Shown here piece by piece: positions 1 to 64,000 of a stretch of DNA of 64,000 nucleotides (its first letter is position 1; every line of letters begins with the position of its first letter). Under the pieces are notes generated by a model that did not search any database, was not told the origin of the DNA, and saw nothing but the letters and a program-made list of their open reading frames with translations. Made by a program: the position numbers and the translations under genes. The DNA is from Vulcanimicrobiota bacterium (GTDB lineage Bacteria; Vulcanimicrobiota; Xenobia; Xenobiales; JADMJV01): positions 288,001 through 352,000 of the forward strand of contig JBFWNU010000002.1 in assembly GCA_050250895.1 (NCBI GenBank), in the 5' to 3' direction.

Positions 1-501
1 CAGGTGGAGAGCCTCCCTGGCCGTTTCCTTGAGGCCGTCTCCTTTGGCCTGATGGGCGGCCATGTCGCTGAGGGTGAAATAGGCCTTCTCCGAGGGCGCT
101 CCCCCCGAAAGCGGCGAGACATAGACCGAGCCATGCTCGAGCAGGCCCTGGTTGCGGGCGGCCAGTTCACCATCGACTTCGTGGGCTTTGGTCAGCGACG
201 AGCCGTCGCGGATCTGGCCGGCCGCCTTGTCGTAGTACTGATTGCCGGGTAGCATCTCGCCGTAGAGAAAGCCGCCGACCACCACCGAGGTTTGGCTGGG
301 CAGGCCACAGCGATACTCGGAAAGCTCCAGCGCGCCCTGTTTGAGGCGTTGATGCAGGTTGGGCATCAGACCCTGGTTGATGGCTCGATCGAGATGATCG
401 GCCGAAAGCCCGTCGATCTGAACGATCAGCAATCCGGGCTCCTGGGCTTGTTTTGTCTTGATTGGCCGGTGAGCAGGCAGTGAGGCTGGTTGAACCCTCA
501 T
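1..501 (-). CDS. Alkaline-phosphatase-superfamily (type I phosphodiesterase/nucleotide pyrophosphatase-like) protein, 5' part; runs off the window edge
   Basis: Manual translation of the minus strand from ATG 501: MRVQPASLPAHRPIKTKQAQEPGLLIVQIDGLS...MPNL...CGLPSQT. IDGL and PSQT are NPP/AP-superfamily motifs. Not in the ORF track. Confidence 0.75.
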   Translation of the reverse strand, partial: MRVQPASLPAHRPIKTKQAQEPGLLIVQIDGLSADHLDRAINQGLMPNLHQRLKQGALELSEYRCGLPSQTSVVVGGFLYGEMLPGNQYYDKAAGQIRDGSSLTKAHEVDGELAARNQGLLEHGSVYVSPLSGGAPSEKAYFTLSDMAAHQAKGDGLKETAREALHL

Positions 502-507
502 GGGCAT

Positions 508-552
508 AGCATGCCTTAGCCGGGCGACTGGGCTTGTTGCGGCCTTGTAAAC
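508..552 (-). promoter_or_regulatory. Phased-repeat promoter, leaderless
   Basis: Minus strand GTTTAC (552) and CGCAAC (541), 11 bp apart; -10 CATGCT (513-508); ATG 6 nt downstream. Confidence 0.45.
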
Positions 553-600
553 CTTGCCCGGAGCAAGTATGGGCGACCGGGATGACGAAGGGCCGGCTAT

Positions 601-2784
601 ATGTCCCAAGAGCTGATCAAGGCCGTCGAGGCCAATTCATTAAAGCGCGTCGAGGAACTGTTACAGGCCGGGGCCGATCCCAACGCGACCAAAGGCAAGA
701 AACACGTCTATCACCTGGTCCACCCGCGTCGCGACGATATCCGCTGCGCTCTGATCGAGGCTGGAGCCTGGCTGCCCGAGATGGTCAATCAACTGGTGTG
801 GGCGGTGACCACCGGTCGCGTGGCGACCGTGGCCGCCCTGGTCGAGAAGGGGGCCGACCTCCACGTCGAGACGTACTCTGGGCTGCCCCTGGCTGCCGCC
901 GCCGGGCGTGGTCATCTCGACATCGTCGAGTATCTCTTGAAGGCGGGCGCCGATCCGAATTCCGCGGGTGGTCTTCATACGGCTCTAACGGGGGCCATTA
1001 CGGGTGGCCACACCCAGGTGGTGCTGGCTTTGCTTAAAGGCGGCGCCGATCCCGAGGTCGTGCCGCAGCACACCACGGTAACACCGCTCGCCATGGCCTG
1101 CGTCTTCGGTCACGCCGAGATGGTGCGGGCGCTGCTCGAAGCCGGAGCTGATCTCCATCGCCCCAGCAGTTTTGTCACCTTGCCCGAAGGTAAGTTGGCG
1201 CCGGCCAACTCTACGCCGCTCCAGCTGGCTCGCCTGGCTGGCCAGGCTGAGTTGGTCAAGATCTTGCTCGAAGCCGGAGCGGTAGAGGCAGCCAGCGGCG
1301 ATCCGGCCGAGCAAGAACTGCTCGAGGCCTGTCGCCACGGTCAGGCCGAACGGCTCGAAGGGGCCCTGGCGTCCGGCACCAATCCCGATTCGCGCGAACC
1401 CGAGGACGAAAGCGCAGCCTCGATGGCCCGCCACCTGGGGGTCGACCAGCTGCGGAAGATGGGACTCAGTCTGGGACGCACCGGCCTCATGCTGGCGCTT
1501 GAACATGGGCATCCGGAGCTTGCACTTCGCCTGCTAGCCGCCGGCGCCGACCCTGAAGCCACCGATTCGGCCGGCCAGTTTCCGCTGTTGCTGGCCTGCC
1601 AGCAAGGCTTCCAAGCAGCGGCTAGCGCTCTGATCGAAGCCGGGGCCAGGCCCGCGCGACAAGCCTGCGATAAAGCCAGCAGCCTGACCGTGGCCATCGA
1701 GGCGGGTCACCCGCAGCTGGCTCTTTGGCTGCTCGACTTCCCGGCCGTGGGCCAGCAGAAGGCCCTGCTCAATCAGGCCCTTTCCCTGGCCTGCCAGCAC
1801 TGCCAGACCGAGGTGATCCGAGCCCTGCTCGCGCTGGGCGCCAGGACCAAAGCGGCTCTGGCCGAGGTCGCCGGGTCGGCCCGATGGGTAGACGACGCGG
1901 CCGGGGCACCCACCCTCTCGAAACAGTACAACGATCAAGGCGTTCGTTACCTGGTAGCCTTCTCGGAAGACGAGATGTTGGCGGCCGTCGAGGTGCTTTT
2001 GGCGGCCGGGGTCGACCCAAAGATCGAGGGGTCGCTGGGCACGCCTCTGGCCGGAGCTGCCCGCTATGGCTACCTGAGGCTGGCTCGACGACTGTTAGAG
2101 GCCGGAGCCGAGGTCGACTCGGTCGCTCTCGAGACGGCCAGGCTCTACGGCCACCACCAGCTGGCCGAAGAGCTGGCCGGTCACGGGCCCGCCTCGGTCA
2201 CCCCTGAGGTTTCACCTCAACCCGAGCCAGAATTTCGTTATCGCCGAGCCCGTCGGCCCTCGCTACGCCGAGCCGCGCAGAGCCAACGCTTCCAGGCGGC
2301 CCTGGCCGAATTGGCCGAGCTTTGCGGCAGTAAGCCCATCGAGCTCACCGAGCAGCCGGGCGCCTTTCGGCTCTATGTAAAGTCCGACCGCGACTTCTCG
2401 CTCGAGGTAGTGCAGGACGATTTTCTGCCGCGCGGTTGTGTGGTGGTGCAGACCAGCGGTCCCGACCATTTGCTGGTGATCCCTGGCAAAGACCCGCTGC
2501 GGGCTCTGGCCGTGATGCAGACCGATGGAGTCAACTGCGACGTGGGTAGCGGCAACCTGATTGACTGGCTCTCCGAGCTGGCCCAGCGTCACCCGTTTCG
2601 GTTGGTGAGCGTGAACTATGATACCGTGACCGGTCGTTTTCTCGCTCCCATCGACGACGCTCTAGCCCTGGCGAAAGAGCTCTATCAGTGGTGCCCTGAC
2701 ATTGTCGAACAAGGCTGCGAAACGGTGGAAGAGCTGGCCCGTCAGCTGGAAAAGAGCGGACAGCTGTATCTGTGGTGGGACTAG
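601..2784 (+). CDS. Ankyrin-repeat protein with C-terminal DUF4253-like domain
   Basis: Many TPL..A...G...V..LL.AGAD repeats; C-terminus A..LAKELYQWCPDIVEQG..TVEELA..L......YLWWD is typical of DUF4253. Confidence 0.85.
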   Translation: MSQELIKAVEANSLKRVEELLQAGADPNATKGKKHVYHLVHPRRDDIRCALIEAGAWLPEMVNQLVWAVTTGRVATVAALVEKGADLHVETYSGLPLAAAAGRGHLDIVEYLLKAGADPNSAGGLHTALTGAITGGHTQVVLALLKGGADPEVVPQHTTVTPLAMACVFGHAEMVRALLEAGADLHRPSSFVTLPEGKLAPANSTPLQLARLAGQAELVKILLEAGAVEAASGDPAEQELLEACRHGQAERLEGALASGTNPDSREPEDESAASMARHLGVDQLRKMGLSLGRTGLMLALEHGHPELALRLLAAGADPEATDSAGQFPLLLACQQGFQAAASALIEAGARPARQACDKASSLTVAIEAGHPQLALWLLDFPAVGQQKALLNQALSLACQHCQTEVIRALLALGARTKAALAEVAGSARWVDDAAGAPTLSKQYNDQGVRYLVAFSEDEMLAAVEVLLAAGVDPKIEGSLGTPLAGAARYGYLRLARRLLEAGAEVDSVALETARLYGHHQLAEELAGHGPASVTPEVSPQPEPEFRYRRARRPSLRRAAQSQRFQAALAELAELCGSKPIELTEQPGAFRLYVKSDRDFSLEVVQDDFLPRGCVVVQTSGPDHLLVIPGKDPLRALAVMQTDGVNCDVGSGNLIDWLSELAQRHPFRLVSVNYDTVTGRFLAPIDDALALAKELYQWCPDIVEQGCETVEELARQLEKSGQLYLWWD

Positions 2785-2844
2785 CGAATCGGGTGGCTCT
2801 GAGTCTGGGCCCATCCTCTCCCCGCCACGGCTGGGTTTCGAAAA

Positions 2845-2877
2845 TGTTAGGGTTTTTTAAGGTTGTCGGGCTAGCCT
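2845..2877 (+). promoter_or_regulatory. Phased-repeat promoter
   Basis: TGTTAG (2845) and TTTAAG (2856) start 27 and 16 nt upstream of -10 TAGCCT (2872). Confidence 0.5.
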
Positions 2878-2901
2878 GAGAGCAACAGGAGGGGTGTGCC
2901 C

Positions 2902-3330
2902 ATGAGGATCAATGCTAACCCTATCCAACCGACTCATACTCCACCACTCTTACAAGCTTCAAATCAGACCCAGGCGCCGACCTGGGCCGACTGCTTCGAG
3001 CAAGGCTCGCTCAAGATGTGCCGTCAAAATGGCGCTCTGGTCGGAGGCCTGGCCGGTCTGGCCGGGGTTGGGCTGCTGGCCGGCGCTTTGCCTGCTTCGC
3101 TTCCCAGCCATCCTTTGGTTACGCTGTCGGCCCTGGCCATGGGGGGCGTGGTAGGCGCCGTCTGTGGCGCCGAGATCAACGCCCATCTTGGTATCAAGGT
3201 GGGTGAGTGGGGCGCGGGTCTGGCCGAAAAGGCCGGCGGCTCGTCACAGTGGGGACGGGCCGGAGCCCGGACCGCTTTTGCTATGCTACCGTTCGCCGTC
3301 GGCATCGGGGCCGCCCTGGCAATGGGCTGA
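2902..3330 (+). CDS. Hypothetical membrane protein with glycine-zipper helices
   Basis: RBS GGAGG upstream; disordered N-terminus, then GxxxG-rich hydrophobic segments. Confidence 0.6.
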   Translation: MRINANPIQPTHTPPLLQASNQTQAPTWADCFEQGSLKMCRQNGALVGGLAGLAGVGLLAGALPASLPSHPLVTLSALAMGGVVGAVCGAEINAHLGIKVGEWGAGLAEKAGGSSQWGRAGARTAFAMLPFAVGIGAALAMG

Positions 3331-3347
3331 TTGGGGGCTATATCGTG

Positions 3348-3953
3348 ATGAAATTAGAAATCAATTCCATCGGCTACTATGAGCGCAACGCCGAGGCCTT
3401 CTTGGAGAGAACGACAAGAGCCGACGTGTCGAGTCTGTACGAGCCGTTTCTGCGCCGTCTGCCTGAAGGCGGGCACATTCTGGATGTAGGCTGCGGGTCG
3501 GGTCGCGACGCGGCCGCCTTTCTCAAGCTGGGCTTTCGAGTGACGGCCACCGACCCTTCCAAGGCGATGGTCGAGGCCAGCAGCCGGCTGACCGGTCAGC
3601 CTACGCTCAAGCTGGCTTTCTGGGACCTCAAGTTCGAGCGCGAGTTCGACGGAATTTGGGCCTGCGCCAGTCTGCTCCATGTGCCCAAGGTCGAGATGAA
3701 CCTGGTATTGCACCGGCTCATTCGAGCGCTCAAGCCAGGAGGTTGGATCTATCTGTCCTTCAAGCATGGGAATAGTGAGCGAGTCGAACACGGTCGTCTC
3801 TTCAACGACTACACCGAGGATTTGTTTCGACCCATTCTGGCCTTGCAGACCTCGCTGACCATCGAGCGAATCTGGATCACCGACGATCAGCGACCGGCTC
3901 GGACGGAGAAGTGGCTCAACATCCTGGCTCGTCGCAACACGGCTGCCATTTAA
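3348..3953 (+). CDS. Class I SAM-dependent methyltransferase
   Basis: ILDVGCGSGRD motif I; FDGIWACASLLH; LKPGG. Confidence 0.9.
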   Translation: MKLEINSIGYYERNAEAFLERTTRADVSSLYEPFLRRLPEGGHILDVGCGSGRDAAAFLKLGFRVTATDPSKAMVEASSRLTGQPTLKLAFWDLKFEREFDGIWACASLLHVPKVEMNLVLHRLIRALKPGGWIYLSFKHGNSERVEHGRLFNDYTEDLFRPILALQTSLTIERIWITDDQRPARTEKWLNILARRNTAAI

Positions 3954-4021
3954 CACAAATGCAATAGGCAGGTCCCTCTGTCAGCGTTATGCTTGCCATG
4001 CGCGGACGGAAGGATTGCTCA

Positions 4022-4588
4022 ATGAACGTCTCGCTGCCCCCGGCCGGCGCCAATCTACGCCGCCTGGCTCCACCCACCACCTCGGCCGCTCAGCCCTCTA
4101 CTCCTAGCGTGCTGGACTCGGTCGAGTTCGATTCGGCCCCCCCAACGAAACATCGCTGGCTCAAAGCCGGATTGGTGGCCCTGGGCGCGGTAGTGGCAGT
4201 GGGCGCTGCGGCCGCCCCCGCTCAGGCCCAGAACTACTCGACCATCGCTCCCACCGGTCATCCCACCTATTTTGGCACCATTCCCGGTCCGGTCTCGCGC
4301 CCCCAGCCTCGCAGCTACCCCGGGGCCGGCTATAGCTACAGCCTCGGCCCGACCGGCGCCTACATTCATCGCGACCACGGCTCCCATGGCCTGACCGTCG
4401 GACCCAACGGCGCTTATTATCACGGCAACGGCTACACGGTGGGGCCCCATGGGGCCATCCCTCACAGCTCGATCTATCGCGGCAACGGCTATAGCATCGG
4501 TCCCTGGGGCACGGCCGTCCACCGCAATTTCGGTCATTACTCGATCACGGTAGGTCCCCAGGGCACTGCCTTCCACTTTCATCGCTAG
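4022..4588 (+). CDS. Hypothetical exported protein with five (V/I/L)GPxG beta-hairpin-like repeats
   Basis: RBS AAGGA; delayed signal-like segment KHRWLKAGLVALGAVVAVGAAAAPAQA; repeats SLGPTG, TVGPNG, TVGPHG, SIGPWG, TVGPQG. Confidence 0.6.
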   Translation: MNVSLPPAGANLRRLAPPTTSAAQPSTPSVLDSVEFDSAPPTKHRWLKAGLVALGAVVAVGAAAAPAQAQNYSTIAPTGHPTYFGTIPGPVSRPQPRSYPGAGYSYSLGPTGAYIHRDHGSHGLTVGPNGAYYHGNGYTVGPHGAIPHSSIYRGNGYSIGPWGTAVHRNFGHYSITVGPQGTAFHFHR

Positions 4589-4621
4589 GAGGGCCGGTGG
4601 CGGCCGTGGAAGCAGGCTCGG

Positions 4622-4948
4622 ATGGAGCTAGCCTATTCCTCTGACCCCGATTGGTGCTCGCAATGCAAGCACCTGCCCTGCCAGTGTCAGAAGAAGCTCT
4701 CGCGCACCACCGGCACTGGCAAGGTGAAGATGCGGCGCGAGCGGCGCCGGGGCAAAGACACCATCGTCATCTTCGAAACCCGCATGGCTAAACCGGCCCT
4801 GCAAGAGCTACTCAAGCTCATTCAGAAGAGCTGCGGGGCCGGGGGCACGGTCAAGGGCGACACCATCGAGATTCAGGGAGACCATCGCGACAAGATCCAG
4901 ACTCTGTTAGAAGAGCAGGGCCTGAAGGTCACTCGAGCCGGGGGTTAG
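4622..4948 (+). CDS. yciH: Translation initiation factor SUI1/YciH family
   Basis: RRGKDTIVI...CGAGGTVKGDTIEIQGDHRDKI...GG. Confidence 0.85.
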   Translation: MELAYSSDPDWCSQCKHLPCQCQKKLSRTTGTGKVKMRRERRRGKDTIVIFETRMAKPALQELLKLIQKSCGAGGTVKGDTIEIQGDHRDKIQTLLEEQGLKVTRAGG

Positions 4949-4951
4949 GGC

Positions 4952-4980
4952 AAAGAAAAAGCCCCGGCTTTCGCCGGGGC
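4952..4980 (-). terminator. Intrinsic terminator
   Basis: Minus strand GCCCCGGC-GAAA-GCCGGGGC followed by TTTTTCTTT. Confidence 0.8.
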
Positions 4981-5038
4981 GGTCCAACCAATGCTCATCT
5001 CACTAAAGACAGAGTAGTCTGTGAGCGTCAAGGAACCG

Positions 5039-5398
5039 TTAAATGCGCCGGCGGGTCTTGTCAGCGAGCTCGTGCTTGCCGAGCTTCTCGTAGAGGCTGG
5101 CCAACTCTTCCATCACTTCAGATTCGGGGTGGCCCTGGAGATACTTCTGGTAGTGCACCACAGCCAGGGCTCTGCGTTCAGTAGCACCCAGCAGACGGGC
5201 ACAGCTCAAGCTGTGCCGGACATCCTCGCCGGCCAGCTCCATGAAGTAACGAATCAGTGCCTTGTCTTGCCCGCCCGAAGCTGCGATGGCCTCGCGCAGA
5301 ATACCTTCGTCGCCGGGATTGGCTCGAATGCGCTCGTCGAGTTCTGGGGGCAAGTTCATCTTTTGGCCCCCACTGGAGCCGCCAAGTATTCCACCCAT
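5039..5398 (-). CDS. Hypothetical TPR-like helical protein
   Basis: Helical repeat pattern ALAVVHYQKYL..HPESEVMEELASLYEKLG..ELA; ATG at 5398 after GAAGGG. Confidence 0.55.
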   Translation of the reverse strand: MGGILGGSSGGQKMNLPPELDERIRANPGDEGILREAIAASGGQDKALIRYFMELAGEDVRHSLSCARLLGATERRALAVVHYQKYLQGHPESEVMEELASLYEKLGKHELADKTRRRI

Positions 5399-5432
5399 GT
5401 TGGGCCCTTCTAGCTTGTGGGGGCGGGTCCTG

Positions 5433-6071
5433 TCAGGGGTCTTCGCGGGTGACCATTCCGCTTTGCCAGGCATAGAGCGCGGCCTGAGTGCGACTCTTGA
5501 CATCGAGCTTGGAGAGGATATTCGAAACGTGGGTCTTGACCGTCTTTTCGGCGATCGTCAACTGGTCGCTGATGTCTTTGTTGGAAAGCCCCTGGGCCAT
5601 CAATCGCAGAACCTCGTCTTCGCGCGCGGTCAGGCTTTCAGGATTCTCGGGGGCGCGCACCTCGCGCAGCAGGCGGGCCGACGCCTCGGCGGAAAGCTGA
5701 ACCTGACCTTTGGCCGCTGCCCGAATGGCCCGACAGAGATCGTCGGCTTGCGTGTTCTTGAGCAGATACCCGATAGCCCCGGCTTTGACCGCGCCTACTA
5801 CCGAGGCGTCTTCGAGCACGCTGGTGAGCGCGATGACCTCGACTTCGGGGTGGCGCGTGCGCACCTCGCGGATGGCGGTGATGCCGTCCATCTCGGGCAT
5901 GAGCAGGTCCATCAGAACCACATCAGGTTGTAACGCGGCCACCTGCTCGAGAGCCTCGAGGCCGTTGGCGGCCTCACCAACCACCTCGAGGTCGGCCTCG
6001 AGCCCCAGAAACATTTTTAGGCCCTGGCGAACCACCGAGTGGTCGTCCACCAATAGGATGCGGATCCCCAT
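5433..6071 (-). CDS. NarL/LuxR-family response regulator
   Basis: IRILLVDDH...PDVVLMDLLMPEMDG; C-terminal LTARE..VLRLMAQGLSNKDI...L.IAEKTVKTHVSNILSKL. Confidence 0.95.
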   Translation of the reverse strand: MGIRILLVDDHSVVRQGLKMFLGLEADLEVVGEAANGLEALEQVAALQPDVVLMDLLMPEMDGITAIREVRTRHPEVEVIALTSVLEDASVVGAVKAGAIGYLLKNTQADDLCRAIRAAAKGQVQLSAEASARLLREVRAPENPESLTAREDEVLRLMAQGLSNKDISDQLTIAEKTVKTHVSNILSKLDVKSRTQAALYAWQSGMVTREDP

Positions 6072-6105
6072 GGACCCCAGTTTGTAAAACGGGGGTCCGG
6101 TTCCT

Positions 6106-6516
6106 TCACATGACGTCGAGCAGCGGCAGGTCGTCGAGGCCCTGGAGGTTTAGGCTCCAGAGTTGGCGCAGCACCGGCATTAGTTGCTCGCGCTCGAGCC
6201 AGGCGTGCTCTTCGAGGAGATGCTCCACCTCCGCGATGTTCACCGGTTGGTAGGCCTTCACCTCGGCCCGCAGCTCGAGCAAAGACTGGCGGATCGACCG
6301 GTGGTAGCGCTCGACGGCTCGCGCCATCGGCCCATGAGCGTCCAGCGACGCGAGCAGCGGTTGGACCTTGGATCTGAAAAGGTCATGGTGGTGGTCGAAT
6401 CCCTCAAGGAGGATATCGACCATCGAGTCGGCTTGCTGATATCGCCCGCACAACACGTTCTCGCCGATCAGGCGAAGACAGTGAATGAACTGAGCGTGTT
6501 CGCCCCCGTTATTCAT
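6106..6516 (-). CDS. Hemerythrin/HHE-like domain protein
   Basis: Four-helix pattern with His/Glu ligands: EH, HHH, YH, HLLEEHAWLERE. Confidence 0.55.
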   Translation of the reverse strand: MNNGGEHAQFIHCLRLIGENVLCGRYQQADSMVDILLEGFDHHHDLFRSKVQPLLASLDAHGPMARAVERYHRSIRQSLLELRAEVKAYQPVNIAEVEHLLEEHAWLEREQLMPVLRQLWSLNLQGLDDLPLLDVM

Positions 6517-6551
6517 GCTCCTATAGAACCACAGGGTTGAAGAGAACTGCT

Positions 6552-6565
6552 CTGATCTAGATCAT
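6552..6565. promoter_or_regulatory. FNR-like box (TGAT-N4-ATCA) upstream of the hemerythrin-like gene
   Basis: CTGATCTAGATCAT, centred 42.5 nt upstream of ATG 6516; -10-like TTCTAT 6 nt before the ATG. Confidence 0.6.
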
Positions 6566-7932
6566 TCGTCCAGGGGCAGTCGGCAGCGAATGGCGGTTCC
6601 TACACCAAGTTCGCTCTCGATGGCGAGTTCCCCGCCCAGCCGCTCGACGCGCTCCTGCATGGAAGCCAGGCCGTGATGGCCGGGAAAGTCGCCATCGGGG
6701 TCAAAGCCCCGCCCATCGTCTTCGATCTCGAGATAGAGTTGCGCCTCGGGAAAGGTCAGACGCAGCTGCAGCCGGCGGGGATAGGCGTGCTTGACTGCGT
6801 TGTTGAGGGCTTCCAGCGCGATGCGAAACGCGGCATGCTTGAGTTCGAGCGGCATGGCCGGTTCTTCGTCCGGGGTCTGGGCTTCAGTCTCGAGCTCGTA
6901 GCGGACCTTGAGGGCCGCCAGCTGGCCGCTCAAAGCCTCGGAGAGGGTCACGTTCTCGAGCGCCTGGGGGCGGAGCTTGAACAAAAGAGCCCGCATCTCG
7001 GTCAGGGCCGAGTCGGTCAGCGAGAGCACGTACTCCAGCGGTTCTCTGGCTTTTTGGGCATCGCGTTCGAGCTGGGCCAGGGCGGTGCGAACGCCGAGTC
7101 CGATGCCATAGAGGGCCTGCGAAACCGAGTCGTGAAGCTCACGGCCCAGGCGCTGGCGTTCTTCGAGCTTGGTTTTCTCTTCGGTTTCTCGTTGAAGCTC
7201 GCTGGTTTTCTCTTCGACCATCTTTTCCAGATGATCGCGATAACGCTCCAGGTCTTGCTCTGACTTGCGCCGCTGGGTTAAGTCGACCACCGACCCGACT
7301 ACGAATTGTCCATGCGAAGTGGGCACGGGTGTGAGCCCAATCTCGACCGGAAACCGGCTCCCGTCTTTGCGCACAGCTTCTAGCAGCATGCCCGCCCCCA
7401 TGGCCCGGGTCCGCGGCTTCTCGGCGTACCCCCGACGATGTTGACCGTGATGGGCGCGCAGCTCTGGGGGCACCAGCAGCTCGACCGACTGTCCCACCAG
7501 TTCGGAGCGATGGTAACCAAACAACTTTTCGGCCATGCGGTTGACCATGACCAGCGTGCCCGTCTCGTCGACCAGGATGAAGCCGTTGGGAGCGGACTCG
7601 AAGATGCTGCGAAAGCGTTCTTCGGCCTGGGTCTCTTCCAGGCGACTCTGGATGACGGCCAGGCGCTGGTGTTCGGCACTGACATACTGCAGCTCGGCCG
7701 GCGTTCGACTGCCGTCTTTGCGCTTGACATCCCCCAGGATCATGCCGGTTTCGGGGTCGGTGCCCCGGCTTTCGAACAGCTCGGAGAACGGTCGGCCTTC
7801 TAGTTCAGAGCTGGTGTAGCCGCTCTGGCGGATCGCCCAGGCGTTGGCGCAAGCGACTAGCCCATCGGCATCAAGCAGATAGACCTCACATCGCTCAAGA
7901 TTCATAAAAGCGCGGAAGAACCGGCTGTCCAT
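6562..7932 (-). CDS. Cytoplasmic PAS-PAS sensor histidine kinase (HisKA_3/NarX type)
   Basis: Two PAS/PAC regions (RKDGS..P); ERQRLGRELHDSVSQAL H-box; EALNNAVKHA, DDGRGF, GLASMQER. Confidence 0.9.
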   Translation of the reverse strand: MDSRFFRAFMNLERCEVYLLDADGLVACANAWAIRQSGYTSSELEGRPFSELFESRGTDPETGMILGDVKRKDGSRTPAELQYVSAEHQRLAVIQSRLEETQAEERFRSIFESAPNGFILVDETGTLVMVNRMAEKLFGYHRSELVGQSVELLVPPELRAHHGQHRRGYAEKPRTRAMGAGMLLEAVRKDGSRFPVEIGLTPVPTSHGQFVVGSVVDLTQRRKSEQDLERYRDHLEKMVEEKTSELQRETEEKTKLEERQRLGRELHDSVSQALYGIGLGVRTALAQLERDAQKAREPLEYVLSLTDSALTEMRALLFKLRPQALENVTLSEALSGQLAALKVRYELETEAQTPDEEPAMPLELKHAAFRIALEALNNAVKHAYPRRLQLRLTFPEAQLYLEIEDDGRGFDPDGDFPGHHGLASMQERVERLGGELAIESELGVGTAIRCRLPLDE

Positions 7933-8299
7933 TGTGGACAGCTTTGGCTGTGGTCCGAGCCGTTCCCTTCCTCAGAGCGGCCAGCAGCGGTTCGATGTCC
8001 CCTGCCCGGTCTACCACGGTGTGGATTCCGGCACTGGCAAATCCAGCCATCAGTTCGGGTTGGGTGCGGTCGACCCAGGCCACCATGTCGGCTCGAGGGC
8101 AGGCCAGGCGAAGCTCTCGCAAAAGTTGGCGGTCATAGGTCCCGACCACGATCGCGTCAGGTTGAAGAGAGGCCAATTCGGCCGGACTGACACGGCCGTT
8201 GCCATGGCCGACCACGACCACGTCTGGACAAAGCGAAAGCAGGGCCGCTAGGTGCCGACGCGCTACGGCTTCTGAGTCCAGCAAGAAGACGCTGATCAC
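7895..8299 (-). CDS. Degenerate single-domain receiver (REC-like) protein
   Basis: ISVFLLDS...VVVVGH...QPDAIVVG; the phospho-Asp position is not conserved. Confidence 0.55.
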   Translation of the reverse strand: MISVFLLDSEAVARRHLAALLSLCPDVVVVGHGNGRVSPAELASLQPDAIVVGTYDRQLLRELRLACPRADMVAWVDRTQPELMAGFASAGIHTVVDRAGDIEPLLAALRKGTARTTAKAVHNGQPVLPRFYES

Positions 8300-8967
8300 G
8301 CCGCCGTTGCCATTTTCATCAACTGGGCCTCGCCGCGCAAGATCATCATATCCGACTTCTCCTCCAGCAGACCTTGCTTGCGAAAGCGACTGAGCACGCG
8401 GATAGCGGTCTCGACGGTGGTGCCCACCAGTTCCGAGAATTCCTGGCGGGAGAGGGGCATCTTCAAGCGCAGGCCACCAGGGGTCCGCTCACCCAGCCGT
8501 CCGGCTAGCATCAGCAGGGCCCGGGCGGCCCGCTGCTCGGCGCGCTCGACGGCCATCCCCACCATCATCTCGCGTTGGAAGCGCATCTTGGTCTGGCAGC
8601 AACGGGCGCTGGTGATCATCACCTCAGGGTGGCGTTCGGCCAGTTGGTGGAAGGCGGCGGTGGGGATGATAGAGACCTCCGTCTCCTGGACGCACTTGGC
8701 GGTGGTGGGGTAGGGGTGACAGTCGAGGGCGCACAGCGCTCCGCAGACATCGCCCTCGAACAGGAACTCAGTGATGACATCACGACCGGTGCCCGAAGAA
8801 CTGGTGAGCTTGATCAGGCCCGAGTGGATGAAGAAGAAGAACTTGTTTTGGTTGCCCTGAACCCAGAGGGTCTCCCCCGCTTTGAGGGTCTTGCGGACCG
8901 TCACGGTCGACATTTCGGGAAGAGCGAGGGCATCGGCGATGGATTTTTGCGGGGCGAGGGTAATCAC
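8296..8967 (-). CDS. Crp/Fnr-family transcriptional regulator
   Basis: cNMP-like domain (FIHSGLIKL..G.D.I..F...GDV.G) and HTH PLSRQEFSELVGTTVETAIRVLS; several Cys. Confidence 0.92.
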   Translation of the reverse strand: MITLAPQKSIADALALPEMSTVTVRKTLKAGETLWVQGNQNKFFFFIHSGLIKLTSSSGTGRDVITEFLFEGDVCGALCALDCHPYPTTAKCVQETEVSIIPTAAFHQLAERHPEVMITSARCCQTKMRFQREMMVGMAVERAEQRAARALLMLAGRLGERTPGGLRLKMPLSRQEFSELVGTTVETAIRVLSRFRKQGLLEEKSDMMILRGEAQLMKMATAA

Positions 8968-9086
8968 TGAGTTCTTTCTCCTGGTCTTCGAATGATCTCA
9001 GTCTAGCTCGCCGGGCAGGTCTCTCGCCTGGGGCCGTGGACGGGTCCTTTTCTAGGACTTTGGACCTAGGGGATTCTACTCTCCCT

Positions 9087-9128
9087 AGCATGCCACACCC
9101 AGGTCGGCCAAAAAATGATCTATATCAG
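9087..9128 (-). promoter_or_regulatory. Class II FNR-type promoter of the crp/fnr operon
   Basis: ATGATCTATATCAG at 9115-9128 (13/14 identical to the reverse complement of the 6552 box); -10 CATGCT 9092-9087 places the box centre at about -41.5. Confidence 0.6.
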
Positions 9129-10126
9129 GACTGGGGTTTCCAGCGGAAAAAGTCGACCATGCGGTCGAAGACATCGGGATCCGAGAACAGGCAGTGGTGC
9201 ACCTTGGTCGCCCCGCCCGAGAAGAGTTCCACCTGACCGCCTGGCGCATAGAGGCTGGATTGCTCGACCAGGCCGTCTCCGGGAGCGCGGTCGCCGGCCG
9301 CAAAGGCCGGGGTCGAGAAATCCCCGCTTCCCACCGTGATGGCTGCCTCGACCTTGGAGATCTGTTGAGCATAGCGCGAGTTGAGGTCTTCCAGCCGAGG
9401 ATTGGCTCCGGGACGCTCGTTCTCGGCCCGCATCCAGTTGAGAGCGGCGGCCGCGGCCGGGGCGAGTCCGCCCAGGGCCATAGCCCAGCCGACCCGGTTG
9501 GCAATCACCTTGTAGCCATCGGTGGCGTTACGAACGCCGCGGTGCGGAGTGCCTCCCATCATCAGGCGGCCCAGCCGGTCGTCGTTCTCGTCTAGATACT
9601 TACGCACGCCCAGGCCGCCCATACTGTGGGCTGCTACATCGAAGAGCTGGGTTCCGCTAAAGCGACGAATGGCCGCGAATTCTTCCTTGAGCTGGCTGGC
9701 CGTGTCCTCGGGGCTCTGAGAGCGGTCATGGGGCACCACCCTGAACACCATCGCCCCGGGCTCGGGTGTCTGGCACTCCTGCTTGCAGCCGGGGTCGCTG
9801 AAAACCTTGCCGCCTTTGACGTAATACGGTCGCCCACCGTTGTGGCCATCTTTGGTCAGGTGGTCGAGGAGAGGGCGAAAGCCGCCCACCTTGGAGCGAA
9901 AACCCTGCACCATCACAAAGGGACGCTCGAGCAGGACGGCTGGCCTGTCGGCTAGCCCGCCGCGCATTCGCGAGGCCATGATTCCCCGGGCCTTGTGCAT
10001 CCCGTAGGTGGCCACTCCCATCAAGCCCTGGCCCAATTCGACCAAATCGAGCGGCTCGCTCGGCGCCTGGGACCGGCTCAGGGCCGCTCTTTGCACGGGG
10101 CTATGCGGTCGCCAGGCAACTTGCAT
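9125..10126 (-). CDS. Alpha/beta hydrolase, lipase/PGAP1-like
   Basis: PFVMVQG, AHSMGG nucleophile elbow, GTPHRG, GDGLV, C-terminal His. Confidence 0.85.
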   Translation of the reverse strand: MQVAWRPHSPVQRAALSRSQAPSEPLDLVELGQGLMGVATYGMHKARGIMASRMRGGLADRPAVLLERPFVMVQGFRSKVGGFRPLLDHLTKDGHNGGRPYYVKGGKVFSDPGCKQECQTPEPGAMVFRVVPHDRSQSPEDTASQLKEEFAAIRRFSGTQLFDVAAHSMGGLGVRKYLDENDDRLGRLMMGGTPHRGVRNATDGYKVIANRVGWAMALGGLAPAAAAALNWMRAENERPGANPRLEDLNSRYAQQISKVEAAITVGSGDFSTPAFAAGDRAPGDGLVEQSSLYAPGGQVELFSGGATKVHHCLFSDPDVFDRMVDFFRWKPQS

Positions 10127-10132
10127 ATTGCC

Positions 10133-10165
10133 AGTCTAGGGCTCTACCCTGAAAGAAACCTGGTG
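10133..10165 (-). promoter_or_regulatory. Phased-repeat promoter, leaderless
   Basis: CCAGG-N5-TTCAGG-N9-TAGACT-N6-ATG. Confidence 0.6.
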
Positions 10166-10186
10166 ACGCGATAAGGCCGCGGTCTT

Positions 10187-10768
10187 CTATCGATCGACGC
10201 GGATGCGAGTGGCGAATTGCAGGCGTTGAGAGAACTCGGCGGCCGACATCTCCTGGCGCGAAGGGCTGTCGGGCCAGGGGTCGCGCAGCACGACCCCATC
10301 GATGACGGGGTTGCCGAACTGGTCACGATGGAAATAGGCACCGGTCATGACGTAGGCGTGGCCGGTCAAACCCACGATCAAGGGGCGGCGCTGAGCCAGG
10401 TCGGCCACGATGGTGGCGTCGTCGAGGTGGGTAGAGTCGGTCGAGACCGCGGCCGGGCGGCCGTTCGCATCGACCGCCAGTCCGTTGAGATTGGCCAGGA
10501 TCTCGAGGGGTCGCCCGGGGCGATCGATAGGTGCGCCGAAGGTGCTCGCCACAATCGCTGCCTGCTGGCTTGGGATACCGTGAAAGCCCATCACCATCTG
10601 AATGCAGGCCGCCCAGCACCAGTTGCTGCGCTGCTGGCGACCCAGGTCCTGGGGTCGGGCCGAGGCCACGAATTCGTCGGTGGGAATCCCCACCGTCTCT
10701 TCGAGAACGGCTGGCTGAGGGCGAAAGGGTGCGTTCCATCCGGGGTTACTGTTGACGGCAGTTACCAT
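10187..10768 (-). CDS. Papain-like cysteine peptidase (C39/C70-like)
   Basis: QQRSNWCWAAC, GHAYV, RDPWP give a Cys-His-Asp triad. Confidence 0.8.
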   Translation of the reverse strand: MVTAVNSNPGWNAPFRPQPAVLEETVGIPTDEFVASARPQDLGRQQRSNWCWAACIQMVMGFHGIPSQQAAIVASTFGAPIDRPGRPLEILANLNGLAVDANGRPAAVSTDSTHLDDATIVADLAQRRPLIVGLTGHAYVMTGAYFHRDQFGNPVIDGVVLRDPWPDSPSRQEMSAAEFSQRLQFATRIRVDR

Positions 10769-10775
10769 TTTCGAG

Positions 10776-10819
10776 AGTGTAGCCGGGCTTCGGCCTCCGG
10801 ATGTTGCCGGCACTTTGCC
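10776..10819 (-). promoter_or_regulatory. Phased-repeat promoter, leaderless
   Basis: GGCAAA-N5-GGCAAC-N21-TACACT-N7-ATG. Confidence 0.6.
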
Positions 10820-10954
10820 CCTCGGACGAGCCAGGCACACGGCGGCCCAGGGTAGCGCCGGGCTGGACGTCGTCTAGCCCTCGTCGCTCGAGTCGCGGTT
10901 GGGCGGCGCTGCCCCTCCACCACCACCCCCGGTGTCTGTCGGAAAAGCCCTGGT

Positions 10955-12694
10955 CTAGTGGCTGCCGAAGTCGGTTCCGCCGAACGGGCTGGGAAAGCCC
11001 GTGCCGGGCAGTCCTGGCCCTCCCTGGGGCAGGCCCGGAAGGTTAGGCATATAGGGCTGCCGACTCTCGTCTTGACGGGAGTCAAGGTGGATGAGCTGAC
11101 CGGCTTTGTCGAACCCGAGCACGGCCGAGTGGAGCATGCCGGCGGGCACCATTCCGTTGGCTCCCAGCGGGAGTCGACCGGCCTGAATGAAGGTTTCGCC
11201 TCGATCGTTGTGATAGATGCGTTGGGCCATCAGCGGCGGCAGTCCGAGTTCGCCGGCATTCTTGGCCAGATACTCGTTGGCCGCTCGCGAGGCCGGGGTA
11301 GTGTCGGGTGGATCGCTCTCCCAGACAGGAAGACCCATTTGGTCCTTGCGCCCGGTGTCGCGCGAGGGCTTGGGGACAAGCTCATAGTCCTGGCCGGCGA
11401 CAGCCGCCGGAAGATGCAGCGCCTGGTTGGCGTTGAGCTGATCGAGGCGCTCTTGGCTGGCCCCCAGCCCTTCACCCGTGATCTCTAGACCGTTGCCTTT
11501 GAAGCTGCGCAAATAGGTCTCTTGATGGGCTCCGCTACCATCCACTCGGCCCGCCTTCAGCATGGCCTCGGCCAGTTCTTCCTGCGAGGTGGCGTTGCCG
11601 TTATGCATGAAGTCGAGGGCGCGGGTCAGATCGTTCCCGACCACGTCGCGGGCCTTTTCCAGGGCGGCGTCGGGACTTAGATCGGGGTTCGCCTTGCGAA
11701 CGTCCTGATAGACTCCTTGCAGCGAATCATACAAGCCGCTACCGAAGTGGCGCGAAGCTTCGTGGCCGTCATCTTCGGGGTCGAGCTTGACCGGAGGGCC
11801 GGCTCCCAGGTCGCGGATACCCTCGCGGGTGCCGGGGGCCGGACCGTCGCCCAACTTGGCAAAAGCCTGGTTGTTGCCTTCCCCGATGTTGCTGGCCAGG
11901 CTCGACTCTTCGCCTTTGTCCCAATGGGCCAGCAGGTCTTTGCGAACCTCGGGGTCATCCAGTGAGTGAATCAAGGCTTGCCCGTCGGCGAAGGCCTCAC
12001 CGGCAGCTGTAGTGCGGGTGTCGCGCGAGGTCAGGTTGGGGCGGACCGCGTCCATCAGCGCGTGACCCTGCTCGTGAGCCACCACATCGGGGTCGCCCAC
12101 GCTCTGGTCTTTCGAGAAGGCGATGGCCCCTGTGCCGGGACGATAGGCCGCATCGGCGATGCCAGGCGCATCCAGATGGACCGAGAGTTTGCCGTCGGGG
12201 CTGCGATACTTGAGCTCGCGTCCCAGCCGCGAGGTGGCACTGTCGTGAACTTGTTCGGCCGTGACGAAGGTGTCGATGATGGCCTGATCGCCAGTGAGCT
12301 TGCCGTCTTCGAGCTGGACCCGATTCTCGTCAGAGGGCGCCAGGACGCGCACTTCGGGACTTTCGAGCTGGGTCTTGGCGTAGTGCTTTGGCGGCTGGGT
12401 CGGCAGGGCCAGAGCCAGAGCCCCGAAAGCGGCCGGGCTGTCGTTGACGGGATGCTCTTCGGCCACCGCCTTCCAGTGGTCGAAAAACTGCTGATTGGCC
12501 TGCAGCACTTTGGTTTTGCCGTCGAGGTTGAAGCTGCGTTGAGGGGTCAGCCCGTTGGCCTGGGTGTTGTGTTGGGTGGTAGTCCCGCCCGGTAGGCTGC
12601 GATAGGCTTCGGGACTATTGCCCGGGTCGGTTTGCGTGGGCCCGTTATAGACGGGCTGCGCCGGCGCTGTCGGCATAGAAAACCCAAAAGCCAT
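10955..12694 (-). CDS. Zinc metallopeptidase (M4/M36-like gluzincin)
   Basis: DAAY, DVVAHEQGHALMD, GEAFAD third ligand, GHEAS; GGAGGT RBS before ATG 12694 (alternative start 12715). Confidence 0.8.
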   Translation of the reverse strand: MAFGFSMPTAPAQPVYNGPTQTDPGNSPEAYRSLPGGTTTQHNTQANGLTPQRSFNLDGKTKVLQANQQFFDHWKAVAEEHPVNDSPAAFGALALALPTQPPKHYAKTQLESPEVRVLAPSDENRVQLEDGKLTGDQAIIDTFVTAEQVHDSATSRLGRELKYRSPDGKLSVHLDAPGIADAAYRPGTGAIAFSKDQSVGDPDVVAHEQGHALMDAVRPNLTSRDTRTTAAGEAFADGQALIHSLDDPEVRKDLLAHWDKGEESSLASNIGEGNNQAFAKLGDGPAPGTREGIRDLGAGPPVKLDPEDDGHEASRHFGSGLYDSLQGVYQDVRKANPDLSPDAALEKARDVVGNDLTRALDFMHNGNATSQEELAEAMLKAGRVDGSGAHQETYLRSFKGNGLEITGEGLGASQERLDQLNANQALHLPAAVAGQDYELVPKPSRDTGRKDQMGLPVWESDPPDTTPASRAANEYLAKNAGELGLPPLMAQRIYHNDRGETFIQAGRLPLGANGMVPAGMLHSAVLGFDKAGQLIHLDSRQDESRQPYMPNLPGLPQGGPGLPGTGFPSPFGGTDFGSH

Positions 12695-12760
12695 ACGTGG
12701 ACCACCTCCAGCCATGATTCTCCCCGGTTCTGGCACCCAAATCTAGTCTTTCGAGCAAGA

Positions 12761-12787
12761 ATTTACAAGAAGTTAACGATTGTTCAC
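12761..12787. promoter_or_regulatory. Three phased hexamers in a divergent intergenic region
   Basis: ATTTAC 12761, GTTAAC 12772, GTTCAC 12782. Confidence 0.45.
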
Positions 12788-12823
12788 TGTTTGAGCCGGC
12801 CTGACCCAGGACATGAGGGTTGC

Positions 12824-13234
12824 ATGTTCAGCCTGGTGACCGGTTCAAAGCGCATAGCGGTGGGGGAGAAGGCTCTGATGATCGGACGCGCCCCCCTCAA
12901 CGACCTCATTTGCGAGGACGAAATGGCCTCGCGTTTGCACGCCGAGGTCAAAGTGCTCGACCACAAGCTGATGGTGCGCGATCTCGACTCGACCAATGGC
13001 ACCCAGCTCGACGGCCAGCCCCTGGCGCCGGGCCACTGGCATCCCCTCAGAGCTGGGCAGGTGCTGTCGATCGGAGCCTGGTCGGTGCGAGTGGTGCTGG
13101 CCGATGAAGACGACTTTATCCCGCCCGAGACGACCGCCTTCGCGAACCCCGACCGGGACCCGTCCGGGCGCTTGCCCGCAGCCTTGCGGGCCACCCGCGA
13201 ACGGACCCTGCCCGAGGGCATTGACTTCGGCTAG
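12824..13234 (+). CDS. FHA-domain protein
   Basis: IGRAPLNDL, SRLHA, RDLDSTNGTQLDG. Confidence 0.9.
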   Translation: MFSLVTGSKRIAVGEKALMIGRAPLNDLICEDEMASRLHAEVKVLDHKLMVRDLDSTNGTQLDGQPLAPGHWHPLRAGQVLSIGAWSVRVVLADEDDFIPPETTAFANPDRDPSGRLPAALRATRERTLPEGIDFG

Positions 13235-13340
13235 GCTGGCTCGGCGACCGGTCCCAAGTCGGTGAGGCGACTCACCTCTGGGGCGTCACCCCGGCGCGGG
13301 CCGCGAGCCTGCCTGAGTTGTGCGGGGCCATCGTCTGGGA

Positions 13341-15503
13341 CTAGCGCAGATCGCTGAGCTTGACGGTGACGTTGTCTTGCTCGACATTGAAGGTTGCCGC
13401 GCCCTGTTTGCGGCCGCCGCCGGTGTGGGTGCTCGAGGGCTCGGACGAGGTCGTGGGGGCGGCGGCCGGCTGGCGCTCGCCCCGGCCGAGAGAGGATTGG
13501 CCCTTCTCGCTCCCCAGTTCGCGCCGCTCACCCATCGGCCGCAGCAGGCCCATCAAAGGCTTGCCGCCCTGAGGTCTTGGAGCGCGGCCGCCGGGGCGGC
13601 CGTGAGGGGCTGAGTGCACCTGGCCCGCGGGTTGGCCGGGGGCACCCCGGTGTTGGGCTGGAGGGTGCTCGCCCTGGCGGGACGGGTGAGGCTGGGTCGC
13701 CGTCTGCGGGGCCGGGGCCGAGACGGGCCTGACTTCGGCTTCGGGCTGGTGAACAGGTTGGGGAGGCTGGTGACCAGAGTGCTGATGGCCGCCCGAGTGC
13801 TCTCCGCCGTGACCAGGCTGGGCGTGTTCCACTCGGCGTTCGTGGTGCTGACGATGGGGATGTTTTTTGGGCTTGGTTTTGGCCTGAGCCGCCACTTTGC
13901 CGTCTTTCTTCTGCTTGGGTTGGCCGTCTGTAAGGCCGGGGGCGCCCTCCATCGGGGCTGCGTCATCGAACCCCGAAGCCAGCGGCGAGCCCGTCGGTGA
14001 AGCACCGCCCAGGGGGTTGCCGGCCGGTGCTTGACCCGGCTGGCCGCCGCGCCCGGCCTCCTGGCCAAAGGCTTTGCGCATCGCTTCGTCGAGGGCGCGC
14101 AGATTGTCGCTGGCCCCTTCCGAGCGCTGGTGGTCTTTGGCCGCGGTCTGGTTGGCCTGACCGGCCTGGTTCTGAGCCTGGTCGCGACGCTCGCCGGCCT
14201 GGTCGGCCTGATTGCGGTTCTGGTCGGCTTCGGCGAAGTTCTTGCTGGCGTCAGACTTGTGCTGGGTGGCCTGGTCGAGGAACTTCTTCATCTCTTCTAG
14301 GAACTTCTCGGCCTTCTGGATGGCCTGGTCTTCTTTCGACCTGGCCTTCTGGTGGTTGGCTTTGGCTTTGGTCTGCTGTTGCTTGCCCTGGGCCTGCACC
14401 TGTTTGCCCTGGGCCTGGGTGGTGCGCCCGGTGGATTGCAGCCCCTGGCCCTGCGCTTGCAAACCTTTGCCGCTGGCTTGCAGGCCCTTCCCGGTGGCTT
14501 GCAGCCCCAGGCCGCCAGCTTCCAGGACCGCGCCCTGAGCCAGCAGGGCGGCCCCAGCGGGGGCGGTGAAGACGCCGGCCGCCAAGGCGGCGCCGCTGGC
14601 CATCAGGCCCTGGCCCGAAACCTGCATGCCCACTCCGGTGGCTTCGGTGGCATGGCCATTGGCTTCGGTGGTATGACCGGTGGTCTCCACGCCCTGGCCG
14701 GTAGTTTCGGTGGCTTTGCCCTGGGCCTCGGTAGCCCGACCCGAGGCCTCCACGGCTCGGCCCTGGGCTTCTTTGGCCTTCTCCATCTGCTGAACGGCCT
14801 TCTGGGCCTCGGCTACCATTTTCTGGGCCTGGCTCATCTCTTGAGCCTGCCGACCCTGCTGGGTGTTGCTGTCGGCCATCTGCAAATTCTGATTGCCGCT
14901 GTGGGTATTCTGGCCGGCGCTCTGCAAGAAGTTTTGCTGGGCCTCACCCTGTTGGCGGGCGGTGTCGCTGAAGGCACGGGCCGCCTCGGTGTTGCCCTGG
15001 GCGCTTTTCTTGGCCTCTTCCTGAGCTCGGCCCTGACCCTGGCTGGCGTCTTGCAACTGCTGGCGGCCTTGCTCGTCGCGTTTGACCGAAAGATCGCTGC
15101 CCAGGGCAGGGGGCGTGAAATTGCTGGTTCCGTCGGCGGGTGACGAGGCGGGTGTACCGCCCCCGAAAGCGTTGCCCAGCATGGCCGGAGCCGCGCCTAG
15201 AAAGCGGGTCAGCGCGTCGCCCAGCCCCAGGCTCGAGCCCAGCGGCGGCATTGCGCCCGGCATCCCGCCAAACTTGCCGGGGGTGACACCCATCAGATTC
15301 TTGTTCTGCGGCATCTGGGGCATGCCCATGGGGGGAGCGGGAATCTTGAGTTCGGGGGGGAGGCCGGCGTTTACGGGGGCGGGGGGGTTGCCTCCCAGAT
15401 AGGTGTTCAGCAGTTGGGGCAGCGAGCCCACCATCGCCATCATATCGGGCGATTGGCCGGCCAGCATCTGGGGAGCGAGGCTTCGTTCGAGCTGCATGTC
15501 CAT
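13341..15503 (-). CDS. Gln/Ala-rich coiled-coil protein with a glycine-heptad hairpin and hydrophobic tip (translocon/pore-like)
   Basis: 9+9 xxGxxxx heptads flanking AGVFTA; low-complexity termini; RBS AAGGA. Confidence 0.7.
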   Translation of the reverse strand: MDMQLERSLAPQMLAGQSPDMMAMVGSLPQLLNTYLGGNPPAPVNAGLPPELKIPAPPMGMPQMPQNKNLMGVTPGKFGGMPGAMPPLGSSLGLGDALTRFLGAAPAMLGNAFGGGTPASSPADGTSNFTPPALGSDLSVKRDEQGRQQLQDASQGQGRAQEEAKKSAQGNTEAARAFSDTARQQGEAQQNFLQSAGQNTHSGNQNLQMADSNTQQGRQAQEMSQAQKMVAEAQKAVQQMEKAKEAQGRAVEASGRATEAQGKATETTGQGVETTGHTTEANGHATEATGVGMQVSGQGLMASGAALAAGVFTAPAGAALLAQGAVLEAGGLGLQATGKGLQASGKGLQAQGQGLQSTGRTTQAQGKQVQAQGKQQQTKAKANHQKARSKEDQAIQKAEKFLEEMKKFLDQATQHKSDASKNFAEADQNRNQADQAGERRDQAQNQAGQANQTAAKDHQRSEGASDNLRALDEAMRKAFGQEAGRGGQPGQAPAGNPLGGASPTGSPLASGFDDAAPMEGAPGLTDGQPKQKKDGKVAAQAKTKPKKHPHRQHHERRVEHAQPGHGGEHSGGHQHSGHQPPQPVHQPEAEVRPVSAPAPQTATQPHPSRQGEHPPAQHRGAPGQPAGQVHSAPHGRPGGRAPRPQGGKPLMGLLRPMGERRELGSEKGQSSLGRGERQPAAAPTTSSEPSSTHTGGGRKQGAATFNVEQDNVTVKLSDLR

Positions 15504-15537
15504 CGGTATGAGGATCCTTTCTCGTCTCTTTGCGGCC

Positions 15538-15591
15538 AGTATAGAAACGACAGGAGTTCTCCAGGTGTGACAGTTCCCAACGAATGTTAAC
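15538..15591 (-). promoter_or_regulatory. Phased-repeat promoter
   Basis: GTTAAC-N16-CACACC-N20-TATACT. Confidence 0.6.
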
Positions 15592-15615
15592 TTTTTCGTC
15601 GCGGAAGCTGCAGCT

Positions 15616-16668
15616 TTACAGGCTGGTGACGGCCATGTTGTAGAGGGGCAAGAAAGTGGCCAGCACCACGAAGCCGGTGAGCAGGCCCATGACCGTCAGG
15701 ATCAAAGGCTCGAGTAGCGTCACCAGTTGCGATGTGCGCAAGTTGATGGACTGGTCGAAGAACTCCGAGAGCCGCCTGAAGTTGACCGCCAGTTGGCCGG
15801 ATTCTTCCCCAGCCTTGATTTGCACCAGCAGATTCTCGGGCAGCAGACCGCTGATTCGCAAAGCCTCGCTGAACTCTGTACCCTGGCGCACCTCTTCGAT
15901 GCATTGGGCCAACCGTCGACGGTATCCTGGCCAGGGCAGATAGAGAGTCTTGAGGCTGGTGACCAGATCGCAACCGGCGTCGAGCATTAAGTGGAGGTCG
16001 GCCAGACAGTCGGCGTATACTCTTTCGTGATTGAGCTTGCCGAGCAGCGGTGTCTCGAACCAGAGCCATTCCCTCAGCCTCTCGACCCGTGGGTCCGAAC
16101 TCGCGGCCACCACCGCTCCCACCCATACTCCCAGGGTGGTTAGAATCAGCAGTATCGAGGCCAGATTCTGGCTGGCCCAAATCAACAGGCGGGTGGGCCA
16201 GGGTAGGGGGACCCGCAGTCCGGTCAGGAACGGCAGCAGTTTGGGAAACATGTAAAGCGCCATGAACGCGGCCATGGCCGTCGACACCAGACAGAGAAAG
16301 GCGGGATAGGCCAGGGCGCTCTTGAGCGAGCGCTCCATCGTTTCGCGGCGGGCCGACTGCTGGGTGATTCGCTCGAGGACCTCGGCCAGGCGCCCCGAGT
16401 TCTCGGCCACAGTGACGAGGTTGACCACAAAGGCGCTAAAGGTATTACCCAGGCTCTTCATGGCTTCAGAGAGACGCCGCCCGTGGCTGATCTTGGTCAC
16501 CAGAATCGCCGAGGTCGAGGCCAGGCGCGGTTGCTCGCTGGCGGCCAGCGACTCGAGCGCCCTCACCAGGGGCACGCCCGAGCCCCACATCATTTGCAGT
16601 TGCAGAGCCCAGAGGTGGAGTTCGTGCGTGTTGAGCGGGGGGTGGCCCGTCGGCTGGGATGTCGTCAT
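15616..16668 (-). CDS. Type II secretion F / PilC-family platform protein
   Basis: SGVPLVRAL, VAENSGRL, ALAYP, GEESGQL, LLEPLIL...FLPLY. Confidence 0.92.
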   Translation of the reverse strand: MTTSQPTGHPPLNTHELHLWALQLQMMWGSGVPLVRALESLAASEQPRLASTSAILVTKISHGRRLSEAMKSLGNTFSAFVVNLVTVAENSGRLAEVLERITQQSARRETMERSLKSALAYPAFLCLVSTAMAAFMALYMFPKLLPFLTGLRVPLPWPTRLLIWASQNLASILLILTTLGVWVGAVVAASSDPRVERLREWLWFETPLLGKLNHERVYADCLADLHLMLDAGCDLVTSLKTLYLPWPGYRRRLAQCIEEVRQGTEFSEALRISGLLPENLLVQIKAGEESGQLAVNFRRLSEFFDQSINLRTSQLVTLLEPLILTVMGLLTGFVVLATFLPLYNMAVTSL

Positions 16669-17195
16669 TGGTTGAAGAGACGAAATTGAAAGGTCGTCTG
16701 CCGGGAACTTCGGGCGCCGTGAGTTCCCTCTTTGGTCAAATGGACTTCCATCTCGAGCATGCCTCGGCTGCGGCGAATGAAGCGGGCCGAACCCTCGTCG
16801 CCGAATTTGGCCAGCACCCGGCGTTCGCTGGTGAGGCGCACCAATTCTCCGTTTTCAAACGAGATGGTGAAAGGTTCGCCCCATTCCGGCAGACCTTCGG
16901 CGGTGACCGAGGGCTCGCCATTAGGAGCGAGCATCAGAGGGGTCAACTCGAGCGAGGTGACGTACTCGGGTTCGATCCAATCGTTGGGAGCAGTCAGCCG
17001 GGACGACTTCAGGGACGAGTCGAGATGGCGGGTGGCAGCCATAATCTCGCGATCGATGTCCGCTTTCAAAGAAATCAAGCGCTCGGCTCTCACCGACGAG
17101 TGATAGATCATCCAGATCGCCAGCAGCAGAACCGAGAAGACGGTGCTCACGACCAGCACCTCGGCCAGGGTCGCACCCCGAAATCGCGTTTTCAC
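16665..17195 (-). CDS. Prepilin-like minor pseudopilin (PulJ/PilW-like)
   Basis: Class III signal RG/ATLAEVLVV. Confidence 0.75.
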   Translation of the reverse strand: MKTRFRGATLAEVLVVSTVFSVLLLAIWMIYHSSVRAERLISLKADIDREIMAATRHLDSSLKSSRLTAPNDWIEPEYVTSLELTPLMLAPNGEPSVTAEGLPEWGEPFTISFENGELVRLTSERRVLAKFGDEGSARFIRRSRGMLEMEVHLTKEGTHGARSSRQTTFQFRLFNQ

Positions 17196-17590
17196 GGCTG
17201 GCCCTTCAGGAACTTGGTGGTCATGAACTTCTGATGCTCGGCGCCGTTTTTGTCCTTCCAGTAGATGGTGATGTCGACTCTCTTGAGGTCGTCGCGTTCG
17301 CGCGTCTCAGTCAATTCAAATTCGACCCCCTCGAGACTCGCTAAGGGCTGGCGCCCGGCCGCAAAGACCTCTGGGACCAGGTCGTGATCGAAGTGCTCGG
17401 TCAGGGCGTCGCCGGCCTGGCCGAAGATGGCGTTGGCGGCGATACTGACCTTCTCATAAGACCGGCCCTCGGCCTGATTGCGCAAGACGGACGTCAGCAC
17501 CCCCAGGAGGCCGAACAGGACCAGCGTCAAGATGAAGATGGCGAACATCATCTCGATCATGTTGAAGCCACGCTCGAGTCGTCTTCGCAC
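17192..17590 (-). CDS. Prepilin-like minor pseudopilin (PulI/PilV-like)
   Basis: RG/FNMIEMMFAIFIL; C-terminal LKRVDITIYW. Confidence 0.8.
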   Translation of the reverse strand: MRRRLERGFNMIEMMFAIFILTLVLFGLLGVLTSVLRNQAEGRSYEKVSIAANAIFGQAGDALTEHFDHDLVPEVFAAGRQPLASLEGVEFELTETRERDDLKRVDITIYWKDKNGAEHQKFMTTKFLKGQP

Positions 17591-17599
17591 CAGCGTCTC

Positions 17600-19303
17600 C
17601 TAGAAGTAGGTGGCCTTCACGTAATAGGTCCCTTTGCCGCTGCCGTCGCGCTTTTGTCCCGCCGACATCTGGGAAAGAAACTTCTCGAGCGAACCGCCCT
17701 CGCCGTGAACCGGCGGCAGGATATCGTAGCCTTCGTCGGTCTGAAGGAAGATCGCATCCGAGCCTTTGGTGGTCGGAACCCTGAGAATCAGTTGACCGTC
17801 CGAGCCCATGCCCACCTCGAGCCGCTTCGGCAGGCCGCTCTGTTCGATCTCGGCCCCGGAACTGTCGAAATACTTGTTGGGGGGCGAGGGGATTGGCTCC
17901 CAGGCGCCCGCGCTGTATTTGTAGACGGTATCCACCAAACCAGATTTTGAAGGGCGGTTGACGACGAACAACTCGTCCTCGTCACCCCCGACCATGCCGC
18001 CCAGAGTGGGTCCCCGTTTCTTCGGATATGAGCTGTCCACCAGTTGACCCGACTTGTCGTAGAAACGGGCCGGCGGATCGGGGATGGGCGTCCACTCGCC
18101 GTCGGCATGCCGGTACAGGGCCGAGGTGTGAGTATTGGGATAGATCTGGGTCAGGTTGGCGATCAAGATATCCAGCAAGTACTTGATTCCGACCGGCTCG
18201 AGATCACCGGTTTGGACATATTCGTGGCCGCCCTGATCGGCCGCCATCAGCAAAATGTCCTTGCCCGGGGGCATGGTGATGGTCCACTGGTTGGTTTCGT
18301 CGGTGTAGGTGTAGATCGAGTCTTGACCTCGGCGGTAGACAGGCACGCTCACCCCGCCCTCATAGGCGGCCGGAGGGCCGGCCACGCCCTGAACGTGATA
18401 GTTGCCGGGTTGTTTCACCATTTCGCCATTCACAAAAGTGGCTTCTTCTACCGGGGGTAGAGCCGTCCAGTCGCCGTCATCGTGCGAGAACTTGTACATT
18501 ACGGCTCCTTTGCTGACGGTGACGTCTTTGACCTGACCCACCAGCACCTGCGCCACCGGGACCAGATCGCCCACCGTCAGGCCCTGGTTGCCTCCATTGA
18601 CCATGGTGTGTAGCGCGAAGTCTCCCCATGGCAAGAAGATGGGAATGCCAAAGAAAAAGGCCGGGCTGGGCTTATCATCCCAGCCGTCCAGAGTGGGAGC
18701 ATAGACGACATAGGCCGACCCGTCCGGAGAACCCGAGATGTACGGAATGCTCCCGGCCACTTCACCCGGCTTGTACTCCAGAACCCCGGCGTCAGAATAG
18801 CGGGCCCGGGGCAGGTCCGGTAAGCGATTCCAGGCCCCCGAGTCCGACAGTTCGCTGTAATAGATCGGATCGGGCGAGTCCTTGTCGGTATTGGTCACGT
18901 TGGTGTAGACCCTGGCCAGGGTGCGTTCCTTGAAGTTGGCGAGTCGTTTGATCTGTTCGGGTTTTCCCTGACCGGGTGAGTAGGTCTGGGCGACCACCAG
19001 GACCGTCTTGGCCTCTTGGTCCACCGGTTCAACCCAGCTTTCGACGACCCGACCGCCGTTGGTCACCCGGCGAGGGTTGTCGCGCGAATAGGTGGTCGGC
19101 TCGAGGCCGCTATTGAGGTCTGACAGAAGCTCGTTGGCGGCGCCCAGACTCAGGTAGCGAAATTCCGTTGCCTCGATGGAGCCTAGGGATAGGCTGAAGT
19201 TATACGAAACGCTGGCGATGAGCACGGTGGATAAGAGCAACACGAACATTGCAACGAACAACGCCGTGGGCACGATGATCCCACGATATCGGCTTTTCAT
19301 CAC
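17600..19303 (-). CDS. PilX/GspK-like pseudopilin with large repetitive beta-rich C-terminus
   Basis: RG/IIVPTALFVAMFVLLL without Glu5; repeated W..[LI]P..P...Y.D..G units. Confidence 0.65.
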   Translation of the reverse strand: MMKSRYRGIIVPTALFVAMFVLLLSTVLIASVSYNFSLSLGSIEATEFRYLSLGAANELLSDLNSGLEPTTYSRDNPRRVTNGGRVVESWVEPVDQEAKTVLVVAQTYSPGQGKPEQIKRLANFKERTLARVYTNVTNTDKDSPDPIYYSELSDSGAWNRLPDLPRARYSDAGVLEYKPGEVAGSIPYISGSPDGSAYVVYAPTLDGWDDKPSPAFFFGIPIFLPWGDFALHTMVNGGNQGLTVGDLVPVAQVLVGQVKDVTVSKGAVMYKFSHDDGDWTALPPVEEATFVNGEMVKQPGNYHVQGVAGPPAAYEGGVSVPVYRRGQDSIYTYTDETNQWTITMPPGKDILLMAADQGGHEYVQTGDLEPVGIKYLLDILIANLTQIYPNTHTSALYRHADGEWTPIPDPPARFYDKSGQLVDSSYPKKRGPTLGGMVGGDEDELFVVNRPSKSGLVDTVYKYSAGAWEPIPSPPNKYFDSSGAEIEQSGLPKRLEVGMGSDGQLILRVPTTKGSDAIFLQTDEGYDILPPVHGEGGSLEKFLSQMSAGQKRDGSGKGTYYVKATYF

Positions 19304-19400
19304 GATAGTTGCCCCGACTCCCGCTCGTTTAGCCGCGGTTGCGCAGCCTTCCAGGAGTATACCACAGATTGAACCGGGGGTGACTCTCTCGAAGTGGTCC

Positions 19401-19428
19401 CGACCGGGCTCGACCCCGAGCCCGGTCG
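19401..19428. terminator. Perfect 12-bp hairpin (terminator or REP-like)
   Basis: CGACCGGGCTCG-ACCC-CGAGCCCGGTCG; no U-tract. Confidence 0.5.
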
Positions 19429-19440
19429 AGGGCGGGGCGA

Positions 19441-19737
19441 CTAGGCTGCGGCCGCCGGGCGCGTGGCCGGGTCCTGGCCGGCGTTGGGGCCGTAGTTCTG
19501 CTGCAGGCCCTTGATCAGGCCGTCTGCTCCGGAAGCACCGCTGGCCTCTTGGGGCCCGGTCACGATCTGGTCGGTGGGCAACTGGTTAGCGGGCGGCGCT
19601 TGCGGGGCCACCGGGGCGACTCCGTTGGCCGCCGAGGCGGCCTCGGCATCCTTGTTATCGGTGGTCGATTGAGCCTTGTGCTCGCTGCCTCTGGTGTAAG
19701 CGCTGGGGTCGTTGAGGCCAATTCTCTCTAGATTCAT
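19441..19737 (-). CDS. Small disordered hypothetical protein
   Basis: Strong RBS GGAGGAG; PTDQIVTG motif. Confidence 0.6.
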   Translation of the reverse strand: MNLERIGLNDPSAYTRGSEHKAQSTTDNKDAEAASAANGVAPVAPQAPPANQLPTDQIVTGPQEASGASGADGLIKGLQQNYGPNAGQDPATRPAAAA

Positions 19738-19765
19738 TTCGATCTCCTCCCGAATTTCTGCCCTG

Positions 19766-19830
19766 ATAGTAGCCGGCCCGACAGGACCCCAGCTGTTCAG
19801 GAGGAGGTCGAGTGTAACAGCCGAGTTAAC
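19766..19830 (-). promoter_or_regulatory. Phased-repeat promoter
   Basis: GTTAAC (59 nt upstream), TGTTAC (48), GTCCTG (16), -10 TACTAT; shares CAGCTGGG.TCCTG...GGCCGGCTA with the 20453 promoter. Confidence 0.6.
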
Positions 19831-19831
19831 A

Positions 19832-20347
19832 TTAGCCGCGACGCTGGCCTAGCTCGACCACTTCTTCTTGGGCGAGATCAAGGTCGACGAACGCCTCGGC
19901 CAGAACGCCGATGCCCTGACGGACGACTTCAGGATTGTCGGTGGTGCGAAAGCTAAGCATCAGTTCGGCCCCCTCGCAGAGACGACCAAAACAGCGGCGG
20001 ATCTCGTGGTAGAGTCGATTTTCGTCGGCCGAAAGACCGGCGTAGCGGCGCTCGACTTTAGGTGACTCGAGGGAATGGAGGATGCGACGTTGTTGCTGGC
20101 TGAGTTGACCCACCCGCTCCAGGAAGGTCGGCTTGTCGATCCGGTCGTTGAAGAGTTCGTCGGCGGCGTGCTCGAAAGCAAGATACTGCTTGCTCTCATG
20201 GAGAGGGGTCTGGGGGAAGCGATCGCTCTGGGGCGCCCGAAAGTGGAACTGCTCCTTGACGTCCAGGCGCACGTCATCTTCAACCTGGTCGAGGGAAGAA
20301 AAGGCGTCGGCCAGCACGGCCCAGACATCTTCGTTCTGGTCTTCCAT
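19832..20347 (-). CDS. Hypothetical alpha-helical protein
   Basis: Protein-like composition from MEDQNEDVWAV; the ORF extension upstream crosses a terminator. Confidence 0.6.
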   Translation of the reverse strand: MEDQNEDVWAVLADAFSSLDQVEDDVRLDVKEQFHFRAPQSDRFPQTPLHESKQYLAFEHAADELFNDRIDKPTFLERVGQLSQQQRRILHSLESPKVERRYAGLSADENRLYHEIRRCFGRLCEGAELMLSFRTTDNPEVVRQGIGVLAEAFVDLDLAQEEVVELGQRRG

Positions 20348-20367
20348 GGGGGTGTCCGTTCGTGTCC

Positions 20368-20447
20368 AAAAAGAAAAGCCCTCGCAGGGAGGGCGCACGA
20401 AGGAGAGATAGGTTCGGAGTCGGGCGACTCCGTCCACAGCTATTCTG
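20368..20447 (-). ncRNA. Candidate ~80-nt small RNA or attenuator leader
   Basis: Own promoter (20453-20528), hairpin CGGAGTCG/CGACTCCG, unpaired CCUAUCUCUCCUU, terminator GCCCTC/GAGGGC + TTTTCTTTTT. Confidence 0.5.
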
Positions 20448-20452
20448 GTAGT

Positions 20453-20528
20453 AATATAGCCGGCCGAGCAGGAACCCAGCTGGACCCGGGGGGTTCTTTG
20501 CCGCACATTTTGTGAGCAGAACGTGAAC
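20453..20528 (-). promoter_or_regulatory. Phased-repeat promoter
   Basis: GTTCAC (70), GCTCAC (59), TTCCTG (16), -10 TATATT. Confidence 0.55.
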
Positions 20529-20536
20529 AGTTTGGG

Positions 20537-21871
20537 TTAGCTGATCTGGTGGCGCTGGCTGTCGGGCCAGTCGCGCAAAGCATAGAGTTGAACCAGGCCG
20601 GCCTGATCGATGGTGCTCAACTGACCGTGTCCTTCGTACGAGCCCAGTCCGTTGCCGGAGCGATTGAAGAGACCACTGGAGGGCTCGAGGGCCTGGCTCC
20701 AAGCCCGCTCGAGATAGCCGTCGAGGGCCTGCTCGGCGGCCGGGTCCTCGAGTTGCAGGAGGTTGCGAAAGAAGACCGCGTTAAAGGCCGGCGGCTGGCG
20801 CCACAGAACGTCGTCGCTGAAGTGGTGGAGGGCGGCCCTGGCCGTTTGCTGGGCTTTCTCGAGGTGGCTCGGGTCGCCAGTGAGCCGATACCAGAGCAGG
20901 TGCGCTCCCACCGGGGTTCCCTGGTTGTAGGACCAGACGGTGGGGTCGACCCGACCGCTTTCCAGGTTGACGTTGTCGGCATACAGTCCGTCGGGTTGGC
21001 GCAACCGGCTGTCCATCAACTCGGTCAACTGGCGGGCAAAATCGAGGTGCCGGCTGTCGCCCGTCTGTTGATACAGCCGCAGCGACAGTTCGATGGTGGG
21101 GCCGAGCACGCAAGTGTTGTAAGAGGGATTGGGGTTGCCTTCTTCCCATAACAGGCCGCCGTCAGGCTGCTGGGCCGAGCGCAAGAAGGCCGCGACCTCT
21201 TCCGCTTTTTCGAGATAGCCGCCCTGGGGCACCTGCTGGGCGGCCTGCACGAACACCAGGCCAAGCCAGGCGTTGTCGTCGTAGAAGCGGTTTCCCAGCA
21301 GACCGAAAGGTCCTCGCGAGGAGGCGTAACCTCCCTCCGGGTGGCGATATTGCTCGAGGCCGTTCACCAGTTGCTCGAAGTCGTTGTAGTCGCCCGTGAC
21401 CCTGGCCTGGTCGAGGGCGGCGGCCATCACCTGGCCGTAGGGCCAGACGGTGATGCGGCCGGCTGCCCCCGGCCGGTCGCGCAGGCTCTCCAGTCCTCCG
21501 CTAAAGTGGCCTCGCAAGCCCTCCCAGGCGTAGTTGGCCTGATGAATGCTGGCCTTGAGCTGGGCCGGTGAAGTCACGCCCTCACACGAGAGCACCTGCT
21601 CGAGGCGGGGCGCGTCGTTGAGCGTGGCGCAGGCGATGGCCGGGGGAGTGGGGCCGCCGCCCAGGGTTCCGATCAGCCGGGCCCCCGCCAGCGCCGTCCA
21701 GGCCAGGGCCGCCAGCAGGGGTTTTCGACTCCTGGGAGGGGCCGGGTCGAGGGTGCTCAGAGTCGATCCATCGACGGGCGGGGCCGGCTCGACTCGTCCC
21801 GCCGAGGCTCCGGGAGGCGCGCTGCGCTTGAGCTCGGGTGGATGAACGCGACGGTCGGAAGGCACTCGCAT
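20537..21871 (-). CDS. Glycoside hydrolase family 76 (alpha-1,6-mannanase-like)
   Basis: RFYDDNAWLGL catalytic DD, GGLLW, WSYNQG, FNAVFFRNL; start reassigned to ATG 21871. Confidence 0.85.
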   Translation of the reverse strand: MRVPSDRRVHPPELKRSAPPGASAGRVEPAPPVDGSTLSTLDPAPPRSRKPLLAALAWTALAGARLIGTLGGGPTPPAIACATLNDAPRLEQVLSCEGVTSPAQLKASIHQANYAWEGLRGHFSGGLESLRDRPGAAGRITVWPYGQVMAAALDQARVTGDYNDFEQLVNGLEQYRHPEGGYASSRGPFGLLGNRFYDDNAWLGLVFVQAAQQVPQGGYLEKAEEVAAFLRSAQQPDGGLLWEEGNPNPSYNTCVLGPTIELSLRLYQQTGDSRHLDFARQLTELMDSRLRQPDGLYADNVNLESGRVDPTVWSYNQGTPVGAHLLWYRLTGDPSHLEKAQQTARAALHHFSDDVLWRQPPAFNAVFFRNLLQLEDPAAEQALDGYLERAWSQALEPSSGLFNRSGNGLGSYEGHGQLSTIDQAGLVQLYALRDWPDSQRHQIS

Positions 21872-21931
21872 ACTGCTTCTATAGCACAGCCAGCTTGTCT
21901 GGAAGTTGATCACGCTCGGCAGTTGTAAACA

Positions 21932-24325
21932 ATGACCACAAAAGGTGGAGCGAGCGAGATTGAGAACCTTGGCTGGGTGAGCGACGACTCCCGACTCCGA
22001 GACGTGAGCCAGCCGTCTTCTGTGGCTGCTTTCACCTGGCTGGTGGCCGGGGTGGCCTGCAGTCTGGTGGCCGTGCTCGGGGTCGCCGGCAATCAGGTGA
22101 GGGTCGGTCCGACCGTGTTCGTCTATGGCGTGACGGTGCTCTTGCTCGACCTGTTGGTGGGCTCGTCGCGCTCCCAGGTTGTCCCCCAGCGGGTCACCCC
22201 AGCCGTCGTTTTGGCCCTGTTGATTCTGCCGGGGCACGCGCCGGGGGTGGCCGTCCTGGTCAACCTGATCGCGACCATTCTGGTGGCTCTGGTGGCCCGC
22301 GTCGACTACCTGGGCATCGCCCACTGTGGCCGGGCTCTGGTGCCGGCTGCAGTCACGGCCATCTATCTGCAGAGCGGGGTCGAACTGACTTCGGAGAGTT
22401 ATTTCTTTGCCTGCGAGCTGTTCGTGGTGGCCTCGCTACTCACGCGAACACCTCGTCCCCCCTTTCGCTCCGACATCTTCCTGGTGGTCTGCTATCCGGC
22501 CGTCGCGCTGATGTTGGGCTACCTCAGCCAGCTCGGGGGCGGTTATGTGCTGCTGGCTCTACCCTTGCTCTTCTTGCTGACCACGGTGGACACGGACACT
22601 CTGCTCGCCTATTTCCAGTTACGCAAGAAGCTCGACGAGTCCAGGACCGAGATTCGGCAGACCCGCCAGGCCCAGCGCCAGAGCGAGCTAGAGAGCCGCC
22701 GTAAAGGAATCATGCTGGTGCGCAAAGAGAAGCAGTTGTCGCTGCTCAACGGTCTGGGTCGCCAGATGGAGGCGGCTCGTGCGGCCGAGGACCTGGGTCG
22801 CTTCTTGCTCGACGAGAGCCTGCGCCTGACCGGGGCCGATGGCGGTCTGGTGATTCTGGGTGACCCGTCCGGCCGCGTGGCCGCGGTGTTGAGCGAGGAT
22901 TCGGGTCGGGACTGGGGGCTGGCGCAGGGCGAGCCGCTCCCGGCCTCGCTCGAGGCCGGGATCAGCCCGACCGAGCCCTGGCCCTGCCCCCTTTGGAGCG
23001 GGGGGAGATCGTTTCTCACTTGCCGGCTCGGCAATCAAGGTTGGCTCTTTCTGAGTCGGGACGAAGCCGGGGTCTTTCCCGAGTTTCTTCAGGATTTCTT
23101 TTCGGCCGTAGGTCGTCACGCTGGCAGCGCCATGCTGGCCCTGCGGCGTCTGAGCGAGGTCCAGGCCACCGCTCTGCGGGAAGCCCAGGAAAAGCAAAAG
23201 GTGGCCGATCAGAACCGCAACCTGCGCCTCTTGCTCGAGAGCTTCGAGGCGTTGGCGGCCGGCAGCCTGGCTTCGGACCAGGAACTGCTGGCCCGAGCGG
23301 GCGACGCTTTGCGGCAAATGACGGGTGCCGAGAGGGTCCTCTTTGGGGCTCGCCCCCTGGATGTCTATCCGCTCCAGGGCAGCGAGCTGGTAGTCAACGA
23401 ACGGCGCTGGCCCAGTCATTTCTTCCGGGCGGGAGAGGGCCCGAGCGGCAACTTGCTTTGTCTGAGTCAGCGGACCGACGCCTTTCATGAAAGCCAGCAC
23501 GAGTGGTGTATCTTGCTGCAGGACTTTCTCGACCAAACGCTCGAGATCAACAGTCTCCACCGTGACCTGCAACTGTCCTACCAGCAATTGAAGCGCACTC
23601 AGCAAGAGGTGGTGCTGTCTAGCCAGTGGGCCGCCGCCGGTCGCCTGGCGGCCAACGCGGCTCACGAACTCAACACTCCTCTGGGAGCTATTCGCATCGC
23701 GGCCGAGCATATCGACATGCACCTTCACCACGGAGGCGACCCCCAGCCGGCCATCGAGAGCATGGAATCGCTCATGCGCTCCATCGCCCGTTGCCAGCGA
23801 GTCACCGACCGTCTCTTGATCACCAGTCGCCCGGCCGATAAGGGGTCGGACGCAGCCACTCCCCAGGCCCACAGTTTTGACCTCATTCTGGCCGACGCCC
23901 TGGCCTCGGTGCAGCCTTTCTTACGCGCCTCGAAGATCCAACTGGACAAGCCCGAACCCCTGCCCGACCATCAGGTGATGGTGGTCATGCGAGACCTCTA
24001 TTGGGCCCTGGTCTATGTCTTGAAGAACGCCATCGACGCTCTCAGTGAAGAGAACACCCCGGACAAACGCATCGCCATCCGCCTCGCCAGCAATCAGCGT
24101 GAATTGTCGATAACCGTCCAAGACAACGGACCGGGTGTTCCTCCAGAGGTCAAACCGCGGCTCTTCGAAGCCTTCTTCACCACCAAGAAACTGGGCCAGG
24201 GCAACGGTCTCGGGCTGTCGCTGAGTCGCACCAACATGGCCCGCTGGGGAGGCCAGATCGACTACCAGGATACTGAGGGTAGGGGAGCCACATTCGTAGT
24301 GAAGGTGCCGCTGGCGCGGGGTTGA
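21932..24325 (+). CDS. Membrane sensor histidine kinase (TM region, GAF-like region, HisKA, HATPase)
   Basis: AAHELNTPL, KNAIDA, DNGPG, FFTTK..GQGNGLGL. Confidence 0.9.
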   Translation: MTTKGGASEIENLGWVSDDSRLRDVSQPSSVAAFTWLVAGVACSLVAVLGVAGNQVRVGPTVFVYGVTVLLLDLLVGSSRSQVVPQRVTPAVVLALLILPGHAPGVAVLVNLIATILVALVARVDYLGIAHCGRALVPAAVTAIYLQSGVELTSESYFFACELFVVASLLTRTPRPPFRSDIFLVVCYPAVALMLGYLSQLGGGYVLLALPLLFLLTTVDTDTLLAYFQLRKKLDESRTEIRQTRQAQRQSELESRRKGIMLVRKEKQLSLLNGLGRQMEAARAAEDLGRFLLDESLRLTGADGGLVILGDPSGRVAAVLSEDSGRDWGLAQGEPLPASLEAGISPTEPWPCPLWSGGRSFLTCRLGNQGWLFLSRDEAGVFPEFLQDFFSAVGRHAGSAMLALRRLSEVQATALREAQEKQKVADQNRNLRLLLESFEALAAGSLASDQELLARAGDALRQMTGAERVLFGARPLDVYPLQGSELVVNERRWPSHFFRAGEGPSGNLLCLSQRTDAFHESQHEWCILLQDFLDQTLEINSLHRDLQLSYQQLKRTQQEVVLSSQWAAAGRLAANAAHELNTPLGAIRIAAEHIDMHLHHGGDPQPAIESMESLMRSIARCQRVTDRLLITSRPADKGSDAATPQAHSFDLILADALASVQPFLRASKIQLDKPEPLPDHQVMVVMRDLYWALVYVLKNAIDALSEENTPDKRIAIRLASNQRELSITVQDNGPGVPPEVKPRLFEAFFTTKKLGQGNGLGLSLSRTNMARWGGQIDYQDTEGRGATFVVKVPLARG

Positions 24326-24336
24326 ACAGGGAGTCC

Positions 24337-26694
24337 ATGGAGCGAAAACCCAAGATCCTCCTGCTGGAAGACGACCCGGACATGCGGTCGCTGCTGGAAC
24401 GGATTCTGAGTTATCAAGACTATGACGTGACCTCGGTCGAGACCGGCTATGAAGCCATCGAGGCGGCGAAAGAGACAGCCTTCGACTTGATCGTGGCCGA
24501 TGTTCGGGTCGACGGACCGGACGGCATCGAGGTCTTGAGCGAGGCCAAGAAAGACCGACCCGATGTGGGCACTCTGGCCGTGTCGGGCTACTCTTCGCTC
24601 GAAGACGACGCCAGGGCCGAGCGCATCGGGATCGGCGGCTTTCTGCGCAAGCCGTTCGAAACCCAGCGCTTTCTCGAGCTGGTCAAGCAACAGCTCCACA
24701 AGCGCCAGAAGAAGCGCCAGGAGCGCAACCTCGAGCAAGAGGTCGGACGCGTCCTTCTGACCAGCCTCACCACCCTCTTTGCGGCCTTTGGCGCCACCCC
24801 CCAGAGCGGCCAGTTCGAACGGGTGAGTCGGGCTCGAGAAATGGCCATGAAGCTGGGCCTTGCCTGCGGCCTCGAGGGACAGGTGCTCTATCAGGTCGCG
24901 GCCGCCTCGGCCTTGACCGTGATGCCCGAGAAGGTGGTGGGAGACCTGTGCCAGGCCCTCACCGAGGTGGGTCCCTACGTCGACTCCCTGTCCGAGGCCT
25001 TACTCTACTACGAACAGCCTAACGACAGCGATCCCAAGCCTCCCCTCGAGGCTCGCATCGTTCGTCTGGTCAAGGCCGTGCTCGACCAGGCCGATCTCGA
25101 CGACGCCGGCCTCGACAAGGAACTGCTGGCTCTTTTTCGTTCCGAAGAAAGCCTGCAGCAGCGGCTGGTGCCTTCTAATCCCGAGGTTCACAGCGGTCAG
25201 AGCGAGAGCTTTCTGGCCATTGCTCAGGCCCTCGAGCGGGCCGGCGATGTGCACGGAGCGGCCACCGCTTACAAAGATCTTTTGCAAAGCCACCCTGAAG
25301 GTGAGGCAGTGGTCGAGGCGCAGCTCGGCATGGCTCGCCTGGCTGCCCTGCGCAAGGATGCAGCCAAGGTCAGGTTGTGGGTCGATCGAGCCACCCAGGT
25401 GGCCGCCTCGGTGGGTCGCTTTCGCTCTTGCCTCACCGACTACTACGGTGGCCTGCTGCTGCGCCAGGTCGGGGATGAAGACGCCAAGCGCTTGCTGCGC
25501 CGGGCCGTTCCCTCGTTGCTCAAGTTTGGCTTCGCCGATGCGGTGGCGCTGTCGGCCGTGGCTCTGATCGCCGAGGGCGAGAAGATCGATCCCGAGCGCT
25601 GGCAGGCCATCAGCCGCCGTTTGCTGTCCCCCTCGCTGAGCCGCGACATCACCAAGCACGCTCTGTGGTTCATCCCGGCCCTGCTCGAGACACTCTCCAA
25701 ACATCCTTTGCCAGGTTTTCTCAGCCAATTCATCAACCATCTTCCGGGGCTGTTCTGCAAGATGCTCGAAGAACAGTTGCTGGGGGCCGAGAACCGCAAC
25801 CGGCTGGTGGGTTTGCTGGGCCAGGAGCAATCGCACGTACCCGAATCGGTTTGGCGTTTGCTCAGGCAAGATGCCGATCCCGAGGTGCGAAAGTCGGCCA
25901 GCGAGCTGACGGTGCGGGTGGAAGCGGTGGCTTCTCCGTCTTTGATCCGCTTGTTTTCGCTCGGTCCTTTCGAGGTCCAGGTCGACGGCGAGATCGTGCC
26001 CGACCGCATCTGGCGCACCCAGCGCACCCGCTTTCTGCTGGCCTACCTCGGCTACGAGTGGGGTCGCCAGGTGCACGAAGAGATTCTCATGGAAGCCCTC
26101 TGGCCCGAAAGCGAGACCCTGGACAAAAAGGGGCTCTACTGGAACACCTCGGCCATTCGCCGCATCTTCAAAGGAATGGGTTTTCAACTCGATGTGGTCG
26201 AGCGCATCGGAGAGACCCTGCGGACCAACCCCGAGGTCTCGGTGTGGCACGATGCCAAGGTGCTCGAAGAGCACCTGACCGCGGGTCAGACCGCCTTGCG
26301 CGAAGGCAAGACCGACCGGGCCAAGTCCGAGTTGCAGGCAGCTCTCGATATCTACCGAGGCCCTTATCTCGAGGGTTGCTTTCTTGACTGGGCCCTGCGC
26401 CGTCGCCAGAGCTACGAGCGCCAAACCGCCGACGCTGCCTTGCAGCTGGCCGATCTGCACTTTGACAGCGAAGATTTTCGCGAGGCGGTCGAGGCGGCCC
26501 GGGAGAGCCTCAAGCTCGAGCCCGCCCGCCAAGAAGCGCATCTGATGGTGATGAAGGCCTTGATGAAGGGCGGGCGCCCCGAGGCCGCCATCGATCAGTA
26601 TCACGAGTGCGAACACTTGCTGCGACATCACTACCACACCGAACCAGAGACGGTGATGATCGAATACTACCACCGCGCCAAAATGTTGATGTAA
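24337..26694 (+). CDS. Response regulator: REC + helical/TPR region + winged-helix + BTAD (SARP-like)
   Basis: KILLLEDD..DLIVADV; IRLFSLGPFEVQVDG..W.....R.LLAYL; ALDIYRGPYLEG...DW; LEPARQEAH..MKAL..GRPEAAIDQY. Confidence 0.88.
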   Translation: MERKPKILLLEDDPDMRSLLERILSYQDYDVTSVETGYEAIEAAKETAFDLIVADVRVDGPDGIEVLSEAKKDRPDVGTLAVSGYSSLEDDARAERIGIGGFLRKPFETQRFLELVKQQLHKRQKKRQERNLEQEVGRVLLTSLTTLFAAFGATPQSGQFERVSRAREMAMKLGLACGLEGQVLYQVAAASALTVMPEKVVGDLCQALTEVGPYVDSLSEALLYYEQPNDSDPKPPLEARIVRLVKAVLDQADLDDAGLDKELLALFRSEESLQQRLVPSNPEVHSGQSESFLAIAQALERAGDVHGAATAYKDLLQSHPEGEAVVEAQLGMARLAALRKDAAKVRLWVDRATQVAASVGRFRSCLTDYYGGLLLRQVGDEDAKRLLRRAVPSLLKFGFADAVALSAVALIAEGEKIDPERWQAISRRLLSPSLSRDITKHALWFIPALLETLSKHPLPGFLSQFINHLPGLFCKMLEEQLLGAENRNRLVGLLGQEQSHVPESVWRLLRQDADPEVRKSASELTVRVEAVASPSLIRLFSLGPFEVQVDGEIVPDRIWRTQRTRFLLAYLGYEWGRQVHEEILMEALWPESETLDKKGLYWNTSAIRRIFKGMGFQLDVVERIGETLRTNPEVSVWHDAKVLEEHLTAGQTALREGKTDRAKSELQAALDIYRGPYLEGCFLDWALRRRQSYERQTADAALQLADLHFDSEDFREAVEAARESLKLEPARQEAHLMVMKALMKGGRPEAAIDQYHECEHLLRHHYHTEPETVMIEYYHRAKMLM

Positions 26695-26697
26695 TAG

Positions 26698-26730
26698 CCA
26701 GAAGGCCAGGCGCTAGGCCTGACCTTCTGG
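26698..26730. terminator. Hairpin between convergent genes
   Basis: CCAGAAGG.CAGGC...GCCTG.CCTTCTGG. Confidence 0.6.
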
Positions 26731-26752
26731 ATTGGTTTGCTTGAATTTTTGA

Positions 26753-26998
26753 CTAAGCGACCATGATGTTGACCGCTGAACCGCCCCCACCCAGGGCCGG
26801 CATCTGTCCGTTCTTGCCGAATTCGCAGGCCGCGTTGAGGCCGTCGAAGCCGCACTCTTGCTGGTCGTCGCCACCGTCGAGCCCTTCGCGCAAGATCTTG
26901 TCGAGTTCGGTGACGCCTTTGCCGATAGCTCCGCCAACCAGGGCTCCGGCCGCTTGTCCCAGGGTGCTTGCAAGTCCGATGATTCCGTCTAAAGCCAT
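26753..26998 (-). CDS. Small Gly-rich hypothetical protein
   Basis: RBS GGAGG; amphipathic GxxxG N-terminus; phased promoter. Confidence 0.6.
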   Translation of the reverse strand: MALDGIIGLASTLGQAAGALVGGAIGKGVTELDKILREGLDGGDDQQECGFDGLNAACEFGKNGQMPALGGGGSAVNIMVA

Positions 26999-27030
26999 TT
27001 GTCGTTGCCTCCGTGTTCTTGATTTCCATC

Positions 27031-27106
27031 ACTATATCGGGGGTTGCAGGAATCAGGGTGTGCATGGGCCGTTCGCATGCGGACAAGATGTTAACGTTTT
27101 GTGAGT
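27031..27106 (-). promoter_or_regulatory. Phased-repeat promoter with 16-bp box
   Basis: ACTCAC (70), AAAACGTTAACATCTT (GTTAAC at 59), GCACACCCT (27), TTCCTG (16), -10 TATAGT. Confidence 0.7.
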
Positions 27107-27134
27107 CAGCCTGGCGGAACTCGGTGGCACAACG

Positions 27135-27163
27135 AAAAGACGGCCGGGCGTGAGCCCGGCCGC
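27135..27163 (-). terminator. Intrinsic terminator
   Basis: CGGCCGGGC-TCAC-GCCCGGCCG-TCTTTT. Confidence 0.7.
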
Positions 27164-27185
27164 CGGCTGGCAGAGTCGGTCCTGG

Positions 27186-27893
27186 TTAGCGGCGGGTGTA
27201 ATAGACCCCGGAGCCTGGATTGTTCTGGTGCTCGCTGACCCGCTGGCGGGCGCTGCCGTTCGAGCCGATCAGCGTGCGCGCGCCCGGGGTTGCCACCAGT
27301 TCGGTGTGGCCCCGACTGTGATTGATCCAGACGTCGCCAGGCTGGGCCTCGCTAGCCGGAATCTGGCGATAGCCCTGGGCTTTGAGCGATTGCTCGAGTT
27401 CGTTGACGTTGATGTGATGGCCGCCCAACAGTCCCTGGCTCTCGAGGGCCGAACTCACGAAATCGGCACAGTTATTGGTGACCCCGCCAGCGGCGGTGAA
27501 GTGGGGCATGTCTCCACGCAGGCCGATGGAGTCGCGACCGAGATAGCGGCGGGCCAGGTCGATGGCCGCCTGACCGCTGCCCGGGGCTCCGGGCATCCCG
27601 GGATTCACCGGACTCATCATCGGTCCTCCGGGACCGGCCCCTAGAAAGTTGGTGATGCCCTCGCTGGGACCAAATCCCCCGCCGCCCGGGTTCCCACCGA
27701 AACCGGGTCCCTCACCCCCAAAGCCACCGGCCATGGGCAGCATGCCAGCGCCCCCGCCCATCACCATGCTCAAAATCTGCATCACGCACTGCATGACCAT
27801 CATCATGGCCTGCTCGGGCCCGCCCGGTAAACCGAATCCCCCCAGGCCGTTCATTCCCGGGCCGCCACCGCGGTCGATCTGGATGTTCACCAT
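27186..27893 (-). CDS. Gly/Met-rich protein with C-terminal NlpC/P60/CHAP-like amidase domain
   Basis: AIDLARRYLG, NNCADFVS, PGDVWI, GHTELV. Confidence 0.7.
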   Translation of the reverse strand: MVNIQIDRGGGPGMNGLGGFGLPGGPEQAMMMVMQCVMQILSMVMGGGAGMLPMAGGFGGEGPGFGGNPGGGGFGPSEGITNFLGAGPGGPMMSPVNPGMPGAPGSGQAAIDLARRYLGRDSIGLRGDMPHFTAAGGVTNNCADFVSSALESQGLLGGHHINVNELEQSLKAQGYRQIPASEAQPGDVWINHSRGHTELVATPGARTLIGSNGSARQRVSEHQNNPGSGVYYTRR

Positions 27894-27922
27894 AAACAAC
27901 ACTCCTCTTCTGGTTTGGGGCC

Positions 27923-27981
27923 AGCATAGAGGGTGAAGCTGGACCGAGGGTGTGCCAGCCCCGAGAAGATGTTAACGTTTT
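27923..27981 (-). promoter_or_regulatory. Phased-repeat promoter with 16-bp box
   Basis: AAAACGTTAACATCTT (GTTAAC at 48), GCACACCCT (27), GTCCAG (16), -10 TATGCT. Confidence 0.7.
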
Positions 27982-27984
27982 CGG

Positions 27985-29304
27985 CTATACGCGCAACTCG
28001 ACCCACTTGCGTCCGCGCCACAAAAGGGTCAAAAGACCGGCCTGGGTGATCCGGTAGACGGCGTGGACCAGCCACAGTCCGATCAATCCCTGATGGAGCA
28101 CCGGCCCTACCAGATAGCTGGTGGGCAGAAAGAAGAGCCACTGGGTCCCGATCACCACCAGCAGCACCCGGCGATTGTCGCCGACGCCTTGCAAGGCGTG
28201 CAGAAAGACCATGCCGAAGGTGTCGAACGGCAAGGTCAGAGCGATGATGCGCACCGGCCACAGGGCCATCTCGAGGGTGGCCTGATCGTGGATGAACGGC
28301 GCCAGCACCAGCCGGGGGGCCAACAGGCCCAACAAGCAGACGGGCACGATAAAGCGAAACGAGAGGGCCACCACCTCCCATCCCCAGGCCACCGCTCGCT
28401 CGGGATCGCCCCGGCCCAGTTCTTGCCCGGCCAGGGCCCCGGCTGACAATCCGAAGCCGATCTCGACCAGGATCACCACCAGCAACAAGTTGATGAGCAC
28501 GTTGGTGGCAGCCAGCTCGGCTGTGCCCACCAGACCGACGATCCAGTAAAGGGTGGTCATGCCGGTGGCGAACAGAAACTGCTGCAGGCCAGCCGGCCAG
28601 AGCAGGCGCAGCAGGCTGAGCATCGTGTCGCGGCTGGGTAGTCCATGCAGAAAGCCGTTGTCGGCTGCCAGCGCGCGCGCTTGCACCAGATACGACAGAG
28701 TGCCGAAGTAGAGAGCCAGAGTGGTGGCCAGGCCGGCGCCGGTGGCCCCCAGTGCAGGCAGGCCGCACTTGCCGAAGATCAACAGATAGTTGAGCACGAT
28801 GTTGAGGGCATGCATGCCCCACAAAGTGCGCATGTAGATGCGCGAGCGGTCGGTGCCGTTCCAGAACCCGCGAAAGGCGAAGTTGGCTCCGATGGCCACC
28901 ACTCCCAAGACTCGCGCTTTGTAGTACGGAACAGCCACAGCCAGCACCTGAGTGTCGCTGTTGACCAGGGCCAGCAGCCAGGGCGATAGCCAGTAGAGCA
29001 GGGCCGAGGCGGGGATTCCCAGGGCCACCACCATCAGCAAGGCTCCGTTGAGAGGCCAGGCCGCCCGCTCTTGCAGGCCTTCCCCCACCCGACGGGCGGC
29101 GATGGCCTGCACCGACGAGGCGAAGCCCTGGAAGAAGGCCACCGACATGAAGGTCACAAACCCGCCCAGGCCGACCGCTGCCAGAGCCGCGTTGCCCAGC
29201 GTGCCGACCATGGCCGTGTCGACCAGGTTGAGCACGTTCTGCGAGACCATTCCCCCGATGATGGGTAAAGCCAGGCCGAGAATGCGAGAACGGCTGTCGG
29301 TCAC
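27985..29304 (-). CDS. MATE family efflux transporter
   Basis: LALPIIGG..NLVDTAMVGTLG..ALAAVG; NIVLNYLLIFG..GLPALGATGAGLAT; about 12 TM. Confidence 0.93.
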   Translation of the reverse strand: MTDSRSRILGLALPIIGGMVSQNVLNLVDTAMVGTLGNAALAAVGLGGFVTFMSVAFFQGFASSVQAIAARRVGEGLQERAAWPLNGALLMVVALGIPASALLYWLSPWLLALVNSDTQVLAVAVPYYKARVLGVVAIGANFAFRGFWNGTDRSRIYMRTLWGMHALNIVLNYLLIFGKCGLPALGATGAGLATTLALYFGTLSYLVQARALAADNGFLHGLPSRDTMLSLLRLLWPAGLQQFLFATGMTTLYWIVGLVGTAELAATNVLINLLLVVILVEIGFGLSAGALAGQELGRGDPERAVAWGWEVVALSFRFIVPVCLLGLLAPRLVLAPFIHDQATLEMALWPVRIIALTLPFDTFGMVFLHALQGVGDNRRVLLVVIGTQWLFFLPTSYLVGPVLHQGLIGLWLVHAVYRITQAGLLTLLWRGRKWVELRV

Positions 29305-29428
29305 CTGGCAGGCATTCCCGTTGCCGGGATCTTCCCCTGGGGAGGACGAGGATTTCTCCGGTGGGTTTGTTTTGGGCCCGCCAGGCGAACGAGTTCACCC
29401 GACAGGCCCAGCCTGGGTTTGGACGCCT

Positions 29429-30580
29429 CTATCGAGCCACCAGTCCCACCGGCGTGGCCGGCAGGCCCGCGAAGGTCGGTTGCGGAGTTAGCGAGCCGTT
29501 GCCGTTGATGGCGAAGATGCTCAGAGTGCCATCGGTGCGGTTGAGCACATAGAGAAAATCGCCCTCGGGAGTGATCGCCTCATCGACCGGACCATCGCCG
29601 GTAGCCCCGGTCACTCCACCGGGATCCAGCAGCGCCAGCGCTCCGTTGTTGCTCACGCTATAGCCCGACACGCTATCGCTGCCGGTATTGGTGACATAAG
29701 CGAAGGCTCCGTTGGGAGTGACCTCGACCCAGCAGGCGCCGGTTTCGGTGTCGGGCACCGAGGCGCTCACCTGGTTGAGGTTGCCGGTGCCGGCGTCGAC
29801 GGTGTAAGACGACACGGTGCTACCGTCCACCACCGCTTGCTGAGCTTCGCTGACCACCAGCGCTCCCCCGGGGGTGAAGTCGAATCCGAAGGGAGTGGCG
29901 CCGGCCGAACCGTTGAAATTCGGGCCGGCCGTCAGCCCGGTGGCCGTGTTGACGGTGAAAGTGCTGATAAAGTTGGTGTCGCGCTCGGTCACCACCAGCA
30001 CGTTGCCGGCCGGGTTGAATTCGATCTGGGCCGGGTTGGGTAAGGGCGCGCTCAGGCCTCGGGTCGAGTTGGCGATGGCCTGCAGGCTATTGCCGTTAAC
30101 GCGAAAGCCGACGATATTGGCGGGCGTGCCGGCGTCTCCGAAATTGAGCACATAGACGAGGTCGTTGGACACGGTCACGCTGATGGGTCGCACACCGCCG
30201 GTGTTGACCCGGTCAAGCACCGACAGCGAGCCATCGGCCGCCAGTTGCATCATCGAAACGGTGTTGTCGCCCGCGTTGACGGCGAAAAATCGGTTGGTGG
30301 CGGCCTGGAATTCGAGCGCGTTGGTCGAGCCGTTGAGCCCGTCGCCCGAACCTGTTCCGCCGGTGGCGAATTGACCGAATACCGACAACGAGCCGTCGGC
30401 CATTCGCCCAAAGACCAGGATCTGATTCCCTCCCGGACTATTGTTCATGGTGTAGACCGCCCGCGGGGGAACTTGCACCACCGGCGGAAAGAAGACTGGC
30501 GTCTCGTCGCTTGAGCCGGAATCGCAGCCGAACAGGGCGGCGGCCAGCACGAGGGCCAGCAGATAGCGGAGTAGTTTCAT
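29429..30580 (-). CDS. Lipoprotein, lactonase-family 7-bladed beta-propeller
   Basis: Lipobox LFGC; repeats [39 protein letters not shown]. Confidence 0.85.
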
Positions 30581-30852
30581 TTTGTCGTCCTTTCGAAAAA
30601 GACAACCCCAGGCGATGGCTTTCTGGACGACGCGGTCAGCCCCTAGGCCAGGCTCAAACTGTATGCGCCGGTATGCCAGGGAGGCATCCGGGGGTATCCC
30701 CTGGTTGGCCGAGTGGCGCGGGGTGCGACCGGAAGGGCGAACCCACCGCTCTGCGGCGGGACGACCGTCGGTCTCAACGCTATTGGCGGAGCGGCGTTCG
30801 GGTGCTGTCTGGGCGGCTAAGCGAACAGCGGTTTGTTGGCCTCACGGCGGGG

Positions 30853-30881
30853 TTGACCTCGAGCGCAGGGAATGGTAATGT
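30853..30881 (+). promoter_or_regulatory. Sigma70-type promoter of rpsN
   Basis: TTGACC-N17-TAATGT with extended TG. Confidence 0.75.
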
Positions 30882-30924
30882 ACCGGCCTGTAAGTTTTCG
30901 AGAAGAAGGCTGGAGGAAAAGAAC

Positions 30925-31230
30925 TTGGCTAAAAAGAGTGCGATTGCTCGCAACAAGAAGCGCGAGCGTCTGGCAGAACTACAGAAAGAGCGCCGCGCCG
31001 AGCTGCGCAAGAAGCTCAAAGACCCCAATCTGGGCTTCGAGGAAAAGCAGGAAGTGATGTTCAAATTGCAGTCGCTTCCCCGCAATGGCGCCCGCGTGCG
31101 CGTCCTCAACCGCTGCCTGATTTCCGGGCGCCCTAAGGCGGTCTACCGCAAGTTCAAAGTGTCTCGCATCGTGCTGCGTGAGCTGGCTCACCAGGGCATG
31201 ATCCCGGGCATGAAAAAAGCCAGCTGGTAA
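30925..31230 (+). CDS. rpsN: 30S ribosomal protein S14, 101-aa zinc-free (C-) form
   Basis: TTG start after GGAGG; [13 protein letters not shown]...[44 protein letters not shown]. Confidence 0.95.
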
Positions 31231-31251
31231 AAGACTCATAGCCTTCTTCCC

Positions 31252-31277
31252 AGAGACCCGGCGACGGGTCTCTTTTG
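31252..31277 (+). terminator. Intrinsic terminator
   Basis: AGAGACCCG-GCGA-CGGGTCTCT-TTT. Confidence 0.8.
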
Positions 31278-31410
31278 CTTTGGCCGGCGTAATACGGCCG
31301 GGGCCGCCCGCCGACCGGGCCTCGGCCCTCGCGATGCCGAAGCTCCGCCGCGCCAAGCCGATGACCAACCCGGCCCCAACCTCGAACCAAATCCTCCAAA
31401 AGCCCTTTCG

Positions 31411-31441
31411 GTAAACGTTAAGGTTTACAAAGAATTTACAA
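31411..31441. promoter_or_regulatory. Cluster of GTAAAC/TTTACA boxes upstream of the FG-rich gene
   Basis: GTAAAC-GTTAAG-GTTTAC inverted repeat and TTTACAA-N4-TTTACAA direct repeat. Confidence 0.5.
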
Positions 31442-31483
31442 TCATCAGCGGGGATGGGAAGGGGGGTGGCGAAGATATCACAC

Positions 31484-32095
31484 ATGGCAGTTAATCAAGC
31501 AGGAGCGCAACCGGTCAATAACACACCGACCACCACAACGACAGCGGCGACAACGCCCGCGAACACTGCCGCCGGCACAGGCGGCACATCCAATGTCGAT
31601 ATGAATAGCCTGCTCGAGGGCATCGGCTCTCTGGTAGGCATCCTCACCAGCCTGGCCGAGGCTTGGGCGGGCACCAATGGCGGCGACGCGGCCATGCAAG
31701 AAGAGATGCGGCGCCGCGAAGAAGAGCAGATGCAGGTATGGAACACCATCCTGGGGGCTCGTCAGCAAGATTTCAACATCGCCGCAGGGCTGGCTCAGAG
31801 CGCCTTCGGCAATAACGACTTCCAGATGCAGATCCTGTCGAACGCACTGCCCGGGCTGGGCAGCATGCTCGGTGGCCTGCAGGGGGCGAACCTCAACCCC
31901 TTCGGTCAGCAGGGTTTTGGCCAGCCGCAAGCCTTCGGCACCCAAAATCTCGGAGGGTTGGGCTTCGGCCAGCAACAAGCCTTTGGCGGTTTCGGCGTAG
32001 GAGGCTTTCAGCAGGCGTCCCCCTTCGGCGGCCTCGGCAACAATTTCGGTGGGGGTGGCTTCGGCAGCGGCCCAGCCTGGCTCCAGTTCTTCTAA
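31484..32095 (+). CDS. Hypothetical protein, Thr/Ala-rich N-terminus and Phe-Gly/Gln-rich C-terminus
   Basis: ORF with its own terminator; many FG dipeptides. Confidence 0.7.
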   Translation: MAVNQAGAQPVNNTPTTTTTAATTPANTAAGTGGTSNVDMNSLLEGIGSLVGILTSLAEAWAGTNGGDAAMQEEMRRREEEQMQVWNTILGARQQDFNIAAGLAQSAFGNNDFQMQILSNALPGLGSMLGGLQGANLNPFGQQGFGQPQAFGTQNLGGLGFGQQQAFGGFGVGGFQQASPFGGLGNNFGGGGFGSGPAWLQFF

Positions 32096-32110
32096 GTCAA
32101 ACTGCCGGCG

Positions 32111-32140
32111 AAAAAAGACACCCGATCGGGTGTCTTTTTT
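32111..32140. terminator. Bidirectional intrinsic terminator
   Basis: Perfect palindrome AAAAAAGACACCCGATCGGGTGTCTTTTTT. Confidence 0.85.
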
Positions 32141-32289
32141 GTTTTCCAGGGTATAAGGCTGGCTAGTGTAGACTTCACACGATGACGGCATCGCGCGGAG
32201 AAACCACCGAAATTAGCAGGAATCCAGGACGGGGGCAGGAAGCCCCCGTGACTTTTCGCCTCGTCTGGGCGATTGGAGGCATACATACA

Positions 32290-33519
32290 TTGAGTTACCA
32301 CCTATTCACTTCCGAGTCCGTGACCGAAGGTCACCCCGATAAGGTCTGTGACCAGATCTCGGACGCGATCCTCGACGCGTTCCTGGCCCAAGACCCCCAA
32401 GCTCGCGTTGCTTGCGAGACGTTCGCCCATACGGGCTGCATCCACGTGGCCGGACAGATTTCGTCGTCGGCCAACTATGTCGACATCAGCGACATCGTGC
32501 GCGCCACTCTGATGGAGATTGGCTACAACAACCCGGCTTACGGCATCGACGGCAAAAGCTGCGGCATCCTCATTTCGGTCGACAAGCAGAGCCCCGACAT
32601 CGCCCAGGGCGTTGACGCTGCTCTCGAGACCCGCGATAAGGGCGCCAAGAGCGAAGAAGAGTCGATGGGCGCCGGCGACCAGGGCCTGATGTTCGGCTAC
32701 GCCTGCCGCGAGACCGAAGAGCTGATGCCCCTGGGCATCATGATGAGCCACAAGCTGGCCCGTCAACTGGCCAAGGTTCGCCACGACGGCACCGTGCCTT
32801 ATCTTCGCCCTGACGGCAAGACCCAGGTGACCGTGCGCTACGAAAACGACGAGCCGGTAGCCATCGAGACCATCTTGATCTCGACCCAGCACCACGACGG
32901 CATCGAGCTCGAGCAGATCCGCAAGGACCTGGTCGAGCACGTCATCAAGCCCATCGTGCCGACCAAGATGCTCAAAGAAGAAAGCGGCAAGATCGTCAGC
33001 CCCCGCATCCTGGTCAACCCCACCGGCAAGTTCGTGCTGGGCGGTCCTGAAGCCGACACTGGCCTGACCGGCCGCAAGATCATCGTCGACACCTACGGCG
33101 GCATGGCTCGCCACGGTGGCGGCGCCTTCTCGGGCAAGGATCCCACCAAGGTCGACCGCTCGGCCAACTACGCTGCCCGCTGGGTGGCCAAGAACGTGGT
33201 CGCCGCAGGTCTTGCCGATCGCTGCGAAGTCGCTCTGTCCTACGCCATCGGCGTGGCCGAGCCGGTCAGCATCGCGGTCGATACCTTCGGTACCAACAAG
33301 ATCCCTCAAGAGAAGATTTCCGAGCTGGTAGAGAAGCACTTCGACCTGCGTCCCGGTGCCATCGTCAAGCAGCTCAAACTGCGCGAGCCGGGCTACAAAG
33401 CTGTGGCTGCTTACGGGCACTTTGGCCGTCACGATCTCAACCTGACCTGGGAGAAGACCGACAAGGCCGATGAGCTTCGCAAAGCGGCTGGTTTGAAAGA
33501 GGCTGTTGGCGCCAGCTAA
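32290..33519 (+). CDS. metK: S-adenosylmethionine synthetase
   Basis: [29 protein letters not shown]; TTG start after GGAGG. Confidence 0.98.
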
Positions 33520-33545
33520 CGAAGATTCTTTTCAAAGCGAGGCTT

Positions 33546-33575
33546 GAAAGGGCGTCCTTGCGAGGGCGCCCTTTC
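33546..33575 (+). terminator. Terminator hairpin
   Basis: GAAAGGGCG...CGCCCTTTC. Confidence 0.65.
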
Positions 33576-33610
33576 GTCGCCAGTTCGAGGAGGCGAACAC
33601 CCCCCACGCA

Positions 33611-37014
<3,404 letters not shown>

Positions 37015-37018
<4 letters not shown>

Positions 37019-37449
37019 CGCTCGTCGAGAAGTCCGTTGTGGACCTGGGGATAGTTCGGCCGAATATAGTCGAGCTGGAACGAGTGGATGCCCGGACAGG
37101 CCAGGGTGTAGCCAGGATTGCCGGTGGCATTGTCGACCGTATACGACGGGTCGTAGGCCAGCCCGTTACTGGGACAGGTCGGCAGAGCGGCAATGAAACG
37201 CTGGTTGAGGGGGCCGGCCGACAGGGTGTTCAAGGTCGGGGGATACAGACCGTTGTTGTCGGCGGCATAGCTTTCCAGGGCGGTGGCGATGTTCTTCTCG
37301 TTCGAGATGCAGCCGGCGTGGAAAGCCTTGAACCGGGCTCGCATCAAGTTGGGCAACAGCAGGCCCGCCAGCACGCCGATAATCATCATCACGATCATCA
37401 GCTCGATCAGGGTGAAGCCTCGGCTTCTTGGTCGTTTGATACTCATCAT
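37015..37449 (-). CDS. Type IV pilin / GspG-like pseudopilin
   Basis: RG/FTLIELMIVMMIIGVLAGLLLPN; C.SN.KNIATALESY. Confidence 0.9.
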
Positions 37450-37609
37450 TTTCCCCCTACGAAACCTCTTCAAGGAAAGTAATGTCTCACTTTGGGCGAG
37501 GATCCTCCGCAACTTAAGGGAAGGACTTTTGTTGATAGCAATGAACTTGCGCGTTCCAACTTACTTATACCCATGGTCCTACGCTTAGGGACGGGTTGGG
37601 AGGATTTTC

Positions 37610-38335
37610 TTGTCAAGCTTTTCATACAAACGTTTCATCGGCCTGGTCCTGGGCTGGTGCCTGTTGGCATCGCTGGCCGCCTCGGCCCAGTCGGCCACCT
37701 ACGCTATCCTTATTGTCGGCGATGAGAGCAATGCCGAAATGCTTCGCCAAGAAAAAGTCTTGATCGGGGCCATGGCCAAGACCATCCGCAAGCAAAGCCC
37801 CGATCAGAAGCTTTCGATCTACAGCTACCACTTCAACAAAGAGCGGGAGCGAGTCTATTGCGAGCAAAGACTCAACGTCTTGAAAGAAGACCTGCTTTTT
37901 GTAGGCGTGGTTCGCCTCGACGAGACCGTCCCCCGCAAGGTCGTCTATCGTATCGACCGCATCAACAATCCCACCCGCGCCGCCGACGACGTGTTGGCCC
38001 GCGCCGAAGAGTTGCGCACCGAGACCGTGGCCACCCCCGCCCCTGTGCCCGCCCCGGCTCCCTCCGAGACTCCGGCGCCCGCCACCGCTGGCTGGCGTAT
38101 TCAGCTCGGTTCGTTTACCCAGTTGAAGTACGCCGAGGAGCGGGTGCTTGAACTCGAAGAGCTTGGCTACGCCGCCACCATCGACAAGGGCGACCAGGCC
38201 GACAATCCGATGTTCAAAGTCACCGTCGGCCCTTTCGAGACCCGCGAGGCCCTCGACACCGCTTTGACCGAACTCAAGAGCAAGGGGTTCGAGCAAGCCT
38301 TCGCCATCGAGACCAAACCCCAAGACGGAGAGTGA
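37610..38335 (+). CDS. Secreted SPOR-domain protein
   Basis: Signal peptide ending ASA; WRIQLGSF...A...L...GY...FKVTVGPF..R..L...LKSKGF. Confidence 0.8.
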   Translation: MSSFSYKRFIGLVLGWCLLASLAASAQSATYAILIVGDESNAEMLRQEKVLIGAMAKTIRKQSPDQKLSIYSYHFNKERERVYCEQRLNVLKEDLLFVGVVRLDETVPRKVVYRIDRINNPTRAADDVLARAEELRTETVATPAPVPAPAPSETPAPATAGWRIQLGSFTQLKYAEERVLELEELGYAATIDKGDQADNPMFKVTVGPFETREALDTALTELKSKGFEQAFAIETKPQDGE

Positions 38336-40363
38336 TTGGCGGGTTACGCCCAGGTCATACCCGATGTGAAGGCCCGGGCGTTGAGCCGGGCCTTCCTCTA
38401 TGCCGTTCCTGACGAGCTCGACCAGCAGGTTGGGCCGGGCTCGAGCGTGCAGGTGCCTTTCGGCCCGCGCACCGTGATGGGAGTGGTCATCGAGCGCACC
38501 GGCCGCCTACCCGACGGACTGACCCCCGAGCAGGTCAAGCCCATCACCAAGCTGCTCGACCCCGAGCCGATCTGGGGTCAGGCCATGCTCGAGTTGGCGG
38601 CCTGGCTGAGAGACTTCTATGTGACCACCTGGCAGCTCAGCTTGCAGGCCGTCATCCCGGCTCCGGTGATGAACCGGCTGCGGGCCGAATCGACCCGCCA
38701 GCGCAAGGGGCGAAAACTCAAACAGGCGGCCGTGGAGGGGGTCGAGCTGGGCGGCTACGCCAAGCCCGAACTGACTCCCGTGCAACACGAAGCCCTCGAG
38801 GGGATCCGCGCAGCCCGCCGCGAGCATAAGCCGGTGCTGCTCTTCGGCGTCACCGGCAGCGGCAAGACCGAGATCTATCTGCGGGCCGTGGCCGAAGTGC
38901 TCGAAGAGGGCGGGCAGGCCATGGTGCTGGTTCCCGAAGTGGCCCTCACTCCCCAGGCCATGGAACGCTATCGCGGGCGCCTGGGCGAGACGGTGGCGGT
39001 GCTGCACTCGGGCCTCTCCCCGGTGCAGCGGCGCACCGAGTGGTGGAAGTTGCGCCAGGGCGAGGCGCGGGTGGCCCTGGGCACCCGTTCGGCCGTCTTC
39101 GCCCCGCTGACCGACCTGTCGCTGGTGATTATCGATGAAGAGCATGAGCACTCTTATAAGCAGAGTGAGGAGCCCCGCTATCACGCCCGCCAGGTGGCCG
39201 CCTTCCGGGCCTCGCGGGCGGGAGCCTCGATCGTGTTGGGCAGCGCCACCCCGTCGTTGGAAAGCTTTTATCTGGCCCAGCGAGGCTATTATCGGTTGAT
39301 CGAGATGCCCGAGCGCGCCACGGGTGGCCAGTTGCCCGAGGTGGTTCGGGTGGACATGCGCCGCCACGGCCGCAACAAGCTGCTTTCGTATCCGTTGGTG
39401 AAAGCCATTTCCGAGCGGTTGGCCCTCAAGCAACAGACGGTCCTGTTGCTAAATCGGCGTGGCTTTTCTGCCTATCTCCAGTGCTATGAGTGCGGCCACG
39501 TGTGCCAGTGCCCGGATTGCAGTATCTCGCTGACCTTTCATCGGGCTCAAGGGAGACTGGTCTGCCACTACTGCGGCTACCAATGCCCCCCACCCTCCGT
39601 TTGTCCGACCTGTTCAGGCAGCAATTTCAGCTATCAAGGCGCCGGCACCGAGCGACTCGAAGAGGAGCTGGGCAAGAGTCTACCGGGCATTCGCATCGCT
39701 CGCATGGACCGCGATACGACCAGCCGGCCCGGGGCCCACGGCCAGATTCTCGAGCGCTTCGCCCAGGGCGAGGCCGATGTCTTGCTGGGCACCCAGATGG
39801 TGGCCAAGGGATTGGATTTTCCGGGAGTCACTCTGGTGGGGGTGGTCAACGCCGATGGCGGCCTCCACCTGCCTGATTTTCGGGCCAGCGAGCGCACCTT
39901 TCAGCTGATCACGCAGGTGGCCGGCCGGGCCGGCCGTGGGCAATGGAGCGGCGAGGTCTTCGTGCAAGCCATGGACCCCGATCATCCCTGTCTGGTGGCC
40001 GCCGCCAATCACGACTTTCGGGCCTTCTACGAGCATGAATTGACCGTCCGCGAGCATTCACTCTATCCGCCCTTCTGCCGGTTGGTGCGAGTGGGCGTCT
40101 CGGGGCTCGACGAAGAGGCCACCGCCCGGGCAGCCCATCGGTTGGGTCACGAGCTGGGCTCGAAAATCGAACAAGCCCAGCTGTTGGGACCTGCCCCCTG
40201 TCCCTTGCAAAGGATCCGCGGGCGCTACCGTTGGCACCTTTTGCTGAAGGGATCGAGGGTGCAGGATATGGCCAGAACAGCACGGAATACCTTGGACGCT
40301 CTGGCTCATTCGATGTCCGATTTTCGATTTCTGGTCGACCCTGATCCGCAGAGCCTGATGTAG
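38336..40363 (+). CDS. priA: Primosomal protein N'
   Basis: GVTGSGKTE, IIDEEH..SYKQ, Cys-rich zinc region, QVAGRAGR. Confidence 0.97.
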   Translation: MAGYAQVIPDVKARALSRAFLYAVPDELDQQVGPGSSVQVPFGPRTVMGVVIERTGRLPDGLTPEQVKPITKLLDPEPIWGQAMLELAAWLRDFYVTTWQLSLQAVIPAPVMNRLRAESTRQRKGRKLKQAAVEGVELGGYAKPELTPVQHEALEGIRAARREHKPVLLFGVTGSGKTEIYLRAVAEVLEEGGQAMVLVPEVALTPQAMERYRGRLGETVAVLHSGLSPVQRRTEWWKLRQGEARVALGTRSAVFAPLTDLSLVIIDEEHEHSYKQSEEPRYHARQVAAFRASRAGASIVLGSATPSLESFYLAQRGYYRLIEMPERATGGQLPEVVRVDMRRHGRNKLLSYPLVKAISERLALKQQTVLLLNRRGFSAYLQCYECGHVCQCPDCSISLTFHRAQGRLVCHYCGYQCPPPSVCPTCSGSNFSYQGAGTERLEEELGKSLPGIRIARMDRDTTSRPGAHGQILERFAQGEADVLLGTQMVAKGLDFPGVTLVGVVNADGGLHLPDFRASERTFQLITQVAGRAGRGQWSGEVFVQAMDPDHPCLVAAANHDFRAFYEHELTVREHSLYPPFCRLVRVGVSGLDEEATARAAHRLGHELGSKIEQAQLLGPAPCPLQRIRGRYRWHLLLKGSRVQDMARTARNTLDALAHSMSDFRFLVDPDPQSLM

Positions 40364-40415
40364 CGAAACTCCGGGCTTTCGTCCCGGTTCCACCTAGCAG
40401 TCCAAGGAGGAGCAA

Positions 40416-40913
40416 ATGCGAAAAGTTTTTCAGGCAGGTTTGGCTGCCTTTCTTACCCTGATCGTCGTCTCGGCCACGTGGGCCGAGACGGTCAAGACCG
40501 ACGGCAAGAACAAGGATTCCCCGATCCAGGTGACCAAGCTCGATTTCTATGACAGTGGCTATGGACAACCCGGCCCCAATGCCGAAATTCGGATCTCCAC
40601 CACCGTCAAGAACGCTTCCGCCGAGGACACCCTCAAGAACGTCGTCATCCACCTGCAGTTGAAGAACCTGGCCGGCGACGTGGTGCAGGAGTGGGTCCAC
40701 AAGGCCGGAGAGATGAAGCCCGGCGCCAGCGTCTCTTATCAGCCCGACAGCATCTACTACAACAACTCCTTCAATAACGTCCAGCCCGGTGTGTTGGTCG
40801 AGCATGACAAAGTAGAAGAGAAGAAGAAGCCGGCGCCCGAAGCCACTCCTACTCCTGATGCCGAAGAGACTCCGGCCAAGTCCTCGAAGAAGTCGAGCAA
40901 GAAGAAAAAGTAG
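40416..40913 (+). CDS. Secreted hypothetical protein (Ig-like beta domain)
   Basis: RBS AGGAGG; signal peptide ending TWA; Lys-rich tail. Confidence 0.7.
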   Translation: MRKVFQAGLAAFLTLIVVSATWAETVKTDGKNKDSPIQVTKLDFYDSGYGQPGPNAEIRISTTVKNASAEDTLKNVVIHLQLKNLAGDVVQEWVHKAGEMKPGASVSYQPDSIYYNNSFNNVQPGVLVEHDKVEEKKKPAPEATPTPDAEETPAKSSKKSSKKKK

Positions 40914-41401
40914 TGCCGGTCCTTCCCATCAAGATGGTGGGCGAGGCCGTTCTTCGCCGCAAAGCCACCAAGATCGAGCGAGTCGACGCTCCTCTGGCTC
41001 GCCTGCTCGAAGACATGGTCGAGACGATGTACGCGGCCAACGGTATTGGTTTGGCCGGTCCCCAGGTGGGCGTAGCCCAGCGTCTGCTAGTGATCGATAT
41101 CGGTGACGGCCCACTCAAAATCATCAACCCCCGCATCGTCGAGCATCACGGCCGGGCCAGCGGGCCCGAGGGGTGCCTCTCGATCCCGGGCCTGGTAGGT
41201 GAGGTCGAGCGTCACGAAAAGATCGTGGTCAAGGCCATCGACGAGTCAGGCCAGAACGTGGTCCACGAGGCCGACGGGCTGTTGGCGGTGGTGTTTCAAC
41301 ACGAGATCGATCATCTCGATGGCAAGCTCTTTATCGACACGGCCATCAATATCTACGACGCCACCCAGGTTCCTGACGAAGAGGAAGAACTCGAGGAATG
41401 A
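40913..41401 (+). CDS. def: Peptide deformylase
   Basis: GIGLAGPQVG, EGCLS, QHEIDHL. Confidence 0.97.
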   Translation: MPVLPIKMVGEAVLRRKATKIERVDAPLARLLEDMVETMYAANGIGLAGPQVGVAQRLLVIDIGDGPLKIINPRIVEHHGRASGPEGCLSIPGLVGEVERHEKIVVKAIDESGQNVVHEADGLLAVVFQHEIDHLDGKLFIDTAINIYDATQVPDEEEELEE

Positions 41402-42339
41402 GAGCCATCTACATGGGCAGCCCCGAGTTCGCGGTGCCTTCGCTCGAGGCCACGGCCGAGTGCTGTGACCTGGTGGCTGTTTACACCCAACCGGACCGTC
41501 CGCGGGGGCGGCGCGGCTCGCAACTGGTGCCGACCCCGGTCAAAGCCCGGGCCCTCGAACTGGGCGTTCCCGTGCACGAGCCGGCCCGCATCCGGGATGA
41601 AGAGGTGGTCGAGCAGTTGCGGGCCTACGCCCCCGACGTCATCCTGGTGGCTGCCTACGCCAAGCTCATTCCGCCCGTCATTCTCGAGCTTCCCCGCCAT
41701 GGCTGCATCAATGTCCACCCCTCGCTGCTGCCGCGGTATCGTGGAGCCATTCCGGTGCAGGCCGCGGTCATGAACGGCGACTCCGAGACGGGCGTGTGCA
41801 CCTTCTTCATGGATGAGGGCTACGATACCGGAGATCTCATCCTGACCATCAAGACGCCCCTGGGTCAGGACGAGACCGGCGAAGAGCTGATGGCCCGCCT
41901 GGCCGGGATGGGGGCCGACTTGCTCAAAGAAACCGTGGCTGCGCTTGCCGCCGGCACGGCCCCGCGGGTTCCTCAACCGGCCGAGGCTGAAGGTGGCTAC
42001 ACCAAGCCTTTGAAAAAGCACGACCTGATGGTGGACTGGAGCCAACCGGCCGAGCGGGTGCGCAATTTCATTCGGGCCCTGGCTCACGAACCCGGGGCGG
42101 CCGTGCGCCTGGGGGAGCAACCGATCAAAGTCGGCAAAGCCCGGGTCCATTCGGCTGAGGGAAGGCCGGGCGAAGTCATCGACGTCCTCAAGGGCGAGGG
42201 TCCGGTGGTGGCCTGCGGCCAGGGAAGCGTCGTTCTGCTCGAGGTGAAACCGCCCGGCAAGAAGTGGATGGATGCCTGGTCCTATCAGCAGGGCGCCAAG
42301 CTCGTTCCCGGCGTCAGGTTCGAATTGGCCACAGTCTAA
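41398..42339 (+). CDS. fmt: Methionyl-tRNA formyltransferase
   Basis: MGSPEFAVPSL, TQPDRPRGR, INVHPSLLPRYRGA.P. Confidence 0.97.
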   Translation: MRAIYMGSPEFAVPSLEATAECCDLVAVYTQPDRPRGRRGSQLVPTPVKARALELGVPVHEPARIRDEEVVEQLRAYAPDVILVAAYAKLIPPVILELPRHGCINVHPSLLPRYRGAIPVQAAVMNGDSETGVCTFFMDEGYDTGDLILTIKTPLGQDETGEELMARLAGMGADLLKETVAALAAGTAPRVPQPAEAEGGYTKPLKKHDLMVDWSQPAERVRNFIRALAHEPGAAVRLGEQPIKVGKARVHSAEGRPGEVIDVLKGEGPVVACGQGSVVLLEVKPPGKKWMDAWSYQQGAKLVPGVRFELATV

Positions 42340-42862
42340 GCCGGCTACCCAGGATCTCATAGTCCTTACCGGCCGGCCAGTGGCCGGTCTTACCTTCACC
42401 GGTCACGGTCAAGCCGTTTTCGGCTACAGCTAGCTCCAGATGGCGCCGTGACAACCCGGGAAAGCCCAACCGCAGCTCCGCCTCTTCGGCCCGTCCCACG
42501 ATGGTCGCCCGTGAGCGGTCGACCAGGGCGCACTTGCCCAACCCCAGCCCCCCGACGACCTCGACGAGATAGTCAGCCGCGGGTCGACCGGGATAGGCGA
42601 ACTCGAGTCCGGTCGGGCCCAGTTGCTGGTGCCAGGGGGCAGCCGTGACCCAGCCGCGTCGGCCGGCCTCGCCTTCCAACTCGCCCAGCAGGGGGACGGG
42701 AAGCATCTCGGGGACGATGATTCGGTTGGGACAGTAGCGGCGAGCCACCAGGGACCGAGGTAGCAGACGTTCGAGTTCGTAGCAGTGCTCGAGAGCGTCG
42801 CGGGCCTCGATGGCCTCGAGCCGGTCCTGAAAGAAGTGCTCGAGACGGTCGAGCCAACTCAA
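42314..42862 (-). CDS. FhaA-like protein with C-terminal FHA domain
   Basis: TTG start overlapping the rlmN stop; IVGRAEEAEL...LSRRHLEL. Confidence 0.65.
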   Translation of the reverse strand: MSWLDRLEHFFQDRLEAIEARDALEHCYELERLLPRSLVARRYCPNRIIVPEMLPVPLLGELEGEAGRRGWVTAAPWHQQLGPTGLEFAYPGRPAADYLVEVVGGLGLGKCALVDRSRATIVGRAEEAELRLGFPGLSRRHLELAVAENGLTVTGEGKTGHWPAGKDYEILGSRLRLWPIRT

Positions 42863-43986
42863 GCGGTGCGGGCCCGCCGAGGACGGGTTTCGCCCAGGTC
42901 GCGCAGGCGCAGTTGCCCACAGGCGGCGTCGATATCCGACCCCTTTTCCTGGCGGACGGTACACTTGATGCCGAACTCTTCGATCTTGTCTTGAAAGGCG
43001 CGCACGGCGGCTGGCCGGCTGCGCTGGTAGGGGATGCCCTCGACCGGATTCCAGGGGATCAGATTGACCAGGGCGTGAATGCCTTCCAGCAGTTCGCCCA
43101 GACGCTGGGCCTCGGCCACCGAGTCGTTGACCCCATCGAGCAAGATGTATTCGAAGGTGATGCGGCGCTCGGTAACGGCCTGATACTCACGGCAGGCCTG
43201 GAGCAGCTCGGCGATGGGCCAGCGCCGATTGACGGGCATCATCTTGGAGCGCAGCTCGTCATCGGTGGCGTGAAACGAGATGGCCAGGCGGATGGCCAGT
43301 TTCTCTTCGGCCAACTGCCGGATCTTGGGCACCAGTCCCGAGGTGGACACGGTGAGATGGCGCATGCCGATGCCGATACCCTCGGCCAGGTTCAGCAAGC
43401 GGATGGCCCGCAGTACGTTGTCGTAATTGTGGAGGGGCTCGCCCAGGCCCATGAAGACGACGTTCGAAACGCGCTCGTCTTGCTCGCGCACGTCGTTTTG
43501 GATCTGCAGCACCTGATCGACGATTTCCCAGGTCTTGAGGTGGCGCTTGAGACCGAGCAACCCCGAAGCACAGAAATCGCAGGCCATGGCGCAGCCCACC
43601 TGAGAGGAGATGCAGACCGCCACTCGACCCGGTCCGAGATTCTCGAGGTAGCGCATGCGAACGCTCTCGACTTCGCCTCCGGCGGGCAACTCGAAGAGAT
43701 ATTTGGTGGTGTCTTGATTCTTGGAACTCTGGAAGCGGCGGGTGTTGAGTTGGGGAATGACGGCCACATCTATCAGGCGGGCCCGCAGCTCTTTGGAGAG
43801 GTCGGTCATGTTTTCGAACTCGCTCTCGCCCCGCACATAGAGCCAGCGAATCAGCTGGCGGGCCCGATAGGCGGGCTCGCCGAGCTGGGCAAAGAACTGC
43901 TCGATCTCGTCGGGCAAGAGATCCTTGAGATTGACCTTTCCCTCGTAGAGATGGTCAGAGAAGTGTTCGGTCACCGGCGCACTCAC
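42859..43986 (-). CDS. rlmN: 23S rRNA m2A2503 / tRNA methyltransferase
   Basis: CISSQVGCAMACDFC, VFMGLGEPL, DIDAACGQL; GTG start 6 nt after TATAAT. Confidence 0.96.
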   Translation of the reverse strand: MSAPVTEHFSDHLYEGKVNLKDLLPDEIEQFFAQLGEPAYRARQLIRWLYVRGESEFENMTDLSKELRARLIDVAVIPQLNTRRFQSSKNQDTTKYLFELPAGGEVESVRMRYLENLGPGRVAVCISSQVGCAMACDFCASGLLGLKRHLKTWEIVDQVLQIQNDVREQDERVSNVVFMGLGEPLHNYDNVLRAIRLLNLAEGIGIGMRHLTVSTSGLVPKIRQLAEEKLAIRLAISFHATDDELRSKMMPVNRRWPIAELLQACREYQAVTERRITFEYILLDGVNDSVAEAQRLGELLEGIHALVNLIPWNPVEGIPYQRSRPAAVRAFQDKIEEFGIKCTVRQEKGSDIDAACGQLRLRDLGETRPRRARTA

Positions 43987-44166
43987 GGGGCGATTATAGC
44001 CGCTTTGCGAAAGCCCTGGCAAGATCAGAGCTTTATGGACAGGTCGATGCCAACATGTAAACATTTCGACGTTTCACCGGTCACTGCCACTGTCAGGCAG
44101 GCGCTAACCCCCTCGGTTATTGAAGTTGAGGACTCGAAGCCGGCCGATAGCGTCATGGGCTGCGGC

Positions 44167-44266
44167 TTGTTTCGATACCACGAACTGACTATAATGATCG
44201 GGCCCAGTTCGTTAACATTTGGCCAAGTCGAGGGTTCAGGAAGTTTTCAGGACCGAACGCTAATCT
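44167..44266 (+). promoter_or_regulatory. Tandem promoters of the 1253-aa gene
   Basis: TTGTTT-N17-TATAAT (44167-44195); then GTTAAC (44211) and TTCAGG-N5-TTCAGG-N9-TAATCT (44235-44266). Confidence 0.65.
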
Positions 44267-44302
44267 GAACCAGATAAGCCTAAGGGGAGAAGAGCGTCGA
44301 AA

Positions 44303-47300
44303 ATGGTTAATCCGACCAACAATCACATCCACAGAGCCGAAACGGGTGCCACTGGCAAGCCACCGGCCAAAGCCCGACCCGAAACCGAGACCCCGGTTGA
44401 ACCGCAAGACTCGGCTCAAGTAGGCCAACCAACCCACGGCAAAGAGCGCCTGATCGGCGCGGTGGTCCGGGTCGACCCCGACAGAATTGGTCTCAAACGC
44501 GTTGACGACGCGGGCAACGAAGAGTCTTCCAGCATGCTGGCCTTTATCCCCGAAGAGCGGCAGGCTGAATTCGAAAAGATGGGCGCCGTCGTGCCCGAGT
44601 ATGTGGCCGTTCGCTCCGACCTCAACATGCCCGAAGGCAGCAGCATCGAGCCGGTCGCTCTTGAAGCCCCGGCCAACCCTGCCAACACCACCATCGCCCG
44701 CACCATGGAAGTGCCCAAGGCGATGCTGATGCAAGACCCCGACACCGGCCGCGCTCCCATCGAGGATTTTCACGCTCGCCTGGTTCCCAATGATGGCCAG
44801 GTGATGTTCAAAGAAGATATCGAGCGTCTACGACCCAAGACCCACGACCTCAAACTGGCCGATTCGGCCGCGGGCGAAGCCATCGAGAAGCGCCGTAACA
44901 TGCTTAACGGTGTGTCGACTTTCGCCAACCTGATCACCCAGACTTCGTTGCTGGGGTTCTGGAACATCCCCGGCGCCCCCCTCATCGCGGTGGGCACCTC
45001 TGGATTTACCATCAACAAGACGATGGAGACCCTCAAAGGGCTCGAAGACCAGAAAGACTATGTCCGCCGGCAGCGCAAAGAATCCGACGGCGACATCGTT
45101 CAGTTGCGCGTCAACGACCAGTTTTCACGACCGGTGTCGGCCAAGGAAGAGACCAAGCGGCTCTCGAGCCAAATTCTCCAGACCAAAGCCCAGCTGGCTT
45201 CCAACGGGCTGCTGCTCGGGGCGGGCGCCAGCAGCATTCTGGGTCTGATGGCCAACGGCGGAGCCCTCGGTACCGGCACCATGGCCACTGTCCTGGCCGG
45301 CGCCACCGCCTGGACCCCGTGGCTGGCCGGCGCCAGTCTGGCCATGGGTTATGGCGCCAACGTCATGACCACCGTCAAAGAACTCAAAGACCTGGCTGCC
45401 GAGAAGAAAGAGCTGCAAGCGGCCCTGGCCCGGGGCGAGACCACCGTCAAGCACACGCATGAGGTGATCCATCCCCAACTCAAACAGCAGGTCGCCATCA
45501 AAGAAGTCGATATGCCCATCGACAAGCGGCTCGAAGAGATCTCCAAGGCTCAGAAGAAGAACGTTTCGATGCTGGCCCTGATCGGTGGCGGTGTCGGTTC
45601 GGCCGCGGCCACTTTCGGCTTCGCTGCCCCCATGGCCCTGGCCCTGCCGATTTCGCTCGGTCCCGCTGGCGCCATCGTTGGTTTCAACGCCATCGGCGAC
45701 ATGGTCAAGCTCAACGGCGAGAAGAAAGAGCTCAAAGCTCTGCAAGAGTCTGGCCAGACGACCGTCAAGCAGCAGATTCAGATGCCCGAGGGCGAGTGGG
45801 TCGAAAAAGAAGTTCCTATCGAGCAGCGCCTCGACCAGCTGCAGCGTCAGATCAACGGCAAGAAGATTCTGCTCAGCGCCGTGGGCTCGGGCGTGGCCTT
45901 CGCCGGCATGACCGCCGGCCTCGGCATGGGAATGCTGGCCGCCGCCCCCGTGGTTCTGGTGCCCGGCATCGTGGCCGCCGCGCTCTTCCCGAAAGAGACC
46001 AAAGCTATCGTCCAGGGAATCTGGAAATTCATCACCAACATCTTCGGCAAAGAAGCCCGCTCGCGCAAGGCCACCCTCAGCGAAGTGAAGGGACAGGCCA
46101 AGGCCTTCGTCGAGAAGATGAGCGAGCAAGAAAAAGCCCTCAAGCAGGCCAATCCCGACGCCTATGCCAAGCTTAAAGAAGCCTTTGGCAGCTACGCAAC
46201 TTCGACCGACCCGGGTGCGCGGGCTGCTCAGATCGAAGAGATTGGCAAGGCCCTCAACAGCCTCAAGACGGGCGCCCCCGACGCCACTAGGGCCTGGCTG
46301 ACCAGCTTCCGTGAACTCGACAAATCGGTCGAGGGCGAGTGGCGTAAGCACCAGGTGGTGGCCCACATGGTGAGCGATGTGGCCAAGAATGTGTTGGGCA
46401 ACGAGACTCTCAGGACCCGCCTCGACGAAGTCGGTTTTCAGGGCGACATGCGTGATCGCTACGAAGACTTCGTCACCCATCAGCTGGATCCGGGCCAGAC
46501 CCACCAACGCGAATTGCTGGGCAAGGCAGCCAAGGGCGACCAGTCGGCCGGCAAGGAACTCACCATCGACGGTCAGTTTGGTGCCGCCCAGGCGGTCGAG
46601 ACGGCCCGCGAGATGTTTGGCGCCGAGCTGCTCGATTCGATGATCGAGGCCGTGATGAAGTCCGAGAACGGCCAACTGTCGAAAGAGCAGCTCGACGGAT
46701 TCGCCAAGGTAGCCAGTGAAAAGCTCGGTCAAGAGATTCCGGGCCAGGGGCTACAGGCCCTGGCCCAGGGTATCGGTGTGCTCGAGGGCAAGATTCCGCT
46801 CGATTTCTCGGGCGTTTCGGCCCAGCCCCAGGAGCTACCCAAGCTCAACGCCCACGAGCAAGCCATGGCCGAAGCGTTCGGCAAGATGATGGAAGCCGAC
46901 CCCGAGGCCGGCGCCAAACTCAATCAGGCTCTGCTGACCCTCAGCGGCCAGTTCGAGCACGAGCCCAAGGATCAGGCCGAAGCGGCCAAGATGTTCCAGC
47001 AGGCCACCCAGAATCTGAGTGGAGCCATCGCCACCTTCGAGCAGAAGGCTCCCGAAGCGCTGGCCGCCTGGCAAGACGCTCGCAGCAAGCAGATGGAGGC
47101 TTTCCTCGACGCCAACTTCGACAAGTCTGCCTTCGAACAGCTGCTCAACTCGAGTCAGGTGCAGGCTGCTCTCAAAGACACCGGCACCTCGGCCGAAGAG
47201 GCTCAGGTGCTCTTCAAGAAGCTGGGCAAAGCTAATCTGACCCAGGATTTCAGCGAGCTGGCCCCGATTCAGCAAGCCACCGACCCCGCCAGCGCCGAGG

Positions 47301-48064
47301 GTAAAGCCAAGAAGGTTCTGGAAGCTTTCGAACGGGCCGGCCTCGAGCACGTGGCCAAAGAAGCCGGCGGCACGCCGGCCGCGGAAGGTCCCACCCAGGA
47401 ACAGGTGCAGGGTTACATCAATCAGGTCTTCTCTTCCAACCCCACCATCGCCGAGACGCTGCAGTCGCCCGAGCTCGAAGCTGTGGCCAAAGAGCACGGC
47501 GTCGAGCCCGAGTTCGCCCGCCAGTCGTTCGTGAGACTGCTGGCCAGCGATGTCGACCCCCGTCTCAGCGCCGATCTCAAAGCCCGGCTCGAGGCCAACG
47601 ACGCCGAGGCCGCCAAGGAGATGGCGGTTTCCACTGCCGTGCTCGAGCTGGTGCAGTCCAAGTCGAAAGCCGCCGATGAGGCTCGCCTGGCCTCGATCGA
47701 CCCCGGACAACTCAAAGCGGCTGAAAACGAAATCTTCGCCAGCGACATGATGAAGACGGCCCTGGAACTGCCCGAGTTCGGCCAGCTTCAACAGCATCTG
47801 CAGGCCGACAGCAACACCGTCGAAGAGGCTGCCCGTATCTTGATTCGCGCCCAGCTCACGCAAAGTGGTAGCGAGATTCAGGCGCTCAACGAGGCAGCCA
47901 ACAAAGGCGACACCGAGGCTTTGAAGAAGCTGCAGTTGCTGCAGGGTGTGCAGCAAGCCACCGCCGCCGTTCAACAGGCGGCAGCTCAGCAGCAGCAACC
48001 ACCCGCCGCCCCGCCCGCTCCTGCGGCCGAAGCGCCCGCCGAAACGGTCGAAGCCAAACAGTAG
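44303..48064 (+). CDS. Large protein with repeated hydrophobic-hairpin/coiled-coil units (translocon/pore-like)
   Basis: PQDSAQVG N-terminal motif; repeats EKKEL....G.TTVK...P I..RL; helical C-terminal half. Confidence 0.75.
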   Translation: MVNPTNNHIHRAETGATGKPPAKARPETETPVEPQDSAQVGQPTHGKERLIGAVVRVDPDRIGLKRVDDAGNEESSSMLAFIPEERQAEFEKMGAVVPEYVAVRSDLNMPEGSSIEPVALEAPANPANTTIARTMEVPKAMLMQDPDTGRAPIEDFHARLVPNDGQVMFKEDIERLRPKTHDLKLADSAAGEAIEKRRNMLNGVSTFANLITQTSLLGFWNIPGAPLIAVGTSGFTINKTMETLKGLEDQKDYVRRQRKESDGDIVQLRVNDQFSRPVSAKEETKRLSSQILQTKAQLASNGLLLGAGASSILGLMANGGALGTGTMATVLAGATAWTPWLAGASLAMGYGANVMTTVKELKDLAAEKKELQAALARGETTVKHTHEVIHPQLKQQVAIKEVDMPIDKRLEEISKAQKKNVSMLALIGGGVGSAAATFGFAAPMALALPISLGPAGAIVGFNAIGDMVKLNGEKKELKALQESGQTTVKQQIQMPEGEWVEKEVPIEQRLDQLQRQINGKKILLSAVGSGVAFAGMTAGLGMGMLAAAPVVLVPGIVAAALFPKETKAIVQGIWKFITNIFGKEARSRKATLSEVKGQAKAFVEKMSEQEKALKQANPDAYAKLKEAFGSYATSTDPGARAAQIEEIGKALNSLKTGAPDATRAWLTSFRELDKSVEGEWRKHQVVAHMVSDVAKNVLGNETLRTRLDEVGFQGDMRDRYEDFVTHQLDPGQTHQRELLGKAAKGDQSAGKELTIDGQFGAAQAVETAREMFGAELLDSMIEAVMKSENGQLSKEQLDGFAKVASEKLGQEIPGQGLQALAQGIGVLEGKIPLDFSGVSAQPQELPKLNAHEQAMAEAFGKMMEADPEAGAKLNQALLTLSGQFEHEPKDQAEAAKMFQQATQNLSGAIATFEQKAPEALAAWQDARSKQMEAFLDANFDKSAFEQLLNSSQVQAALKDTGTSAEEAQVLFKKLGKANLTQDFSELAPIQQATDPASAEGKAKKVLEAFERAGLEHVAKEAGGTPAAEGPTQEQVQGYINQVFSSNPTIAETLQSPELEAVAKEHGVEPEFARQSFVRLLASDVDPRLSADLKARLEANDAEAAKEMAVSTAVLELVQSKSKAADEARLASIDPGQLKAAENEIFASDMMKTALELPEFGQLQQHLQADSNTVEEAARILIRAQLTQSGSEIQALNEAANKGDTEALKKLQLLQGVQQATAAVQQAAAQQQQPPAAPPAPAAEAPAETVEAKQ

Positions 48065-48082
48065 CACCCGTTTTCAAAAGCA

Positions 48083-48115
48083 AACAGAGGGTCGACAATT
48101 TGTCGGCCCTTTGTT
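48083..48115. terminator. Terminator hairpin
   Basis: AACAGAGGGTCGACA-ATT-TGTCGGCCCTTTGTT. Confidence 0.7.
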
Positions 48116-48118
48116 CAT

Positions 48119-48162
48119 GTTCACAGAAAGTTTACCCTTGGCGAGAGTTCCTCCGTTATGGT
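48119..48162 (+). promoter_or_regulatory. Phased-repeat promoter
   Basis: GTTCAC-N5-GTTTAC-N21-TATGGT. Confidence 0.65.
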
Positions 48163-48178
48163 CCCTCCAGGAGGAAGA

Positions 48179-50341
48179 ATGATCTCTGCTTTGACCTCGG
48201 TTCGAAACGCCCAGGCGTTTGGGACCAAACTGGCCGCACGGGAGGGGGAAATCGCGGGGCCACAGGATACGGCGCAGCTATCGCGAGAGATAGCGTCGCT
48301 AGACTCCAAGTTGCCCGGGCATGTGGAAGGGGAAGTGCTGGTCAAGCTGCACCGCGGCTTCCAGGCTGACGAGGCCTTCGTAGGCGACTATGGAGCCACC
48401 CTGGTCGAGGAATTCGACATTCCTCCCGACATGCGCCAGAAGATCGGCGGCAAGATGGTCCATCTCCGCTTGCCCGAGGGCGTGACCACGGCCGAAGCCA
48501 TGGTCGCCATGGGGCGCGACGGCCGGGTGGCCTACGCTTGCGCCAACGAACTCCTGTCCCACTACGGAGACCCGGTCTTTCCTCCCGATCTCGACACCCG
48601 GCTGTGGGGTCTGCACAACACCGGGCAAGACGAAGGCACGGCCGACGCCGACATCGATGCCCCCGAAGCCTGGGCTATCACCACCGGCAAGGGCCTGCAA
48701 GAAAACGGCCCGGTCATTGCCGTGATCGATACCGGCATCGACACCGGCCACCCTGATCTCAGGGCCAACCTCTGGACCAACACCGGCGAGATTCCTGGCG
48801 ACGGCATCGACAACGACGGCAACGGCGTCATCGACGATGTGCACGGCTACAACGCCATCGACGGTAGCGGCAATCCCTATGATGACAATCGCCACGGCAC
48901 GCACTGCGCCGGCACCATCGCCGCCGATGGCACCAACGGAGAGGGCGTGGTCGGGGTGAACCACAAGGCCCAGCTGATGGCCGTCAAGTTCCTCTCGGGC
49001 CAGGGTAGCGGCACCACCGCCGACGCCGTGAAAGGTCTGCTCTATGCCGACCGCATGGGAGCCCGCATCACCTCGAACTCGTGGGGAGGCGGTGGCTTCA
49101 ATGAAGCCCTGCGCGACACCCTCGAGGCCTCTCACGCTCTGCACATCTTCGCGGCCGGCAACTCGAACAACGACAACGATGCCCGCGCCTCCTATCCGGC
49201 TTCGTACGACCTCGACAATATCGTCTCGGTGGCCGCCAGCGACCGCAACGACCAGCGGGCCAGCTTCTCGAACTATGGGGCTACCAGCGTCGACCTGGCC
49301 GCCCCGGGCAAGACCATCTTCTCGACGGTGCCGGGAGGCCGCTACGCCACGCTCAGCGGCACCTCCATGGCCACGCCCCACGTGGCCGGCGTGGCCGGAC
49401 TCATCGCCAGCGCCTATCCCGAGGCCAGCAACGACGACATCAAGGGTCGCTTGCTCAATGGCGTCGACCGTCTACCCCAGTTGACCAACAAAGTCCTTAG
49501 CGGGGGTCGCCTCAACGCCGCCAACTCGCTCGAAGACGACCACATCGCCCCGGGAGCTCCCAACGATTTTCGCACCGAGGCCGCTGGCGCGCGCACGGTG
49601 CGCCTGAGCTGGACGGCCACCGGTGACGACGGGTGGTGTGGTCGCGCCTCGGCTTACCAGCTGCGCCATGCCGACCGGCCTATTGTAGAAGGCCCGGCGG
49701 GAGAGTCCGAAGTCGGCTTTGATCAGGCCACCACGCTGGTCGCTCCCAAGCCGTCCGAAACCGGCACCATCGAGCAGGTGATGCTTAACCTGCCGCCCTC
49801 GGGTCAACCTCGGACCCTCCACTTCGCCCTCAAAGTGGCCGACAACCTCGGCAATCTCTCGGAGATCCGCACGGCCACCGCCCAGATTCCCGCCTCGACC
49901 GTGGCCTTTCAGGACAATTTTGACAACAACCAGCGGGGCTGGACGGCCGAAGCCGATTGGGCCCGCATCGACGAGCCTGGTCGAGGCAAAATCTGGACCG
50001 ACAGTCCCAACGGCAACTACGCCAACGAGCGCAACGCCTCGCTGGTGTCGCCCCCCATCAATCTGGCGGCCATTCGCAACAGCGCGCTACTTTTTGACAC
50101 TCGCTACGAGATCGAGCAGAGCTTCGACCGCCTCCACCTCGAGGTCTCCACCGACAACAAGATCTGGAACAAGCTCGAGGACTTCACCGGCCGCAGCGAG
50201 TGGAAGCAGCATCTGGTCGACCTCTCGCGCTACGACGGCCAGACGGTCCGCCTGCGCTTTCGACTCGAAAGCGACAGCTCGGTGGTGCGCGACGGTTTCT
50301 ATCTAGACAATATCTCGGTCGTCGGCGACCCCAACATCTAG
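48179..50341 (+). CDS. S8 subtilisin-like serine protease (propeptide, catalytic, FN3-like, jelly-roll), paralog 1
   Basis: [29 protein letters not shown]; no Sec signal. Confidence 0.95.
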   Translation: MISALTSVRNAQAFGTKLAAREGEIAGPQDTAQLSREIASLDSKLPGHVEGEVLVKLHRGFQADEAFVGDYGATLVEEFDIPPDMRQKIGGKMVHLRLPEGVTTAEAMVAMGRDGRVAYACANELLSHYGDPVFPPDLDTRLWGLHNTGQDEGTADADIDAPEAWAITTGKGLQENGPVIAVIDTGIDTGHPDLRANLWTNTGEIPGDGIDNDGNGVIDDVHGYNAIDGSGNPYDDNRHGTHCAGTIAADGTNGEGVVGVNHKAQLMAVKFLSGQGSGTTADAVKGLLYADRMGARITSNSWGGGGFNEALRDTLEASHALHIFAAGNSNNDNDARASYPASYDLDNIVSVAASDRNDQRASFSNYGATSVDLAAPGKTIFSTVPGGRYATLSGTSMATPHVAGVAGLIASAYPEASNDDIKGRLLNGVDRLPQLTNKVLSGGRLNAANSLEDDHIAPGAPNDFRTEAAGARTVRLSWTATGDDGWCGRASAYQLRHADRPIVEGPAGESEVGFDQATTLVAPKPSETGTIEQVMLNLPPSGQPRTLHFALKVADNLGNLSEIRTATAQIPASTVAFQDNFDNNQRGWTAEADWARIDEPGRGKIWTDSPNGNYANERNASLVSPPINLAAIRNSALLFDTRYEIEQSFDRLHLEVSTDNKIWNKLEDFTGRSEWKQHLVDLSRYDGQTVRLRFRLESDSSVVRDGFYLDNISVVGDPNI

Positions 50342-52632
50342 GGGATGGTGACGGCGCGGGCCGGATGGGCGCGCGGTGCCAGGGCGAGGTTGTCCCAGGT
50401 GATTTTGCCGTTGGTGTCGGTCCCATCGAAGTCGACCCGTCGCCCATAGTGGTCGGCCTTGGAGCCGTCGCCGCGGTTTTCGACATGGACGCAATGACTG
50501 CGGCTCGAGACCATGACCGCCTCGTGGTCGTCCACCTTCCAGGGGGCGATGCGGTAGGCGTTCTGACGAAGGCCGAGATAGCGCAGGCAGTTGGGGGCGA
50601 ATTCGCCGTTGTTGAGCCAGTCTAGCGCCTTCTCGTAGCTCTTGACCGGCGCGTGCTTGCCGGTTTGCAGGCGCTTGGCCATGACGGCAAAGCAGGCATC
50701 GGCCATCCGCCGCCCGACCCCCGAGCCGCGAAAGTTCGAGCTAGCGCGAGCCAGGTCCAGTTCGGCCCGAGAAAGGGTGAGTTGATGACCGTCTTGCATG
50801 ACCACCCGCCAGCCATCGTCGGTGGGGGAGAGCTCATCGAAAACCCCGGTGCCATATTGCTGAAGAGCAGCTTTGATGACGGCCACCGAGACGCAGTTGC
50901 CTTCGACACTCTGGGCCCAGGAGCGGGTCAGCTCGTCGTCGGGACTGGGTAGCAAGTCGGCAAAAGCTGCCAGGTCAGGCGTCTGGGTGGCCACCCTTTC
51001 GAGCCTGGCCGCCAGCTTCTGATCGAGGGGACGAGCCGTGAGCAGCAGGGCGGCAAGCTCGCCCACGGTCGGCTCCTTTTCGCTAAGATAGCGGATGCCA
51101 ATCTGCAGCAAAGCCAGCTTCTCGGCCGGGTGGCCAAAGCCGTGGCGGGCTTCGAGTTGGGTGAGCAATCCCACGCATTTCCCCAGCTCTCCTGGGCTAT
51201 TCGCCAGCGATTTGAGACCCTCGCGAGCAGCCGCGCAGTCGACCTCGAAGTCTTTCTTGCTGCGAGGAAGCTGGGCCGCCAGCCCGCGATCGAGCACCCG
51301 AGCCAAAAGCGATCCCTCGCCCTGCTCGGACAGTCCGCGCAAGCCTCCGGCCAACAAGCTCAGCATGGCCGCCTCGGCGGGCTCGTTGCGCAGCCGGGTA
51401 GCCAACCCCGAGTCGGATCCTGTGAGTCGCTCCCAGGCGTCCGCGCCCAGCCGCTTGAGGCCTGTTTGGGCCTCGTTTACAAGCGAATCGCGAAAATAGC
51501 CCTCGGTCCAGCGGTCCAGGGCCGCCAGGGCGCCGGCCTGATCCGGCGAGGCCAGCGGCAGGAGACGATCCACCATTTTGCGCGCCGTCTCTCGACCGCG
51601 CTGGGTGTCGGGATCTCTTTCCACCACCGCCGCCACCAGCGAGGCTGCCCCCGTCAACTCTGCTTCGGGGCGCTGCAGCACTTGCCAGGCATAGGCCTGC
51701 ACCCTCGGGGTGAGCTCGAGGTCGGCGTCGAGCACCTGGCTGCAGGCCTGGGCCAGGCTGGCGGGTGTGGCCGCTCCGGCGGTGGCTCCCTCGAGCGCGG
51801 CCTCGTGAATCTGGCTGCGGGTGCGGGCCCGGGTTACCCCGGCGGCCATCTGGCTGGCCCAATCGCGCCAGGCCGGATGGCAGTCAGCCAGAGCGGCACT
51901 GGCCACCAGGGCTCGATCTTCCCAACCGTCGAGAGGTTCGACCATGGCCAAACCCAGGGCGGCCGAGGACTCTTCTCGCCCGTGCGCCTCGAGCCCCCGT
52001 TGGATGGCTGCGACCTGAGCTCGAGCATCGACCAGGGCCAGTTGCTTGACGCGTTGCAGCAGTCTGGCCTCGGCCGTGTCCGGGAGGCGCTCGAGCAGCC
52101 GGCCGGCTAGATCCAGGCTGGCCGGCGAGTTGGCTGTCGCGGCCAGCATCTCGCCCAGGGCGATGGGTTCGGTGTCTTGCTCGCGAGCTAACAGCAGCAG
52201 TCGCTGGCGAGCCGAAACCTCGGGCATCCTCAGCACGAACGAGCTGAAGTGGCCGGGGCTGGTTTCGAGCAAAGAAGCCACGGCGGCCTCGGCGGGCTGG
52301 TCTCCCTGGCCGGCCACCGTCAATTCTCTCAAAGCCAACGCGGCCAGCATCGAAGCCGGAGCCGCCCCCAGAGTCGCCTGCTCGGCCAGCTGAGCCAGGA
52401 CATCTTTGTAGACGGCCAGTCGAGCCCCGGGCTCGACGGCAGCGCCCATGGCCAGGGTCAGGGCCACCGGCCCGTGATAGTTGACCTCTCGACCCTGATA
52501 CTGGTCGATGGCCTCCAAGGCCGAAGTGGCGGCCTCGAGACGCTTTCGCTCGCGGCCAAAGAGATGAAACCGTCCGGCTCCCTTGAGCCCCCTCAGGGCC
52601 AGGGTCGCCGGAGCAGAGCCGGGTTGAACCAT
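50338..52632 (-). CDS. Helical protein with C-terminal papain-like cysteine-enzyme domain
   Basis: QSVEGNCVSVAVIKAA...SHCVHV...DHYG. Confidence 0.6.
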   Translation of the reverse strand: MVQPGSAPATLALRGLKGAGRFHLFGRERKRLEAATSALEAIDQYQGREVNYHGPVALTLAMGAAVEPGARLAVYKDVLAQLAEQATLGAAPASMLAALALRELTVAGQGDQPAEAAVASLLETSPGHFSSFVLRMPEVSARQRLLLLAREQDTEPIALGEMLAATANSPASLDLAGRLLERLPDTAEARLLQRVKQLALVDARAQVAAIQRGLEAHGREESSAALGLAMVEPLDGWEDRALVASAALADCHPAWRDWASQMAAGVTRARTRSQIHEAALEGATAGAATPASLAQACSQVLDADLELTPRVQAYAWQVLQRPEAELTGAASLVAAVVERDPDTQRGRETARKMVDRLLPLASPDQAGALAALDRWTEGYFRDSLVNEAQTGLKRLGADAWERLTGSDSGLATRLRNEPAEAAMLSLLAGGLRGLSEQGEGSLLARVLDRGLAAQLPRSKKDFEVDCAAAREGLKSLANSPGELGKCVGLLTQLEARHGFGHPAEKLALLQIGIRYLSEKEPTVGELAALLLTARPLDQKLAARLERVATQTPDLAAFADLLPSPDDELTRSWAQSVEGNCVSVAVIKAALQQYGTGVFDELSPTDDGWRVVMQDGHQLTLSRAELDLARASSNFRGSGVGRRMADACFAVMAKRLQTGKHAPVKSYEKALDWLNNGEFAPNCLRYLGLRQNAYRIAPWKVDDHEAVMVSSRSHCVHVENRGDGSKADHYGRRVDFDGTDTNGKITWDNLALAPRAHPARAVTIP

Positions 52633-52638
52633 GGGGTC

Positions 52639-52671
52639 AGCCTAAGCGAAGCCTCTGAACACAACCTGAAA
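52639..52671 (-). promoter_or_regulatory. Phased-repeat promoter, leaderless
   Basis: TTCAGG-N5-TTCAGA-N9-TAGGCT-N6-ATG. Confidence 0.65.
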
Positions 52672-52675
52672 GGGT

Positions 52676-53455
52676 TCAGCCGAGAAAATCCAGAGAGACG
52701 GCCAGCAGCGTGTCGGTGGCCCGAGGGTTAGGACCCATGTCGGCGAGGTCCATGTGGTCGCTCTCAGGAACGACCACCAGCGAGGCGGTGGGTAGCAGGT
52801 CTCGCAGAGCCAGTCGCTGGTGGCTGGTGGTGCCGTCGGCGGTATGGTCTTGCTCGGCTAGAACCCAGAGGGCGGGAAGGTCCAGACGCTGGTAGTCCTT
52901 CGCCCGAAACAGTTGTCCGGGCGGTTGAAACGAGATGGCGATGAGCGCCGACACGGCCGGATGAGCGAAGTCGCCGAGCCCGGGAACGGGCAGCCCGGCC
53001 ACGGCCATGGCCGAGTAGGCTCCGAAGGAATGGCCGGCGGCCACGATTCGACCAGGCCCGAATTCCATGCGCACCCGGTCGATGACCAGCCCAAGATCGA
53101 GCGGCCGGTTGGCAAGACAGGCTGGATTGTAGACCCAGCGCCGGAGGCTCGGGCCGGGACGAAGGTATCGCCGCGGCAGCAAGCGCACGGCGGCCGAGCG
53201 GGAAGAGCCCGGATGCTCGACCACCACGACCCCATGGCCCCGGTCCGCCCAGCCGCGGGCCAGTTTGGCGTAGTCAAAGCGGTTGCCGCCGAACCCGGTG
53301 GAGAAGACAATCCAGCTTCTGGTGGGTCCGACCGGCAGATAGACTGCGCACGGCACCCGGCGCTGTCGGCGCGGGTCGAGGCAGTCCCAAACCAGATCCG
53401 CCCGACGCCGGCCCGGCAGGCCCAGGGCCTGGGGAAGCAAACGAATAGCCGTCAC
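52676..53455 (-). CDS. Alpha/beta hydrolase (PAF-acetylhydrolase/chlorophyllase-like)
   Basis: FSTGFGG, VVEHPGS, RPLDL, GHSFG, EQD, DHMD. Confidence 0.85.
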   Translation of the reverse strand: MTAIRLLPQALGLPGRRRADLVWDCLDPRRQRRVPCAVYLPVGPTRSWIVFSTGFGGNRFDYAKLARGWADRGHGVVVVEHPGSSRSAAVRLLPRRYLRPGPSLRRWVYNPACLANRPLDLGLVIDRVRMEFGPGRIVAAGHSFGAYSAMAVAGLPVPGLGDFAHPAVSALIAISFQPPGQLFRAKDYQRLDLPALWVLAEQDHTADGTTSHQRLALRDLLPTASLVVVPESDHMDLADMGPNPRATDTLLAVSLDFLG

Positions 53456-53498
53456 GCCTCCAGTATACCCGCTCTGCGGCGCGTCAGCCTGGGTCAGA

Positions 53499-53538
53499 TG
53501 ACCCTAAGCTTGGAAGGTGCTGGCCACAGAGCGGTCGC
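53499..53538. repeat. Left copy of imperfect direct repeat (decayed 3' end of gene 57324-57833)
   Basis: TGACCCTAAGCTTGGAAGGTGCTGGCCAC----AGAGCGGTCGC aligns to 57319-57362. Confidence 0.75.
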
Positions 53539-53570
53539 TCCCGAGCGCGCTCCTGGCGCGCGTGGGCGTT

Positions 53571-54158
53571 TCAGTCTTTGGGACGAGCGTGATCTTCTCG
53601 CTCAACTCCGCAGAGCGTGATTCGCTTAAGTGAACCTCCCACCATTTGCACCTTCCAGCCTCTCCACAGGTACATGCTGGAGTCCGACAGCTCCACTATA
53701 CGACCGGGTATTCCAAGGACGCCAAGGACTTTCTCTTCGCTATCGCCGAAGGAGAGAAGAATTTTCCCCTCTTGGACAAGTTGGTGGCCCGTAACGCTAA
53801 CGACCTGGAGACCTCTGGTTTGTTGCAGCGTGCCCGGAAAAAGGAGACAATCCCTTGCCTTTGCTACGTCAATGAACTGGATATCCAGTTGTTCGTCATA
53901 CACCCATATCTGATAGTCCAACCCCGCGTAGATTCTTTTCTCCAGCGGATCTCCTAAGCGTTCTTGAACTTGGAGCGGCGACATCCCCAAGCCAACATCA
54001 GATATCACACACTTTTTAGGGTTCAGCCTTACATCGCCATCAGCATAGATGGGCGTGATGAGCAATGATATCAAGAAGACTACTCTATACACAATCTTCT
54101 GATCTCCAAACCACGACGGAGAGTAACACCTCTTCAAGTAGACGGCCTCGTCCTTCAA
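53571..54158 (-). CDS. Hypothetical exported protein, lower GC, with two SmpA/BLIP-like G.S...V...LG.P motifs
   Basis: LGMSPLQVQERLGDP and FGDSEEKVLGVLGIP; hydrophobic segment ending IYA; start uncertain. Confidence 0.55.
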   Translation of the reverse strand: MKDEAVYLKRCYSPSWFGDQKIVYRVVFLISLLITPIYADGDVRLNPKKCVISDVGLGMSPLQVQERLGDPLEKRIYAGLDYQIWVYDEQLDIQFIDVAKARDCLLFPGTLQQTRGLQVVSVTGHQLVQEGKILLSFGDSEEKVLGVLGIPGRIVELSDSSMYLWRGWKVQMVGGSLKRITLCGVEREDHARPKD

Positions 54159-54397
54159 GTGACGTGCCGCGGATGCGTGAAGGCCCCGATCAGGTCATCG
54201 AGTTCGAAGGGGTTGTCGTAGCGGTTCGAGACGTGCAGCAAGAAGGGCACGATGGTGTTCTCGGTGGGACTGAGCCCGCCCAGGTCCGTCAGGTCGCGGG
54301 GCTCGGCTCGCTCGGGCAGGCGGCCCTGGGCGATGAAGCGCCGGAAGCAAGGAAAGGTGACGGCGAGCGCTCGGAAGCGGTGAGTTGGGTCTGTCAC
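54155..54397 (-). CDS. Small hypothetical protein divergent from the XRE gene, possibly truncated
   Basis: GTG start after AAGGA; stop overlaps the next gene. Confidence 0.4.
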   Translation of the reverse strand: MTDPTHRFRALAVTFPCFRRFIAQGRLPERAEPRDLTDLGGLSPTENTIVPFLLHVSNRYDNPFELDDLIGAFTHPRHVT

Positions 54398-54543
54398 GGG
54401 CAAGTCCTTTGAAAGCTGAGATTTTACCAACGAACATGACGTGTTTAGGATACGAATTTTGAGAATATTCCACGAAGACATTCATTTGAAGGAACGAAAG
54501 TTTGCTCTGGTTTTAGTTGTGGATTCTCTTGAAAGCCGATAAT

Positions 54544-54927
54544 ATGGAGCTAACTACTCGCCAGAGAGGATTTCTGGATGTGACGTTAGGTCAACGAATT
54601 CGTCATCTAAGGATGCAAAAAGGCTGGAGTCAACGCCAACTCGAGGAGAAGGCCGGCTTAGAAGGCCGCAATCTCACGAGGTATGAAAGCGACAAGGTTC
54701 GCCCTCGTTTGAGAGTCTTGAAGCAGCTTGCATCCGCACTCCAAGTCAGCGTTGACGAGCTGACCACCGACGAAAACGAACGGCCCGAGCAGCAGTTCCA
54801 AGACAAGGAACTTCTCAACCAGTTCCTGGCCGTAGAGAAGATGGACGAGCAAGACAGGATGGCCATCAAGTGTCTGCTGCAAGCCATGATCCTCAACAAC
54901 AAGATAAGGGACCTGCAAACCGCCTGA
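54544..54927 (+). CDS. XRE-family HTH regulator
   Basis: LGQRIRHLR..KGWSQRQL...AG......TRYE....P....LKQLASALQVSVDEL. Confidence 0.92.
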   Translation: MELTTRQRGFLDVTLGQRIRHLRMQKGWSQRQLEEKAGLEGRNLTRYESDKVRPRLRVLKQLASALQVSVDELTTDENERPEQQFQDKELLNQFLAVEKMDEQDRMAIKCLLQAMILNNKIRDLQTA

Positions 54928-55187
54928 TGTTGAAGCTGCCTGATGAAATACTGCGATTGGCTGGCAAGGGCGACTCGGAATTGCCTAGCTATATCAGCGC
55001 TCTCGTGGTGCTGGACCTCTTCCGCCAGCGCTCGATCTCGGCTGGCAAAGCGGCCGAAGTACTTGGCCTGGACCGCCAGGGCTTCATGGATATCGCTGAC
55101 GAGCATGGCATTCCGCTGGTGAACCTGACCGGCTCCGAAGCCGCCGAGGAGTGGGAGGCCTGGCGAGCCCACAAAGAGCGCGATTGA
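54927..55187 (+). CDS. UPF0175-family protein (putative antitoxin)
   Basis: LFRQRSISAGKAAEVLGLDRQGFMD....GIP. Confidence 0.85.
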   Translation: MLKLPDEILRLAGKGDSELPSYISALVVLDLFRQRSISAGKAAEVLGLDRQGFMDIADEHGIPLVNLTGSEAAEEWEAWRAHKERD

Positions 55188-55669
55188 GGATCGTTTCCGA
55201 TGCGGGGCCGATCATCGGCTACGCTCGCACTGGCTACCTTCACCTGTTGCAGGGCATCTTCGGTGAGGTGCTTATCCCTGAGCAGGTCGAGCGGGAGATT
55301 CTGGCAGGGGGCGACCGCCCGGGAGCGCGTGAGATTCGAGAGTTCGACTGGATTCGCACCGTGGCGATCAATAACCAGCGGACCTTTGAGTCCTGCCGAG
55401 CACATCTCGGATCTGGCGAGAGCGCGGCCATCGCGCTGGCGGAGGAACTGCAGCTGCCTCTGCTGCTTGAGGATGGAGCGGGTCGACGCACGGCCAGGAC
55501 TTTCAAAGTCCCGGTTGTCATTGGCACCAAGACGGTCGCCGAGGAGGCCCTCCACCAGCAACTGATTCCCCGTGCCAGTGATCTTCTCGAGGCATTGCGA
55601 TTCCAGCGCTACCGCCTCAGCAAGGCCGTCGTCAACGAGATTCTGACCCAGGTTGCGCAGCCCCACTGA
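55184..55669 (+). CDS. DUF3368 PIN-like protein (putative toxin)
   Basis: IVSDAGPII, LIPEQVERE, LGSGESAAIALA, LLEDGAGRRTA. Confidence 0.85.
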   Translation: MRIVSDAGPIIGYARTGYLHLLQGIFGEVLIPEQVEREILAGGDRPGAREIREFDWIRTVAINNQRTFESCRAHLGSGESAAIALAEELQLPLLLEDGAGRRTARTFKVPVVIGTKTVAEEALHQQLIPRASDLLEALRFQRYRLSKAVVNEILTQVAQPH

Positions 55670-55734
55670 GCCGCCGGCTCCAACCCGTCAACGGCCACGA
55701 CGGCCGCCCTTCACCGACAATTTGAAAGGCCCAA

Positions 55735-55826
55735 GCGGCGAAGCCGCGCCAGGGCTACGACGCGCAGCGTCGAGTACCTCAAAGACCCGAGCCGTAGCGC
55801 AGCGAAGGCTCGCTCCCCTCTGGCGC
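55735..55826. repeat. Cluster of GCGAAGC/GCGCAGC mini-hairpins (REP-like) at the 3' end of the HNH gene
   Basis: GCGGCGAAGCCGC; CGACGCGCAGCGTCG; GAGCC..GCGCAGCG..GGCTC; outer stem GCGCCAG/CTGGCGC. Confidence 0.55.
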
Positions 55827-55833
55827 AGCCCCA

Positions 55834-56964
55834 TCAGCTCTCGAACTTGCGGCCCTCGCGGTCTCGGAAGGTCAGCCCGTCCGGGGCCGTCCCTTCGATG
55901 AAGAGAAAGCCGTCGTGGACATTGCGATGGCAACCCGTGCACAGGAAAATCAGGTTGGCCGGCATCGTCAGGCCGCCCAGAGCGAAGAAGCGGATGTGGT
56001 GGGATTGCAACCAGATATGGTTCGGGCAGTCGGGAGTCTGGCAGCAGTAGCAGTCGCGAATCTTCAGGGCTTCGGTCTGGGCGGGCGTGAGCCCGCGGGC
56101 GTCAGGATTGAACTTCAGCTTCGGCGAGACCTCCCAATGGGCGTCGGCCTGGCGAGCGAGCTGCACGCTAGCGTTGCCGGGGCACTCTTCACCATCGACT
56201 GCCGTGGTGGCCATGAAGAACTCGTCCCCCGGGGGACGAAGGCCCAGCTCCTGAGCCAACTCATGGGCCGTCTGGATGGGTCCGGCCAATTTGCGCCGGC
56301 GCGAGGCGGCAACCGCAGCGGCACGGGCGCGCATCGCTTCGAGGTCTTTGTCTTTGACCGGAGCGGCTTGTAGACGCTGGGCGAGCAAATAGGCCAGGGC
56401 CTCTTTGAGTTCGACCTTGCGCCCCAGCTCGAGGGAAAGCGAATGCAAGACCAACTTCAGCAGTTCGCTCGTCTCGGGGTCGAGATGCAAAGTGATTTCT
56501 TCGCTCTCAATCTTGGTCGGGGGCAGTTCGCCGGGTAGGCCCCCTTTGGGAGTGGCGGCCACCAGTCGGCGAATCACCGAGGTGGAATAAAGCGAAGCCA
56601 GCTCGAGCCAAAGCTTTTCGGTTTCGGGGGTGGCTTTGCTGGCGATCTCGCGCAGCTTGGCCCAACCGATGTCGCCCCGCTCAGCGGCCCCGGTGAGCTG
56701 AGGCAGGACTTCGAGTTGGCGGGCCACGCGGCGACAGGCGTTGGCCTCTTTCTTGGTCACTCCCAGCAGGCGGATGGCGTAGTGGATGGGGCCGCTGCAG
56801 CCGTAGTCTTGATAGCCACCGGTGGCTTGAAGGGCCAGCAGGCACCGTCCCAGGAGGATGCGGTGAATGACCAGGCCGGTGGCCGAGCGGCGGGCCATGT
56901 GGTGGAGGGCTTCGGGTTCGAGGGCGATGAGGGCTTCGCGGGTGTGTTCTTGAAGAGGTTTCAT
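55834..56964 (-). CDS. HNH endonuclease with DUF222-like N-terminus
   Basis: VARQLEVLP......G.IGW.K; RDCYCCQTPDC...HH....GG.T..NL..LC..CH..VH. Confidence 0.85.
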   Translation of the reverse strand: MKPLQEHTREALIALEPEALHHMARRSATGLVIHRILLGRCLLALQATGGYQDYGCSGPIHYAIRLLGVTKKEANACRRVARQLEVLPQLTGAAERGDIGWAKLREIASKATPETEKLWLELASLYSTSVIRRLVAATPKGGLPGELPPTKIESEEITLHLDPETSELLKLVLHSLSLELGRKVELKEALAYLLAQRLQAAPVKDKDLEAMRARAAAVAASRRRKLAGPIQTAHELAQELGLRPPGDEFFMATTAVDGEECPGNASVQLARQADAHWEVSPKLKFNPDARGLTPAQTEALKIRDCYCCQTPDCPNHIWLQSHHIRFFALGGLTMPANLIFLCTGCHRNVHDGFLFIEGTAPDGLTFRDREGRKFES

Positions 56965-57318
56965 ACGTCTATTTTAGCGAGGCGAAGGCTGTTCGAGCAA
57001 AAGATCGAACACGCCCAAATGGCTTGGTTATAGGCTTTTTCGGTTGTCTGTGTGATGATGTCCGGCTTTGGAGCGAGGCTCGATGGCGCGAAAGTCAAAA
57101 TTCCGGCTGGAGGCGCTGTGAGGGGAATTCCAGCGCCTTTGAGAGGGCGTTTGGGTGACGGATCGTTGGGCGGCGTTCTTGTGCCGATGATAGACTTTTT
57201 TGAGAAAAATCCTCCGGGGGACCATTCGCGCCGACCCGGGTCTTTAGTCGCGGTCCGCCGGGGGACCGCCGCCGCTCGCCGTGGTTCTGACTGGTCACCA
57301 GTTCGGACACCGAACTGT

Positions 57319-57362
57319 TGACCCTAAGCCTGCAAAGTACTGGCCACGGTCAGAGCGGTCGC
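57319..57362. repeat. Right copy of the direct repeat (intact gene 3' end)
   Basis: TGACCCTAAGCCTGCAAAGTACTGGCCACGGTCAGAGCGGTCGC. Confidence 0.75.
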
Positions 57363-57833
57363 CTCGTCGAGGAGGTCGTCGTGGATTGACAACGTCACCC
57401 GCCAGGTCGTTCCCTTTCGGTTGAGAATGAAGTCGTAGACGGCACTTTCTCGAGTCTTGGTGATGAAGACGAAGCCGCAACCGGCCTGGTGGTGGATAGC
57501 GTGGACAGATGCCCGCAAGTCCTGCAACCACAACATCCAATCGCTCGGGATAGTCCCGACCTTTCGCTCCACCAGGACATCCGAGGCGAACTCATGGGGT
57601 TCGCGTTTGAACTGAACGAAATGCGGTTGGCTGGTGGAGGTGCTGACGCTTAGAGCGGGCGGAAGCTTGAGTCTCCACTCGTCACCGCCGATCTCGAGCC
57701 AGTCTGGTCCAGGCTCCAAGTCTATCTGGATGGGGGTCACCAAGCTCTTGAGTCGCCTGGCTGCGACTGCCAGGGAGACTAGCGCCATCAGCCAGCCGGC
57801 TGTCTCGAGCCCGACTACCGCCGAGAAGGTCAC
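57324..57833 (-). CDS. Hypothetical membrane-anchored protein
   Basis: GTG start after GGGAG; N-terminal TM segment. Confidence 0.6.
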   Translation of the reverse strand: MTFSAVVGLETAGWLMALVSLAVAARRLKSLVTPIQIDLEPGPDWLEIGGDEWRLKLPPALSVSTSTSQPHFVQFKREPHEFASDVLVERKVGTIPSDWMLWLQDLRASVHAIHHQAGCGFVFITKTRESAVYDFILNRKGTTWRVTLSIHDDLLDEATALTVASTLQA

Positions 57834-57839
57834 TCCCTG

Positions 57840-58667
57840 CTAGAGTCCGGCCAGGTTCTCCTGGGCGCGGGCTTTCCATTCGAGTTCGCTGGCTTGAGCG
57901 CGGGTTACCCGGGCCTGATGGGTCGAGTTGTCGGCCTGGCGGTTGAAGTCGTCGGCTTTGGCGTCGGTGGCGGCTGCTTCGGCCCCGAGCTTGTTGGCCT
58001 GGCTGACTAGAAATTGCTGGCGGGTGGTGGTGTCCTGGATGGAAAGGACTACGGTGGCCGCCTGGCTGCGCAGCGAGGCGACCTCCTGGCCGGCGGCGCT
58101 GACGGCATGCTGAAAGCCGCTGGCGGTCTTGAGGTGGCTGTCGGCCAGGGCGATGAGGGCGAAGGCCCCTTCCAGGGCGCATGTGTCGCCGTTGGCGCCG
58201 GCCAGCAGCTTTTCGCCCTGGTAGCGATAGAGAATTCCTTCTTGTTCGGCGTCCGAGGCGTCTTCGCGAGCCTGGGCGGCGCGTTGTTCGGCGGCGGCGA
58301 TGGCGGCTTCGAGCTGGTTTTTCTTGGCCGTCTGGGCGGTGACTTGATTGGTCAATTCGGTGGCTTCGCCTTTGGCCTGATCGGCGGTGACGTGCTGGAA
58401 ACCGGCGGTCGAGTGTTGCTCAGCCGCTTTGTTGCGCTGAGTCGAGGCGTCGCTATCCAGGGTCTCGGCCTTGGCATTGAGGTCGGCTGCCTGCGAACGA
58501 AGCTTGGCCGCGCTTTCTTTGAGGGTGGTAGGGTTGAGCCCGACCACCACCTTGTCTTCGGTGACGATGACCTCGACGGGGGCGTCGGCCAGCGAGGCGG
58601 CGCGAGCGACCAGGTTGGCGAGAGGGGAAGCAAGTGGAGAGCTGTCTGGCGTGCTAGGTAGAATCAT
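57840..58667 (-). CDS. Ala-heptad coiled-coil hairpin protein
   Basis: Ala every 7 residues on both sides of a moderately hydrophobic central segment. Confidence 0.65.
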   Translation of the reverse strand: MILPSTPDSSPLASPLANLVARAASLADAPVEVIVTEDKVVVGLNPTTLKESAAKLRSQAADLNAKAETLDSDASTQRNKAAEQHSTAGFQHVTADQAKGEATELTNQVTAQTAKKNQLEAAIAAAEQRAAQAREDASDAEQEGILYRYQGEKLLAGANGDTCALEGAFALIALADSHLKTASGFQHAVSAAGQEVASLRSQAATVVLSIQDTTTRQQFLVSQANKLGAEAAATDAKADDFNRQADNSTHQARVTRAQASELEWKARAQENLAGL

Positions 58668-58676
58668 CCTCACTCT

Positions 58677-58720
58677 ATTATGAGCTGTAAGGGGTCGATT
58701 TTTGTTGCCAATCTGTTGCC
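58677..58720 (-). promoter_or_regulatory. Phased-repeat promoter
   Basis: GGCAAC-N5-GGCAAC-N21-CATAAT. Confidence 0.7.
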
Positions 58721-58756
58721 GCCCGGACAGGTCACCGATCCGAGATTTGTCAGAAC

Positions 58757-58800
58757 GGTCATATAACGGTTACTTCTGCGTGTTGACCCCGGTTTAGACT
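58757..58800 (+). promoter_or_regulatory. Phased-repeat promoter
   Basis: GGTCAT-N5-GGTTAC-N21-TAGACT (AACGGTYA repeated at 11 bp). Confidence 0.7.
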
Positions 58801-58836
58801 GCCAACGGGCCCACCAGGCCCATAGAGAGGTGCGTC

Positions 58837-61047
58837 ATGATCACAACCATCAAGAGCAGTCCGACTATTGCTCCTCACATCGCGGCCAAAGCCGCCGAGC
58901 CCCTGGACCGCTTCGAGCCCTCCCGCGATTCTTTCTCGGTGGCCGAGGCCATCGATGCTTCTTCGGCCGAGGCGGCTTCGCTGCGCCTGAAGATGGCCGA
59001 CGAGGAGTATGTCCCCGGAGAAGTGCTGGTCAGGATGGCCCCCGGCCTCAAGGCCGCCAGTCTCGAAACTTTCGCCGCCGATTATGGCGCCAAGGTGAAG
59101 TGCCACTTCGATGTGCCTGCCAGCATGCTGGCCGCCATCGGGGGCGAGATGATGTCTTTGTCGTTGCCCGAGAGTCTCGATGTGGCCGGAGCGCTGGCCG
59201 CCATGCGGCGCGACCCGCGGGTGGCGGTGGCCGAGTCCAACGACATTTTGCACGCCGTGGTCGACCACCCCGAGCCGGTGACCCCCAACGATCTCGACGG
59301 CAAGCTCTGGGGGCTTTCCAACACCGGTCAAGACGGCGGCATCGCCGGGGTCGACTGCAAGGCCAGCCTGGCCTGGAACATCAGTACCGGCACCAACGAG
59401 GGTCCGGTGGTGGCGGTCATCGACACCGGAGTCGACTTCGAGCATCGCGATCTGCGCAACAACATCTGGCGCAATCCCAATGAGGCGGCCGACGGGGCTG
59501 ATACCGACGGCAACGGGGTGATTGACGATCTGGTCGGCTACAACGCCATCGACGACAGCGGCAACCCCACCGACGAGAACGGTCACGGCACTCATTGCGC
59601 CGGCACGATCGGGGCCGAGGGCAACAACGGAACCGGAGTAGTTGGCGTCAACTGGCGAGCCCGGGTCATGCCGTTGCGCTTCCTGGGCGCGACCGGTTCG
59701 GGCACCACCGAAGACTCGATCAAGTGCGTGCTCTACGCCTCGAAGATGGGGGCCAAGATCACCTCCAACTCGTGGGCCGGCTTCAAATACAACCAGGTTC
59801 TCTATGATGCGATGGCCGCTTCGCCCGCGCTGCATGTGTGCGCCGCCGGCAACGAAGGCTACAACAACGATGTGCGCCCGGTGTATCCGGCTTCCTACGA
59901 GTTGGACAACATCATTTCGGTGGCCGCTCATGATCGCCAGGACCGCCTGGCCAGCTTCTCCAACAGCGGCTCGGGCTCGGTGGATCTGGCCGCTCCCGGC
60001 GTGGACATCTACTCGACCAAGCCGAGTAACGCCTACCAGAGCTTGAGCGGCACCTCCATGGCCACGCCCCATGTGGCCGGCGTGGCTACGCTGGTCGCTT
60101 CAGCCTACCCCGATGCCACGCCCGAGGACATCAAGCGGCGGATCCTCTCGGGGGTCGATCAGATGCCCCAGCCGTGGGCCGGTCGTCTGACCACGGGTGG
60201 TCGCCTCAACGCCCTCAAAGCGCTCGAGAACGACCAGGTCGCACCGGCTCCGGCCTCCGACCTGGCGGTCAAGCAGATCGGCACCGAGTCGGCCCAGCTG
60301 CAGTGGACGGCCACCGGTGACGACGGGACCGAGGGGCACGCTAATGGATACGAGCTGCGCTACTCTGACCATCCCATCGTGGACGGCGAGGCCGCGCCTG
60401 GTCAGGTCGGATTTGACCAGGCCACCAAGGTGCGCATCGAGGCTCCCAAAGACTCGGGTCAACTCGAGTCGACGGTGGTCAAGTTCGCTCCTTCGGGCCA
60501 GGAGCGCAAGATGTATTTCTCTCTGAAAGTCATCGATAACGTCGGCAACCGCTCGCCGGCCCAGACCGTCGAGGTGGCCGTGCCCACCACGCCAGTGGTG
60601 CTCGAGGATAACATGGACGGCCAGCGCTCCGAATGGACCGCCGATGCTGGCTGGGCTCGTGTCGAGGTTGAAGGTCGCGGTCAGGTCTGGACCGATAGCC
60701 CGGCTGGTGATTACGACGCCAACTACGACGGGGCCATCACTTCCAAGGAGTTCTCTCTGGAAGGCCTCAAGAACAGCAAGCTCAACATCGACCTGAAATA
60801 TGATGTCGAGCAGAAGCACGACGCCGTTACCGTCGAGGTCTACGGCAGCAGTTGGTGGATGCGTAAATGGCGACAGGTAGCTTCTTTCGACGGCATTGAC
60901 GCTTGGAAGACTCACCAGATCGACATCTCGAAGTATGACGGACAGAAAGACCTCAAGGTCAGAGTGCGCCTCGAGACCGACAGTTCTCGTCACCGTGACG
61001 GGGTCTATGTCGACAACGTCGTCATCACCGGCGAGCCCGACAAATGA
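58837..61047 (+). CDS. S8 subtilisin-like serine protease, paralog 2
   Basis: [25 protein letters not shown]; same domain order as 48179. Confidence 0.95.
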
Positions 61048-63146
61048 CGCGTCAGGACCTGAGCGAGTTCTTCGGCTTTGACCGGCTTGGTAATGTAGTC
61101 GTTCATCCCGGCCGCCAGACACTCGTTGCGGTCCTCTGCGCTGGCGTTGGCAGTGACGGCAACAATCGGCAGTCGCTCTAGCCCGCGGGCGCGAATCCGG
61201 CGGGTGGCCTCGAGGCCGTCCATTTCTGGCATCTGACAATCCATCAAGACGAGATTGTAAGAGGACAGGTGGACGGCCTCGACTGCTTCCTGCCCATTGG
61301 CTACCACGTCACACACGAACCCCCGCTTCTCGAGCAGGCGGAGCAGGTATTTCTGATTGATGAAGTTGTCCTCGGCCACCAGAATGCGGTGACCCGGCCC
61401 GGCGCGGACGGGGCGGTCGGGGGCTTTCCCCGGCTGGGTCAGCTCGAGCAACTCGCCGACGACCCGCCGCAGGCTGTCGTGGCGCGCCGGTTTGGTCAGG
61501 ATGTCGTCAAACAACCCCTCGGTCACAAGCTGTCCCGGATCACTGGTCATCAACAGCAGGCGCATCGACGACCCGCATCGAGCCCTCAACTCGCCGGCTA
61601 GTTGGAGCCCATCCATTCCTGGCATGCGAAAGTCGATCAGCGCTAGCGAAAAGCTTCTCCCACGGTCGATCAGGCCCAGCGCTTCCAGGCTGTCGACGGC
61701 TGTCGAGACTTGAAGTCCCCAGCTGGTCAATAGTCGATCGTAGATGCGGCGATTGGTGGGATGGTCGTCCACCACCAGGACGCGATGATCTCGGCCGAAA
61801 GACCACTCCTCTTGGGGCATTGGGCTTCCTGGTGGCAGCGGAATCTCGAACCAGAAAGTAGAGCCGTGTCCGACCTTGCTGCTGCAACCGATTTCGCCCC
61901 CCATGGCCTGGCACAATCGCCTGCAAATGGCTAGTCCCAGACCCGTTCCGCCGAATTGGCGCGAAGTGGACGAGTCTACCTGAGAAAACGACTGGAATAG
62001 GCGCCCCATTTTCTCTTCGGGGATGCCGATGCCGGTGTCGACGACTTCAAAACGCAGCCAACCCTTTTTCAATGGCTTGACTTCGAGGCCGACACTGCCC
62101 TCGGGAGTGAACTTGATCGCATTGGATAGTAGATTGAGCAGAATCTGACGCAGCCGGGTCGGATCGCCACGGACCCAGTCGGCGATCTGGGGGTCGATCG
62201 AGACGGGCAGACCAAGATTCCTTTCTCGGGCTTTGAGCGAGACGATTTCGATAACGTCTTCGAGGCATCTGCCCAGCCTGAAATCGAGTTCTTCGAGTTC
62301 CATCATGTCGGCTTCCAGCTTCGAGAAATCGAGGATGTCGTTGATGAGGGCCAGCAAGGCCTCGCCGGAGCGATTGATGGTCTCGGCAAAATCTCGCTGT
62401 TCGAGGTCGAGTTCCGTATCGAGTAGAAGCCCGGTCATTCCCAGCACACCGTTGAGGGGAGTTCGAATCTCGTGGCTCAGGGTGGCCAGAAATGTGCTCT
62501 TGACCTGGTTGGCCCGCTCCGCCTCGCGTCGGGCCCGGTCGAGTTCCCAGGCCTGGCGTCGCAGCATCTCTCGGTCTTCGAGTGCTTTGATGATCCAACG
62601 GTTTTGGCGCACCGCTTGCGACCAGAGAAAGATACCGTAGATCACGATCACGGTGGGCTCGGAGGCCGATTGGACCGCCACCCCTGCCAGCGCCGCGGGG
62701 GCCAGCAACAGCCACAAGAAGTTTCTGAGGATGGTGCGATGGGAGGAAAGGGAGCCAGTCCCACCCGAGCCGATGCCAGCGGTGGTTAAGAGCACGAACA
62801 GCGAGGTCCACTCCCCCGGATAGCGATAGACGGCCAGAGCCGCTAACCCGCCCCAGGTCGCCGCCGCCAGGTAGGTGCTCCAGGCAAAGCGCTGGAGCCA
62901 GTGCGCGGGAGCCTCGTGGTAGTGCTCGAGCATCCTGGTGTAGGTCCAGAATCGAGCTGCTCCCAGGGCGGTCATCAATCCCAGCAACAAGCCGATCTCG
63001 ATCGGATAGTCCCGGAACATCGAGGTCGAGAAGGCGACCGCCAGACCCAATAGCGGATAGACGACGGCAGACTCGGGTGATCGTCGCGCTAGAGTCAGAT
63101 CGGCTTCTGCCTGGACGCTGGAACGAAGCATGCGATCGTTGGTCAC
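61005..63146 (-). CDS. Hybrid sensor histidine kinase (TM region, HisKA, HATPase, two REC)
   Basis: [32 protein letters not shown], two receiver domains. Confidence 0.95.
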
Positions 63147-63388
63147 GACTCTCTTCTCGGAGGTTTGCCTCGCGGCTTAAGTCGCTGCACGCCGCGCCGC
63201 TCGCGGGACGCCTTGTCGGCCCCCTGGCCCGCGGCTTGTCGGGGCGCACCCTTAAACAATCATGAAAATGTTCATACGTAGTTCAAAACATGGCCCGTTC
63301 AAATCAATATTCTCCTTCTAGACGTCTCACCGGCCCGTGCTACAGGGGCCAGTTTAAACCGATAAAACCCAACAACATCTAGGAGAGT

Positions 63389-64000
63389 ATGATGATTTCC
63401 CAAATCCGCCCTCAGACCTATGTCTCGTCCACGCCCAGCGCTCGCGCTGCCGCTCCCGCGGCCCAGCAAGAAGCCGCTGCCCCTTCCGAGTCGGTGTCCC
63501 TTTCCGGCGCCGCCCCTCGGGTCGACCTGGCTGGCGTTCTTTCCGCCACCGCCAAAGAAGCTGCTTCGCTCGCTTCCAAACTTCCTGAGCACGTCGAAGG
63601 CGAAGTGCTCGTCAAGCTCGGCCCCAACGCCTCGCTCGACGCCATGACCGACTTCGCCAGCGACTACGGCGCGACGATGATCGAGAAGTTCGATGTTCCC
63701 CAGAACATGTTCAAAGCTTTCAACGGTGAGCTCGTTCACCTGAAGCTGCCCGCCGGCATGTCCACCGCCCAGGCGATGGCCGCCATGGACAAAGACCCCC
63801 GCGTCCAGTACGCCGCTTCCAACGACATCCTGCACACCCTCGGCAACGCCGAGCCGGTGGTTCCCAATGACCTCGACAGCCGCCTCTGGGGCATGAACAA
63901 CACCGGTCAGACCGGCGGAACCGCCGATGCCGACATCGACGCTCCTGAAGCCTGGTCGATCACGACCGGCAAAGGCGCCGCCGAGAACGGCCCCGTCATC
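63389..64000 (+). CDS. S8 protease paralog 3, 5' part; runs off the window edge
   Basis: Manual translation MMISQIRPQ...PSESVSLSG...KLPEHVEGEVLVKL...LWGMNNTGQTGGTADADIDAPEAW; RBS AGGAGA; not in the ORF track. Confidence 0.9.
   Translation, partial: MMISQIRPQTYVSSTPSARAAAPAAQQEAAAPSESVSLSGAAPRVDLAGVLSATAKEAASLASKLPEHVEGEVLVKLGPNASLDAMTDFASDYGATMIEKFDVPQNMFKAFNGELVHLKLPAGMSTAQAMAAMDKDPRVQYAASNDILHTLGNAEPVVPNDLDSRLWGMNNTGQTGGTADADIDAPEAWSITTGKGAAENGPVI

Follow-up and report, generated by a model that had tools for sequence, protein, structure and literature searches.

The hrp box of Pseudomonas syringae and the PIP box of Xanthomonas mark promoter-box regulons of injectisome type III secretion systems (T3SS). 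Extended signal-peptide regions are known from autotransporters (ESPR), from accessory-Sec substrates, which carry a KxYKxGKxW motif in an extended N-region, and from YSIRK proteins, while SecA2 systems export some signal-less proteins. Among flagellar-type systems, the early (rod and hook) type III subunits carry a two-part export signal (Bryant et al., eLife 2022, PMC8983047). Non-flagellar proteins, such as the Cia proteins of Campylobacter jejuni and YplA of Yersinia, also leave via the flagellar T3SS (PMC2764114), and a flagellin-less flagellar T3SS is needed for protease and glucanase secretion in the predatory Lysobacter enzymogenes OH11 (PMC7688988).

A recurrent N-terminal motif had been predicted in ten proteins of the window, the whole 64,000-nucleotide stretch of DNA analysed here, which is from a bacterium of soil or marine origin, and all ten motif strings (10/10) are present at the predicted starts. 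Genome-wide, the motif takes the form P-x-D-x-[V/F]-x-[L/P/I]-[S/G]. Using a 14-column matrix trained on the organism's own genome, 150 of 7886 N-termini (residues 5–70) score at least 14 bits, compared to only 2/5844 and 3/4078 internal windows, where the motif is thus near-absent, and to 5/7868 reversed N-termini. Split-half validation recovered 47/3930 and 34/3956 matches in the held-out halves, versus 0–2 internally. The looser regular expression of the original prediction is also enriched at the N-terminus, but just about twofold (69 matches at residues 21–40 versus 10–37 per bin in fourteen other 20-residue bins); a sharper pattern, P.D.[VIFLA].[LIVF][SG], gives 43 versus 1–13 per other bin. 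An unbiased word search, in which gapped 4-mers were ranked by N-terminal enrichment, placed D.V.LS (37 observed and 8.9 expected at residues 16–60, P 1.7e-12) and D.F.PS (18 and 1.6) among the most enriched words. The shared N-terminal motif is real. Gene calls and starts were taken from a crude custom caller, and the hydrophobicity classes used below are equally crude.

This motif forms block 3 within a disordered, Met-anchored N-terminal module of ~35–40 residues. In block 1, position 3 is taken by a small hydrophobic residue (M-x-I); M.[IV] starts are found in 75/152 carriers of the module compared to 1254/8299 proteins. Between the blocks runs a linker with much Pro, Ala and Thr, little Leu, a net positive charge and an Arg around residues 14–19; over residues 2–25 of the carriers, Pro is enriched 2.5-fold, Leu is reduced to 0.44-fold, and the net charge is +1.3 versus +0.07. 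The aspartate of block 3 has a median position of residue 32 (interquartile range 29–35). The tag is translated, since GC3 within the module (0.70–0.72) is coding-like (0.73 for codons 2–36 of all genes) and drops to 0.54–0.56 just upstream. This holds for all three carrier classes and argues against true starts lying downstream of the motif. ATG is the start codon of 111/152 carriers.

Five of the ten window sites reach 14 bits, two are borderline and three are weak (Table 1). The 58837(+) protein (MITTIKSS..., D at residue 24) consists of a Fervidolysin-type prodomain, an S8 domain and a MAM domain after the tag, and its orthologues in relatives keep the tag. In 48179(+) (MISALTS..., D at residue 30) the prodomain follows the tag directly, and 63389(+) (MMISQIRPQ...) extends past the window end, to 65716 in window coordinates. 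The 21871(-) protein is a GH76 glycoside hydrolase (PF03663, E 1.3e-29) and the 10768(-) protein an AvrRpt2-like Peptidase_C70 (PF12385, E 4.3e-7). No Pfam family was found for the 10126(-) protein, previously called a lipase (at E 0.001), for 4022(+), or for the 1253-residue 44303(+) protein; 19737(-) (ORF 19441–19737) encodes 98 residues. The ten proteins had been described as lacking Sec signals, which needs qualification in two cases: the tag of 4022(+) is followed by a signal-peptide-like stretch (...WLKAGLVALGAVVAVGAAAAPAQA), and 2902(+) has a Gly-rich hydrophobic stretch. The latter protein starts with MRINANPIQ... and its block 3 is degenerate (ADCFEQ, D at residue 30); its HMM score is by construction, because it was a seed of alignment A1.

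Table 1. Tag and GTTAAC box sites in the window.
Feature	Position	Strand	Matrix score (bits) or sequence
Weak tag, small Gly-rich hydrophobic protein (ORF 2902-3204)	2902..3009	+	-2.1
Weak tag LDSVEF, D at residue 32 (ORF 4022-4588)	4022..4135	+	7.3
Tag PLDLVELG, D at residue 27 (ORF 9125-10126)	10028..10126	-	17.0
Weak tag PTDEFVAS, D at residue 31 (ORF 10187-10768)	10658..10768	-	7.8
Tag PTDQIVTG, long linker, D at residue 56	19552..19737	-	14.0
GTTAAC box, 93 nt upstream of 19737(-) start	19825..19830	.	ATGTTAACTCGGCTGTTACAC
Borderline tag PVDGSTLS, D at residue 34 (ORF 20537-21871)	21752..21871	-	13.4
GTTAAC box, 92 nt upstream of 44303(+) start	44211..44216	.	TCGTTAACATTTGGCCAAG
Tag PQDSAQVG, D at residue 36 (ORF 44303-48064)	44303..44428	+	20.0
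Borderline tag PQDTAQLS, S8 protease (ORF 48179-50341)	48179..48286	+	13.9
Tag PLDRFEPS, S8 protease (ORF 58837-61047)	58837..58926	+	21.7
Tag PSESVSLS, S8 protease, D at residue 34	63389..63508	+	21.0

Genome-wide, the absence of Sec features stands for 101/152 carriers, in which the 70 residues that follow the motif contain no hydrophobic 12-mer, but not for the other 51, in which a hydrophobic or lipobox-like stretch follows the motif by ~21 residues. About eight of these 51 have convincing lipoprotein signals (..LAGC, ..LSGC) and several have A-x-A signal peptides, which point to Sec. Carriers among proteases are S8 (ten), C11 (three), M13 (two), M36 and ATLF/M90-like; other enzymes are two amylases, Endonuclease_NS, Exo_endo_phos, PLDc_2, a GH, an alpha/beta hydrolase and a PTP-like phytase. 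Three LysM proteins, a PG_binding protein, a PI-kinase-like protein and small Gly-rich membrane proteins also carry the tag, and the window adds C70 and GH76. These are proteins that one would typically expect in a secretome or among effectors. Among 33 S8-like paralogues, nine have a strong tag and several more have weak variants, and just one has a signal-peptide-like start (by eye); the tag thus occupies the place of the signal peptide on these normally extracellular enzymes, as proposed. The suggestion that it had been added to many hydrolases proved too narrow, as cytoplasmic- or membrane-looking carriers include a SecA paralogue, GGDEF, PilZ, ADP-PFK-like and uridine-kinase-like proteins, a CoA ligase, three lipid desaturases and DJ-1. 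No protein family, chaperone-like or other, is enriched next to carriers.

A search for flagellar export gates, recommended with the original prediction, identified two full FlhA, two FliP and two FliI proteins; FlhA, FlhB, FliP, FliQ, FliR, FliF and FliI form two full sets, but the genome has one flagellin, plus FlgL. The second flagellar-type cluster (cluster 2, C1:1458932-1476156) encodes the gate, the ATPase, the MS and C rings, the rod, a FlgE-like protein that is short, and a ruler resembling FliK; the cluster itself lacks genes for flagellin, a full hook, the stator and the L/P ring. The organism's own rod and hook proteins contain the F-x-x-x-hydrophobic gate-recognition motif (AFENHL, QFNDIM, AFSSAM). 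Four of eight genes for stand-alone FlhA-C paralogues lie within ~6 kb of a carrier, which is close to chance by a rough estimate. T6SS/eCIS, VirB4 and encapsulin were not found in the genome, and the two secretin genes are on contig C1, ~0.5 and 0.8 Mb away from cluster 2. There are two SecA proteins and just one SecY. One SecA is the tagged paralogue (C12:63314-66898), which has a 170-residue N-terminal extension and an upstream promoter box of the type described below. Only one SecA hit is found in 9/10 genomes of family f2 genus g4, 5/5 of f12 and 6/6 of f13, and one relative has six. The sole C39 peptidase match is located in a 233-residue frame.

Carriers and cluster 2 have a promoter element in common, a GTTAAC tandem box phased by 11 bp with the consensus TGTTAACA-N3-4-G(G/T)(T/C)AA(C/T). 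It lies upstream of 39 genes only (13/152 carriers versus 26/8147 others). Among the non-carrier genes are the flgB and flgE-like genes of cluster 2. Both operon starts of this cluster, alone among the two flagellar clusters, have the box upstream; it is absent from the 78 genes of other flagellar loci, of which flagellin and flgM have sigma-28-type boxes instead. The exact GTTAAC word occurs at -160 to -30 of only 27/152 carriers and of 271/8299 genes; the box is therefore neither general nor exclusive to carriers. In relatives, the box was found upstream of flgB2 at 15/28 loci examined (families f1, f3, f4, f8 and f13; 2/15 f2 loci) and upstream of carriers at 18/34 loci, and two more strict-pattern boxes lie just upstream of flgB2 (genomes G010 and G035). 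Family f2 has FlgB2 and tagged S8 proteins with the strict box in 0/16; the strict box is present in 1/23 genomes of f14, which is without FlgB2.

Conservation of the tag extends across the phylum. The N-termini of 26 S8 orthologues could be located in other families. Most start with MINSIGS..., MIPEIRS... or MLIQPS... and most contain SDQVDI, SDSVEV or SDSISLS; eight of the 26 score at least 12 bits with the own-genome matrix, five have a different start (<2.5 bits), and inspection by eye showed no signal peptide in any of them. The Gly-rich membrane proteins of relatives also keep the tag. S8 orthologues are present in 41/50 relatives with FlgB2 compared to 1/30 without, and matches to the module HMM in 14/50 compared to 0/30, a co-occurrence equivalent to one or two events rather than 30, because largely one clade (f14, f19, f20) lacks everything. 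FlhA is found in 80/81 genomes of the phylum sample.

The GTTAAC box resembles the hrp and PIP boxes in being a short cis element upstream of apparatus operons and many substrate genes, and could therefore be used to predict substrates; it differs in sequence and in its 11-bp phasing, and the apparatus is of the flagellar type, not an injectisome. As in ESPR, KxYKxGKxW and YSIRK proteins, a third of the carriers have a conserved motif in a long N-region ahead of an h-region. In contrast, two thirds of the carriers are without any h-region, and no model in NCBIfam or Pfam matches the motif. The proposed likeness to FlgM, a disordered flagellar T3SS substrate (PF04316), is not seen at the profile level: none of 40 module peptides matches this family at E up to 1, and the true FlgM is the only match in the genome. 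Its S-S-V-E-V-S near residue 40 is like block 3, but carriers are without the sigma-binding C-terminal half, and the sigma-28-type promoter box of flgM is found at 0/152. The early flagellar subunits are like the module in their disordered N-terminus, constrained spacing and small non-polar amino acids at the very start of the chain (2-SIAV-5 in FlgD, I/V at position 3 in the module), but have F-x-x-x-hydrophobic in place of P-x-D-x-[V/F]-x-[L/P]-S (PMC8983047). The module, moreover, is on ~150 non-flagellar proteins, and its binding to FlhB-C or another gate part is hypothetical. The Lysobacter, Campylobacter and Yersinia cases are similar in using a flagellar-type gate for protease, glucanase or virulence proteins with N-terminal export information, and the Lysobacter apparatus is, like cluster 2, without flagellin. 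They involve a handful of substrates, for which the consulted portions of these accounts report no common sequence motif (PMC7688988, PMC2764114), whereas the tag here is on ~2% of the proteome.

Judging from sequence, we give a probability of about 0.5 to the reading in which the module marks proteins for export by the second flagellar-type T3SS. The type-III-like targeting signal originally proposed is partly supported, by the place of the tag on normally extracellular enzymes, the export gates and the box common to carriers and cluster 2; the FlgM likeness found no support by profile, and the tag is not limited to hydrolases. The module would replace the Sec signal on at least 150 unrelated proteins (enzymes of degradation, enzymes resembling toxins or effectors, and small membrane proteins rich in Gly) and would deliver them to the cluster 2 apparatus. 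If early flagellar subunits are a guide, block 3 may dock the N-terminus, in unfolded form, at a gate component in the cytoplasm, and the extreme N-terminus, held ~30 residues away, could enter and open the gate. Carriers and apparatus would be switched on together via the GTTAAC box. We infer export, route and docking partner alike, the support for the route being circumstantial. A pure type III reading fails to explain about a third of the carriers, because there the tag precedes a hydrophobic or lipoprotein-type signal, and block 3 does not fit the F-x-x-x-hydrophobic gate-recognition motif.

The module could instead be a docking or localisation tag inside the producer cell, holding proteins at a cytoplasmic site, for example the base of the second flagellar-type apparatus, a pole or a patch of membrane; signal peptidase would free the tagged Sec substrates, and the others would work on site. 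A short, conserved linear motif within disordered sequence is what a binding motif typically looks like, this one is found on the SecA paralogue with its box, on GGDEF and PilZ proteins, on kinase-like proteins, on a CoA ligase and on lipid desaturases, and ahead of ordinary lipoprotein or Sec signals it would remain cytoplasmic until cleavage. We nevertheless regard this as doubtful: ten S8 proteases (whose prodomain and MAM domain are of the secretion type), C11 and M13 peptidases, amylases, the NS nuclease and LysM/PG-binding proteins would remain in the cytoplasm, lacking any export signal, no partner family was found next to carriers, and stand-alone FlhA-C paralogues show no enrichment close to carriers and have the box in 0/8 cases. 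Export by another route, either Sec assisted by the SecA paralogue or an unrecognised ABC or other transporter, is unlikely. The carriers combining module and signal peptide or lipobox fit a Sec-linked route, for which accessory-Sec substrates offer a precedent, and the genome has two SecA proteins, one of them an extended paralogue in the box regulon. However, there is only one SecY, 101/152 carriers have no h-region, and the paralogue is patchy, yet the f2 g4, f12 and f13 lineages have tagged S8 orthologues. Being tagged itself, and with six SecA hits in one relative, the paralogue looks like cargo rather than machine. The motif is without Gly-Gly, and the only C39 match is the one noted above.

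That the module has no targeting role, being a lineage-specific disordered extension spread among co-regulated genes (a regulatory tag, degradation tag or pro-peptide, for example), is improbable. The region is low-complexity and Pro/Ala-rich, only part of the carriers have the box, and no receptor was identified; against this, the position is locked to Met, two conserved blocks persist across families on either side of a variable linker, matching words are near-absent internally, and the tag is systematic on enzyme families that need an export signal elsewhere. An artefact, in which true starts lie downstream and the upstream frame is untranslated, is the least probable reading and a very remote one. 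About 20 carriers do have an in-frame start candidate just before a normal signal peptide, and the starts are from a crude caller, but the coding-like GC of the module, its constant distance from the chosen Met, the conservation of the M-x-I start and motif as amino acids in relatives, and the S8 proteins without any alternative downstream signal all speak against it.

If the module does direct export through the second flagellar-type T3SS, this organism would combine a sequence-defined tag on ~2% of its proteome with a dedicated second apparatus beside its normal flagellum, the two linked by a common promoter box.

The window (G000:C2:288001-352000) belongs to a 9.5 Mb genome of 17 contigs with 63% G+C and 99.6% completeness. 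A purpose-written hexamer-likelihood gene caller gave 8299 genes covering 90% of this genome, and every proteome count reported here depends on these calls. The original prediction was that a P-x-D/E motif near the start of unrelated proteins is a type-III-like export signal. All ten N-termini quoted for it read as quoted, and its loose pattern is indeed enriched at residues 21–40, but merely about twofold. The pattern P.D.[VIFLA].[LIVF][SG] has 43 matches at residues 21–40, compared to 1–13 in each other 20-residue bin (fourteen bins). A scan of all gapped 4-mers, made with no prior motif, placed D.V.LS (37 versus 8.9 expected) and D.F.PS (18 versus 1.6) among the words most enriched at residues 16–60. 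Iteration led to a 14-column matrix with the consensus P-P-x-P-x-D-x-[F/V]-x-[P/L/I]-S-x-P-P. At a threshold of at least 14 bits, it matches 150 of 7886 N-termini (residues 5–70), compared to 2/5844 and 3/4078 internal windows, so that the motif is far from equally frequent at internal positions. Matrices from random halves of the proteome behaved likewise (47/3930 and 34/3956 N-terminal matches, 0–2 internal), and reversed N-termini gave 5 matches in 7868. The ten quoted N-termini divide into five at or above 14 bits, two borderline ones and three weak ones. The genome has 152 proteins with the tag (carriers); four strict carriers lie in the window, and carriers are not clustered along the genome (maximum of 4 per 64 kb, P = 0.96).

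Three blocks make up the tag module, with the motif as the final one. Block 1 is an M-x-I start: position 3 is Ile or Val in 75/152 carriers, compared to 1254/8299 proteins (15%), and Ile alone accounts for 36% versus 7%. Block 2 is an arginine peak at residues 14–19, and the linker is rich in Pro, Ala and Thr, poor in Leu and net-positive. The Asp of block 3, P-x-D-x-[V/F]-x-[L/P/I]-[S/G], has its median at residue 32 (interquartile range 29–35). GC3 is 0.70–0.72 within the module, 0.54–0.56 over the preceding 120 nt and 0.73 for codons 2–36 genome-wide, and 111 of the 152 carriers start with ATG. Thus, the module is translated, which answers the objection that true starts could lie downstream of the motif. 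The description of these proteins as lacking Sec signals holds for 101/152 carriers, where the 70 residues that follow the motif contain no hydrophobic 12-mer, but not for the other 51; these classes were assigned with a Kyte-Doolittle window, not SignalP. A hydrophobic stretch after the tag, mostly a Gly/Ala-rich segment in a small protein, is found in 39 carriers, and a lipobox-like end in 12 (about 8 convincing); A-x-A signal peptides follow the tag in a few carriers. The module has no match in Pfam, NCBIfam or PDB.

Of the 80 relatives in our phylum sample of 81 genomes, 14 have matches (E up to 0.001) to a 42-position HMM built from 40 module peptides. Its sensitivity is low, as just about a dozen non-seed carriers are recovered in the own genome. 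The matches in other families are to S8 proteases and to Gly-rich membrane proteins, with an unchanged architecture. S8 orthologues are present in 43/81 genomes. Among 26 of their loci with a locatable N-terminus, most start M-I-N-S-I-G-S, M-I-P-E-I-R-S, M-L-I-Q-P-S or similar and have block 3 as S-D-Q-V-D-I, S-D-S-V-E-V or S-D-S-I-S-L-S; five deviate, each scoring below 2.5 bits. No signal peptide was seen by eye on these 26 N-termini. An alignment (A1) and longer proteins, used for a homologue search with E values up to 10, gave 12 matches, at least five on contigs of the own genome, which provides no information on how widely the tag is distributed.

The cargo was classified by a Pfam run on 113 carriers (107 and six long ones), of which 58 (54/107 and 4/6) have no family at the cut-off. 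Ten are S8 proteases with a Fervidolysin-type prodomain and a MAM domain. Other peptidases are clostripain C11 (3), M13 (2), M36-like and ATLF/M90-like metallopeptidases; carbohydrate enzymes are alpha-amylases (2) and an MGH1-like glycosidase. NS endonuclease, Exo_endo_phos, PLD-like, alpha/beta hydrolase and PTP-like phytase matches also occur, as do LysM (3) and PG-binding domains. Further carriers are PI3/PI4-kinase-like, Macro+HD, cytidine deaminase, uridine-kinase-like, ADP-PFK-like, GGDEF, PilZ, DJ-1 and CoA ligase proteins and three lipid desaturases. At least three matches (LysRS, RuvB and AAA_21) are plain false positives, and a tagged Pep_deformylase match, with a GTTAAC box 103 nt upstream, may be a fourth. 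The 33 S8-like paralogues comprise nine with a strong tag, several with weak variants and, as judged by eye, just one with a signal-peptide start. The window of this environmental bacterium also has eukaryote- or effector-like domains, in an ankyrin-repeat protein with DUF4253 at its C-terminus and in an AvrRpt2-like cysteine protease of family C70.

The flagellar export gates to which the original prediction pointed are present: the genome encodes two full FlhA proteins and two sets each of FlhB, FliP, FliQ, FliR, FliF, FliG and FliI. The filament-forming set is spread over scattered loci with flagellin, FlgK, FlgL, FliD, FliS, FlgM, FliA, MotAB, FlgH, FlgI and a full hook. The second set is a compact flagellar-type gene cluster (cluster 2), and the whole genome has a single flagellin and a single FlgL. 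Eight additional proteins consist of the C-terminal cytoplasmic FlhA domain fused to HTH, TM or unknown N-termini (FlhA-C-only); FHIPEP matches reach 15 per genome in relatives. These eight proteins were considered as receptors of the tag and set aside: four of their genes are near a carrier, close to the roughly estimated chance rate, and none has the GTTAAC box upstream. Neighbor analysis found no chaperone-like family beside carriers. The predicted-complex score of the module alignment with FlhA-C and FlhB-C of cluster 2 is 0.12 against a mark of 0.32, and counts neither for nor against binding. The second apparatus may also include a further locus with rod-like proteins, whose first gene has GTTAAC 140 nt upstream.

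Coordinates of the features (C, contigs of the own genome; window, numbering of the 64,000-nt stretch)
Feature	Location	Strand	Content
Cluster 2	C1:1458932-1476156		FlgB, FlgC, FliE, FliF-J, lytic transglycosylase, FliK-like ruler, 271-residue FlgE/F/G-like protein, FliM, two FliN, FliO-R, FlhB, FlhA
Locus with rod-like proteins	C1:1289668-1294728		FlhB-C-like small protein, two FlgF/G-like rod proteins, rod-binding protein, second FliA-like sigma factor
FlhA-C-only protein	C6:529281-530666
FlhA-C-only protein	C1:2013805-2014935
FlhA-C-only protein	C1:2473655-2476609
FlhA-C-only protein	C7:121829-122929
FlhA-C-only protein	C1:1126937-1128199
FlhA-C-only protein	C7:117220-118743
FlhA-C-only protein	C1:2008491-2009819
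FlhA-C-only protein	C8:31611-33212
PF04316 (FlgM) match	C1:558747-558902
SecA paralogue	C12:63314-66898	+	1194 residues
Pep_deformylase-match gene	C1:2438913
Ankyrin-repeat protein	window 601-2784	+
AvrRpt2-like protease	window 10187-10768	-
Upstream-word example	window 10127-10260		lipase-like gene
Upstream-word example	window 58700-58836
T2SSF-like paralogue	window 15616-16668	-
Family X example	C1:271742-273904	-
Family X example	C2:540168-541481	-

GTTAAC precedes 27/152 carriers, compared to 274/8138 genes (Fisher 4.5e-12), mostly at -50 to -120; 268 of its 399 sites are outside called genes, in 9.8% of the DNA. The tandem form, TGTTAACA-N3-4-G[GT][TC]AA[CT], is phased by 11 bp and precedes just 39 genes, 13/152 carriers and 26/8147 others. 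These 26 include the first gene of cluster 2, flgB (flgB2), its flgE-like gene and several genes for proteins with an M-x-I start; a small divergent gene beside flgB also has the tandem box upstream, and its product has its own D-V-F-T-P-S. The filament-forming system has no GTTAAC upstream of any of the 78 genes in its loci, and its flagellin and flgM have GCCGATAA- and GTCGATAA-type boxes. The box is conserved upstream of flgB2 at 15 of 28 loci, which represent families f1, f3, f4, f8 and f13 and include 2 of 15 f2 loci. A strict-pattern box is also present 115–130 nt upstream of flgB2 in two genomes (G010 and G035), and in relatives the box is upstream of tagged genes at 18 of 34 loci. The strict pattern occurs in 35/81 genomes (reversed control, 0–1 per genome), among them one of the 23 f14 genomes. 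A cis element common to apparatus operons and putative substrate genes, the mark of a T3SS-substrate regulon, is what these promoters have. The upstream words TTTCAG(G) (34/152 carriers versus 471/8138) and CTAGACT(G) are enriched in carriers as well, and may represent the core promoter of the box regulon or a second regulon. Control of carriers by sigma-28 was rejected, as the TAAA-N13-17-[GC]CGA[TA]A box precedes none of the 152. One 2.5 Mb genome of family f9 (G006) has 149 strict-box matches, frequently arranged in 11-bp-phased arrays; there, the box may have multiplied as a repeat.

Several other candidates were examined in the genome and discarded. For eCIS/PVC and T6SS, the 99.6% complete genome has no PF04984, PF05943 or PF04965 match (sheath, VipB and gp25); for T4SS, VirB4 was not found; for an encapsulin cargo peptide, there is no match to the PF04454 encapsulin family. 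A double-glycine leader with a C39-ABC exporter does not fit a consensus without Gly-Gly, and the one C39 match is in a 233-residue frame. The top N-terminal word S.G.FT was rejected as a prepilin signature, as the sequences place it in a paralogous family (family X) of 61–66 proteins of 325–1689 residues with the common N-terminus ...L(D/E)SSGxFT(L/V)Dxx(K/R)AxxKLxxFQLxxPxxYxLKLVQAAVxxGA. Another family of about 15 paralogues, with R.FGCEWELA..H near the N-terminus, is a source of top words in the unbiased scan. The genome also has 73 T2SSF paralogues (PilC/GspF-like T2SS/T4P platform proteins), an extraordinary number for one genome, many beside pseudopilin-like genes; two of the 73 have the box. 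Neither these genes nor those of family X (66) are beside carriers more often than by chance (p 0.2–0.9).

Our favored reading, to which we assign a probability of roughly 0.5, is that the tagged proteins would be exported through cluster 2. It draws on the flagellar-like layout of the tag, its position where a signal peptide would be, the common promoter box and a precedent in predatory Lysobacter, in which a flagellar T3SS without flagellin is reported to secrete a protease and a glucanase (PMC7688988). Early flagellar subunits need the flagellar export gate, where they dock at FlhB-C. They are described as starting with small hydrophobic residues and having a second motif 30 or more residues from the start, a spacing that is needed (PMC8983047, Bryant et al.). 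The tag is similar in its small non-polar residue near the start (Ile/Val at position 3) and in a second motif about 32 residues in. However, block 3 differs from the F-x-x-x-hydrophobic motif of early substrates, and the rod, hook and FliK proteins of the own genome have F-x-x-x-L/M. A likeness to FlgM was not borne out, as none of the 40 module peptides matches PF04316 (E up to 1), which has a single above-cut-off match in the genome. Besides the form of block 3, the misfits to export through cluster 2 are the Sec-type signals in one third of the carriers and several cytoplasmic-looking carriers, and the exact box in merely 18% of the carriers also counts against it.

An internal docking tag, with which cytoplasmic-looking carriers would be compatible, is an unlikely reading of the same module. 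We consider it rather improbable that the tag is a signal for another export route. Such a route could involve the SecA paralogue, which itself has a disordered, tagged 170-residue N-terminal extension and a tandem box at -54; SecA matches reach six per genome in relatives. However, this paralogue cannot be the general route, since a single SecA match is found in 9/10 g4, 5/5 f12 and 6/6 f13 genomes, which have tagged S8 proteases. The genome has two secretins and just one SecY, the latter arguing against an accessory SecA2-type route.

The distribution of the second apparatus is consistent with export through cluster 2. FlgB2, the FlgB of cluster 2, is present in 51/81 genomes and in none of the 27 genomes of families f14, f19 and f20. 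S8 orthologues occur in 41/50 FlgB2-positive relatives versus 1/30 negative ones, and module HMM matches in 14/50 versus 0/30, a co-occurrence that is weak as the groups compared are clades. The presence or absence of FlhA is uninformative in this respect, since FlhA is found in 80/81 genomes. A bolder and improbable extension is that the filament-less apparatus of the cluster 2 type might serve for general effector delivery against other microbes, with more than 150 tagged cargoes. Cargo with internal Sec or lipoprotein signals would then be re-sorted by the Sec and lipoprotein machinery of the target cell, and tagged SecA-like, GGDEF, PilZ, PI-kinase-like, deaminase and lipid-desaturase proteins would act in the target cytoplasm or membrane.

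Some 100 exoenzyme-like proteins encoded by this genome would be labelled cytoplasmic by signal-peptide predictors. Titles and abstract openings of the papers found on secretion and flagella in Eremiobacterota make no mention of such a tag. If the export reading is true, the module would be, to our knowledge, the first sequence-conserved, rather than merely compositional, tag for a flagellar-type T3SS, and a second flagellar-type apparatus with its own promoter box would have been retained across the phylum for secretion. The idea that large-genome Eremiobacterota attack other microbes has been raised on other grounds (PMC9259500), and the tag makes it testable. The tag offers a simple sequence rule for predicting the secretome or the effector set in a phylum that is widespread and has hardly been cultured.
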